Positions 1 to 64,000 of a stretch of DNA of 64,000 nt are shown one piece after another. Both the position numbers and the translations under genes were made by a program. The notes beneath the pieces were generated by a model. It ran no database searches, had not been told where the DNA came from, and saw nothing but the letters and a program-made list of their open reading frames with translations. The DNA lies in NCBI GenBank assembly GCA_021613535.1, contig CP075493.1, positions 434,001 through 498,000 on the forward strand. Reading direction: 5' to 3'. Position 1 is the first letter of the stretch; every line of letters starts with the position of its first letter. Source of the stretch: Adineta vaga. Taxonomy: Eukaryota; Animalia; Rotifera.

Positions 1-517
1 CTCCGGGCCAAAACTGATTATTTCTCGGATGTATCGATCGTCGCCCGCAAACTTCGTTACGAAGAAAACCTTGCCACAACTTGAAATTCTCACTATAACC
101 ATCTTTTGTTCATTTCTTCTCACTATTCACAGTAGATATAGGTGAGAGTATCATATAAAGGGTGTTCTGTGATAACTGAGGATAAGTTGTTAATGAAATT
201 TTTTGTACTTTCTCCTGGCGTAGCAAGGTGAAAGTTTTATCGCTTATATATTAAATGAAAACCTACATATAGTAAAAGTTTCAGCTCGCTAGCTAAAACC
301 AGTCGTGAAATAAATCGACAACACTGAAATACAAAAGTTTTGGTCAAAACATCAATTTTTATTCTGTACTGCAAGGGGTAGTTCCAAAGATACTCTACCA
401 AAAAACTTTAAAAGCATATAGGAAAATTTGTTTCATATTAGAATTTGTGGCGTTTTTTCTCGTGACCATTTTGGTAGAAAAACTTTTCGAATTTTATTGA
501 GAAGTGGCTATCTCTTA

Positions 518-1137
518 CGAGGGAACATTCCGAGGTGTCTATCTTCGATTTCCCGACTTCCGTCATATTTTGATAGTACATAGTGACCTGTTAAAAACCT
601 CAAAAGAATTTGCGTTGAGATTGAGTTGGATTAGAATTATGAAGTTTTCAATATAGTAATGTATTAAAAATTCCTGTGGGAACCCCTGGTTCGAAAAAAC
701 CGAAAATTTAATTCTGAATCTCAAATTTTGCCCAAACAACGAACTAAGTCAGAGTGGTCTATACAGAAAAATTCAGAAGTTTTAGATAAAGTTGCAGTGA
801 GATCTGACATCCAGGAGAGAGCGTGCTCGTGTAGTAAAGAATCCATACTATTGAATTAGCCAATGTTCATGAAACTTTGTCTAAAATTTCTGAATTTTTC
901 TGTATAGACTACTCTAACTTAGTTCGTTGTTTGGGTAAAATTTGAGATTCAGAATCAAACTTTCGGTTTTTCCGAGCCAAGAGTCCCCCATAGGAATTTT
1001 TAATAGATTGCTATATTGAAAACTTCATAATTCTAGTCCAACCCAAATCCTTTGAGGTTCTTATCAGGTCGCTATGTACTATCAAAATATGATGGAAGTC
1101 GGGAAATCGGAGACAGACACCTCGGAATGTTTTTTCG
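518..1137. mobile_element. Foldback (almost fully palindromic) MITE, CGAGGG-terminus family, TTA target duplication
   Basis: tta|cgagggaacattccgaggtgtct ... agacacctcggaatgttttttcg|tta; the arms stay complementary, with mismatches, to about 790/880. It sits inside an older inverted repeat (about 420-492 vs 1415-1490). Confidence 0.8.
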
Positions 1138-2599
1138 TTAATGAAAATATTTATTGTGAAAACTGAACATGTCAAACTGTTTCTTGATAGAAGTATGATG
1201 TATAATGTTGAGTCTAAATTTATTTATCCTATTTAATCATAATTGAGAAGCCATTTTCTGGTTTCATCGAGCAAATTTCCCTCCACAAAATCCACTATGT
1301 AACATTTCTTCAGAATTTAGTCATTTTAAGATATATGGATCGACTTCTACCTAGACGTTAACCCGGTTTATAGTGTTTAGTACTTTATCCATAATGTCGG
1401 CATTGCTCGATGGAATTGGAAAGGTTTTTTTACCAAAATGATCACAAGAAAAAGCGCTACAAAGTCTAATATGTAAGAAGATTTTTTCGGATTTTGTTAG
1501 ACTGTTATGGCTGAACTCCCATCAAATTGTCCTGGAATATTTTGACTAAAAAAATATCAAAAAATCGTTCAGATAAATTGAAAAGTTATTGTGTATGATT
1601 TACGATTTTTGAATTTCAAATTTTACAGGGATTCTCGAAGGTTGCTGCTGATTCCTGAGGGATCTCGCGGATTCAAGAATTTCGTTCTTTACTCCTTTCT
1701 CTTGAAAGATTAAGGGCAGCTACAAATATAATGGATATGTTCACAATACTGCTCATTTTATTGAAGGTTTGTCGTATGAAAATAAATCATCGATTTACCC
1801 TTTATGTTTAAAGTTGAATTCTGATTTAGACCAATCGAAATCATCACTTAAGTCTCGTTCTATCTCCTATCATTGCGATGAAATAGGTTTTACTATAAAA
1901 ACCAAAACTCTTTGATTGGTGGTCGAAAAATGAGGTTTTGCTCAAACCTTTCCTATAAAAAAATACGTCAAAATCCTGACAGTTTTATGCTAAAGTGCTC
2001 GTGTTAATACGCCTTTTTCACTAGTATAGAACTCATATATGAGTAGTAGGAAAAATATGAATGAAGCGATTCTGAGTTTTGTTCACCCTTGTTCTTTGTG
2101 ACGACTCATTTTGTAAGTTTTATCCAGCCACAACTGAACTTACTTAAGAAGGATATAATAGAATGGAGGTTTCCGCTAATCGTTATGATTAATGTATAGA
2201 TATTTCGAGCAAAAGAGGGAAAGAGGATGTGGGTGTTCGAAATCTCTTCAACATGTCTTGTTCTGACGTCTATAAACTTTTTTCAGATTTTGCATAGTTT
2301 ATACGACTCGCTCTCTCTATTATTATAGCTAGTTATGTTGTTTTCGCGTTGGAATTATACTCCATCAGCTGGTTGTCGCAACTTTGTGATCATATAGTTT
2401 CGTCTAATCTATATTTTTCAAGACTGTTCAACTTATTATCAAATATAGAGAGAGTCATTCTCGTTAACTTACTATTATGATTATTTTTGTTTTACTTCTC
2501 TACTTTATGCATGACAACACATCTTTGCTAAACTTATATTTTCCTCTCTAAATTTTCGTTTCCTTTCCTTTCTCTTTTGCTAGATCCGATCAACAATTA

Positions 2600-3486
2600 C
2601 TAGGTTGAGGAAAAAGTTCGCGCGCCGTGTTAAAATAATGATTTTTCATGCATGAATTTATTCAAAAACAACAACAACTATTCTTCAAAATAAAGACCGA
2701 CACCGTCCAATTCTTCAAATTTGTTGCTGGTCTTTCTGACGGTATGCGGCTTTGCATTGTCTTGTTGAAACAAAGCGCGTTTTCGACGAACAAGACTTGG
2801 TTACTTTTCAACCAGCGCATCGTAGACTCGATCAAGTTGCTTGCAGTAAAGTTCAGCGTTGATGGCGCGACCATTCGGCACAAGTTCAAAATACAAGATT
2901 CCTTCGAAGTTCCACCAAATGCAAATCATGATCTTCTGTCCAAATTGATTTTGCTTCCGAACGGATGGAGGAATTTGACCTTTCAAGATCCAACGCTTGC
3001 TTCGATCGTGATTGACCAGGTAGACCCACTTCTCGTCTGATATCACAATTGGCGGCAAACTTCAAGCCGTTTGGCGACTTGTGCTTCGGTCAATTGGTGT
3101 GAATCTTGTCTTGGCTTTTTGTGGACAAAGTCAAGTTGCTTGAGATGATTCCAAACTGTCTTCTGATCGACACCAAGTTCCTCAGCCGATTCGCGTGTGC
3201 TTGATGACGACTCAACATTCAAAGCCGTTGGTCGTCCAGAACGTGGCCTGTTTTCAAGATCAAAATCGCCTTCATTGAAACGCATGAACCATTTCTGTGC
3301 AGTTCGCGATGCCACCGTAACTTCACCTTCAACATCGTAAATTGCTTAGACAGCTGGTTTTGCATCCATATTTTTTCTCCAATAATAACACAGCAATACG
3401 TGAAGCTCAAAATTTGTGATTTCGTAATCAGATATCTTAAAAAATCATTATTTTAACACGGCATACGAACTTTTTCCTCAACCTAA
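2600..3486 (-). mobile_element. Defective mariner (Tc1/mariner) element with TIRs and TA duplication; frameshifted, internally deleted transposase
   Basis: TIR (c/t)taggttgaggaaaaagttcg..gccgtgttaaaataatgatttt at both ends, flanked by TA (2598-99, 3487-88). Motifs AQKWF..F..GDFDLENRPRSGRP, HQLTE, SDEKWV, KIMICIWW and QDNAKPH are spread over several frames; the region with the third catalytic D is missing. Confidence 0.92.
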
Positions 3487-5226
3487 TATATAATGGGATT
3501 TCCTATAAACTAGTCACTTTATTGTTTAATTCGTTTCATTTCATTTAGAGTGATCTTCTCATCAATTTTAAAGGTAAGGTTTTTTCCAACTAGTCACTTG
3601 TTTTTCTACTTTCTTTCGTCTCATTTAGATCGATCTTTAAGTAAACTTTAAAGGTGAGTTTTCTTTTAAATTAGTGATTTGTCTATTTACTTTGCTTCAT
3701 TCAATCTAGGTCAATCTTCATATGAACTTTAAAATTAAGATTTCTTTTTAGCTAGTCACTGATTGATTTACTTTCTTTCGTTTCATCTAGGGTTATTGAA
3801 GATGGAAACAGTAGCGTTTGAGAGGATGCTGAAACCGTCTGGTTTGGTCGAATTGGAGGTAAGTGAATGGTAAGGAATAGAGATTAGTTGTGAACAGTTA
3901 TTGAAACTGTTGTGAAAGTAAGAATATCGCCACGGAAGTTAGCAGTTTTTTGGCGTTTCTTTCTATTTTGTGGATCTTCTTATAAAAAGGTGCCAAAAAT
4001 AGGAAGAAACGTAAAAAAATATGCCTTTTCGTTTTGTGTAGAATAACATTTACAGAGTTGTGGAATATTCATCTCTAATAAGTGATACTTCAAATACCCC
4101 TTCTAAGGGAATGATGTATTAAACTATTAGGTACCACTAACGGCCCAAAAACTCTTCACAGGTTTTTGAGAGTGCAACGGACAATGAACCCTTTAAGGGT
4201 TTATGAGTCCATAATACCTACTCAAAAACGGTTCATAAAAAGTCTTTTTATTGTTAAGTAGTCGGGATATACCCTAGCTAATACCATTTTTATGGGTTTT
4301 TGGTGGCAATATACCTTTTGAAAACCGATTGTAAAGAGTATTTTGAAGCGTTTTTGAGCGGTCAGATACGGTTCGAAAGGGCTCATTATCCGTTGCACTT
4401 TCAAAAACGCTTTTGGGGTTTTGTGTAGTGCTGGTTTTTTTTCACAGTGTAGTGAAGAGTGCTTCGAAACGAAGTAAAAAATCACATTGCTTAGTGAATA
4501 GTATCCGTTAGTCAGAATTGGGAACAGTTTGGTCTGTACTACAATCGAGTTTCTAGCCTACGGAGGACTGTGACACGATGGCAGGAAAGAGTGGGATCGG
4601 GAGTGGCGATTCGAAAGGGTAACGAAGACCGCCGAGGAGTTCGTGTCATCCGCAGAGGAGTTATTCTGATGAAAGCTGAAAGGTTGTTTTCTGGAGAGGA
4701 CAATTAGAAGTCGTGAGTGAGATTCAGTGGAGAGTAAAGTGAATCCTCTCTGCAAGTGTTATTGATGGTAATCGGGATCGAAGAATTAAAATCTGAAGTC
4801 AATCCTTCGAAATCAATCTCATAGGAGGTTTTGCGATCGTTGACGTACATGAATTCTAGAAGAAAGAGCTTGGTGTGTCTCCAGATGAGCGTTACTTGTG
4901 GTCAGAGGCGTGTGTTACATTATATAATACAAATTCCAGATTTTTTAGTCGACTATTTATATTAATAAGAATGCGATGTATTAGATTTTCTGTTGAACAG
5001 CATAGTAGTACATTGTGATGATATGCTCTCACATATGCAGGAAAATATTTGTTTCAGAGTACATTTTCTGTTCGTACCAGCGCAGTTCCTGCGCTGTTTT
5101 TTGCGCGCTCTCCACAATATACTATGACTGATTATTCTAGTTAACGTTGGTTATTTTTATTCTAAAAAATGTCATATTTGTTCCGTAGTGATATCGGACA
5201 GTATGAGTTATTTCATGGAAACCAGA

Positions 5227-5649
5227 TCATTTGCTTTGTGCTTCAGCTAATTCTTTTGTTTTCTGCATTGCTGGCGCTACCATTGACTTCGGCCTACACC
5301 AAAATACTCGCCGACCATCCGATTCGTCCGTGTAATATTCTAATACTTGTTCCTCTCGATGATACTTGTTGACATGAATTCTTGTAACAAAATGTTCAAA
5401 TCTAATTTCACCTTTTTCCTTGTCACAGTAAATTTCTTCTGTCATTGGTTTTGGGTCACCTATTCCAACTTGTCGAACAAAGTGATCTCCTTTGTCCACA
5501 ATTGATAACAGTTTCATATAAGGTAAGTACTTCTCTGGATGGTAAACATTGTCCATCATAGCATTCCAAACAGAATCATATGATGCATTAATTGGGTCGC
5601 TTTGAGTATTGGTTCCAGCAATTTCTTCTCCTTCTCCAGCATATGCCAT
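5227..5649 (-). CDS. AtaL/DUF1857-like SRPBCC (START/Bet v1 fold) protein, paralog 1
   Basis: 140-aa ORF; INASYDSVWNAMMDNVYHPEKYLP...TEEIYCDKEKGEIRF...QVLEY...KTKELAE is shared with three other ORFs in the window. Family assigned by recalled motif similarity (VW...P..Y.P), not by a search. Confidence 0.8.
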   Translation of the reverse strand: MAYAGEGEEIAGTNTQSDPINASYDSVWNAMMDNVYHPEKYLPYMKLLSIVDKGDHFVRQVGIGDPKPMTEEIYCDKEKGEIRFEHFVTRIHVNKYHREEQVLEYYTDESDGRRVFWCRPKSMVAPAMQKTKELAEAQSK

Positions 5650-6102
5650 GAGTGATAAGAAATCTAAAACGGTACGATATATGCCACGACCATTATAAGA
5701 CTTGGTTCAGGTTTAAAAATATTCACCCTTGTCTGCTTTATATTCTTTCTCTGTTTTTGGATTAGTGATGGAACTGTCGAGCAAAAGCAACTTTTTCTCG
5801 TCATGATACGATTTGCAATTGCTAACAATACTTCCTGAATGAACTTTTTTCTCATACGCTTGTACATGCGCTCATGTCAAGATGTTCCTCAGTTCTTGTA
5901 CTTGTCGTACTTGTACCCATCCAGTCACTGATGTGCCTGATCTCGTGACTTTCTTCTCCGTAGACAAGTGCTTCAGTGTTTCCATGAGGTAAGAAGCTCA
6001 TGCGCTGATCTCAACCAAACAGTACATTTAACGAGAAAAGATACCCAGTTGTGACGCACCGTTTTGAATTGGAAATATAGTAGTCTGTAGACTCCAACGA
6101 GC

Positions 6103-7686
6103 GGAGTCTAACACAAAACAGCGTTCTTCTTCGTGGATTCATAAATGAGATGAAATCAATCATATTTGACCGCTGATTCTTTCACTATGTACCTACAGAG
6201 TCTGACTGAATCGACCAAAATTTGCATAGCAACATCTCACTCTACATACTGATATGTTGTCGCCATTCAGTGGTTGCATTGTTCGCATATAATGCTGTCA
6301 GATACGTTCCTCATTCTCAGAGAAGACGATCTTCACGCATAGCAAACTCAATTCTTAACGATCCGTTAGATCTGAATGCGTGAGCATCAATCTAATTGTT
6401 CTTCCAGATATTTTATTCAGGAAGAACTCGAGGTGTGCTTAATGAAAGTGAGTAAGAATGGAAATATGTTCAAAGAGCGATGCTTGTCTACAGTCGCTAA
6501 AACAAAAATGAGCTTTCATAACAACTATTTTGTGAACAACTGCTGAGTACGACTGAGAAATCGACATCAGTCACACCGCGCAGTGCTGAATACTGCTCTG
6601 GGATGTAGGTACAAGCTGAAGCGGCGAATGAAATCATTGGTTGGAAAATAGGCGTGTCCCGCTGATTGTGCACTAGAGTTCGAAGCTGTAGGGTGTAGGT
6701 GTGAGGGTGGAGTGTGAGTGTGCGCGGTGATGAAGACGAGATACACTCACCCGAACACACCCACACCTTCGTCTGTGAAATGGTCCAAAGTACTACAAGG
6801 AATGTCGGGAGGATAACGTGAAAAGTCTGTTCGTGGTATGAATAATACTCGGTGAATAAAATGCGAGACTATTTTACTCATGATACCGGATGAAAACGAG
6901 ATTTTGTTCGATTTAATAGAAAGAATAAGATTTTAGGTAATTTTTTAGAGCGAGAACAACTGATATAATGACAAATGAATCTAAACATGTCCATGACTTG
7001 ATGGAGACCTGTATGCCAGGAATGGTATTCGTATACGTGATACTATACAGACGTGAAGACGATGATGATCCATTAAGATCCGGAGTTTCCTCTTTCAGAT
7101 TAAAATCATCAAAAAATACGTACAATCTTATTCTCTCTATCAAAACTTGACTCATACTGCAACTGAGTCTTTGGTGTACGACAGAAGGCGAAGGGAGGAT
7201 GATTGCAAGACGAATCGAGAGTAACGTCCCGAAGAGATACCGGCCGCCAGTGGGAAGTTTGTGTGTTCCATGGAACAGACGCTTTTTTGGAAAAAAGAAA
7301 GCAAGCTTTTTCGAAAAAAATTGGTGAGAACTACAGGTCACAATTAGCCAAGGGTGAACCTAGTCTCGTCGACGAGCATTATTTATGCGTGAAGATCGTC
7401 TTCTCTGAGAATGACGAACGTATCTGACAGCATTATATGCGAACAATGCAACCACTGAATGGCGACAACATAGCAGCATGTAGAGTGAGATGTTGCTATG
7501 CAAATTTTGGTCGATTCAGTCAGACTCTGTAGGTACAGGATGAACGAATCAGCGACCAAATTTGTCCGTTAATACTCCGCAGCGTATGAAACTTTAGCAT
7601 CTAGAACATGGCTTCTTATGAGAAAAACTGATTGATTCCATCTCATTTATGGATCCATGAAGAAGAACGCTATTTTGTGTTCGACT
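6103..7686. mobile_element. Non-autonomous element with ~200-250 bp imperfect inverted arms
   Basis: gagtctaacacaaaacagcgttcttcttc (6103) is the reverse complement of gaagaagaacgctattttgtgttcgactc (ends 7686); 6165-6300 matches the reverse complement of 7425-7565. Confidence 0.6.
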
Positions 7687-7688
7687 CA

Positions 7689-8303
7689 TCAGGGGCGGTC
7701 CCAACTGCCCAACCCCTGTTAAGCTGATATTTTGGCCATATGTAGGGGTCTATAAGGCTAGAACAATCCTAGAAAAATCTGGGCTGCTAGGCTTTTGGAG
7801 CCGAGTTACGTGATTTTTACTGAGTTTTTGACAGTTTTTGTGATGTGTAGTAAAAAGTGAAAGATAGGAATTTACAGCTGAAAGTTTCCCTGTAAGTAGG
7901 TCTAACCATCATTAGAATATTCTAAACTTTTCAGCGTAAAATAATGTATCCTCGTTGAGATATCAAATTGGAAAGAAATATTTTTTTCTAACACGGGACG
8001 CAGAATAACGATTTATTTGAAAATTCGATACCTCAACGAGGATACATTATTTTACGCTGAAAAGTTTAGAATATTCTAATGATGGTTAGACCTACTCAGA
8101 GGGAAACTTTCAGCTGCAAATTCCTATCTTTCACTTTTTACTACACATCACAAAAACTGTCCGAAACTCAGTAAAAATCACGTAACTCGGCTCCAAAAGC
8201 CTAGCAGCCCAGATTTTTCTAGGATTGTTCTAGCCTTATAGACCCCTACATATGGCCAAAATATCAGCTTAAAAGCGGTTGGACAGTTGTGACCGCTTCC
8301 TCG
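7689..8303. mobile_element. Foldback MITE, related to the 59125-59692 element
   Basis: Near-perfect inverted arms aagctgatattttggccatatgtagggg... / ...cccctacatatggccaaaatatcagctt, with a short central spacer near 7965-8025. Confidence 0.8.
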
Positions 8304-8681
8304 CGAGTACAGAAATGAGAGAAATTTAGTACCCGAGCTAAAAGAAGCTTGGAGTCTTTTCTTAGCAATATCTGAACAAGAAGACATGAAATTATCTATG
8401 TAATTGAGGCTGTGCAAAAAATAAAAAAATTGTTATCGAACTAGCAGATAACCTGAAAACTACCGTTATTTATATATTCAAACTGAATGAGTGAGGAAAG
8501 CGTACTGGTACATTTTCATCGAGAGGAAAGATGAAAATTTATTTCGCCGTGGTATTCCTAATCTAGGCAAACAGCACAACCACCCAACTCTTCCAGAACG
8601 AGTGTTGACTGCTACTACGAACGCCCACATCGATGAGTTATGACGGCAAACTCCCACTTTTCCCAATTACTAACAGGGGAA

Positions 8682-9800
8682 CAGGGGTCGAAACAGGCCG
8701 ACCGGCCCGGCGGACCGACCCAACTGACCTTCTCTTTCGGGCCGGGCGGGCCAAGTTTTTGTCGGGCTGGCCCGGCCCGGCATTTAAGTTAAATTTAATG
8801 TATTTACTGCCTATCATAAACAATCCAAACTACTGAAAAAGTTTAGAAAAGAAAATATAATCGAGTTCTACATCGAAATATAAAAAAAACATAATAGTGT
8901 TTTAAAGTAACTATATGTCTCGACCATATACTGAATTCTGTAGTATATTAATTACTATGAGAGTATGATTGACAGATAAATATGTCGAAAACAAACTGTT
9001 CTCAACAAATACCGTTACGAATGACAGTATATTCAACCCCCAAACTTTAATTAACTAGAAACTCAATAGGAGGTGAACCATTTTTTTGTGCGCACGCTCT
9101 TTCTAGCTCTAGTATCTAGTGAAGTGAGAGTGATATAAGTTGAAAATGATCTGTATAAAAAGTAGAAAACATTGATACATAATTTTCAGACCTAACTTAT
9201 TTTTGTTCTTAAAAATAACTTTTTTTTTAAATACTAATGTCAAACTTGTGATAGCGACTACAAGTTTGGCAGATACGTATTAAATCCCAGTTAGAAACTA
9301 TCTATAACTTATTACTGCAGATATTTTTTAATTATTTTTCAGTATTTTTTACTGCGCATCATCGCAGCGAATGACTTTATCGTGAAAACTTTCCACTAGT
9401 AATACAGTACCTTATTGATGCTTTTTCTTACTAGCAAAACAGTTCTGAAGGATATACAATTACACAAAAAAATTGTTACTGACTTTAAAAACCTTCGAAG
9501 GTCTTTTGTTTGTTCGTTTGACTCAATAAGCAGCTCGATTCATCTCATACTGATTTTGGTTCTATGTCAGCAATCCGATTAAAAAATTACCTATATCATT
9601 CGGGTAATGTGCTTTCAAGCACATTGTTAATCATCCATGCGATTTTCGAATTCTGGCATGGAAAATATCAGTGAAAAATATCTCTACCGGGCCTGGGCCG
9701 GGCGGGCTGCAAAAATCTACGGGCCGGGTTCGGGCCGGGCGGGCAAACACTTTAGCTGGGCCGCTCTGGGCCATAAAAACGAGGCCCGTTTCGAGCTCTG
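8682..9800. mobile_element. hAT-type non-autonomous element with GC-rich GGCCCGG subterminal repeats
   Basis: Termini caggggtcgaaacaggcc / ggcccgtttcgagctctg; 8-bp flanks caggggaa / caagggaa (7/8 match). Confidence 0.75.
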
Positions 9801-10420
9801 CAAGGGAACCACATGGAGTGACACCCTCCGTTGTCAGTGATTCATATTTCATTTAGCTGGGTATATTGAGATAGTAAAAAGTCTAAAGGATTTTTCCCCA
9901 CTGCCCTTCTTTCAAAAGTTATCGTCATTTTACTCAATTTTCAAGATCTCCCTATGTATTCATCAATGAAACTACACCATAGAATTTTGTTCTGAAATTT
10001 TGTCCATAGTTAGGTCTAAGGACACTTATAATATCCTAAAAGTTTCAGCTAAAATGCGTTCTCTCTTCTTGAGATATTAGACTTTTCCATGAGTTTAGTT
10101 TTCGACATCAAGTGGAGAGAAACACTGTTTTATTGTACATGTAATAGCTTCAGAAAGAATTATTATTTTTACCTGAAATTTTTCGCATATTATAAGTGTC
10201 CTTAGACCTAACTATGGACAAAATTTCAGAACAAAATTCTATGGTGTAGTTTCATTGATGAATACATAGGGAGATCTTGAAAATTGAGTAAAATGACGAT
10301 AACTTTTGAAAGAAGGGCAGTGGGGAAAAATCCTTTAGACTTTTTACTATCTCAATATACTCAACTAAAAGAGATATGAATGACTGAAAATGGAGGGTGT
10401 CACCGCAGGTGGTTCCCTCG
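9801..10420. mobile_element. Foldback MITE (CGAGGG family); true left end at about 8674, split by the hAT insertion
   Basis: aagggaaccacatggagtgacaccctcc ... ggagggtgtcaccgcaggtggttccctcg|taa; long near-perfect arms 9860-10035 / 10190-10360; taa also precedes 8674. Confidence 0.75.
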
Positions 10421-10486
10421 TAAGGGCAAAAAATGACTGACTGACTGTCCCTAATGGGGATGGAAATTAGCTTCAGCCGACGCTAA

Positions 10487-10923
10487 CGAGGGAACATTCC
10501 CGAGTGTTGGATTCCTTTAGACGCCATATTTTGGCGATTGGTAGACCTCAATGAGCTATGAAAAACCTCAAGAGGACTAGTGCCCCTAGGTCTTTAGTCT
10601 AGAGTTATAGCTATTTTACTCAAACTTTTCCATATAGTAGGGTATATACCAGCAAACCAAATGTCAGCGTTTCGAGCTGATATTTTATCTGTGGACACGT
10701 CTATAAGTAAGTAGAGTGTCCTGAAAATTTCAGCTCGAAACGCTGACATTTGGTTTGCTGGTATATACCCTACTATATGGAAAAGTTTGAGTAAAATAGC
10801 TATAACTCTAGACTAAAGACCTAGGGGCACTAGTCCTCTTGAGGTTTTTCATAGCTCATTGAGGTCTACCAATCGCCAAAATATGGCGTCTAAAGGAATC
10901 CAACACTCGGGAATGTTCCCTCG
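10487..10923. mobile_element. Foldback MITE (CGAGGG family), arms appear identical, TAA duplication
   Basis: taa|cgagggaacattcccgagtgttgg ... ccaacactcgggaatgttccctcg|taa; arms of about 194 bp, spacer about 50 bp. Confidence 0.9.
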
Positions 10924-13900
10924 TAAGATGAAAACAGAGTGATCTACACTTTGCCATTTTACAAACGCATAGCTGATTGAAAATGAGCTGCTAGCTACTG
11001 ATAGAGTTTGACACGCTCTCCAACAATGGTTCTGACTTCGCGACTTGTTTCTCAAGTGGAACATGTGAAAAAAACGTTTTTTCAAAAATAAACCGTTTTC
11101 TGCATAAGTTTTGCTGGAACGACGCTATTACGGAGAACAATTGACTGGACAATGTTGTTAGAGAAGCACTACCGAATAAGATCGACAAAAGTGTCTGATC
11201 GTAGGCCGGTGATATCTCTACGAAAAGAATGGAGAAAATTGATTGTAATGATATCATTTGACAGCGCCGCATCTGAGGATTTACCAAATATAAGATAGAG
11301 AGATTCAAAGAGAAATTTTGGGTTACGTAGTCAAACAAAATGTGGACACTTTTTCGCGACTTTAGAAGGAATAGCGTCTGTAGGGCTCAATAAATTCGGG
11401 TAGACATTAAGTGGCCGAATGGAAAAAATTGAATATTTCCACTAGGATTGGGTGAAATAGGCTCATTTTTTATCAAGAATAGCGGCTTGTTCATAGTCCA
11501 AATGCATACAGTCAACGTTAGTTAGTAACTTTGTTGAGTATCGTTCCTAACACGAACAAAAAATGCCAGTTTTTTAGAAATAGAAAAAGTTCAGCATACA
11601 GCACTGAAAAACTATTGTTGAATAGTGTACCCCAGTGCTCTGAAAACGTTTCCAGCAAACGTCGAAGGGTTGATCTCACCGATAGAAACCCTAAAAAGAT
11701 TTTTTACCAAAAAGATTTTTAACGCTCAGAATAAATGAAGAACGTGAGGGCATAAGAGCCTTTTTCATCAACTCATTGCTCGATATTTAACCATGGTTAG
11801 TTTTTTATTCTTCAATTGAGTACGCTTTGTTCTACTTCAGTATGAAAAGAGTTTTGTATTCATTAGATAAGGATAGTTTAGGATCGACTTTTCGAACTAG
11901 GGTTTAGTGTCTCCTCACTAGGGGTAGATTATTCAGCGATAAAGTCAAATAAGTTTATTAATCGAATACAACATGAAACGGGTTTATTATTCTACAAATG
12001 TTAGTAGACTATGCAGCGAAGCAACAGAAACCTTTTTGACAAAGCTCATTAATTGCGCTTGAAGCAGTGCAATAATTCAATACATATTTCACTCTTCAGT
12101 ACATGATCATTCGCCAGGGACTATTTTTAGATAGAATCTAATAAGACTGTCTCCTTGGAAGATGTTTTCTATACTTTCACCACGCTGTCAGTATGTCAAG
12201 AATAGAGTCTCATTCTATTTCTTCAGTTGTGTTCGTTGATCTTTTCTTCGTATAACTTTTCACGACTGGAAAACTGATCGAGGTGCTTAATCAGACCATT
12301 TGGCAGTTTTGAAGCATAGCTGTTTCTATCTATGTCATCGATTTTTCAGCTCCGGCTTTTTCGGAAAATCTCTCATCTTGTGATCTGAGTACATTCTGTA
12401 GCTGTTTCAAACGAGCAATTTCTCCTAGATTGTAGATGAGGATAAATGCGAGTGTAGGGTAAGTGTGCATGAGACTCTAGATATATTGCACCCCACATCA
12501 ATACCTACGCCCTCCCTCTCACCATATCCATTCACCAACACCGTCACCCACCCATATCGTCAAGATTCAAAAATATTTTTCTACATATTCTGCAAGTTAC
12601 ATGTGTGGTGATTACTAGATTCCATTATGAAGGCTCAAAAGCGGATATGTAGGCAGATACGAACATGTTGCTATCTGGCAACATTCGGCCGGAAAGGGGT
12701 AAGTACAAGTACTCGTGGTCAAGTAAAAGTATTTGTACTTGCACTTGTCCAAGCTCTATCTAGAGCCTGAGAAGGCCATTATGAGCTATAGACAGTTTAT
12801 TCAGAGCTGTTATCTACTTGTTCAACAAATTTCCGAGTAAAATCACATCTTTTGAAAAACTTTCAGAAAGAAATCAGTTTCCCACCTTGTTGCAGTATGG
12901 GCTGTCCTAGTTAACTGTTGTACCATCTTGTGGTTCGGTGCTGAAACAGTTTGATCTTAATTACGCCATTTGATAGCCGTTTATCTCTTTCTTTAACGGT
13001 GCAAACTGTGCGTTTCTAACCTGTTTCGACCAAAATTTATACAAAAAACAGCCACATGTCCTTTCTTTTAAACGGATAGAAGTAAAAAAGTGGATCCAAG
13101 CAGACGGGTGTGGGTGGGTGTGGGAGTGCGTAAGAGTGATTATGATGGTATAAGTGTGGGTACGAGTGTCGGTGATGAAAATGATGTTAGTGTGAAAACG
13201 TTCGACGCACCAGCAACACTCTTCATCTGATTTTAGGTATATTGAAAAAACTAAACGGCGAATAATCGACGTCTATAGCGGACATGGAAGTACAACGTAT
13301 GAAATACCTTTTTTTACGGTGTAAGATGATCTAGACAACCCCTCAATGTATTACAAATACACGACTTCAGAATTCCTAAGCGCTCATCGACAAAAGTCTA
13401 GGGTCAGTTTGATGAATGCAAAGAACCTTTTGTACGTTTATCATACGTTGTATTTTTGTGAACTCCTGTCGAAAAGATCCATTTGAAAGACTGCGAAAAT
13501 GATTTTTCCCCCGCTGTAAGAAAGCGGGGACGACACTAAGTACCCACTCATTTTTTGAATTAGAGGAGGACATACGTCATAGAGTTTTTATTATCTATCT
13601 GCTTTACTATTTAATAAAACAACTGTGCATCCACCTAACTATTTATGTGTTTAACTTTCTACTTATTTGCGTTACTTGCTTACCTAACTAAATATCTATT
13701 TACCTAGCCACACCAACTCACTATTTATCCATCCAATCTACCAATTCTAACTAACTATCTATCCATCTGCACTGCTTAACTACATGTCTACTCGGATATA
13801 TCTAACCAGTCGCCTGTATGTCTGCTTATTTTATAAACTATTTATCTAACTATCTTCTCATGTTCATACTTAAGAGAAAAACAGTAGTCTAGTCTTCGCT

Positions 13901-14284
13901 TCGCCACTTTTTTCCATTGACTATACGGAAGAAGTCTGAAAGTTGGTCAAATGTATCAAATCTTCAGAAAAATGAAAGTCTCATTCACCCACTCTTCCGC
14001 TGCGCTAATGGCGTTCATTCAAGTCTGAAAAGGACAAATAGAACCTTGAGCAGAATAAAACCGCATTACCTGCTCGTTTCGACATTCGATGTCATTCCTA
14101 ATATTGATCTGCATGAAGCACTACAAAAGTGTTCTCACCTGGCTCGTTCAGAAGACTTGTTTAACCATTTACTATACCGGGAGGGTGCCCACATATATTT
14201 AGGACTGTGTGGAAAGTTCCGACTTATAACTCCGGCGCTTTGTCGTAAGCTATCATTTCTTCTATGCCAGTGAGGTAGGTGACA

Positions 14285-14825
14285 CGATCGAATTGCTGCG
14301 TATTAATTTTCAACTCTTTATTAAGTTGTACTAGAAAAACGGACTACACCAAAGGATGCAGCGCTTAAAGCTCTACAATTTAGATACGGTCCTTTTTTGA
14401 ATAGTTACACATTTCGTTCTGAGAACGAACAAAAATTTTTCGAAACACGTTACAGTCGCACAACAACTACACTTTCTTTACACCAAGTAAGTATTTCTCT
14501 GGGGATTTCATCTTCTTATCACATGATATGTTTTGTTGTATGAAAATAAAGCATGGCGAAAGATGCAGCAAGAAGAGTACTACAATCTCTATAGCTGATT
14601 AAAGTGTGAAACAAGTCCAAAGATATTTCACGCTCGTTCTCTATTTTCGCAATGTTACGGCTTGACCATCCAAAATTTAGTTCATACCAGAACTAAAATG
14701 CGCGACTATTAAAAAAAACGATCTTATGCAGATTGTAGAGTTTTTGACGTTGCATCTTGTGGTATAGTTCGTTTTTGAAACGTAACTTATCAAGGGTTGA
14801 AAATGAATATGCAACAACACGACCA
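14285..14825. repeat. Old degenerate inverted-repeat element
   Basis: attttcaactctttattaagttg...ggactacaccaaaggatgcagcg..aagctctacaat has a reverse-complement-like copy at 14730-14815. Confidence 0.45.
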
Positions 14826-15222
14826 GTAAGTCCGTTTTGTGTCATACTAGAGATCACGTATACTTGTTACAAAAGAAGTTATTGGTTACAGCAAAGCAAT
14901 AAATTTAGAAGTCTGAAACTTTGCACATAATTCTGAATATATGGGGGCATCCTAGCGGTACAGTTAGTTCTCGATTTAGTCTTTTGGGCGAGCTAGACGA
15001 CAAAACGTTTTTAGTGCCCTATGTAGAGTGCCTAGACCTCATTTCGACGGGGATAAGGTGTCTTCCAGATACTGGCTTTATCTCTTCTTTCGACATTATC
15101 AGCATTATCACTGTTGGTAGTTATAAGTCGTGTCGTCAATAAAAATACTTTTTTGTTCTCATTAGTTTCGTCCAAAAATTGTTTTCTGTCTGAATTGCAC
15201 TATTTCAGATTTATTGGCGCTG

Positions 15223-15645
15223 ATGTCTGCTCTTATGGACGACAAAGACTTGATTGGATATAGTGTGAAAGGTGACCGAATCAATGCTTCTTATGATTCC
15301 GTTTGGGATGCCATGATGGACAGCGTTTATCATCCGGAGAATTATATACCTCGTATAAAAATGATATCGTTAGTTGACAAAGGAGATCACTTTGTTCGAG
15401 AAGCAACGATGGGCCATAAAGGGACAACAATAGAAGAAATTGTCTGCGACAAAGAAGTAGGTGAAATTAGATTTTCAGCCCAAGTTAAACTGACAATTGT
15501 GTACAAGTATAACCGCGACACACGAGTCTTAGAGCAATGGCTGGAGCTTGACAATGGTTTCCGACTACCTTGGTTTGCACCGAAGTCAGCGGTAGAAACA
15601 GCAATACAGAAAACAAAAGAATTAGCTGAAGCAGAAAGCAAATGA
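15223..15645 (+). CDS. AtaL/DUF1857-like SRPBCC protein, paralog 2
   Basis: First ATG at 15223 (the ORF track starts at a TTG at 15214); GYSVKGDRINASYDSVWDAMMDSVYHPENYIP...KTKELAEAESK. Confidence 0.8.
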   Translation: MSALMDDKDLIGYSVKGDRINASYDSVWDAMMDSVYHPENYIPRIKMISLVDKGDHFVREATMGHKGTTIEEIVCDKEVGEIRFSAQVKLTIVYKYNRDTRVLEQWLELDNGFRLPWFAPKSAVETAIQKTKELAEAESK

Positions 15646-16668
15646 TCGGTTTCTCGTGATATAAATAAAACTGAAATAATTTGTCAAAGCTCACATTCTA
15701 TTACTAAGATACAAATAAAAGACAAAGATTGAAAACAAACTACACATAGATTCTCTAGGCGTTCTCTTGCTAATGTAACATGATCATATTTGATTTGAAA
15801 ATACTACAAATTGGCAATAATTCTAACACAATACTTGACATATTCGATCCTACAACTGCAGACGAATCTGGCGATGGTTATCAAACTGGGATACTCATTT
15901 TGCTAATCCCGTTTGCCTTTCGGCTCGATAAAAATGGTAATCTTAGACTGAAACGGGATGAAGTCTCACTCAGATTTAAAGGAATCTAAGTGTGCGTTTT
16001 TCAACTGTTATTGAACACAATGTGTGCATATGACCGAATTAAACAGCAAGTTTTTCGGTAATTATCGACCTCCCTCTGGAAAAAGTCGTTATTAAGTTAA
16101 TTTTCGTTATCATTCCTCACATACGAGGCGTCCCAAAAGTCATAATCATTTCAGAACCACGTATAGAGTGGCTGCTTCATATTCCATCATCCATTAGAAA
16201 ATCTCTCGTAGAGCTCATATATCTCGACTTTCCGATAAACCTCAGAACTGATTGCTACATTACACGATGGAGCAAGTATTTCTCTATTCAACCAGGACGT
16301 GGGTGAGGGTGTGGGTGTAATTGAAGACAGAACACGTCCACAACCTTACCCTCACCCTTAAACTTCACCCCATCCCTCACTCACACCCTCACCCATACTA
16401 TTACGCGCTAAATATCAGATGTTTTAAGCAAATCTGATGAAACGATTGAAAGTCAATTTTGCTATTTTGGATTATAATTATACACGTCTTGATCATTATA
16501 TTCAAAGATTAATTGAAGAAAAATTCAAGTATTTAATCTTCGACTATATGAAATTCCACAACTTGACGAAAGAGAATATCCATTAGCATTGAAATTTTTC
16601 TTACAATTTGGTAGTATGTTTTATTCACATTCCTACAAACATATATATATATATATATATGTTTCAGT

Positions 16669-17248
16669 TTCTGATCGATAGTTAATATGTTCTACATGAA
16701 AACATGTTTATTTCGTTTCGCTCGTCCATGTTCATTAAATGACGGATTATTTTGTATACAAACGCCTGAAACACGTTATGAATTAGCTGAATGTGGTAGC
16801 TGTGGTTTGTGTTATCCTCAGTATGATATGACATTTCGAACAAAAAAGCGTATAGTCGACTTCAATGAAGCACATAAACATACATTTGTCAATGAATATG
16901 AAGCAATTCTAAACCGTTCAGCTGTATGTATTATACGAATATTTAGAAGCAGATAAGGATTCTAATTCATTCTTAGTTTCTTCTAGTCATGTCATACATA
17001 AAATGTTATCTATGTATTGACATGTCCATGTGGTACTGTTGATGATATTGGTGCAACTAATCAAAGTTTACATGATCGTCTCTATAGTTAGTATTTTTTT
17101 CTGTACGATCAATATTATTTTTACAGAACATCGTGAACATAGAAATCGAATTATACATGGATTCTTATTGGGACAAGGAAATATCTTACGTGACGTACCA
17201 CCAAAGAAAACAAATGAGTATGATTCATTAAAGAAAAAGATATTTTGA
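16669..17248 (+). pseudogene. GIY-YIG endonuclease-like gene relic with CxxC motifs
   Basis: Spliced reading of exons ..16923, 16987-17086 and 17127.. gives ECGSCGLC...SCHT*NVIYVLTCPCGTVDDIGATNQSLHDRLYKHREH. This matches the Penelope-type IY.L.C..C...YIG.T...L..R..EH signature, with an in-frame stop and YIG changed to DIG. Confidence 0.65.
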
Positions 17249-17314
17249 AATAAGTATTATTACTTTACAAAACTTAGCATTCTGCGAAAAGATCGAAAGA
17301 AATTATATCAACAT

Positions 17315-17625
17315 TCAGCACGATGTACCATAGCTTAAATCAGTTTGCTCTTGTGATTCTTCTATTATGAAATAATCATCACCGTTAATAAGAAGACGAA
17401 TCTGATCAACTTTTTCAGATGTTGTTTCAGTGATCGGTCTGCCAGATCGTAGTTCATCTTCAACTTCTTCTCGACCTTCACGAAACAACTTGGACCATCT
17501 TCCTACTGTTCTGAGAGAAGGAGTTTGATCATCACAAACAGAATACAATTCATTATAAATAATTTTTCTTGGATATTAAGTGCAGTACTTACTTCGATGT
17601 AGAAACGGAAATTTTATGTGCTCAT
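17315..17625 (-). mobile_element. Truncated mariner transposase, N-terminal HTH region
   Basis: NELYSVCDDQTPSLRTVGRWSKLFREGREEVEDELRSGRPITETT...TDLSYGT is a typical mariner N-terminus; no catalytic domain follows. Confidence 0.8.
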
Positions 17626-18768
17626 TTAAAATGGAAAAATGTAGTCAGAATTAATCCTGGTCTGATTTTCGATTTTCTCAAATATGCACAGATAAACGAC
17701 ATGTGCACGCAAAAGCAGTACATCGAACGTGTTACTGTGTATGTATGTATGAATGGTTAGTTATTACGAGAGATAAGCAGACAATGATGAGAGAAAGAAC
17801 AAAAGAAAATGAAGAAAAAACGAAAAAACAACACGTGTAGATGAATTTATATACTGTTGCTACCAGCGAGAGTTCGACAAAAAAGTCTTTGTCGAAGTTT
17901 GATTACTTTGATCGTAGATGAGTATTGATCAAATACCATAAAAAGATAGAGCGAAAAACGCTCTATCGATTGGTAAAAAAAGAGCTTTTGGTTATAGGCT
18001 AATAAGGGAAAACAAACCCTCCGCCACTACTTTTGGATAACCCTAAGTAGATTATTTTGTGAGTATGGATGTGAAAGTGTGTAGTTACCGTGATCATGAT
18101 TTCGTCCTGACGAAAAGACTTTTTAGACGACTCAAATAGAAGGATGTTTTTGAATGATTTAAAGAGCATAAACAAAGTACATAACCTATATCTCGATCCA
18201 AATAATCAAGAATGAATCATGGAACTCCTATGACAGGAGTGGCGGCGTAACCATAAATGTGAGGGTCGCATTCGGTAAAAAAGGTGTCATAGTGAAACTT
18301 TTTTTGGTACTATTTTCAGAACCTTTTTAGGTTCTAGTAAAAAAATCTAGCATTTAAAATAGTATCCAAATCTAGAACCGTAAAAAGTTCTAGCTCCCCG
18401 CTAAAACGTTGTATGGCTCACTATTACCTAGTTTTTAGCATTATTCTGTCGACAGAATTTGATTCATACCTCGTTTGTATGACAAAGGTATATCTGCTAT
18501 TGCTTAGCACTCTTTGTGAATTGTGCGCGCGTAGTATGAGAACGGATAGGAGAGAGTGCAAAGATGCCTCCTGTACTTATATAACTTTTGGACAAAATAT
18601 GATGTTTTCTGCATTTAGGTAAGAAACAAATGTGTTTCTATAAATCTTCAAGAAATACTTGCGCGGAAATATTTCAAAGATAAATGCGGAAACATCGGAT
18701 TCACATTCAAGTGTTATGTGTACTTCAAAAAGTGAAAACGTACGTTCACTTTTATAATGTCGATTTAA

Positions 18769-19014
18769 TCATATCGATATTGCTGAATCTGAATTGACCG
18801 GAAAGTAATAAATAACAATATGAACAAAACTTGAAAAAAGAATATTTTTCGACTTAAAATTTCTATGAGCCATAAGTGGACGTTTACATTGATTTTCATT
18901 TTGAAAATCTTCATAAAGAAAATCAAGACCTTCACTAATTTGTTTCAATATTTTTGAAAATGTTTTGCATTTAAAATAACATTGTCGATTAGATAATTTT
19001 TTAATAAACCACAA
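18769..19014 (-). pseudogene. Fragment of a TGF-beta/activin-receptor-like Ser/Thr kinase
   Basis: ISEGLDFLYED...KRPLMAHRNFKSKNIL resembles subdomains VIa-VIb (AHRDxKSKNIL) with the catalytic D replaced by N; no other exons recognised. Confidence 0.55.
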
Positions 19015-20309
19015 GATAAATATTCACATGAAAGTCAAAATAATTGATTATCAACAGAATAATTAGAAAATTAAAAATATTTCTGTAGAAAAACAATTAC
19101 TATGCAAACTTTGGCAATAGTATTGTAACGGAATCTACTTCTGATAGATGAATATAAATCAAGAGACGTCAAATAGTTCAGAGCGTTCGGACAACACCGA
19201 GACGTGATGATTTATTGTTTAATGATAATGAAAAATAATAACAAAGTTCACAAATGAATATAGTTTGAGATTGAGCAGGTTCAGACTCCTATTCCGTTTT
19301 CAGAGTCAACTATAACGACTATAACTAACTTCGATATCAAGATACGTCTAGCACACTGTGTATATGTGTATAGTTGTAAACGACTAACGTAGAAGTCTAG
19401 ACACAGCTAACTCCTATTAGTATCCGTCTACAACTAACTTTTTTTATGATATCCGAGAGACCTTCGATGAGAGAACAAGAGCGAGCACAAAAGAGAGGAG
19501 GAGAGAAAGAGAAATATCAAGAAAAATGTATAGAGAGAAAACACACTGCAAGAGAGAGATAAAGAAAAAGAACAAGAAAAAGGAAATGATATGATAGCAG
19601 AACAAATATTATTGAGATATATATGTAAGGGGTGTCGTACAAAAGGACGTCTGCCACTTTTGTTGGCACAAGTATCTATTGAACGAAACGACGACTTAGA
19701 AAAAGATCATGTGGATGGAATTCATCCGGAAACCTCCTACTAATTCACCCTTAATGATTTGAACCTCATATTTAAATTTCTTCAGACCTGATTAACTACT
19801 ATGGAAAGTTCGGTGACAGTGCCTGTTACAGAAACTAAGTGCATAGCGAACTGATAGCCACATCAATAAACCTTTTTCGATTATAGATGTATACGAAACA
19901 TGGATATTTTACTGAAACTCAGGAATGGCACAAGCGATCGAGCTCATCTTCGAACTCGACCGAGATATTGATGAGACAAGGGTGTCTACAAAACTTCAGC
20001 TCAATCGGATGCAGTTGTGAAGAGTTCGCCAGTCAATGGACGGACGGACGGGCGGACACACTGAACGATTTTAGTAGTGTACTCACTTTTTCAGTACACA
20101 ATAAAGTATCTGTTGAACAGTACACATTCTCAAAAGCTTTTTGTTCTCTTCTAATGCATATGACTGAATAGAAAAAAATTAACCAAAATCTTTAAATAGC
20201 CATACGTTATTCAAATAGCGAGATTTCATTAAAAAATATCTGTGTTAATAAACTACAGTATTACACAAATAGGTGCATTTCATTTCAACTCTGCGAGAAA
20301 AGTTGGTAT

Positions 20310-21910
20310 GGGTGATTCCATGAGAAACGTACCACTTTGCACACGTCTTTCTCAGAATTTGTTCAAACTTTGAGGATTTGTAGAGCTTGATGAGCTGATC
20401 GTTTTGGTATAAAATTATCCTAGATGTGTATCTAGTTTGACCTAGAACGACCCAAAATACCATTTCACAAAAACATGCAAAACTGGCCGTTCATCAACAG
20501 TATTTTGTCTATTTCTTTCGCATTAAAAATCGAAACCCTAACTTTTCATATACATTTTGATAGCCCGTCTTCTGCTCTATTGAACTATATATAAATTAAA
20601 TAACTTGGTTTAGTCAGGTGAGCGTGGTACAGCGCACACTTACGCGAACTTGGTTTAGTCAGGTGAGCGTGGTACAGCGCACACTTACGCGAACTTGGCC
20701 TCAAGATAACACGGTCCTACCGAATTCGGCTGAGTGGAGGTATAGTAGGTTTTGTAGAGCGTCACTTGCTCTATCTCCTGGTATATAAGACTCCTGACGC
20801 GGTTTCGATTTTCACTCGTTAGCGAGCTCAAACGATTGATCTGCTCCTATAATTGAACAAATTTCGCTACTTATTCGCTAGTTTTTCGAAAAAACTTCAA
20901 TGGAATGGTCTGAAAATCGCGATACAAGTAGACTTCAGTTTGTGGAGAAAAGAGGTCTAGGATTTAACCCACAATCATAGTTTCTTTCATACACATTTCG
21001 GAAATAACAACGTTCGTCAAAACTAACGATATCTTCGATACACCATAGGATGATAAAATTGAACAATTTGTATCTTCTAGATAGCCGTGCGTTATATGGG
21101 CTTTTGAATATATTAAAAAGAGATCAGTCAAAAGCTAATACAGTTCTTGGTGGTAACTGGAGTAGCGACAGCGCCACGATTTTTATATATAGGGTATTTA
21201 AGTCCTTTCCAAATAATTCTGAGGCTGCTCAGCCCCCAAAATTTGACATTTTTGTATAAAAAGCCATATGTTCTATATGAAATTTTTCTTAAGTTTGAGG
21301 GACACAAATAATTTTCGAAAGGACTAAGTCCCGCCAGCCCATCCTTGTCGTCGCCACTAGACTGGAATCGAATTTATTGACCAAACAAGCACAGATTTAT
21401 CGAAATTGTTCAATTATAGGAGCAGATCAATCGTTTGAGCTCGCTAACGAGTGAAAATCGAAACCGCGTCAGGAGTCTTATATACCAGGAGATAGAGCAA
21501 GTGACGCCCTACAAAACCTACTATACCTCCACTCAGCCGAATTCGGTAGGACCGTGTTATCTTGAGGCCAAGTTCGCGTAAGTGTGCGCTGTACCACGCT
21601 CACCTGACTAAACCAAGTTATTTAATTTATATATAGTTCAATAGAGCAGAAGACGGGCTATCAAAATGTATATGAAAAGTTAGGGTTTCGATTTTTAATG
21701 CGAAAGAAATAGACAAAATACTGTTGATGAACGGCCAGTTTTGCATGTTTTTGTGAAATGGTATTTTGGGTCGTTCTAGGTCAAACTAGATACACATCTA
21801 GGATAATTTTATACCAAAACGATCAGCTCATCAAGCTCTACAAATCCTCAAAGTTTGAACAAATTCTGAGAAAGACGTGTGCAAAGTGGTACGTTTCTCA
21901 TGGAATCAAC
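20310..21910. mobile_element. Large foldback element, ~510-550 bp near-identical arms around a ~530 bp spacer
   Basis: gattccatgagaaacgtaccac...ataattgaacaa (20314-20860) mirrors 21406-21908. The mirror ORFs 20245..20463(-) and 21758..22003(+) are a by-product. Confidence 0.85.
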
Positions 21911-22094
21911 CAATGTAATGGAGAAAATATCAGAGTTAATATGTACGATTTATGTGCATTGTTTTTTTATTACAGACTTCTCATAGTATACGACAGATTA
22001 TAAGAAAATACGTCAATTTTCTTTTCGCTATCAAAAGTCTTTCTTGGTGTTCACTTATCATACAGGTCGATACGAACTGGTTTGCGAAAACACT

Positions 22095-22517
22095 TCATTT
22101 GCTTTGTGTCTCAGCCAATTCTTTTGTTTTTTGTATAGATGCGACTATCACTGATTTTGCTACCATCCAGGGTAACCGATGACCAGTCTTAAGTTCTAAC
22201 CATTCTTCTAATACTTGTGTATCACGATTGTACCGATGCACAATCGCTACTTTCATTGGAGCCGAAAATTTAATTTCACCTTTTTCTTTATCACAGTAGA
22301 TTTTCTCCGTAGTTTGATGTGGATCACCTTGCCACGATACCCGAACAATATGATCTCCATGGTCCTCAATCGATAACATTTTCATAAAAGATAAGTATTT
22401 CTCGGGATGATAAACGCTATCCATCATCGCGTCCCAAATAGCATCATATGGCGCATTAATTCGCTGACTTTTCACGCCAGAACCAACTAATTCTTCGCCT
22501 TCCTTGAAAACTGGCAT
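22095..22517 (-). CDS. AtaL/DUF1857-like SRPBCC protein, paralog 3
   Basis: ATG at 22517; GSGVKSQRINAPYDAIWDAMMDSVYHPEKYL...KTKELAETQSK. Confidence 0.8.
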   Translation of the reverse strand: MPVFKEGEELVGSGVKSQRINAPYDAIWDAMMDSVYHPEKYLSFMKMLSIEDHGDHIVRVSWQGDPHQTTEKIYCDKEKGEIKFSAPMKVAIVHRYNRDTQVLEEWLELKTGHRLPWMVAKSVIVASIQKTKELAETQSK

Positions 22518-23741
22518 GAGTGGCAAGCAATCTAAAAGCGTATGATCTTATTATTAAAAGTTGATTAGATATTCTCCTTGGTGATAGGGTTCAGTTCAGT
22601 GTATTTATCAGCTATTTTTCATAAGTCTTCAAACTATCGATAAAGTTTCTGAGCGAATAGAATTAGATGACTTTCATCCTAATATGATACATAATAGCTA
22701 ACAATGAAGCAGTGACAAAATTAGTTTACAGTAACGTAAGTTTGTATATTAGAAAACTTCTAAGTAATCTGCCTGCATACAGGTATGCTTATACAATAGA
22801 AAAACAAACAGCAAGAAAACGAAAGAAAACGATTCGACAGCGTCTATTTATATTTAAGGACGTGATAGCCACGCTTCATTGACGACTGGCATGTTTATGT
22901 TCAGTGTTTATTTATAAGAGCGTAGAGGCTCTGCTTCTTTAGATTTCCTATCATCCGTTCTGTTCTGTAATTCTTGCTTGGACTTGGATAATATATACCT
23001 CACTATAGCCATTTCAAGTGGCAGCTTCTGAGATTCTGATGTATCACTTTCCGAATCTGGGTACCTTATTCGTGTGAGACTTCGAGTATACAATATATAT
23101 ATTGAGAGTTGCCAGATCAAACATTTGTAAACCGAAAGTTCTTTTGCCTGAATTCAGAAAAACCGGAGAAGCACTACAAAATTCGGAGCGGATTCTGGAA
23201 GACAATTTTCTAACCTTCCAGTGCTTAAATCGAGTTTCTGTTAATAAAACTACAGATTCTAATTTGTTGTCATCTTTTGCTTATACATATTTCATCAGAA
23301 GGAAACAGAAAGTATGTCAAATACTCCACTGGAAATGATTACTCTTAAGAAGATACACAATTAATGCAAGAAAAGCAATTGAAAATCAATTTATGTGAGG
23401 TGCAGCTAAAGCGAAGTTTGAGCATCTCTGATTTTTCTCTGAAATCAGCGCAGTTAGATGCAGTTTTTCATGCTGATCACGAATATGGAATTATATTTGT
23501 ATTTTGATCAATGTTTCATCGATAAAAGTACAAAATACGGACAATCCAAGCCCCCAAATATCCTCATTTTTCTAAAACTTTTCTAAAATTTATATCCTCT
23601 CTGGGTTCAACTCTTCACTTTTTATTCTCGCTGGCATGCTAATCGAATTTCTCATGTTTCAATGGTTCTGTGTGTGTATTCTAGAACTAGATTTCATGTT
23701 GTATGAGAGTAAGGGTTTTCACCCTCACCCAAACATCGCTT

Positions 23742-24428
23742 TTATACAAGACCACCATTTCTTGTAAATCCATCTAGTTTTTTTGTTATACTAGATGTGA
23801 ACTTCGATTACACAACATTAGAAATGTTTCTTGACAGATTACAAAAGTACGGCTCGCTTTTTCTTATTTTATTTTTCATTTCTTGAAAGCAGCTATATCA
23901 TGGCCCGAGGATCCCCGTTTTCAACCATTCTCGATGATATTTCGGAGTTTTTGAGCCTCATAAGCCTTCTAAGAAATAAAACAATTATGAGTCTGAAATC
24001 AGCGCAAAATTCCGCGTCGAATGGTATAACTTTGGTACGGATTCGAAACCTTTCATTTTTTGGTAATTTTCTTGTACTACTTGAGGGTTATTCTTCACAA
24101 ACTAAGATTAAAAATGAAAGTTTTCGAATCCGTACCAAAGTTATACCATTCGACGCGGAATTTTGCGCTGATTTCAGACTCATAATTGTTTTATTTCTTA
24201 GAAGGCTTATGAGGCTCAAAAACTCCGAAATATCATCGAGAATGGTTGAAAACGGGGATCCTCGGGCCATGATATAGCTGCTTTCAAGAAATGAAAAATA
24301 AAATAAGAAAAAGCGAGCCGTACTTTTGTAATCTGTCAAGAAACATTTCTAATGTTGTGTAATCGAAGTTCACATCTAGTATAACAAAAAAACTAGATGG
24401 ATTTACAAGAAATGGTGGTCTTGTATAA
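23742..24428. mobile_element. Near-perfect palindromic MITE (~315 bp arms, ~50 bp spacer)
   Basis: ttatacaagaccaccatttcttg ... caagaaatggtggtcttgtataa; gives identical ORF N-termini on both strands. Confidence 0.85.
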
Positions 24429-24517
24429 TTTAGTATGTACAGAAAGATGAGGATGGCAATAATGCACACCAGAAATCAAATTCGATACTCCAATTTAAAT
24501 CAAGACGTTCTTTATCT

Positions 24518-24952
24518 ATGATAATTCGGCATGTACAATCGGATGGAAATTGTTATTTTAGAGGTTTAAGCGATCAAATGTCTGGTTCACAGGCTAGACA
24601 TATTGTTCTACGTGCACTCATTGTTGAATTTATAAATAAGAATCCTCAAAAATTTCAAAATTCTATTGATTATCAATACTATCACTCATGGGAAGATTTT
24701 ATTTGTAAAATGCGTGAAAATGGAATATTTATTGATGGTATCGTAATAGTAACTTCTGGAATGTTCTTACAACGACCCATTATTATTCATCAAAATCAAG
24801 AACGTCCATTCTTACTGAAATACTCATCTTTGATTTCAAATGACAATTAAATACATCTTACTTATGATTGTAAAAAACTTCATTATAACAGTTTGTGGTC
24901 ATTTGACGGGAAAAGACTTGAAACTGATGAATCAGAATGTGGATTTGCTTAA
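24518..24952 (+). pseudogene. OTU-family cysteine protease / deubiquitinase with one premature stop
   Basis: VQSDGNCYFRGLSDQ (Cys loop)...ISNDN*IHLTYDCKKLHYNSL (His loop); TAA at 24848-50 lies between the catalytic Cys and His. Confidence 0.8.
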
Positions 24953-25908
24953 ATATAATGTAATAAATCAATTATATCAAAGAGGAGTAGTCTAGTTAAG
25001 TTTCCATGTCATTAGCTAGAAAAATATGATTGCCAGTTCGAGAGAGCTTTCGAGTACAGAATGTTTCTGCGTTGAAAGACATGGATTTTCACTAAATTTA
25101 TCCAAGGGAAAAGTTTTACAATGGATTATTATAGAACCGTTTTTTTAAGCTGGATATGATTACTATTATTAATGATCATGCAGAAGAGAGAATTACTCTC
25201 TTCATTTTGAATATGTATTGATCAGAGGTGATGGAATCGATACAAAATTAAATTGTGTATTCAGTAGTGGTGGTTTTGTTCAACGAAAAAGCTGTGGAGA
25301 GAATTGCAGACGAATCTTTTTTTCTCTATCAATATATGTGCATCAATCAAAGAGAATAAAGAACAGAGAAATTCTCTCTTGAGTTTCTTTTCCTATTGAA
25401 GAGAGGTGATGAAATCGTTAAAAAATTGAATTTTGTATCAATGGAGTGTGTTTTCTATATTTGCTATTGCGTTTCATGAAATAGGGATGATATTTTAGCT
25501 TGTTATTGATCCGTTTAGTTTGATCCATGATGAATAAAAAAGAAGAATGAATCAACAAAGTTTTTTTCTTTTGCTTTTAGATTTTTTTCTACCGGATTTA
25601 TTGTTCAGTCTCAAACTATTTTGTCTGATCAAACTACGAAAGACTTTTACCACGAATGTTTTTTTCTCAAAAATCTAATTAACTGAATGTTGATCACTGT
25701 GTATTTATTACCGATATGGTCAACTGAATCGATGTGTTCTTATTGTGAATGTTCAAGGATTAGTCTTTATTTTTTATATCGACCAAATTAATTCAAATGA
25801 TAATATTCACAAAATTTCTTTTGCATAGAAAAAGAATCACATTTATCACCAAAATGTTGCCGTCGAAAACGACAAAATCCGTTCACGTCGAATTTCTGTA
25901 CAATCTTC

Positions 25909-27459
25909 TAGGGATGGGCGGTGTCGAATAACGGAGCACCGATGAACACCGACTGTGTGCTCAGTGCACGCTGATAGTCCACCGTCAGTATTACACTGGT
26001 TCTTGGCGATCACTGACACCGATGGCACTGAAACACCGACCCTCTTTGAACACTTGCCTAGTGATGGACTGGTACGCTCGGTTCACTGACATCTTATCAT
26101 TGCTTATTGCATTTCACAGTAAGATATGGTTAGGATGGATAAAAAATACTCAGAGGTTGGTTATATACACTTTTCAATATAAATCAAAGTTTTAGTATCA
26201 ATAATACAATGAAAAAAAGATGGTGTTACAAAAAATAGGGTATTAGTATTTTATGCTATCACCACAGTCACCCAACTTTGTAAGATCGGATGTTGGTTAT
26301 CCCCACTAACACCCACAACTCAGAGGGTTATGCGCACAAACACCCACTATCACTCACTTTTCCCAACTCATAAGGAAGAAAAACATGAAATACATATGAA
26401 AAAATGAAGGTCCTCAACACTATCACCCAATATCTTCCTTGCCATCAAGACAACCACTGTTGTGAGTCCCCACTAACACCCACAGAATATGAAGAACTAT
26501 CTTTTGATGTACGGTTCAAGTCCTTTTATGAACACGATTATTCTGAAAAAGCGTCAAAATACAAATGCATATTCTCACCGACTTGCGAAAAAACGAAAAC
26601 AGGAAAAAAATTTTCACCACCACTTTGACAGCTAATTGCAGGAGTTGAAGTAAAATATATGTTTTTTGAATTAAAATGAGCACCATTCTACGGAAGAATT
26701 GAGGGACTTTTATTGGCATGTAATGGCGTATTTGTTCTTATTGCAAGTCACTGAGAATATGCATTTGTATTGTGACGCTTTTTCAGATTAATCGTCTTTA
26801 TAAAAGGACTTGAATCGTATATCAAAAGATAGATGTTGACATTCTGTGGGTGTTAGTGGGGACTCACAACAGTGGTTGTCTTGATGGCAAGGAAGATATT
26901 GGGTGATAGTGTTGAGGACCTTCATTTTTTCATATGCATTTCATGTTTTTCTTCCTTATGAGTTGGGAAAAGTGAGTGATAGTGGGTGTTTGTGCGCATA
27001 ACCCTCTGAGTTGTGGGTGTTAGTGGGGATAACCAACATCCGATCTTACAAAGTTGGGTGACTGTGGTGATAGCATAAAATACTAATATCCCAAAAAATA
27101 CAGTAAATACATTCAATAAACTGTCCCATAGCCTTAGTCTATCGATTAATAAAATATTCCAACGTATTCTAATATTCTATCTGAAAGATGTCATGAAGTT
27201 CCACTCATGAACAATACATAAAAAGCATCAGTATTAAGGTGTCAGTGAAATCAGTGCGTTTGATATCATCAGTGAACCGAGGGTATCCGTGCATCACTGA
27301 GTCAGTGTTGAAAAACGATCAGTGTTCCAGTAACATTGGTGTCAGTAAACACCGAGAATCAGTGCGACACCGACGGTGTCCTGATGGCGTGCATTCAACT
27401 CTAGTATCGGTGCAACTGTATCAGTTTTTCAGTATTGTCGCTGACAACGCACATCCCTA
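25909..27459. mobile_element. hAT non-autonomous element with perfect 8-bp TSD
   Basis: caatcttc|TAGGGATGGGC ... GCACATCCCTA|caatcttc (25901-08, 27460-67); Ac/Ds-like terminus; many cactga and acaccga subterminal repeats. Confidence 0.9.
26238..27091. mobile_element. MULE-like foldback element nested in the hAT element
   Basis: caaaaaata|gggtattagtattttatgc ... gcataaaatactaatatcc|caaaaaata (9-bp TSD); arms of about 340 bp. Confidence 0.8.
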
Positions 27460-30400
27460 CAATCTTCTATACGAGTAGAGAGAAATGCATTCATATTAAA
27501 TTCTTTTGGGTATAATATATTAAAACCACGTCGTTGATATTTAAGAACACGTGTTACTCCTCTCATGTATTGAGATGGTGATGTTGGCATAGCATAACAG
27601 GTTGTATGATCTGTATTTAATGCTTGTAAACAAGCAAATGAAATGATCACTTCTTTCGAATTGAACGCTGCTGCACAGACATCGAGATCAAATGAATGAA
27701 AAATTTGCGAAATACTTATCATATCATTTGATGGTCGAATGAGTTGCATGATGACTGATGGTGAAAAACTTTTGTTTTGAAAAATATCCTTGATTGTTGA
27801 TTTTTCAAATAATTCAAATTGTACTAATCGGTTAGACAATAAGGTTTTTCCTTTTACAAAATATTTATTTTGCAACCGATTCTCTAGTAGATTCTACAAA
27901 ATATAAAAAGGAAATTGTTTTTAATCTGATTCCTGATAATTGCTTGTTTCTTTTTTTCCCTTATAAAATTTTCATATGAATGCTGTCCTAATCTAGAGGA
28001 AATTATTCATTTGTTTTTCTAATTTTGATCCATTCTTTTAATAGCTTTCTAAGGAAATATCTCATCATTATTTAGTTCTCCTTATCCACCAATTCCTTTC
28101 AGATATATATTTTTTTCCTATTATTCTTTTATGAAAATCTTGAGAAATTCTGAACTTTATTTCAATCGTAAGTCTCTGAAAGGATTGTCTGAATTCGATT
28201 TTGTTGTGGTATTAATATTAAAGTATTTCTGGGAATGAAAAAAGTAATACCCATCAACTATTAATAAGAGATAATGATTATACGATACAGACGAAATACA
28301 TAAACGAAAAGAAAAATTGCTTACTACAGCTTCTTTAAATAATTTCGGATCACTTTTCAGAAAAAATAAATCGACATCGGATGCTTTTTCTAACGATGTT
28401 TGTTTTAATAATGATAATGTAACTGAACCACCAGCAATTACAAATGAATTCCAATCGATATCATTTTTCCAGATTTCATATTGATATCGAGCATTACAGT
28501 TTTCTCGAAATTCATCGAACTCCATCACAAGTTGTGGTGATACATTATTAGTACCCCATACTGAAAATAATGCATGTTCTTCAACTGTTAATTCTCGTGG
28601 TTCAAGAAGATCTATTTAGAAAGTGAAAGTAATGTTAAGAAATCCAAGAATAATTTTTATACACGCATAACTAAAGATTTCAAGAGCTGGATATGTTGCT
28701 GAGTAATGAAATGGGGTAAATGGCCATAAACGTGAAGACAAGTAAAACGTATTTGTATAAAAGAATTTCAATGATTTTTTGATTACATTTATTTTGAATG
28801 CTCCATATACAAAAGCATTCGATTTATTCGATGATAAAACAACACCAGTCACATCACCCTACATGAAATATGGTGATTTAAAAATAGGAAAGAGTGCATT
28901 TGTTTCATCGACTAATAGCATGTTTGGCTGCTTGTCAAGCAAATTTATCAGATGATAATCAGTGATATCAAGATAATAATACGTTGCAAGTGTGAAATGA
29001 AAAAGATCCATTCCAGTTAATTCCTCGCTAACTTGATTGATTATATCAGTTGGTAAAATAATTTCATTTGATAAATTCATAGTGGAATTTCCAATTAACT
29101 ATATATGAATGGGAGAGGAAAAAAAGATTGTGAAATAAACTGAGAAATTAGCAAACAAAATGAAAATATTATTCAGTTAGATTGAGCGCTTCTTTTGTTG
29201 GATACAACTAAAAGGATTAATTCTTTGGAGAGAGTTTGCATCATATAGAATTGAATGACGTCGTGTCGTAAACAAGTATTCCTTAATTTCGATAATCTGA
29301 TGGAAAGTCATTTAGATATTTTCTCTGATGTTCATCTTATGCAATATAGAAAGATTGAACAATATTTTATAGTTGAAAAGGCTGAATTGATTCCATTAGA
29401 CTAGTGGTTGAAACTTTATCATTCGAATTCTGAATGTAAATGACAATCGAGATCTAATGTCAGTGGTCTCTAATATTCATCAAAGAACGATTTTCATGGT
29501 TTTTTTATATTTTCATTTGCAACAGATGTTAAATTTAAATAGAAAAAGAATTCATGTAAAACCATTTACTTTCAGTTTTCTTAGATATGTAGTTCATAAT
29601 GAGGAAATTTGATTCCTCTTGATCCACTTGTGCGCGTAATCTTATCATTATTGACCCTAATTAGAGATTATATTGACCAACGGAATAAAAAATACGTTTC
29701 AGTGAAAGGTATCGATGCAATTTTTAATAATTGCAGACAGTCATGGAAAAAAGATGATTTCATATATATCAAATTTATCGTATATATTGAATATTAAATC
29801 TGTTCCTGGTTTGAAATTCGTGGACAATTATCAAAAGAACTTGTCTTTATTAAATTTGTTTTTTTCCTGAAACTCAATTGTTATTAGAAGATGCAGATTC
29901 AGTTTTATTTTTAATTGATACGAATTCAATTCGATGTTTTACATGACTTCAAATAATTAATCAAATCGAAGAAATCCTGTTTTTTCTTAGAAATACTTAT
30001 TCGCAATTGAATCGATTTGGAAATATAACAGTTTGTTCTGCTATGGCTTGTTTGAAGACTGACCGGAAATTTCCAACTGAAAAAGATTTAATGTCCAATA
30101 TTGAATCATACAATCGAAAATTGAATCGATTATCTTATGAAATGAGTTTTAAAATATTAAATTTACCGATTAATATTCATCACATTGCTCATGATAAAAT
30201 TCATATAGATTTACGTTACCAACATCGTATTTTTAATTCTATTATTGGTCATTTTAATGGTATAATTGAACGAACTTGATGATGTAAAACAACGGATAAC
30301 AAAAGATTATGCAAATATTATAATAGAAATCGAAAATGATGATCGTGATAAACTATACGAAGTGAAATAAATTTCTTTTAGTTTAGTTATCTATCTCATT

Positions 30401-31235
30401 TGTTTCAGAATAAAATATATAAATAATTGTATTTTTTTATGTAAGATGGTTCGAACTAGATGGATCGGATAGTGCTGCATTATTTGTTGATCTTCCTGCA
30501 CTGGAATCAAACCGTGTCAAATGTGTAATGAATAATAAATAAAATATATTCTCATGCACCTTCCGATATTCGAATTTGATCTAGTTTTGTGAAACACGAT
30601 CTGCAAGAGTGTTGAAGTGTTTGAAGGTAGAAATTTAGACCACCCCCTACAGACATGACAGACAGAAAAATAGAAAAAACATCACAGATCGTTACACACT
30701 CGCAAAAATGGCATTACAGACCGTTATCAACTCCCAAAAATACGAATACAGACCATGACAGAATGCCCAAAATAGCATCACTGGCCGTAACAAATCCGCG
30801 TTAATATAAGATCGCATGTATCAGCCGTGCCGAAGGAAAACATATGAGAACATATGCCAATAATTTGCCCCCTCGTTACCTCCTTCCCCCTTTCCGTACT
30901 TATTTTTATACTAAATCTAAAGAAGAAAACCATTCAATCGTGTATTGAAGACTTCAAAAGGTTTTATCAGAAATCGTAACAGATGTTGGACTTATAAGGT
31001 GTTCAGCATAATCGTGTTTCATACTTTTAATTCTGCTAAGGATTGCGTTAAGAGCTTTTTCTAGCTTATAACATCAGTGGCGCAATCAGGAATTTTCGAG
31101 CAATGGGCAAAAGCTGCTTGAGGCTCAAAATTTCAGTAGGCGAAGCTTGCGCAAAACGTCTTTTTCACAAGATTCTGCTGGGAAAAAACGATTCTCAAAA
31201 ATGTTGAATGGGCAATCGCCTATTCGCCTCCCCCT

Positions 31236-31541
31236 TGTAATGCTTGACTTTAGCTTCGGTAAGGCAATGGTGTGTAGATAAATGAATATTAGTAATCAAT
31301 CGATATGTGTGTAGCAATCAAATAAGATCAGAACAAGAACACGAACATTAAGACTAGATCTCTAACGAACTAAAACTAAACTAAACTAAACTTCTGCGCA
31401 TAGACAGACGTATATATATATCAGACACACGTCTATGAATATAATGAGAAAACGCGTGAAGACGCTAAATAAGAGAGAACAACACACAAGCAACACGAAA
31501 CAAGAGGAGTGACATGAACAATGGCATTGGATGCCGTTACA
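31236..31541. mobile_element. Possible solo LTR inserted in a small CAGTGGCG-type MITE (31074-31563)
   Basis: TGTAA...GTTACA termini; flanks cccct / cccca (4/5 match). Confidence 0.4.
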
Positions 31542-32988
31542 CCCCACCCTGGTTGTATCACTGTACGACGTTAAATTTTAGTGAATCGTTCGACCAATAT
31601 GAGGAGTTATAGAATTTATTTTCATTTTTCTTGCTCCGCACGTGATGGCAACTCATTTCTTTTTTCTGGGGGATATTCATTTTCTTTTTGGAAGTTCACA
31701 GATAAAGTTACTATGTTCTGATGGTACTTACAGAGAATGAATTTAGCTATTAACTAAGACTTGAATTTGATGATCTTCAGATACAAAACAGTCTAAAAAA
31801 TTATTGATAATCATCAGCAATCATTGACAATCATTGACAATCAAAGCAATCAAATTTTCAGCTTTTTCCCCCTTGGGAGTTCCTGATCATGTCTATAGAT
31901 CAGATTTCTGAATAAGGAGTCTTTTAATATGTCATTGAGGTCTGTAAGATGGTTTTCACCCTGTCGGTCACGCCTTTGGGGGGGGGACGTTGTGTGGGTC
32001 CAAGTTTCTACTCTTAAACACTCTTTTTCAGATCGTGTTTCACAAAAAACGTAAGAAAAAGGAAAATGCTCTGTATCGACATATTGGGTTCACTGGCACA
32101 AAGAAGGTTAACATAGTCCTCTTCTTCACAAGCTGTGAATATTGAATTCCAGATGATTATTCTCGGCGAAGAAACAGTAAGGGAAAGAAAACAAACCACT
32201 GACCTATATTTATATACATATCCAGTAGAATGGGCAGTTACCAAAAAAAAAGAAAGACATAGATACACTTACTAAAAATATAAATCGATGTTAGAGCGAT
32301 CTCTAACAACCATACAGAGCTCCTGCCACATGTACATCAGAAGAAACGAAAAAAGGTTGCTCGAGACCTCATTAAAGAACATAGGCGAAAGTGACTGCCA
32401 ATGAAAGCAAACCGTTAGTGAATTCTTCACTACATCTCGCTGAACATTCCTTCATCGCTTTTGTTCTCATAGATAATGGCAAGAAATGCTATTTCGTTTC
32501 TAGTCATACAGTCAAGCGAAAAAAATGAAGTGATAGAAGGTTTTACTGCAGAAATGATGATGTTTTATGATAGAATCCGAATTGTCTCAAAGAATATCAT
32601 ACTCTGTACCTTTCTGAGTTTCACAGTCTATTTCATTTAGCAAAACAAATAGTTTTTGATAGGTGGAAAACGTTGTGAATTTTGCTTAGAATTAGTCCAT
32701 CCCAGGAGGACTATGTTGAAATTCACTAAAAATCTTGAGATCTAAAGGTTTCATAGACTGATTGAAATTCGGCATGAACACACCTTCTCTGAGGTTAGAT
32801 AATAGCATTGACGATATGCTCTGCTGAGCGTTATACTTAACTAATATTTTTTCAAAGTATTTTGATCTTAGTCTGACTCTTGCGACTATTATATTTTGGT
32901 TATATTAATAAACGGTCAAAAAAAGATTATGATTTAAGAAAGTTTATATTCGATTGTCTGGCTGTAGGCCTTGTAACGAGCCGACATC

Positions 32989-35900
32989 TTACGAACAGTC
33001 TTCAGGTGATCGTGATGATACGTGGTAAGAGTAGCGCTTAGAACGAAGCCAGTCGATCGTGGGCTTTAATGATTTGAAGAGACATCCATTTTCGTCTATG
33101 GTAAGAGCTGAGGTCACGCTAGCGATATGCTCATCTAATGGATGTTCACCATCATCCCAGATATATGGGCGATCTTCAGTGATAGGTATATTAATTGTTG
33201 ATCTAATCGCTTCATAAACTGGTCGCGTTTTGTCAGACAGTAATAAACGAGCATCATAGCCACCATTTTCCTGTATTAAGTTGGCACGTAAGTCCAATGC
33301 TTGTACACAAACAAGAAAACATATACTTATATGTTGACTTAGTACGGATATTGATTTTCGCGCAAGACATGCAGCTACGTGTCCCATAGAATTAATATTT
33401 TGATTATATTGTTCGGCATGGGTTGCAAATTTATCAGCTATGGGTGCACCAAGAAAAAGTAAGTACGGCATGATAGAGTTCCCGGTTAGCTGGAGTGCTT
33501 TTACTCCTATGTTAACTTGTCGGGCGCGATTACCCACGAGGCAGCCAGGTAAACCGTTGCTAAATTCAGGAGTAACCATTTGAGCGACCTGTACATCCAA
33601 ATGTTTAGCCATCAAACCTACAGTTTGTCGAAGTCGATCCATAGATACAGCAACATGTTCACCGAGAAAATTGCCACCACCTATATGTGTAATAAAAATA
33701 GGTTAAAACCCGTTCCAGTTGATATATACTACCAGGAAATCTTCGATGAAACATTTGCAGTTAACTTCTTCTAAAATGTAACTATATTTGTGACCTTTGA
33801 CCCCTCTAACAAAGCTGTAGATAGCCATACATTTTTCCTTATAACTTTGGCAAGACTGCGATCAGTCATTCTAATCTTTGAGCTCGGTTGCGATGTTGGT
33901 GAGAGAAAGTAACCGACACAAGTTTGGCGACAATCTGTTTCTATTTTCTAGGGTGTCGTTGAGGGTGTACGTATTCTCTTCTCTGTTACCCAGATTCTTA
34001 CCCTCTACAAAACACAGCGCACTGAGATTTATACAAAGAAGCAAATGTCGACCAGAAGGTCATAGGGGTGGGGCATTTCCGTTTATTTAAGATAAACTTT
34101 AACGGATTGCGTTATCGTTAATAATAACAGTTAACGGATTGAGTAGAAACCGCCAACAGTTAAAACTAACGGTGATATAACCCGCTAATTAACGTCCGTT
34201 GGTTAACTCGCGTGAAATTAAATGGTCCGCACCTAATTAGAAAGAATTACTGACAAAATCTCGAAAATTAAAATCTCGAAAGCAAAAATCTCGAAAATAA
34301 AATCTCGAAAACGAAAATCTCGAAAAGCTATGATCTCGAAGGATAAAATCTCGAAACCGAGAATCTCGAAAATGCAAAATCTCGAAAATATAAAATCTCG
34401 AATAGAAATCTCGAAAAAAATCTAAATACATTGTCGAAAATTAAATTGAAAAAAGATGTAAAATTGAACTCATACAGCTATTTCGACAGTTTGTTAGGAT
34501 ATCCTATTATTTTCGCAACAATACATATGTGTTAAGTATGTTTGATTATTATTAAATCATTTTCTTTCATTCATCAAGTCTCACGCTCTTCGATATCATA
34601 TTAGCGATATCTAACATTCGTTATCTTCGTCTAGGGTTTCGATCTTTGTTTACAATAGATATCTTCTATATTTCTTTCATTTCATCGAGTCCTCAATTCT
34701 TTGTTCACTTGTGATATATTTAATTTTCTTTCGCTGTTCTTGTATTCGTACTGCACAGTTAGCACGAGTTATTCGTGCTCGTCCGTCTCGTTCGAACCCT
34801 ATATAAACACAATTCGTGTTTTCTCTTTTATTATCTTTCCATTTATTATCTTCTAATCATGTCGTCGACTAATTCAAACACATCGTCTACTATTACATTT
34901 ATTACAAGTAACAAGAAAAAACGTCTTCTTGTCATTGATGGTTTTATTTTTCAGCAGAACAAATCGAGTGAAAAGGTTACCTATTGGATATGCCAGGAAA
35001 AGCTGTGCAACATGGGTGTTCATCTTACTAACAACGATGTGTTTATTAAATTCACAAAATCTAATCATACACATATGCCTACACCAGAAAAATTGGAAAT
35101 TCGGAAAATGTTATTAAACGTGAAAAATCGTATTAAACGTGAAACGACTACAGTCGGTAAGATTTACACTGAAGAACTTTCTCGAACCAGTTTGACCACT
35201 ACTGCACTTGGTATGGCAAATACCACTAAACAAGCCTGTATGTAAAATATTCGTTCGTCATAAAAAGCAAACTATTTTGTTTTAGATCATGGTTTACATC
35301 AAATTCGTCGTCAGGATACACCTAGTCTTCCATCTTCGATGGATTTTGATATTCCATTACAATATAAAAAGACGACTGATGGCCAACGTTATCTACTTGC
35401 TGATAAAGTTCAACGTATTGATGGAGATGTCGACAAACGAATTATAGTTTATGCAACTGACGAACAGCTCCGTACTCTTTTTACATCATCACATATAATG
35501 ATGGATGGTACATTCGATAGCTGTCCACCACATTTTGATCAAATATATTCTATTCACTGTCTTAAAAATAACCAAAGTAAATTACTTCTTTCTATAAAAT
35601 AATTTTTATCTGATTTATTTAAACAGGTTATCTTTGTGCTATTGCTATTCTTTGTGGTCGATCTTATGTGATTTATAAAGAATTGTTTTCAATTCTCACT
35701 CATCATGCTCGTCGTCTTCAACTAATATTTCATCCTAAAATGATCACAACTGATTTTGAATCAGCAATGATTAAAACAATAGCTGATGACGTATGTTTTG
35801 TCTTATCTTCTCATTAGGTTATGTCTCTTTCGTCTTTAGTTTCCTAACGCACGACACGTCGGATGTTATTTCCATTTTACAAATTCAATTATCAAACGAA

Positions 35901-38900
35901 TTCAATGTCTTAATCTAACCACGGTGTATCGCGATGACAAGCATGCACGAGATACTGCACGTCAGCTGATGATGCTTCCTCTTATTCCGGTTAATCATAT
36001 ACGATATGTCTTTGATAAAATCGCCGAGACAGCACCTAATGTAATGAAACCGCTCATTGATTACTTCGAAGGTTATTGGATTAGAAAAATGCGTTGGAAT
36101 CTATGGAATGTCTCTGGACTGAAACATCGAACGAACAATTTTGTAGAGGGTAAGTTTTCAAATTCCTTTTGCTTAATTTTTCTTTTTTGATTAGGGTGGA
36201 ATCACCGGTTTAACCGGTTGGTTGCAAGATATCATCCTAATGTGTGGCATCTGTTTGAATGCTTTCGCATCGAGGAAGTTTGTGTTCGACAAACAATGTT
36301 GAAGCTGGCTATGGGAGATAAAAAACAAATCAACAGGAAAACGAACGATTTTGAACAACGACTTAATTCGCTTCAGTCTCAATTTGATGATAAAACAATA
36401 ACAATTGATGAACTTGCTGAAGGATTAAGTCTTTTAGTCGCAACGAAAATTTAAGCGTTCTTTTTATTCACGTTCTCAATTGAATTTTCTATTCGATCAA
36501 TAAATTCCGCGAATTTCTTCAATAAAATAAACTATTCTCTAATGCATTAGTTTCACTGCTTAAATTTATGTTTAGAACATTTTTAGTACCTTCGATATTT
36601 CTTCGAGTTATTTGATTTTCGAGGTTTTTCTCTTTCGAGATTGACAATTTTCGAGATAAAAATTTTTCGACCTTTTCCGTTTTCGACATTCTTTTTTTCG
36701 AAATTTGTTTTTCGAGATTTTGTCATTATACCATTAGAAAGAGTATTAAAAGGTATTAATATTGTCGTGAGAACAGAATAGTCATTATCGATTATAATTG
36801 AACTAATATGCCGTAATAACGAAATGGAATATATATAATACTTACAATAAACTTGGCCAGCATCAACATCAATCAACGGATTATCATTGGCGGAATTCAT
36901 TTCAATTTCAAGTGTACGCGCAATGTCATGCAGTGCTTCAAGCATTGGACCAAGAAATTGTGGACAACATCGCATTGAATACCGATCCTGAATTAATGCT
37001 TCCACACTTCGCTTTGTTAGTTTACCATCTAGAGCATCGTAAATCATTTTTGAGCCATCAACTAAGTCAAGTAAAGCAGTTGCTACGTCAATCTGTAACA
37101 ATAATAAAAGCATAATGGAATATTTCATTTCCTTTGTAATATGACACATGCAGTATGTAGAACTTCCCGACGGCAGATTTCGTTTGAAACGAACGAACTC
37201 TTTTTCGAACCTTCAATTTCAATGAGTGAAATTGCTCGGAACAGTCCAGTTTACATAGAAGATTTCTTTAATTAATTATATGAACTTAGCAAAAGACTAT
37301 CTGAACCGTTCAGTTTCCTACCAAGGAGTTTTCGGATGGTACGATTTTAATAGTTCTTTCATTCACGTCAAGGAGGTTTCTGAACATAAGCATGCAAACT
37401 CTTAGGCACATATTTAAAATGTACATTCTGTCTTTTGATATTTTCTGTCTACGTTAATATATTTTAAAATCTGGCCGAGGTGCTCTCCACGTTTTTGCAC
37501 AGAAAAAGAAGCATTCAGATAGAAAATTTCAGAAAACGAAATTGTGAGTTGAGGTCCCCCATCAAAAACCGAACCCGACCCAAGAAAGTTCAAATGAGTT
37601 GAAATTTGAAGCATATCTTAAGACTATAGTGAGCAGTCTGTGGTAAGAATTTCAACTCGATATACCTTTGTTTTCCAAATATACCAGACAAACAAGGCTA
37701 AAAACTAGATGATTTTCCTTCCAAGATTGCCCGCTTAACAGGCATGACACATTTTTCGTTAGAAAGAGCATCTCAGACTGCAAGCCACCAGAGAGCCCTT
37801 TATCTTTAAATCCTTACGTTTTTACTGAAAAAAAAGACATCAAAAGCTCTACGGCCTAAAAAAATGGGCGCCTTATTACATAAATGTTTGAATCTTTAAT
37901 AAAAAACAAAGGCTAATTAAAAAACGGACTCTGTGATGGCCTACATCTTGACATGCTTTACGAAATAAAAAAAAGTATACCATGCATCAGGGCCGAGAAA
38001 TCTTGGAAGCACAATTAAGAGATCACAAACGGAGAAAAAGATGAAAGAGATTTTTTATTTTCTGCAAAAAAATGTGATTTTTCGGGAAAAAAGAGGTTTT
38101 GCGAAAAAGAGTGTATCTTTTCTGAAAGATCCAAAGACAGGCTATCTTTTCATACATTTATCTCAATTTCCAAAACTTTCTCGAGGATTGATTTCTTTTA
38201 GGGGGCTAAGCCTGAAGTCAAGTTCTACTATTAAAAATGAATTATTAGCAAGACCTCTTTGTCGCAAATCCACTGTCGCGCGAAGATAAAGTTGAGAGTA
38301 TAGAAGTGAGTGTCCATGTTTAGCCTCATCTTCACCCACATTCACCATCTTATCAAAACATTTGAGAGCTTTTTCACATCTACGAGACACTGCATCAGAG
38401 CGGCAAACGATCCTGCTCAATGAGAGATCCCAGAATTTTGGTATCATCTTTTGATGGTCTTGCGTGAATAAGTCCTTGGGCAAAACGTTTAAGTGATTTC
38501 TATCGAGCTGATTAACAAAAAACCTACTCATATACGGATTCGCGTTATTTTTCCCTATAAATTTTGAAAACAGGTTTTCTGCAGATTAGCTTGAGCAAAT
38601 TTGCCGAGACTTTTTCGGCAGAAATCTTGCACTTAGGACTATATAAAAGGGCAAAATATATCCAAAATTCTGAGTGAGCCGCATTCTTTTACCCATCGCT
38701 GAATAAAGCTAGCGATAAACGGGCGATGAATTTGAATATATTCACAAAATTTACTGTCTGTCTTCTGAGCGCCCTCTTGATGAAAAATTCGTTAGCGAAA
38801 TGTACGCATTTCCACTAGGGAGCATGTGGCAGAGTTAAAAACTAGGTTTTATACCTAAAATAATGAGCTCTGTCAGATGATGTATGTCTCACCCGGAACT

Positions 38901-40867
38901 GAGAACTTAGTTGTGCAGCCCTCTATGGCGCTCTAGCGTGGTTCCTACAGAGCGTTTTTAAGGTATGCAGTAAACAAACAGTTACCTCTTAGATGTAATC
39001 AGGCCCTCAGAAACTAAGTGTAAGTCCATGCTGACAACTTCCAAAGAAGTGACTGCTGAAACATGGCTACAGGCTCTCAAAGGACACCGAAAACTCATTT
39101 GCCAGATATCCAAAAATAAAGCACAATTTATCTTGACTTGCTCAATACGAAGAGTAATTAAACGGTTGAAAAAAATAATATATTAAAAATGTGTTCTCTG
39201 TTCAGCTCAAGCTGAAACCAGTAACATTAAAAATATTTTACTTTAAAAATCCGTTTTAAAATATCAAATCTAATCGATATGTTACGTTCTTGCTCGCACA
39301 CATGAAGTTCTTATTAATTTTACTTTTCGGCGAAAATAGAGAGAGCAGAACGAAATAAGTAACGAAAATTTGGTGAAACGTAAAGAAATGGTATTATAAC
39401 ATAAGAACTAAAATATATGGCGCTTTACGACTAAATGCAAGAATAGATTCTTGATCTTGAGACTATCATACAAGAGGAAGGAGCCAAGGTAATAGTTTCA
39501 GCAAGTTAAATGAATTTCGATCCAAATATTAATAGGAATTTTAGAGTCATACCGCTCAGTAGTATGAAATTCCTATTAATATTACGGCCGAACGTTTGGG
39601 CGAAAAATCACTGGATCGAAATTTCGGCACTCTGTTACATTTGCTTATCACAAGATAACAACACTTACGGAAGTGTAAACGGTGAACTTTTACTTGCGCA
39701 GTCCTTTTCTGGATGTTTCACATTACATTTAACCATTAGACCTGAAAATGGTTTACCCAAACGCCATTTGTTTTCCTTACATTATACTACTCTATCCAAT
39801 CATTCTCCACGGTGTTCAGTCTATTTTTAGTTGCGATTCAAAGAGATGCGTTATTTTATAAGTGAAACAAGGTTTTATGTATATTTCTAACCAATTCTTA
39901 TATAGAATTCTTTCAACTGATACGTCAGACGAATGTCTATAGTTTTTCAATGGAAACTATTGCTGTATGGATATATATGTGACACCTTAAAGCTGAAATT
40001 ATTATATCACTTGCTATTATTCACCTGTCCTGGGTGGCCTTTGATCTTGTGCAAAAATGGATGAAATGGTTGATTACTAGAAGCTAATGCTTGGAGAACC
40101 ATCGCATGGATGTGAAGAATGGCAGCCATTAATGTATAAAGATCATAACATGCAAGTGAAGCAGAAGCCGTCATCATACTGGTTCCATTTAACATAGCCA
40201 AACCTTCTTTTGGGTCAAATCTTTTTATTTCGTATCCAAGTCTATGAAGTGCTTCAGGTGCACTAATTTTTTCACCGCGAAAATCGACATAAAGTTTTTC
40301 ATCTTGTCCAGAAACAGCAGAGGCAACATAAGATAGCGGAACAAGATCACCAGATGCTCCTATTGAACCGAATTTGGGAATTAAGGGTGTAATTCCTTCA
40401 CATACAAACCGTACCAATCGTTCATCCCACAGGCGACGAATACCAGACGCTCCAATCAGATGAGCATTTGCCCGTAAAACCATGGCTGCTCTAACAGTCT
40501 CTAACGGTAAAGTGGAGCCGCTACCCGTTTTGTGAGCACGAACTAAATTATTTTGTAGTTCCTCAGCAAATTCACCACAGACCAGTCGATTAGCAAGACC
40601 ACCGAATAAGCTTGTAACTCCGTACAGAGGTTGCGACGCAGCGACTATATCGTGGATGATGGTGACTGACTGTTCCATTCGACGACAAATATCCACATCA
40701 TTTGATAATTCAACGTCATGATGATGCCGAGCAATCATAACTAAATTTTCTATCGTAAGATTTTTACCATTAATTACGATAAGTTTCGATTTTTCTTTTT
40801 CGTCGTTTTTGTGCGCTACTGTTCCATTAGTGTATCCATTGTGAACAGAGGAATTGGTACAAGTCAT
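32989..40867 (-). CDS. MIO-dependent aromatic amino-acid ammonia-lyase, cyanobacterial PAL-like, 3 exons, about 593 aa
   Basis: Exons 40867-40025, 37092-36846 and 33680-32989, joined in frame by GT-AG introns (phase 0, phase 1). Motifs YGVTSLFGG, GSIGASGDLVPL (MIO triad ASG), KEGLAMLNGTS, QDRYSMRCCPQ, NSANDNPL, CGGNFLGEH, EFSNGLP, THAEQYNQNINSMG. Confidence 0.93.
34246..36732 (+). mobile_element. Mutator-like (MULE) DNA transposon in intron 2 of the ammonia-lyase
   Basis: Direct repeat attagaaaga at 34236-45 and 36733-42; TIRs tgacaaaatctcgaaa / tttcgagattttgtca with arrays of aaaatctcga subterminal repeats. Confidence 0.9.
34859..36454 (+). CDS. FLYWCH-domain MULE transposase, 5 exons, no disablement seen
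   Basis: Exons 34859-35237, 35286-35576, 35627-35790, 35840-36149 and 36195-36454 with 45-50 bp GT-AG introns. FLYWCH-like YWIC...C...HTH; catalytic motifs MMDGTF, TTDFE, CYFH and RTNNFVEGWN. Confidence 0.9.
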
Positions 40868-43800
40868 AGTTGAATATTGAGCTAGCAACAGTATATTATG
40901 TTGAAATAAATCACCGACGCCCGGTAATAACTTTAGACCGTATTGATACCTTTTTCTACGTTTGTGTTTGCGACAAAAAACCATAATTCAAAGGTACTTA
41001 TATGAAAAATAGAGTACTATGATTATTCAAGCATAAAACCTATTGATGCTATTATCCTTTTTACGTGGACACATAAGTGGGAATGATTGGGCTTTCTCAA
41101 AATATGGATATTATTTAGAGTAGGGTACAAGCTTACCAAATCTCCTGATTTGACCTGACTATAACTCGAAAAAAATGTAAAATTTTGATGAAATATTGTA
41201 AGATAAACAGTAAACAAAGACATTCATTTTGATAAATGAAATCGAACGAAAATAATATAATAGTAGAATTTTCGACCATTCAACAGTTATCAAATTGGTC
41301 GTTTTCAGTACTGTACCACATCCAATTGATGTTATAACAATTTTGATAGTACGATATACAATATAACAGATAGACGCACATATAAAACAGTTTAACTAGA
41401 GTTTTTTCACACAGACATTAGTTGATTACACCCTGATATTGTTGTTATTATTTCATGTGGTCGTGCTCGTGGTCAAGTGTAAGATTTATTAGTTTATTTT
41501 ATTTTACTCATGTTGATCTATCATCATGGATGTCATACTATTAAAACCAATCTAGAATCAATTACTGATGGTTATGTTTTAACATCAATTGGTTGTGGTA
41601 CAGTATTCAAAATGACCGATTTGCCTCTTGATTTGAGTTTTTATTAATTTAAAAGATGCGGTATCTTAAGCTAAGAATAATTAAGGATAAATGAACAGAT
41701 TTTTCATTGTTTAATGAATTTCATAACCAATAGGGAAATCCATTGTCTTTCGTTCTTTTTCTAAAAATATACTGTTTCCTCATTTAAAGATATATTTGGT
41801 CAAGATTTATAGTCAACCGTTTGTCACGGTCTCAACGATGGTGTTGGCAGATAAAAGATTTCTAGGTAATATCAATCGTCGATGATCACGAATATCTTGT
41901 TAAAATAGCGACATTCACTGTTGGCCATTATCATTGCCAATTTTTGTATACCCGACGTTTAGTTTTTAACACTGGAATACAGAATTTAAATTTTCAGTCA
42001 ACCATTTTTAGTCCTTCTGCGTTAACAGTAACTGTCGCTTATAGATCGGCACGATATAGTCATTGGAGTTACTATAGTTTTTTTAGTTACGGGCAATCAT
42101 TCGTTGCGCTTTTCGTGGTGATCACGTTTAAAAGCGCATCCTCTCTTAAAAAAAAGAAGTTTCGACAAAAGTATCGATTTTGAGATTTATACATAGTCAG
42201 ATAGCTAATAACTTGTACTTTCGAATGTGCTATAATTTAGTGGCTTTTCGATGATTTTCTCGGATTTTACAATGGTTTTTCTGAAGATCCTTGCATCACA
42301 TTTTGTTTTCGAAAATTAATAAATATTTGAACAAAACAATTTAGATTGTTTCCTCGTATATAAAGTTGCTAGTTCAATTCGTCTCATTATTGGGACCCGC
42401 AGAAAATACATGTCTTTCGAGGTCGAGAGTTAAGTGAGCAGAAACGACGACCGTTACTTGTTTATTTACGGCGACGGGTGCGTAACCAATCGTATTCCAT
42501 ATCTTTCTGAAGAGAGCACTAATCGTATATACAGAGGCCTAAGTTAGATGTTAGAGCAGGGAGAGGGGTGCAAGCGTAGTTTTTTTGATTTTTGATGACT
42601 GAAAAACGAAATTTTCGACAGCATGGGGAGCACAACCCTTTTTGTTTCTTATTAATTTTTGGAAGCAGGAGGAGTAGTCACGTCCTACTTCCATCCTATT
42701 TACGCCACTGCGTATATAATGGCTCTGTCTTCTTTACCGTGTTCTCGCTTATCTTGTCGAAGAGATAGGTCAGTTGATTTGGAAATAAAGTAGAAGTGGG
42801 AAGAGCGGAAAGTAATATACCGTCTCATTGTGACTGTGATCATTCTGGAGGTCTCTATTCAAAAGTTATCTATGGAATAAATATTATGGAATTACCATTT
42901 ACTTTAGCTTTAATTTTAACTATCGAAACCTTCTTCATCACTACTTCGATATGTGAAGCAGGAACCTTTTCAAATCTGTTGTACAAGATAACGCTCCAGT
43001 TATATACAATGCAAGTCATTAAATGACTGTTGATGCTTGAAAGCAAATTTCCTGATTATTCTGCTCATTTACAAAAAGATTTATTCTGAGAAACTCCTGA
43101 TCCAGAAAATTTTGACTTGGCCACCGTAGCAAACAAGTGACATTCTAGTGGATTGGAACGTGTTTAATATATGGAGTATTGAAAAAGAATCATAAATTCA
43201 AACTAATCTGTGTATCGTCATTAGTAGTGATCGCAGTAATTGCGGAATTTAAGAGTGTCTATATAGTTCATCATTAACTGTAAAGCCAAATTTATAATGA
43301 ATAATAACTGATTACAAGTGTACAGTTTTTATAATGGATTTACAGGGTCGCATTTTATGGCGGATGATAAAAAAAAGTAAAAATGTCATAGTGATAAACT
43401 AGTAATCTAACCCGCTGATGTTTTCTTATAAAGAATATGTGTAAATGAGCAAAGATATTCTGAATTCTTTTATCATGTTTATCAGCATATATCAGGTAAG
43501 ATATTTTACAGAGAAGAAAACAATCTGTAACGGTTACTTGCCACTATACTTTACGTGTATGACCCGTTCTCCAGACAGTAACGTTGCCCTTGTATTATTC
43601 TCCTATGTCTGACCACTTCTATATAAGTGTGTCCAATAGAGAAAAAGACATAAATACGAGTGTGCAGATGACAGAAGGTGCCATTAGGCTGATAACCATA
43701 TGAACTTACTCTGGCAATTCGTCGCACTATCTTTGGTCTTACCTATTTTATTTCTGAGTAAATAGAAAAGCTCTTTTTTTTAATATGCGATGTCCATTAG

Positions 43801-44327
43801 TCAAATATATACTGTTTCTTCCTTTTTCACTGACGTCAGTGGTTTATGAGACATACTTTCGCTGGCCTTGTATCTGCTACTGTGTAGCACTTTTTCTGGT
43901 CTAACCTATCTCAGTTTCCTAAAAAACTCTTTCAAAATCCTCCAAGCGTATTGTTTTCTTTATGAAAATTCCTATCAAACAGGCATCACGTGACAAAATA
44001 GAAGTTTGTGGAGGATTAGATTTAAGCCCTAAAAATATTTTTTTGACAAACTGAAAAAACAAACTTTATAGAGATGTATTTTTTCATACAATTAATATGT
44101 TCATAAAAATAGAATGGAAGACTCTGATTGGATTCTATCAGTTGGCTTTTGAAATTTATGGAATATAACCATTACATAGGAATGAAATGCTTGTTATGGT
44201 CTTTTCCAGATTTCTTCCGTTTCGGACAATTTTCTTTGGATAATAAACTGGTTTCGAGATGTTATTTAAAAACATAATATTCTCTGAAATTCATTTAGAA
44301 GACTTTAACAACTGTCTTTCTTATAAC

Positions 44328-44952
44328 GAAGGTGTTTGTATTAAACGCTGAAGACACTAGATATTTTTACATAAAAACAAAGCTTTCACCACCAAACTAA
44401 CACGAATAAAATATAACCGGCTGTTCGTCAGACTTTACGTAATTATGGCCATTGTACTAGATTTTAGACCTTTGGCAAGTTTTGATCTGAAATTTTGTAA
44501 ATGGATACATCTTATGGTCATCAAAATATTCCAAAACTTCTAGCCAAAAGGAATCTTTTTTCATGAAGTATGGAACCACTGGAAAATGATCATGCGTGAC
44601 AAAAGAAGATCGGAAAATCAAGTTTCGTTAACTTTGGATATCTCAAGTAGAGTCCGACGGAGCCACTCCGATCCCCATTTTATCTCCGTAAGAAAAGATT
44701 CTTTTTGGCTAGGACTTTTGGAATATTTTGATGACCATAATATGTATCTATGGGCAAACTTTCAGGTCAAAGCGTCACAGTCTGATTTTTTCATATATAG
44801 GTTGCCAAAGGTTTAAAATCTAGTACAATGGCCATAATTATGTAAAGACTGACCAATGGCCGATCATATTTTATCCGTATTAGTTTGGTGATGAAAGCTT
44901 TCTTTTGATGAAAAAATTTCTAGTGTTTTCAGCTTACAATACAAATACCTCC
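44328..44952. mobile_element. Imperfect foldback element
   Basis: ggtgtttgtattaaacgctgaagacactag...ggccattgtactagatttta mirrors taaaatctagtacaatggcc...ctagtgttttcagcttacaatacaaatacc. Confidence 0.7.
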
Positions 44953-46119
44953 ATTGTTAGTGAACCTTCTGTGAGCTCGATAAGTCTGCTATATTTATGT
45001 TGGCATTATGTGCAACAGCGGCTATTGAAAGTATTCTTTTTCTATATGATGTTAATACGATGTTACACCTTAACTCAAAGAATAAAAGTTGGTTTTCCAC
45101 TACCTAATTTTGTAAACTCGTTTTAATCAAGACTGAATGAAATTTCTCGCGAAATGTGACAAAAGTTTTGTGACATCTCTTGTACAGATATGACTAAATG
45201 ATAGACCTATCCATCTTGAAACCTATCTTACAAGTATTTCAAAACCAAATAAATATATGGTGGTAATATTCTTCACCGTATTTCACAGTTCTTTTTAAAT
45301 CCGAATGAGCCCTTTAAGGATACACGTAGAACTGGGAAACTACAAAGTGGTCTTGGTCCTGGTGCCGGCAATTTTATTATTAGTATCAAGTATTATACTT
45401 GACGTTTTCTTGTCTATTACTCTTTAAATTGAGAAATGATGACTCAACTGTTTCAGTTTCATTTGTGGAAACAACGTATAAATTTGGTTCGCATTCAAAG
45501 AATTGAAAATTTTCATCAACTTTATAGATTATCAAGCAGGTGAAGAAAAAACACATTATTTGGGTAGCATAATAATTCTACCATTCTTTTTGTTCCTGGC
45601 TCCATAGATGACGGATAGATATGGGCCACCGTTTGTTTCATTAGATGTACATTACTTGTGTTTGCTTTCCTATTTTTTGGAATAATACTTCAGCATTTTT
45701 TATTTTCATGTCAGAGAAAGCGTTAATTCTCAAAGGATGTTGAAAAAGAAGATGAAAGATTTACTTTGTTCAGAAATAAATGTCTTCAAATTATTTCTAA
45801 AAGAGTAGATCTATAGTTGCTGCGTTTCAAAGACAAGATCCAGTACGTGAATCGTTACAGAACTACTGTTCAACTTTTGTGGAGACCGGGACCAGAACGA
45901 GACCAGAACCAACTGTAAACGTTTGGCTGAGATGAGGACTACGATCGAAAAAAAAGTGATTTTACAGTTCCCTAATGAGAACACTGGTTTTATAAAGTTA
46001 GCTCAGTAGTACTGCTTCTAACCTGCTCGATAAAGGAAACAAATACAATCTGACATTCACTACACTTGCATAAGATTCTCTTCGAAGACACTTTATTAAC
46101 AGAATGACATACCCTCATT

Positions 46120-46497
46120 AAGGGTTTATGACACTCAGATCAGTTTATGAATATGAACCAGCTTTTGATAAATCTTGTTTTCGTTTAAAACTGTGCAAGG
46201 ATTTGTGTCCCGTTGCAAATTGATATACTTCTGTGCAAATTTCTTCGTTCACAAACTCTTTTTCCATAAATAAACGAGATCAGTTCTTAAATAGAAGGTT
46301 TACTATAAGGTATAATAAACACCTAAATAATGGTTGATCTCGTTTATTTATGGAAAAAGAGTTTGTGAACGAAGAAATTTGCACAGAAGTATATCAGTTT
46401 GCAACGGGACACAAATCCTTGCACAGTTTTAAACGAAAACAAAATTTATCAAAAGCTGGATCATATTCATGAACTGATCTGAGTGTCATAAAGCCTT
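46120..46497. mobile_element. Palindromic MITE (~165 bp arms)
   Basis: tttatgacactcagatcag...taaacgagatca mirrors tgatctcgttta...ctgatctgagtgtcataaa. Confidence 0.8.
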
Positions 46498-46717
46498 ATT
46501 AAGGATCTATCATTCATCGCTTATTTTTCAACGTAGAGAGACATCTCCATCTTGCTTCCAGACTCCATCAGTTGAATGATAGATCACGACTGTTCGGCAT
46601 TGATATCTGTTGGAAATCGTCATTTGACCGATTGAAAATGTTACTTCAAATTGATATCAGTTCTCGAAAGTATGATTAATACCAGAAAACCTGTTCTAAT
46701 TTGTGAATGATAGGACT

Positions 46718-46842
46718 TAGAGCTGAACAAAGGATAGGACGTGCGACTCGTTCTACTGTTCTATCCTGTTCGCTCCACAGGACGAGTGGGTCGGAGTAGT
46801 AGGCATAACAGGATGAAAAAGTTTGTCCTTTGTTCACCTCTA
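46718..46842. mobile_element. Tiny hAT-like MITE
   Basis: tagagctgaacaaagga ... tcctttgttcacctcta; flanks ataggact / ctaggaat (6/8 match). Confidence 0.55.
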
Positions 46843-47322
46843 CTAGGAATAGTTTTCAGAAAACCAGATTGTATCGAAAAAATCATATATTGTTCTCTCA
46901 ACTAGTATAATCCATCATATGATGAGAGATGAAAGAGGAGGCAAGGTCCGTGATTCGCAAATAGATTATACAGACGAAGTAGAGTGACGAATAGGCGTTC
47001 AAGATGTAGTGACACTATCGATTGTCTATGTGATAGAAAAATCATAAGAATCGTATAAGTATTAAAATAATTTGATAACCAAAATATTTTTGCTAATGTC
47101 GAAAAAACTGAATAAATGTAATGCCTGAAATATTCATTCATTTGAAATGAACAGTACTTTGTTTTGAAAGTAAACATACGAAGTTCCAACATTATGTGCA
47201 ATACCAGTAGACATATATCTCATTCTTTAACGCACTATTATACTCAAACATTTTATTTTTTCTTAAATTTGATTAAGTACAATGGGCAACTTAATCTTAC
47301 ACAATAGTTGACATATTAAGAA

Positions 47323-48579
47323 CTAATATTTAGAGAGCAACATATTGTTAGGCCAAGTTCGAGGGCCATATGGAGCCTTTTCTAGCCATTCGGAGGCTAT
47401 TTTATCCGTAGGTGCTCTTGCTGCAGCTTCCACCTGTTTAGTTATCATTTCATTCTTTGGTTTCAAATGTGACAAAGCTTCACCTGCAGCATATCGATTA
47501 AACATGGCAGCAGCTCGTCTAACTTCAACGAATGTATCAATGGCATGACGAGCTGCTTCACGGTTCTTTTGAGAATAGAAGAGTGCAGTGTTGACAGCTA
47601 TAGCAGCCGACTCAGCATCAGCTACACCAGAATTAAGGCCACGAGCACCAAAGGGTGCAAATAAATGAGCTGCTTCACCAATTAGAAGAACACGTCGGGT
47701 CGTTTTGTGAGCAAAATCATCTGCTACAAGTTGTAAGAACTGGTAAGTTGATACCCATGTGATGTGATTAGCATATGCGGGAGGCACGACACGGCTGAGC
47801 CATTCCTTCACCCCTGTCTTGCTGCTTAATTCGACTGGGTTGTCAGTATTCTTACACTGGAGATCAATTCGCCAACCTCCTCGAAATGGAACCAGCAATA
47901 CATTACGTCCGTCTACTGCTGGATGGGCATAGTGGAAAATACGTTCACGTGGAAGTATTGGTATGCTATCCTTTTGTTGTTCGATGTCAGCGACATCGAC
48001 TACAATAAACCATCCGTCATCCCGACTACCTTCCATTTTTACGCCGATTTGTTTTCGAACAATAGAGTGAGCCCCATCAGCTCCTATGACATACTGTGCT
48101 GCCCAAATTGCTTCACTGTTGGCTACCTTTACTTTGACTAAACCAGTTTCATCTTCTTCACATGATTTTATGTCGATTACTGTTTGATCAAAAACAAGTT
48201 CAATATTGTTAGCAAGTGCACGTGCAAAAAGCATCCGTTCAATTTCAGTTTGAGGTAAACAAGTAAAGTGTGGTTTGACATCAGATGTAGTAGGTGTATA
48301 AGTCTTTGAGTACACTTCTTTTCCACCATAGAATGTACGTTGAGTTTGCCAGTAGATACCATGTTTTGAAATTTCGCTCCCTATGCCATTACAGACACGG
48401 TCCAGTATATCCAATGTCGTATTATGAAGAAATATGGCACGACTCCCTTGTCGAGGCCTATCAGCTGCCGATGATTCAAGTATTGTCACTTGACGACCAA
48501 GTGAGCGTAGAGTAAGAGCGGCAGCAAGACCAGTTGGACCAGCACCAACGACGATTACTTCTCGAGTATATGTAACCAT
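47323..48579 (-). CDS. FAD-dependent aromatic monooxygenase (class A; MhpA / 3-(3-hydroxyphenyl)propionate hydroxylase-like), intronless
   Basis: 418-aa ORF; VVGAGPTGL (Rossmann), VIGADGAHSIVR (DG motif), LIGEAAHLFAPFGARGLNSGVADA (GD motif, here GE). Confidence 0.93.
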   Translation of the reverse strand: MVTYTREVIVVGAGPTGLAAALTLRSLGRQVTILESSAADRPRQGSRAIFLHNTTLDILDRVCNGIGSEISKHGIYWQTQRTFYGGKEVYSKTYTPTTSDVKPHFTCLPQTEIERMLFARALANNIELVFDQTVIDIKSCEEDETGLVKVKVANSEAIWAAQYVIGADGAHSIVRKQIGVKMEGSRDDGWFIVVDVADIEQQKDSIPILPRERIFHYAHPAVDGRNVLLVPFRGGWRIDLQCKNTDNPVELSSKTGVKEWLSRVVPPAYANHITWVSTYQFLQLVADDFAHKTTRRVLLIGEAAHLFAPFGARGLNSGVADAESAAIAVNTALFYSQKNREAARHAIDTFVEVRRAAAMFNRYAAGEALSHLKPKNEMITKQVEAAARAPTDKIASEWLEKAPYGPRTWPNNMLLSKY

Positions 48580-48976
48580 TGTACAACGTGAGCCTATTCA
48601 AGCTAGAAATGAATAGAAAAAGTATAAAGCTAATTCAATAACTCTGCCTTATTGTCGTCAACAACAATAATTACTTTTTACTGTTGCGCAATTCTTGGTT
48701 TTTGATATACTCTAAAAAAATCGATGTTCTGCTGAACTTCAGAGGTTACGATGCTTTGTACAGAATGAGTTTTAGTTCAAGGAGACGAATACAGTTTGAT
48801 TGTCACTGCCCAGGATTTTTCTGGATTCTGTAAGCTACACAAGGTCTAGTGTTTCATCAACACAACTGTCTGTAACTTTCGTGAATTTTTTACCAAATGG
48901 TTAGCATTTTTGTAAGCTCTCTTTAGTGTGTTGGCGTTTGTGATGAATCACTTAGCATCAAACTTGAGATTAAATT

Positions 48977-49051
48977 GGTCTTTCTAGTTTAACTGGCTTA
49001 GGACATCTGTTCGAATAACAGACGGTGCGGATTCGAGCCCCACGTAGGTCA
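48977..49051 (+). pseudogene. tRNA-like sequence (tRNA pseudogene or SINE head)
   Basis: A-box-like TAGTTTAACTGG, perfect 5-bp stem TCTGT/ACAGA with a 7-nt loop, TTCGAGCCC T-loop, followed by a run of 7 T; acceptor and T stems pair poorly. Confidence 0.6.
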
Positions 49052-49607
49052 TCTTTTTTTCTATTCCTCTTTCTTTGATTCTCCTTCGCTAATATTCCTT
49101 TCGTTGCTTTAATATAGAAGATAACACAGCGTTGATATCTTTTATACCAAATCTTCGATAGGTTTGTAATTCATCCTAAGGTTCTATATATTTTCTATCA
49201 AATGCTTGACAGTTTTGCAATTTATTTAGAGGTTCGGAATCTTTCCTGTCGAACATTTTGATAACTTGATAATTGCGTCCCGTGGTTCGTGTAAGCGAGA
49301 AATAGGGTGAGCGAAAGTGCGGAGGTGTATCTGTATAAAGAAGGAACTTATATTTTCATCCACACCTTTACTGCTACGTTTTGTCTAACTTACGATAAAC
49401 TGTTCACTGGGGTTTTATTACTGTATCTTTGTCATAATATAAATATAAAGATTATCCATCCTTCGATGCGCATGACGAAACATCACTCTATTCATAAAAA
49501 GAATGAATGATCCGCATGTTGCTTATATTCTAACTTTTTCCTTATCGACTATTAGTGCAATTCAATATCTGTAGACATTCGATAATTACTACTTATAAAA
49601 GAAAAAC

Positions 49608-52600
49608 ATGACAACAGATTTTACAGAGATACCAGTCATCGATTTTGGTCATTTTTCAAATGGTACCAATGAAGAAAAACTTAAAGTCGCCAAAGAAATC
49701 GGAGAAGCCTGCCGTAACGTTGGTTTTTTTTATTTGAAAAACCATGATGTACCACAACAACTAACGAAAGATGCGTTTGCACAAGCAAAGCGATATTTTG
49801 CACTTCCACTTGATGTTAAAATGAAACATGCTATGGGACCTCCGCCCGATGGTGAATCGCGTGGCTTTTCACCATTTTTAACGGAGAAATTTGCAGCCAA
49901 AGGTGACTATAAAGAAACGTTTCATTTTGCGTTAGAATTGAGCAAGGATGATCCGGATGTTAAAAAGGGAGCCGTTCTTTATGGTCCAAACCAGTGGCCG
50001 GATTTACCAGGTAAGTACATGTAAGGTTGTCAAGTAAGAGATAAAAAAATTTAACTTTGTAGGATTTCGTGAAGTCATTTACGATGGTTACTATCTCGCT
50101 GTGAAAGAATTGGCTAATAAACTCTGTCGAGCATTTGCTTTGGCGCTGAATTTACCTGAAGATTACTTCGTATCATTGACAGATAAACCTATGGCTAACA
50201 TGTCTGTGATGTGGTATCCACCTCAATCACGAGATGAACCAATTGATCCACATCTTTTAGGCGAGTACCTTTTCCCATTTATTATCCTGTTTCAGACATA
50301 AGATACACTCACTGAAAAGAAATTTACTTAATATCGGACACTTTTTAATGCAACAGCCAGTGAAAAACCTAGAATGGTTCTTTTGAATATACCCGAACGA
50401 AGAAAGGAAAAATCTCAAATTATTACCAGTTTTCGTGAACTGGTTTTTATGTCATATTTCATACAGTGATACAAACTAATTACTTAGACTCCGTCAAGAT
50501 AGAAAACTGCGCTAGCACATCATATATGAAATACTTACTTTTATACGAAAGTTCAAATTTCTGTTATTATATACATATCTCAGCGGTACTTGTTCACCTA
50601 TATGTCGAGAAATCCAGTAGATATCAGATATTTGCTTTTACATATGTATGCTAAATCCTAATAGTCAATGAATGGACCAAGTATGTTCATCCACCTATCT
50701 CGGTAAACATAAAAGAAAGTATTGTAGATGATTTTCATACTTCTAATAATGTTTGAGATTCAGTTGACGTTTTCCCCAAAACGCCTTCTTATAGCTAAAG
50801 TGATGAACGCTGACTTATTGAAAAGAAATGAAAGCAGTGCAGATTTTATTTGAATTTGGATTTACGTCTCGAGGAGTCCGTACTATTTTTTTTATGCATT
50901 TTTTTAACAAAATTAGCATTAATAAGAATAATTCCATGTTAACTTAGTAAATCAGAGTGAAAAAGTTAACCGGTTTAGTTTTCACAAAATAATGTGTGGT
51001 TACATACTAAAAAGTGTTTGGAAAAACCAGAAGCGATCCATCAATGTAGTAGTGGATGATTAAATAACAAAATCTGTGATATAAACCATTTTTTGACGAA
51101 CACCATACAAACATGTTTGAAAAATCACTGAAAGAGATCTGAATCAAAATAGTCGAGTTGTCGATAATGGAAATATACTGAATTACGACTTACTGGTCGG
51201 TTTATGTCTAAACTACATTTTCATCCTAGATAAAGAAGGTTAAAATAGTAATTTCTGTCATCTGTGATCTTTCTTTTGCGCATTCGGTTAAGTTTTAGTA
51301 GGAAAAGGACATTTCGCACGGCTTGTTCATCACGATCTCCTGACCTGTAAAAACGGACCGGATGTTAATAATGACAAAAGTTAAAAATATACAGGATGTT
51401 CGTAGCGAAAGTTGTACAAAAGATTGTAAAGAACAGCGCTACTTTTTACTTCAAAAGATCTGAGATTTGACTAAAGCTCAGAATCAAAATAACCGACACA
51501 TCGTAATGAAAAAAGATAGGGTATTGGTAAGTGTGTTCATATTTACTCCTTTTGGGACATGTCAAATGCTTCACAATATAGCTTTTATTTCAAGATAATT
51601 ATAATAAACACGGACACCCGATCTGTTTCGTTCCGATCTCCTGACATAACGTCACACATACTAATGAACATCCAGTCCGATTTCTCTGCTTTTTCTCAGT
51701 TACGATCTTCTGGACAAAGTCCATTACGCACTTCCAGTAAACTTTTTAGGAGTAAAAAATCATTTTCGAATACCCGATCACATGTACGGCAGTTCGGGAC
51801 ACTTACGAGGGAACATATCCAACTGTCGGACGCCGTTCGACCTCATATTCTGGTAATGAGTAGGATTCAGTGAGACTAAGAAAACTCTAGAAGAGTTCGG
51901 GCCCATGGCCTATTGATCAAGCGTTATGACCATTCTATTGAATTTCCAACCTATCTGTAGATATGCATCGGAAAATCAAGTTACGGTATTTTGGTCTAAA
52001 ATGCTGCTCAATAATAAGTCTAATAGCCATTAGAATATCCTGAAAGTTTTAGTGAAAACGAATGTTCCTTTCTGGAGATATTGGATTTTCAAAATCTGGT
52101 CAGTTAACACAGACGTACCACAAAAAACGAGTTCACTTGAATACTTCATATCTCAACAAAAGGAACATTCGTTTTAGCTAAAACTTTCAGGATATTCTAA
52201 TGGCTATTAGACCTATCATTGAATAGTATTTCAGACCCAAATTCCGCAACTTGATTTTCCGATGAATATCTACAGATAGGTTGGAAATTCAATGGAATGA
52301 TCATAACGCTTGATCAGTAGGCCATGGGCCCGAACTCTTCTAGAGTTTTCTTAGTCTCACTGAATCATACTCATTACCAGAATATGAGGTCGAACGGCGT
52401 CCGACAGTTGGATATGTTCCCTCGTTAGTGCGAAATGTCTCTCTCCATTTCAGTAAAGCATCATTTTTGTTGCTCAAATATTTAGCTAGTAAGGCACATC
52501 GTTTAGATTCGCTCATTCTTTTCCAAAAAGAATTCTAAGCGTCAAGGATATTTAGATACTTCGAACAAAACGAAATCCGACGTAAACCTCGATAGATCTT

Positions 52601-54322
52601 CTGCTCAAAGCAGTAATACTACAGGCGGCTCCAGTAGTTTTATTTTAAAACTCTCAATGTAGATCAATTTTTTACACATAATATAAAGGTTCATTAAAGT
52701 GGAGGAAAATTAGTGTGCAAATGCTGCTTGCAAAATATTTTCTCATTGTTTTAGCAAACTGAATTAGAAATAATAGTAGACACAAGTTATTTTGGACAGT
52801 ACTGATACGAACAGAAGATTTGTTGAAAACTTTCTTAATTTCGGCAAACCTTCTTAATCACTGCGAAGTCTTTATTCGCCTTTTTGCCCATAGCGAATCG
52901 AAATAACTTTTAAAGCATCGAGATCTTACCATAATTTTGTCTGAATCAGAAGTTTTTTGAAGCTCTCTGCACCTAAATCATTCAGGTAAAAGTAACTAAT
53001 CTCTTTAACTCCTTTCGATTTAGTTCGTTCAAAACAATAGGTAGAAGAAATATTACCAAATTTTTTGCAAACAAACAGACTCAACTTACGGTGGCGGAAA
53101 ATATTGTGTAGAATCGATGAAAAATGAGAAAAGAGTCATGTGAAGAGACATAGTTTGATCTTATAATATGTTTTTCGATAAAATGAGTATCAAAGAGTGC
53201 TGGGACATTAAGTCTCAAAATTGCAAATGAACAATGATAGAAATAAAGTTAATTTGGCACTATCACAGTAGATTGGTCATAGTTAAGTGACATGCCAAAC
53301 GATCGTCAACAGGTTAGAATTTCAATTGACGGTTTATTCAGTAATGTTTAAGACAAAGTCTGAAAGTCAGTGACTGAAATAGAAATAGATCTCTAATAGT
53401 GACAACACTTTACCAAGCAACGTATATGTTATGGAGTTCACAGCAGATCCTATCGATTTTTTTACGGTTGCCTTGTAATTCTCTTATCAATCCAAATAAG
53501 TATGTTAAATTATTCGAGATCCCAACGCACAAATAATCTTTTTATAACATAGAATATTTTGTCAATCGTTGTATACTTCATCAATACTCGTTAACATCTA
53601 ATTCTGTCCTGATAACTAACACTTATAACGAGATAAAAAAAGTACATTGTGCACAGTATGTGGGTGTATACACTTTTATTAGTGAAGTTTTAACTTAGTT
53701 TAGATATTAGTCCATGACATATCTCAGTGATATTATCGCTGGGATCTACCGATCCACCTATCCAGACAAATAGATAGATAAACCCCATTGGTAATATCAC
53801 TGGAATCTGTCATGTACTGGAACCACGTAATAACGAAACTGAAATAGCATTCGTTCAGTTGACATTTTTCATCATTTCTCTATATCGCTTCTATTTTTCG
53901 TGAACACAGGATGTGGTGCACACACAGACTATGGCGGTTTCACACTTCTGCAGCAAACAGAAAATATAACAGCATTGCAAGTAAAGAATATTGAAGGAAA
54001 ATGGATTGACGCAAAACCGATCGAAGGAGCGTTCGTTGTGAACATTGCTGATACAATGCAGCGATGGACAAACGATCAATTCGTTTCTACAATTCATCGT
54101 GTTATAAATTTAGGTCACAATGAGCGATATTCTATTGGTTTGTTTTTTGGACCAAATTATTTTACAAACATTGATTGTTTGCCAACGTGCTTTGACAACG
54201 TAAAAAATCCGAAAAAATACAAACCAATTTTGGCGGGTGATTTTATCATGAGCCGCATCGTTGATGGTCATACACCTAAATTTGACGAGTTCGACCTGGA
54301 AAACGTACCAGCCGAACAGTAA
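49608..54322 (+). CDS. 2-oxoglutarate/Fe(II) dioxygenase, IPNS/DIOX_N family, 3 exons, about 337 aa
   Basis: Exons 49608-50010, 50063-50260 and 53910-54322. IPVIDF, ACRNVGFFYLKNH, GPNQWP, WYPP, GAHTDYG (HxD), STIHRV (H) and RYS (2OG-binding RxS) are all intact. Confidence 0.92.
51806..52424. mobile_element. Foldback MITE (CGAGGG family, TTA duplication) in intron 2 of the dioxygenase
   Basis: tta|cgagggaacatatccaactgtcgg ... ccgacagttggatatgttccctcg|tta. Confidence 0.9.
53709..53820. repeat. Small hairpin MITE just upstream of the exon 3 acceptor
   Basis: agtccatgacatatctcagtgatatta mirrors taatatcactggaatctgtcatgtact. Confidence 0.5.
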
Positions 54323-56444
54323 AATGGTGTTAATGAAAAAAGACATGAATAACAGTATTATTATCGAATCGAACATTCATCGTCAGACATATCGTACTGC
54401 GTAAATACCATCTTTAGAGAAACATTACTTAATAAAGTCGTGCTTTTTTTCAATTTCATTAGTTAAATAAAACTTCCTCTGGTTTATACAATTCATTCGG
54501 GAAGTATATAATTTTCACATTTATATACTTGAGTATTCTTTTTTTACACGTGATTCACCCAGACTTTTCACACAATGCAGTAATCTTTAATAGAATTAAA
54601 ACGACTTTTGCTCTGATATTTGTATATGTCCTTTGATGAGCAGAAACTCATAAACCCATTAATTAATTTAATTCTTGTTTTAACTCACATTGACGAGATC
54701 AGTTGAAAACACTTTTCATCTATTATGTTTATGCAAAGAAGCTCAAAAAATTATTTCTTGGTTGCGATAGTACACTTACAATGCCATAAAGTTATACAAA
54801 CAATCGGTGAATAAAACGGCGACTTTTACTTTGAGATCGTCACATCTGATGTGTGTAGTACAACGCAACATCTTAATTTTGCTTCCTAGTTACGATATAC
54901 AGTTCTACTGTGTACATCTCCATAGGTAGCATCTAATTCGTCATTGATGCTATATGTGTACTGCATCTGCAGAAACATGTATTTTTAATTCTTTATTTGC
55001 CACTTCATATTAGCTGCTCCATCGAGGATCGAGGATTTCAATCGTTCTTGCATATATTATAGAAGCAAACACTTATCGGACTTATATCTGAGGTGCTTGG
55101 AAAATATTGTTTCATTTTTTAGATATCTACATTTATTTAAGGACAACGTCATCAGAAAACGGTATTTTATAACACATATTTCATCACGGCCGCATTTCTT
55201 TAACCCCGAAGTTTTATGGTGAGTACATATCAGATTTTATTAATATCTATAAATAAAAATGAGTTGATCAATAATTCTATGGGCACAATGTCGTTGTCAC
55301 TTATCGTTAGAGACAAAATAGTTGTAAAAAGTTACTTTCATTCAGTCATAATCGAAGAATAGTGTAATCACTTTTGTAACTGGTAGCATCGTGACACACT
55401 GATGTTGGAGTTCCTGGCTTCGAAGCTCGACCGCAATAGTAGACAAAAAATTTAGTTTTTACTGCATGTTGGTTACATATGCCCACACAAACGCGCATGT
55501 ACATAGGTAATAGTTTCGCACTTGACTAAACGCGTAAGCGCACACAGTAGACAGAATAAATCTATCTGATTTGTATATCATTGTCGCTTTCTCATCGAAC
55601 CTGCTAGACATCAATTTGAGACGATCTTCGTCACTGTTTGTCTTGCACTAACGCTGAGACACAATGCTGTTAATATTCTTTGGCTTCCTTATTCTTGTCT
55701 TTTTAACTTATCAAAGTTATAAACACTTTTTTCCATCTCCGAATGTTGATCCACGCGGCAAATATGTGCTTATTCCGATTGCCTATACCATCAGTAAAGT
55801 GAACTTTTCTCCACGAAGAAAATAGATGAAAACAAAAGCGATGCGTACCTTTATAGAGGCTAGTATGAGGATTAAAACAAAAAAAAAATTTCGCTCCAGC
55901 ACCTCCCTACGAAAACTAGATAGGTTTACAAGATCCACCTATAAGTAGTGTAGTGGAACACATGAGAAATGCCACCATTTGAAAAATTTTTGGGGTAATA
56001 ATGATTTCAGAGATTTTTTAGAATCAGTTTTTAATGCTGAATCTAAAAAAAATATTTTCAAGAATTTTCAAGAACCGAAAAATAGTGATTTTTGCATATT
56101 TCGTCCAAAAACGTGATTTTGGGGAGAACTCAGGTTTTTCAAGGATTTTGCGATTTTTGACTACAAAATAGCTTCTAAAAAGGATAAAAAGTAGTGCATC
56201 GTGATCAGCAGCTCACGCTCTATCAAACCATGTGGAAAAAAAGCAAAAATAAATTTCACTCGATTTTTGCATTGCGTGCACCTTAATAAACAGATAGCCT
56301 TCAAAACATCGATTGAAATATTTTTTGTTCATATTTGCCTGTACATTGAATAAATTAAATCTTTTCTATTATATTTTAAAATCAATAATTGATTTTTAGT
56401 TAATATTTTTGTAAACATTAATAATAATCAAAAATTCAAAGCTA

Positions 56445-57288
56445 TTTTATGAGAAACTTATGTATAATGATTGATCAAATGATGTGATTTTGTAGAGAAA
56501 AAGAAGGGCTATCTTTCGATAATAAGATGTTTCGAAATACGTAAGTCTAAGATAATAATATGACCATTTTATTCATATTAAGTAAGTTTTTTTCATTTTG
56601 CGTTTTTTTAAAGAACCTTGCTGGACGAGATGACATACCCAAATTTCTGCACTTAACAATGCTATTTTGTAGAGTTTTTCAAGATGATTCAAATGGTATA
56701 TATTAAGTCTCTTTTCTGAACTGTTTAAAGGAGATGTGGTTGATTTACTCATGAAGGATTGAGATTCAGAATGATAACAAATAGTTGATCGATATGATTT
56801 GTATAAAACAGCCATAGAAAGTGATAAATAACATTTCTTATATATGAGTATGTACGGCTTTTCTTAGCCTACAAATTCATCTAGTCAATATTTCTATTCA
56901 CATAATAATAATAAAAAGTAGAAGACCATTTCTTATAATTTGACATTAATGTATTTGTCATTATTTCGAATCAGTCCTTCATGAGTAAATCAACCACATC
57001 TCCTTTAAACAGTACAGAAAAGAGACTTAATATATACCATTTGAATCATCTTGAAAAACTCTACAAAATAGCATTGTTAAGTGCAGAAATTTGGGTATGT
57101 CATCTCGTCCAGCAAGGTTCTTTAAAAAAACGCAAAATGAAAAAAACTTACTTAATATGAATAAAATGGTCATATTATTATCTTAGACTTACGTATTTCG
57201 AAACATCTTATTATAGAAAGATAGGCCGTCTTTTTCTCTACAAAATCACATCATTTGATCAATCATTATACATAAGTTTCTCATAAAA
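56445..57288. mobile_element. Foldback element with ~315 bp near-identical arms
   Basis: ttttatgagaaacttatgtataatg...gatttactcatgaagga mirrors tccttcatgagtaaatc...cattatacataagtttctcataaaa. Confidence 0.8.
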
Positions 57289-58196
57289 TCGATACATCTT
57301 TGACAAGGGGTCGAAACTTATGCAACACCCATTAATCAATGTTTACAAATCTGTCGCTATAAATATACATAATAAAAAAAATCATTAAGTCTTGTTTGTG
57401 AAATTGTTGCACGTAGATACGATTTCAACAGTTTTAAAACAGAAAATCTTCGTTCAGTATGTGCCTGATTGATATTGGTGAAGTTGTTAAAACTTTTAGA
57501 AAACTTCTATGTTTGGATAAAAGCAGATAGCGCCGAGGTCGAACAAATTAGAGAGGACATCGATGTATTTTTCGAACTTTCTAGAAAGCTTTAAAAATAT
57601 TCCATGAATTTTTATGAATTGGTGAGAGAAAAAAAAACCTTTGCAAGCTGGAGAGAGCGGGAGCGTCGTATCCCAACGTCTCTCAATCTGGATACCCCTA
57701 GATAAGACTGACCTATTTCGAAATATTTTCTGATTAAATAAAGGATTTTCAGTATTTACCGAAGTGTCTATTCTCGAAGGAGTGGCGGTCGCCGGTTCGC
57801 CAAGCAGCTAGATCCGCCACTGTCCGGATGCAAGAGACTTGATGGTTTTACAGCTTGAAGAGTTCGACTGACTTCAGTTTATGTCCCTGCGAACCTTGAA
57901 GACTTCGGTACTCAGACTAATTCCAGACATCTGTCTTTGAAAGACACGATGCTTTTGAAACTTTGTTAAACTTCTTGTAATATCAGAATCACGCACTGTA
58001 AAGTAGCTTGCTTTTTTGTGTTCTATTGAAGGTTAAGACGAAAAATTCTTTCTGGTTTTCAAAGATTCGGAAATTCGATTTCAGAAACTCGTGAAGGATG
58101 TCATATGGTGACAAAACTGGAAATTGTGTAGAAATCTAACGAGATAAAATTTCTCTGAAAGTGCATTATAATGGTATATTGCCGATGTAATATGAT

Positions 58197-58308
58197 CAAG
58201 GGGGAAAACGAGACTTCACCATTTAAATACTTCATCGGACTTCACCGATACTTCACCATACTTCAAACACTGCATGAAGTAAATGAAGTCTCGCTTTTCC
58301 CCCCTTGA
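58197..58308. mobile_element. Short MITE with acttca internal repeats
   Basis: tcaagggggaaaacgagacttca ... tgaagtctcgcttttccccccttga. Confidence 0.6.
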
Positions 58309-59124
58309 ATATGGTGCAGTTGCGACACGTATTAAAACTTCCATACCTCCATATTAGATGCCCAAGGAGCTTCTAATTTGGCAAGTGTAAAAATTTCCCG
58401 GAGGGAACTTCCAATATGTTCTATGATCTTTTTTAAACTTCAAGTACCAAAAGTTTTCGAGGAATTATCGACGATTTTGTTAGATTTTTCTACTTTTTTA
58501 CTACAAAATCTTGTTATTTCTCAAAATTCGCTGTAAAAAGTGATAAAAATCCGCAAAAATCCCTCAAAAAGTTTTTTAAATATAGGGGTCTTCTGATATG
58601 GCTGACAAATCGAAACCTCAACAGATGCTTCAAATAGGGGAGGGCTTCTAATATGGGGAGTGGTTTAGTCAATATGGCAAGTATGCATAAAATCATTGAA
58701 GTATGACTGCACAACTAGCGAGTGACAGTGCGTGCTTGTATCTATGTTATCACAAGGCGCATCGAATGTGATGGAAAGCTAGCTATCGCAGGAAGGTGAT
58801 CCAGAATAGTATACTTTCATATTTTATTTCGTGATGATTATCATGTAGTTCAGACGAAATGCGCGATTTTTTTATCGCTTAATTTTGACATTTATAGTCT
58901 CGATAACACTTACTTTTCTTAGGAAAAGATGTAGTGTGAAATTCTCTAGAAAATACTTAAGTAATAGAGAAGATAAATGTCTGGCCTTTTAGAATCATAA
59001 CTATGGGACGATGAAAGCAAGACTAGTAAAATATTGCCTGTTTAAAGTAATGAATGATCATTCGAGGAACTAATGTTTTTAGGCTTTCACTGATAGTTTT
59101 ATAGATTTTAATCATTCAGTCTTA

Positions 59125-59692
59125 CGAGAAAAGCTTCCTAGCTGTTCAATCGCTTTTGAGTTAATATTTTGGCCATAGGTGGGATCTGATTTCGAGTCTT
59201 AGCGATCGTTGATTTAACTGATAGATCATTTTTAATATAAAATGTCCAGATAACAGATTTGATCTGAGACTTCGTCCATAGATAGGTCTATTCATCATGA
59301 GAATATTCTAAAAGTTTTAGCCAAAAAAAATGTTCCTTTCTTGAGATATTGAGTTTTCCAGTAAACTGGAATTTTGCGTCTAGTCGGCGATAAGCAATTA
59401 TTTTTTAATAATCCAGTATCTCAAGAAAGGAACATTTTTTTGGCTAAAACTTTTAGAATATTCTCATGATGAATAGACCTATCTATGGACGAAGTCTCAG
59501 ATCAAAACTGCGTTATCTGACATTTTCCCCAATATTGAAAAAATGATCAAAAATCTAGTAAAACCGTCGTAAATCAGCCCCAAAGACCTAGCGATCCAAA
59601 TCCTCTTAGGTGATTATCCTAGCCTCGTCATCCCCCACGTATGGCCAAAATATCAGCTCGAAAACGATTGGACAATTGAGAACCTTCCCTCG
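59125..59692. mobile_element. Foldback MITE (CGAGGG family, TTA duplication)
   Basis: tta|cgagaaaag...ttttggccata ... tatggccaaaa...ttccctcg|tta; near-perfect inner arms 59258-59350 / 59418-59505. Confidence 0.75.
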
Positions 59693-60368
59693 TTAATCAT
59701 TTTTCGAAAAGTTTCGGTGAAAAGTTCTGGACGAAACAATATGTTTCTCTCAATGTTTATGGTTTTTTGCGTTATAGTTATATCGTATTACTGAACATCA
59801 CTACCATCTAGAATGTCGAAAAGATTCATCTTCGCTCCTTGTTGTCTGCAAATATTATCACCATTACATTACTGTGGATTTTTCAGAGTATGATATACCA
59901 TATCGCACAAAGTAATTTGATTAAGACAGTAATGATCATCACATTACAATCATAACGAGTACTAGAAAGCGTACCTAGAGAAAGTTATACTGATGTATTC
60001 ATAATAACGTTTGAGAGAAAGGATGAAAAGATATGGAGATTTAGGAGATTTTAGATGACAGTACTACTCCATTATAGGATATAACTAAAATGCACGAAAC
60101 CATAATCATTGGGAGAACCATGGTTTTTTGCAGAATTCTTTGCGAATGTTTTGGAAGAAAGACCAAGGATAACTGACTAAAAAACCACAAAGATCTCAAA
60201 ATAATACTAGAATAATTATTTTTTCGGCACATCATTTATGGCTTAGAAAGGACCATACTTTGCTAATCTTTCTTTCCTTTTATCTTACATTTTTCTTTTA
60301 TATCATTTTGTAGTTTCACCACAAATCTTTTCCTTAGAGGTTCAAAATATGTTACCGAGAGTATATAT

Positions 60369-60536
60369 TAGTGGCGTCGCCAGAAAAAATTGTTAGGGGG
60401 GGCTCAGCCTATTTTTTGCCCCCTCTAGGGGGAGCAAACATATAAATTTGCAGTAGTTTCGAAACTTGGTAGGGGGGGCTCGAACGTTCGTAGGGGGGGC
60501 TGAGCCCCCCCTAGCCCCCCTCTGGATACGCCACTA
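60369..60536. mobile_element. Small hAT-type MITE with G/C runs
   Basis: gtatatat|tagtggcgtcgccag ... ctggatacgccacta|gtacatat (7/8 TSD). Confidence 0.75.
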
Positions 60537-60897
60537 GTACATATGTCAAGATTGCACAACAAAAATTTATCAATTTGTTTTGCACCACTCGATATAACTC
60601 TTTCATATTTATAGATTCATTTAAATTTTTTACAAAAGCTCTATATTACTCTATTAAAGGACTTAGATTGAAGTAGTTTCTGAGCTTGAACAATACAGAC
60701 AGTAAAAAAGTCTTCTGCATCCGAAAGTCATGGGGATGATCTTTCTCACCTACAGTCAGTGTTTATCTGAGATTGAAACATAGTTGGAGATGGACTAAAG
60801 TGTTAAATGTTCTAGAGTCGATATGATGTGTTGAACAAATTTTAGATAGTAATTTGGTAATATTATGAATACATTTATCTTACTTTTTTAGTTAATT

Positions 60898-61317
60898 ATG
60901 TCAGCTATTAATGATACAGAAGCAATAGCCGGATATGGTGTGAAAGGCGATCGTATCAACGCTTCATTTGAATCTGTTTGGGAAGCAATGCTTGATAGTA
61001 TTCATCATCCAGAAAAATACATTCCCGTCAAAAATGTGAAGATTATAGATAATGGTGACCATATTTATCGAGAAATGTTACATGAAGATGGATTTCTCCA
61101 TAAAGAAAAAATTTTTTGCGACAAGGAGAAAGGTGAGTTTACGTTCATTGATCCTGGCGATTTTGTGCATAAAAATAAATATTACAAAGATGAACAAGTG
61201 TTAGAATATTGGCTGGAAAACTATCAAGGTGAAAGAATACCGTGGAAAGAACCCAGAGTATTGATATTGTCAGCAATTAAAAAAACACAAGAATTAGCTG
61301 AAGAACAAGAGAAATAA
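60898..61317 (+). CDS. AtaL/DUF1857-like SRPBCC protein, paralog 4
   Basis: 139-aa ORF; GYGVKGDRINASFESVWEAMLDSIHHPEKYIP...EKIFCDKEKGE...QVLEYWLE...KTQELAE. Confidence 0.8.
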   Translation: MSAINDTEAIAGYGVKGDRINASFESVWEAMLDSIHHPEKYIPVKNVKIIDNGDHIYREMLHEDGFLHKEKIFCDKEKGEFTFIDPGDFVHKNKYYKDEQVLEYWLENYQGERIPWKEPRVLILSAIKKTQELAEEQEK

Positions 61318-61829
61318 TAATGATTACATATGGTTTTATGATGTAATCTTCATAATAAAACAAACTTGAACGCTTTGCAAATTTCAGACAAAACAGTCTC
61401 AAATAGCCTAATTAGCTTAAATGCGGACCACTTTCATTTTATTTGCATAAATAAATATAACTCAATATTATAAATCATATCGTTTAACAGTATTAAAACG
61501 CTATATTTCCTCGATCAGATTAAGTTACGAGCAGGTTGTAACATAATTTCAAAAGAGTGGATTACTTCGTTGTCTTAGCGAACATTAGTTTATTTGTTAA
61601 TTACTGACAACCTCGAGTAACGCTACCACCACCATCGGTATAGATATTAATCATGAACCCCCACCCTTCCGCACTAGAACACCCTCCCGGATTAAAAGGA
61701 CCCTCTAATTAGAAGTCCCCCAAAAGTTCCTGAACGACCGGCGTAGCAGAACGACCGGGCTCTATATTGTGTCTCTTTGATAAACACGAAAAGTTATTGC
61801 CTTCTTTTCTTAAAAATAGATACATATCT

Positions 61830-63482
61830 GGGTTATTCCATGGGACTTGTGACACTTTTACACCGACCCTCCCCAAATCGTTTGAAACTTTCAGGGCTTG
61901 TGTAATAGACAGTTCTAAGACTTTTTTGCTCTTGAACGAAAGTTCTAGGACGTTTTGTTCAAGAGCTGTTGCCCAAATACCAAGTACCCGATGGAACGCT
62001 TTTTCAAAGTACCTTATTCTTTGTAACACACAGTTTTGCACTACTTCGTGCTAGAGAAATTCTGATCAAATGCTTGGATTCCTCGTCATCACGGCTATCA
62101 GAATCACTATTTAAAAAAGTTTTTGGGTTTTTCTCAAAACCACGAGCTTCTAGAAATCCTGTTCAACACCCTAATATTGCCGACTCAAAAACTCCATAAA
62201 TAGAGAACTCTGAACTTCGGATAGTATCTCATTTGATAGAGCAACAAAAGATCTATGGAACCATATGTGCGCCGTCGGGGTGGGGAATGAGTGAGATTTG
62301 AACGAGAGTGGGTCTTCGGAAAACCAACACAGGTTTTTGAAAAAACCATGGCTTTTTTTGTCAACTTTAAGGAAATATATCCGAAAAAACTTTGTTTTAT
62401 GGATCGTGGTGTAGCTTTATGTAACAGATTGCTTAGATCGATCGACATTCTGCAGAACTCTCTGGAGAAGTATCTTGAATCTAGCTTTACTGAAGCCATG
62501 TGAGAATTTGAAAACAATAAGGAAGGGTGGCAGAAGATTACCTGCTTATAACCCAGCACATGTATCTTTTTCGTCTAACTGGGCTTCCTTTGTTCTATAT
62601 TATTTTATCTGCTACTTTCTTTTTGTTCTGTGCTGTGTGTTGTTTGGATTGCTTCTTGATGTATGTCTTTCATTAGCCAATAGCTCCGACACAAAAACAT
62701 TCACACTTGAACACATTCTTCCCCGCTTTTATTCTTCTTTTTATGCTTGCAAAACACGGCGTTTCTGATAATTAAAATATTAACATTACTATACGGATCT
62801 ATTAAGACATATGTATCAATGGAAAATAGTACAGATCCAAAATAGTTCACCAGAGTTTTGTAGAATGTCGATCGATCTAAGCAATCTGTTACATAAAGCT
62901 ACACCACGATCCATAAAACAAAGTTTTTTCGGATATATTTCCTTAAAGTTGACAAAAAAAGCCATGGTTTTTTCAAAAACCTGTGTTGGTTTTCCGAAGA
63001 CCCACTCTCGTTCAAATCTCACTCATTCCCCACCCCGACGGCGCACATATGGTTCCATAGATCTTTTGTTGCTCTATCAAATGAGATACTATCCGAAGTT
63101 CAGAGTTCTCTATTTATGGAGTTTTTGAGTCGGCAATATTAGGGTGTTGAACAGGATTTCTAGAGGCTCGTGGTTTTGAGAAAAACCCAAAAACTTTTTT
63201 AAATAGTGATTCTGATAGCCGTGATGACGAGGAATCCAAGCATTTGATCAGAATTTCTCTAGCACGAAGTAGTGCAAAACTGTGTGTTACAAAGAATAAG
63301 GTACTTTGAAAAAGCGTTCCATCGGGTACTTGGTATTTGGGCAACAGCTCTTGAACAAAACGTCCTAGAACTTTCGTTCAAGAGCAAAAAAGTCTTAGAA
63401 CTGTCTATTACACAAGCCCTGAAAGTTTCAAACGATTTGGGGAGGGTCGGTGTAAAAGTGTCACAAGTCCCATGAAAACACC
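61830..63482. mobile_element. Large foldback element, ~620 bp near-identical arms, ~390 bp spacer
   Basis: catgggacttgtgacac...gatcgacattct (61838-62451) mirrors 62862-63474; the terminus gggttattccatg resembles gggtgattccatg of the 20310 element. Confidence 0.85.
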
Positions 63483-64000
63483 GAGATATAATCTGGTGCC
63501 ATCTTTATTCCATTCTAATAAACTACACAGAAAGGCTCGAAGCATGCTTATATAAATGATCGTTAACATCGATCAGTCTATTGACTATTGAAAAAGAATA
63601 GTTGTCCATGACCGTGAATATCTTCATCAAATTTTTATTTATAGATTTGAGTAGTTATGATTAACAACAATGATGACAATTCGTATCTCTTAATACCAGC
63701 TGCTACTACTATTGATCATAATGAAAGTTCATCTTCATCAGATGATAGTAATCTTGAAGTCACTTCTGTGACTGACGAATAAGAAAACGAATTGGTCCAA
63801 CTCGATCATTTATGTTTAAATTCAGATGATACAACTGATGATGACATCCCAGTTTTACAACATTCGACAATATCAAATGATCTTAATGTTCCGTTATTAA
63901 CCCTTTCACAGCGATATGGCCCATCGGTGGGGCCACGCTATACTTTAAGAAGAAGCTGTATAGAAAAGCACTTTCTTCTGCTTTTTTTCCTTTGGTGGGA

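Follow-up and report, generated by a model that had tools for sequence, protein, structure and literature searches.

Do the foreign-type genes that lie side by side in the left subtelomere of Adineta vaga chromosome 1 serve one aromatic pathway, or did they become neighbours for other reasons? We investigated a 64,000-nucleotide stretch, 434-498 kb from the chromosome end (the window), in a region where foreign genes are abundant. It contains four kinds of intact foreign-type gene, namely a MIO ammonia-lyase, an FAD monooxygenase, a 2OG/Fe(II) dioxygenase and AtaL-like ORFs. An earlier note had proposed from the DNA letters that these form a clustered aromatic pathway in an animal, probably a bdelloid. 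The host is indeed the bdelloid rotifer Adineta vaga (a paralog is named I4U23_000051 [Adineta vaga]), and all four gene types are present at the positions that the note gave.

Gene models, origins and transcription

The lyase is encoded in three exons, and its second intron holds a transposon remnant:

40025-40867, minus strand: lyase exon 1, ATG at 40867, GT donor at 40024 (PF00221, E 6e-73)
36846-37092, minus strand: lyase exon 2, AG acceptor at 37094-37093, GT donor at 36845 (PF00221, E 5e-21)
32989-33680, minus strand: lyase exon 3, to the stop codon, AG acceptor at 33682-33681 (PF00221, E 4e-19)
34775-36454, plus strand, opposite to the lyase: transposon remnant in intron 2, a FLYWCH ORF followed by further short ORFs

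GT-AG splicing of these exons gives a product of 593 aa, and a full-length cyanobacterial PAL aligned over the three pieces, with residues 23-542. The deposited NCBI model (P0121, 366 aa) comprises exons 1-2 only and leaves out exon 3. Exon 1 contains the Ala-Ser-Gly triad that is the source of the MIO cofactor and shares 46-51% identity with PAL-like proteins of cyanobacteria; the nearest PDB entries to the lyase are 2nyf/2nyn. The substrate-switch positions, also in exon 1, are Ala-His, whereas the selectivity residues of solved cyanobacterial PALs are Phe-Leu. Given the Ala-His pair, the PAL/TAL assignment made in the earlier note is putative, and so is any substrate. In the tree, the lyase stood apart from cyanobacteria, SAR324 and Chloroflexi, and its intron positions are common to A. 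vaga and Didymodactylos carnosus. Identity to A. steineri was 80% for exon 2 and 82% for exon 3 (dN/dS 0.09). The tree and the shared intron positions indicate a foreign gene related to cyanobacterial PALs that bdelloids have carried for a long time. Within the transposon remnant, the ORF at 34775-35245 matched PF04500 (FLYWCH, E 7e-10), and the remaining short ORFs gave no Pfam match. In A. steineri the corresponding intron measures about 200 nt, so the insertion is specific to A. vaga.

The monooxygenase and the dioxygenase lie head-to-head inside a duplicated block:

46856-54853, no strand: segmental-duplication block with the monooxygenase-dioxygenase pair, inverted copy at chr1:332038-321372
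47323-48579, minus strand: FAD-dependent aromatic-ring monooxygenase, 418 aa, intronless (PF01494, E 8.5e-47)
48580-49607, no strand: spacer of 1,028 bp between the two divergent genes
49608-50010, plus strand: dioxygenase exon 1 (DIOX_N; PF14226, E 5e-35), GT donor at 50011
50063-50260, plus strand: dioxygenase exon 2, acceptor AG at 50061-50062, aligned with residues 138-205 of the A. steineri paralog P0245
53910-54322, plus strand: dioxygenase exon 3, catalytic domain 2OG-FeII_Oxy (PF03171, E 7e-20)

The monooxygenase is 57-60% identical to proteins of Cellulomonas, Microbacterium and Actinotalea. A rotifer clade of five sequences was placed within the Micrococcales actinobacteria with an SH-aLRT support of 100, which confirms its foreign origin. 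To date, the monooxygenase is known from Adineta and from closely related environmental lineages. The MhpA class suggested earlier does not hold, as NCBIfam scores were far under the MhpA cut-offs, and the protein is also unrelated to the TropB type. By sequence, it is a member of a bacterial family of about 400 aa tied to the gentisate pathway: FAA hydrolase was present in 31 of 66 bacterial loci of the family and gentisate 1,2-dioxygenase in 21 of the 66. In the closest actinomycetes, an ADP-forming CoA ligase adjoins the family gene. The putative substrate is derived solely from these bacterial gene neighbourhoods, in relatives that are 44-60% identical.

The dioxygenase product is 337 aa, with introns of 52 nt (GT-AG) and 3,649 nt (GC-AG); with three exons each, the lyase and the dioxygenase are the two genes that have gained introns, as had been noted before. 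Exon 3 carries the His-x-Asp...His iron triad, which is conserved in an alignment with thymine dioxygenase 5c3p, and the Arg-x-Ser 2OG-binding motif. The nearest PDB entries to exon 1 were an EFE-like enzyme (9ovh), TropC (6xjj) and SpoC, and feruloyl-CoA ortho-hydroxylase is also among the PDB neighbours of the dioxygenase. The two block copies share 79-89% identity by blastn, including part of the long dioxygenase intron. The monooxygenase and the dioxygenase are intact in both copies (90% and 94-97% aa identity, dN/dS 0.07-0.27). The pairing was seen in A. vaga only and was duplicated as one unit, and the spacer may act as a shared promoter.

Four AtaL-like genes were found in the window:

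60898-61317, plus strand: AtaL-like SRPBCC (helix-grip) protein, 139 aa, intronless (AlphaFold model, Foldseek)
22095-22526, minus strand: AtaL-like paralog, 143 aa (alignment A1)
15214-15645, plus strand: AtaL-like paralog, 143 aa (alignment A1; Pfam AtaL E 0.0018, 18.5 bits)
5227-5649, minus strand: AtaL-like paralog, 140 aa (alignment A1; Pfam AtaL E 0.003, 17.8 bits)

These Pfam scores stay under the curated AtaL cut-off of 27 bits, and the search with the protein at 60898-61317 gave no AtaL match. Its AlphaFold model (pLDDT 90.7) best matched polyketide aromatase/cyclases, PYL receptors and PA1206 (2ffs) in Foldseek, and its language-model neighbours were AtaL clusters at 0.94; the label AtaL-like is thus based on predicted fold and language-model features. 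A paralog at chr1:174.6 kb is 95% identical (dN/dS 0.10), and a copy of the gene at 22095-22526 lies at chr1:301 kb (96% identical, dN/dS 0.18).

The genes are intact, in agreement with the earlier description, and all four families are under purifying selection, with dN/dS of 0.07-0.27 against paralogs and A. steineri (0.14-0.27 for the monooxygenase). The decay of nearby genes described with it was only loosely supported, by an OTU fragment and transposase fragments. No recognisable gene remnant was found at 41-47 kb or 54.4-60.9 kb of the window.

Three of the four gene types, the lyase, the monooxygenase and the dioxygenase, are transcribed and occur in transcriptome contigs. RNA-type runs X1-X4 held 96-97% of the sampled words of lyase exon 1, a leaf-litter metatranscriptome held 39%, and the RNA-labelled runs X17-X19 held none of the lyase words. 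RNA contigs covered the monooxygenase 5' end and positions 49610-49907 of dioxygenase exon 1. A contig of run X5 covered 50069-50258 and then jumped to 53909, showing that the 3,649-nt intron is spliced in RNA. The contigs of run X1 lay on coding parts only; none fell in the 48580-49607 spacer, although the coding sequence on either side was covered. Joint presence in one transcriptome does not amount to co-regulation.

Linkage in other rotifers and at paralogous loci

On an A. steineri contig, a thiolase, the monooxygenase, a ligase and the lyase lie inside 15 kb, with the lyase and the monooxygenase less than 10 kb apart. Another A. steineri lyase copy is situated among NRPS/PKS genes, and in a third lineage the monooxygenase is head-to-head with the orthologous ligase. 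In A. vaga, chr1:213-246 kb contains an NRPS-like gene, the ligase ortholog and a lyase paralog; this ligase, at 221.5 kb, is 250 kb away from the genes in the window. The partners supported across species are thus an acyl-CoA ligase, a thiolase and NRPS modules, all of them absent from the window, where neither a ligase gene nor a remnant of one was found. Gene order and orientation differ between all lineages seen, and no monooxygenase was nearby on the Didymodactylos and environmental lyase contigs. A. vaga and A. steineri belong to one genus, so their common linkage of lyase and monooxygenase could have been inherited as synteny, with no selection for clustering.

On the A. steineri and environmental rotifer contigs examined, neither the dioxygenase nor the AtaL-like genes showed linkage to the lyase or monooxygenase. 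Each is part of a multi-copy family whose members are dispersed along the first 0.5 Mb of chromosome 1, with at least seven close dioxygenase copies and at least ten AtaL-like members (about eight per 0.5 Mb). The proposed cluster thus recurs in a second species for the lyase and the monooxygenase but not for the other two, and a four-step pathway shared by all four genes is possible and unproven. Because the donors of the lyase and the monooxygenase differ, the genes were not transferred as a cluster.

An intact phenolic acid decarboxylase (PAD) gene (PF05870, E 5e-50) is located 0.8 kb before the window. All lyase copies, close monooxygenase copies and PAD matches of A. vaga are on chromosome 1, mostly in its first 0.5 Mb.

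Possible explanations of the locus

We tentatively favour the explanation that the window preserves the rearranged remains of an Adineta module for making and modifying aromatic (aryl) acids, within a subtelomere rich in foreign genes. It is less probable, though still a serious competitor, that unrelated foreign genes landed in or were shuffled into a dynamic subtelomere, each with its own substrate and no common pathway; synteny left over from an ancestor would then explain the linkage in A. steineri. Of all A. vaga genes, 8.3% are candidates for foreign origin, and these are over-represented in subtelomeres and for oxidoreductases (PMC8494291), so four adjacent foreign genes are not in themselves beyond chance here. 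The differing donors, the scattered dioxygenase and AtaL-like copies and the lack of conserved order or orientation are consistent with coincidence, as are separate duplications, indicated by dS that differs between paralog pairs. However, the monooxygenase-ligase adjacency has been kept in two lineages at dS >1 despite inversion, and the lyase adjoins an adenylating enzyme at 3/3 separate loci. The chemistry of a lyase, a ligase and an aryl-acid hydroxylase is coherent, and the confinement of the lyase copies, close monooxygenase copies and PAD matches to one chromosome also argues against coincidence.

It is unlikely that the genes form a detoxification or catabolic island that handles phenolic acids taken in with a diet of litter and microbes. 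In such an island, hydroxycinnamates would be removed by the PAD and benzoates hydroxylated by the monooxygenase, with further oxidation by the dioxygenase, and the lyase would salvage aromatic-amino-acid nitrogen. The catabolic gentisate or aryl-CoA clusters of the monooxygenase's bacterial kin, the neighbouring PAD gene and the lyase words in leaf litter fit this idea, and many foreign bdelloid transcripts have been listed under aromatic-compound degradation pathways (PMC3499245). On the other hand, the ring-cleavage partner gentisate 1,2-dioxygenase was not found in the A. vaga genome with a Bacillaceae query, an ammonia-lyase makes cinnamate-type acids rather than removing them, and lyase copies adjoin biosynthetic NRPS/PKS genes.

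The earlier note's full model, in which one aromatic amino acid is converted successively by the lyase, monooxygenase, dioxygenase and AtaL-like protein into a coumarin-, tropolone- or catechol-like compound, is very improbable: the genes are consecutive and intact, the divergent monooxygenase and dioxygenase, 1 kb apart, stayed paired through duplication with both copies constrained, and TropC and feruloyl-CoA ortho-hydroxylase are structural neighbours, but the dioxygenase/AtaL-like linkage is unseen outside A. vaga, block duplication holds neighbours together whatever their function, an AtaL-like gene within 7 kb is unremarkable at that family density, and the monooxygenase is of neither the TropB nor the MhpA type.

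In the favoured explanation, a rearranged aryl-acid module, the genes were acquired separately: a bacterium whose enzyme resembled cyanobacterial PALs gave the lyase to bdelloids early in their history, and the monooxygenase came from a Micrococcales-like actinobacterium. The A. steineri version of the module would also include the acyl-CoA/AMP ligase and an SCPx-type thiolase. The predicted order of steps is that the MIO lyase would remove ammonia from an aromatic amino acid and leave an arylacrylic acid, the ligase would activate this acid, and the flavoprotein would hydroxylate the ring, by analogy with bacterial relatives that feed the gentisate pathway and are often near CoA ligases; the substrates and any product are likewise predictions. 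In A. vaga, rearrangement may have removed the ligase from the module and inverted the lyase, which was also struck by a transposon. The monooxygenase now lies head-to-head with a dioxygenase whose family has expanded locally, the pair later having been block-duplicated, and the dioxygenase and AtaL-like genes would be neighbours through local family expansion. The lyase and the monooxygenase may thus be what is left in A. vaga of an older Adineta module.

Enzyme families of the window genes

The exons of the lyase and dioxygenase genes lie at these window positions:

40867-40025 (-): lyase exon 1
37092-36846 (-): lyase exon 2
33680-32989 (-): lyase exon 3; all lyase splice sites are GT-AG
49608-50010 (+): dioxygenase exon 1
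50063-50260 (+): dioxygenase exon 2, after a 52-nt GT-AG intron
53910-54322 (+): dioxygenase exon 3, after a 3,649-nt GC-AG intron (50261-53909); protein of 337 aa

Spliceosomal introns in both genes, as the earlier note had described them, were confirmed. The three lyase exons give a coding length of 1,782 nt (593 aa). They reach positions 1-242, 240-317 and 331-465 of the 466-position PF00221 profile, that is, its whole length, and a full-length cyanobacterial PAL homolog was aligned across them over residues 23-542. The MIO-forming Ala-Ser-Gly triad (A171, S172 and G173) is invariant in the lyase alignment and aligned with the MIO site of the solved PALs of Nostoc punctiforme (2nyf) and Anabaena variabilis (2nyn). 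The full-profile match and the triad place the lyase in the PF00221 family. It shares the fold family of the two PALs (exon 1, E 6e-69, identity about 50%) and is of similar size (593 aa against 565-567 aa); unlike them, it is encoded by an animal and carries two spliceosomal introns. The gene set had been proposed to start with a PAL or TAL. The solved PALs carry Phe-Leu at the selectivity switch, and TALs, as Watts and colleagues are said to have found in 2006, carry His-Leu. In this study, we found Ala-His in both the window and the A. steineri lyases. At these positions, Tyr-His or Phe-His is found in the cyanobacterial homologs nearest to them, and the His is nearly invariant across the rotifer group. 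Because of the Ala-His pair, the enzyme is classed as a putative aromatic-substrate MIO ammonia-lyase, and not as a PAL or TAL. An A. vaga homolog was already in UniProt as 'histidine ammonia-lyase-like' (B3G4D2, B3G4D2_ADIVA). The ammonia-lyase of a spaceflight study (PMC12220480) is a native metazoan-type HAL and was ruled out as the window lyase. Lyase intron 2 (3,165 nt) carries a FLYWCH-domain transposon remnant on the opposite strand, and its A. steineri counterpart intron measures about 200 nt. The deposited A. vaga model I4U23_000075 (366 aa) corresponds to exons 1-2; exon 3, past the transposon-bearing intron, is unannotated.

The monooxygenase is a single ORF of 418 aa, with a match to PF01494 over residues 7-358 (E 8.5e-47). 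The glycines of its dinucleotide-binding motif (G12, G14 and G17) are invariant in the monooxygenase alignment, as in Group A flavoprotein aromatic hydroxylases. Its earlier assignment to the MhpA class was not upheld. The NCBIfam MhpA models gave 69-114 bits against cut-offs of 390-966, and the protein is shorter (418 aa against about 554 aa), the C-terminal domain being absent. An exact-sequence look-up returned no record, and the best PDB matches reached only E 1e-19, with no characterised PDB member nearer. Proteins of about 405 aa from Cellulomonas, Microbacterium, Actinotalea and Promicromonospora are 57-60% identical to it over the full length. We examined the gene neighbours of 66 bacterial and archaeal homologs. 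An FAA-family hydrolase was found in 31 of these loci and a bicupin matching gentisate 1,2-dioxygenase 3bu7 (2e-81) in 21. The closest actinomycetes have a gene for an ADP-forming CoA ligase that directly adjoins the monooxygenase gene or overlaps with it. These neighbours point to a hydroxylase of benzoate-type acids, or of CoA esters thereof, that would feed a gentisate route. Such a route, from benzoyl-CoA through 3-hydroxybenzoyl-CoA to gentisate, was reportedly once proposed for Bacillus stearothermophilus. The FAD monooxygenases of about 400 aa found beside gentisate genes in Micrococcales, Bacillaceae and haloarchaea have the size and FAD motifs of the rotifer enzyme. The rotifer genes differ from them in their neighbours, which encode a lyase, a dioxygenase or a multi-exon ligase of eukaryotic style; the ring-cleavage and hydrolase partners known from the bacteria were not found in rotifers. 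A search of the A. vaga genome with one Bacillaceae query did not find a gentisate 1,2-dioxygenase, which is weak evidence.

The dioxygenase has both the DIOX_N (PF14226, E 5e-35) and 2OG-FeII_Oxy (PF03171, E 7e-20) domains. Its His-x-Asp...His iron triad and Arg-x-Ser motif are intact and aligned with those of 5c3p, in keeping with an IPNS-like 2OG/Fe(II) oxygenase. Thymine dioxygenase, an EFE-like enzyme, TropC, SpoC and feruloyl-CoA ortho-hydroxylase are about equally near, and the protein is predicted to be a generic IPNS/DOXC-type enzyme. The nearest non-rotifer relatives, about 45% identical, are metagenomic proteins and an alphaproteobacterial 'IPNS-like' protein. These came from an exhaustive search with exon 1. 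The lyase, dioxygenase, ligase and thiolase were all searched exon by exon, so the word-based search was unable to reach full-length dioxygenase relatives. The long GC-AG intron is conserved in part (79%) in the duplicate copy of the gene, and at this position an A. steineri paralog is interrupted by an intron of about 2.8 kb. In the fungal TropB/TropC system, a flavin monooxygenase gene likewise adjoins an IPNS-like 2OG dioxygenase gene, and TropC is among the PDB neighbours of the window dioxygenase (E 2e-15 for the N-terminal part and 8e-12 for the catalytic part). However, the window monooxygenase is a member of a bacterial family tied to the gentisate pathway, and its PDB matches include no enzyme of the TropB type. 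Among rotifers the pairing was seen in A. vaga only, and the dioxygenase is equally near thymine dioxygenase, EFE-like and plant DOXC enzymes.

The AtaL-like ORFs encode proteins of about 140 aa, with four in the window and at least ten genome-wide. A structure model (pLDDT 90.7) has the strand and helix order expected for the SRPBCC helix-grip fold, a sheet around a long C-terminal helix. The fold search gave 79 PDB matches at E <=0.001, and the best 50 of the 79 are SRPBCC-fold proteins, so the model supports membership in this superfamily. The top matches were polyketide cyclases, PYL receptors and PA1206 (2ffs). The proposed likeness to AtaL was supported in part. AtaL lies nearest to the window proteins by language-model features, and the AtaL/DUF1857 family (PF08982), to which PA1206 belongs, shares their fold and size, with 2ffs fifth in the fold search. 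The PF08982 threshold of 27 bits was not reached (17.8 and 18.5 bits, with two paralogs giving no match); the copy at 60898-61317 had no PF08982 match. By fold, polyketide cyclases and PYL receptors equal AtaL. A profile of the paralogs against PDB gave marginal matches to PYL3 only (E 0.06). The word-based search for homologs outside A. vaga returned just one paralog and was uninformative because it required shared 5-mers.

Origins, duplication and transcription

The genome comprises 100.8 Mb in six contigs, and the contig of the window is 18,146,847 bp long. In the AV20 assembly, which resolves six chromosomes, all scaffold ends bear telomeric repeats (PMC8494291), and the window is thus some 0.45 Mb away from the end of a chromosome, in a type of region that accumulates foreign genes. 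Foreign-gene candidates in A. vaga number 2,679 (8.3% of genes) and are enriched in rearrangement-prone subtelomeres and for oxidoreductases (PMC8494291). The stretch is subtelomere of A. vaga, a bdelloid rotifer, on a chromosome of 18.1 Mb; it is no contaminant from a fungus or protist. In a tree of 42 monooxygenases, the five rotifer or rotifer-like sequences are monophyletic (support 100) and nested inside a Micrococcales clade (support 100). The lyase is 46-51% identical to cyanobacterial PAL-like enzymes, and its nearest relatives are all bacterial. In the lyase tree, a long branch sets the rotifer sequences apart, and they do not fall within cyanobacteria. These placements, together with the location of both genes on a host chromosome, support the horizontal acquisition that had been proposed for them. 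The three-exon lyase structure is common to A. vaga and Didymodactylos carnosus, another rotifer, and the gene is accordingly old in bdelloids. Judged from these comparisons, the window genes are of differing sources, the monooxygenase being probably actinobacterial and the lyase related to cyanobacterial PAL-like enzymes.

Paralogs were mapped over chr1 0-520 kb from search hits and eight 10-kb pieces. Within A. vaga, a block of 8-10 kb with the monooxygenase-dioxygenase pair has been duplicated in inverted orientation, and the copy occupies chr1:321-332 kb. The lyase and AtaL-like paralogs sit outside this block with differing dS (0.5-0.6 for the lyase and 0.10-0.22 for AtaL-like pairs, against 0.18 for the monooxygenase). 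Close dioxygenase copies lie on chr1 at 285, 316, 328, 363, 374 and 484 kb, and AtaL-like copies at 175, 301, 313, 439, 449, 456, 495 and 507 kb. dN/dS was 0.07-0.27 in all families, whether the comparison was with A. vaga paralogs or with A. steineri.

Several repeats and gene remnants accompany the intact foreign genes. A 638-nt inverted repeat (61824-62461 and 62852-63489; arms 99% complementary and 390 nt apart) lies just past the last AtaL-like gene and resembles a foldback element or an inverted duplication of very recent date. A stretch of 511 nt (55775-56285), 99% identical to two adjoining opposite-facing copies at chr1:314627-315646, is probably a recently active repeat. Decayed neighbours include an isolated OTU-like cysteine protease fragment at 24518-24850 (+) (PF02338, E 5e-8) and a transposase helix-turn-helix domain fragment at 3043-3315 (-). 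No Pfam match was obtained for ten ORFs taken from the window at 41-47 kb, 51.5 kb and 56-60 kb.

Transcription was examined in assembled contigs and in the content of sampled lyase exon 1 words of sequencing runs. Run X1 contigs map to the 5' end of the monooxygenase, to exon 1 of the dioxygenase and to the end of its exon 3, but none maps to the spacer between the two genes or to the long intron, as is typical of RNA. In run X5, one contig passes directly from 50258 to 53909, showing that the long dioxygenase intron is skipped. The lyase, monooxygenase and dioxygenase are all in X1 contigs, which give no expression levels. Lyase exon 1 words were present at 96-97% in runs X1-X4 and at 39% in a leaf-litter metatranscriptome. 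These results show that the three genes are transcribed, not that they are co-regulated. In the RNA-labelled runs X17-X19, which have the same organism label as X1-X4 and are RNA by guess, none of the words were found; X17, the only one of these three mapped to the monooxygenase-dioxygenase stretch, had no contig there. The contrast with X1-X4 reflects either condition-dependent expression or differing material.

Gene neighbours in other rotifers

The linkage comparison covered Adineta and environmental rotifer-like contigs. On one contig of A. steineri, genes for a thiolase and for a 682-aa AMP-binding ligase flank the ortholog of the monooxygenase (71% identical), and the lyase ortholog (77-82% per exon) follows 5 kb further along. 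A third rotifer-like lineage, with a monooxygenase 68% identical to that of the window, carries this gene and the orthologous ligase head-to-head. None of the loci examined outside A. vaga had a dioxygenase or AtaL-like gene near the lyase or monooxygenase, and no AtaL-like gene was found in the A. steineri or environmental rotifer loci examined. Of the single cluster proposed earlier, the linkage of lyase and monooxygenase is conserved in A. steineri, and a linkage of monooxygenase and ligase is conserved in two lineages; in the contigs compared, that of the dioxygenase and the AtaL-like genes is not conserved.

In A. vaga, the ortholog of the ligase (chr1:221.5 kb) has an NRPS-like gene (213-217 kb) and a paralog of the lyase (241-246 kb) in its vicinity. 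A search for a decayed ligase in the 6.3-kb gap between lyase and monooxygenase (tblastn E up to 10, and blastn) gave only noise. A multi-exon homolog of the A. steineri thiolase lies at chr1:422.9-425.1 kb, where the stops in its alignment may be intron read-through, and a better-conserved copy is at C4:5.907 Mb. In a second A. steineri assembly (L057, CAJNOM010000561.1, 1-17692), a lyase copy is flanked by PKS/NRPS-type genes. Upstream of this copy are KR, condensation and AMP-binding domains, and directly downstream is a 976-aa A-T-C module; the copy is 89-91% nucleotide-identical to the lyase of another locus (L027).

The A. steineri copy is in a neighbourhood of the kind known from bdelloid NRPS/PKS clusters (Nowell et al. 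2024, PMC11258130), which are subtelomeric, foreign, intron-domesticated and locally duplicated, as are the window genes. The window differs from these clusters in having no NRPS/PKS gene; it holds small tailoring-type enzymes from various donors. Lyase, monooxygenase and dioxygenase terms were absent from the part of the supplement text of that study (pathogen-induction data) that was available.

A proposed split lyase-ligase-hydroxylase module and its alternatives

The best-supported reading is that the window holds a split and re-partnered remnant of an Adineta lyase-ligase-hydroxylase module, which may serve NRPS chemistry. The undetected gentisate dioxygenase, itself weak evidence, and the NRPS neighbours make us lean towards product formation over full catabolism. 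A serious rival is that unrelated foreign genes adjoin by coincidence and share no pathway. With so many dioxygenase and AtaL-like copies over the region, one of each is expected beside any given gene. The comparison between species covers one genus and environmental contigs, which is what keeps coincidence a serious rival. Detoxification of phenolic acids is also kept alive, by an intact gene for a phenolic acid decarboxylase 0.8 kb ahead of the window. The substrates of bacterial phenolic acid decarboxylases are hydroxycinnamic acids, the type of acid that TAL-type lyases make. Further copies of this gene (G000:C1:432721-433191; PF05870, E 5e-50) are found on chr1 at 276.8 and 1243.5 kb; another, at 1251.6 kb, is broken. 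Co-transfer of a bacterial operon was ruled out, since the A. steineri ligase and thiolase are unlike the CoA ligase and thiolase that flank the monooxygenase in Microbacterium.

The module reading can be extended, at a probability we regard as low, to a phenylpropanoid-like aryl-acid pathway assembled within Adineta genomes from at least three donors, running from lyase to export and split in A. vaga. The PAL-like MIO lyase would yield an arylacrylic acid, which would be activated by the multi-exon acyl-CoA/AMP ligase. The side chain might be shortened by the SCPx-type thiolase, and the ring would be hydroxylated by the actinobacterial gentisate-family flavoprotein. The product would pass to the neighbouring NRPS A-T-C module and then out via an ABCB pump. 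In A. vaga, the cluster would have been split and the hydroxylase re-paired with the 2OG dioxygenase.

To our knowledge, animals are generally held to be without a PAL-type entry into aryl-acid metabolism, and bdelloids are the most foreign-gene-rich animals. Single foreign genes of this sort and subtelomeric bdelloid NRPS/PKS clusters are already known (PMC3499245, PMC11258130), and acquired clusters of this kind are switched on against a fungal pathogen (PMC11258130). Our literature search found no paper on a lyase-hydroxylase module. If the module is functional, it would be a multi-step pathway built by an animal from separately acquired bacterial genes and not by operon uptake, and it would point to searchable rotifer metabolites, namely hydroxylated aryl acids or aryl-capped peptides. 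If it is non-functional, the locus remains an example of how subtelomeric segmental duplication and rearrangement can yield cluster-like arrays of foreign tailoring enzymes, which is a caution for cluster calling in such genomes.
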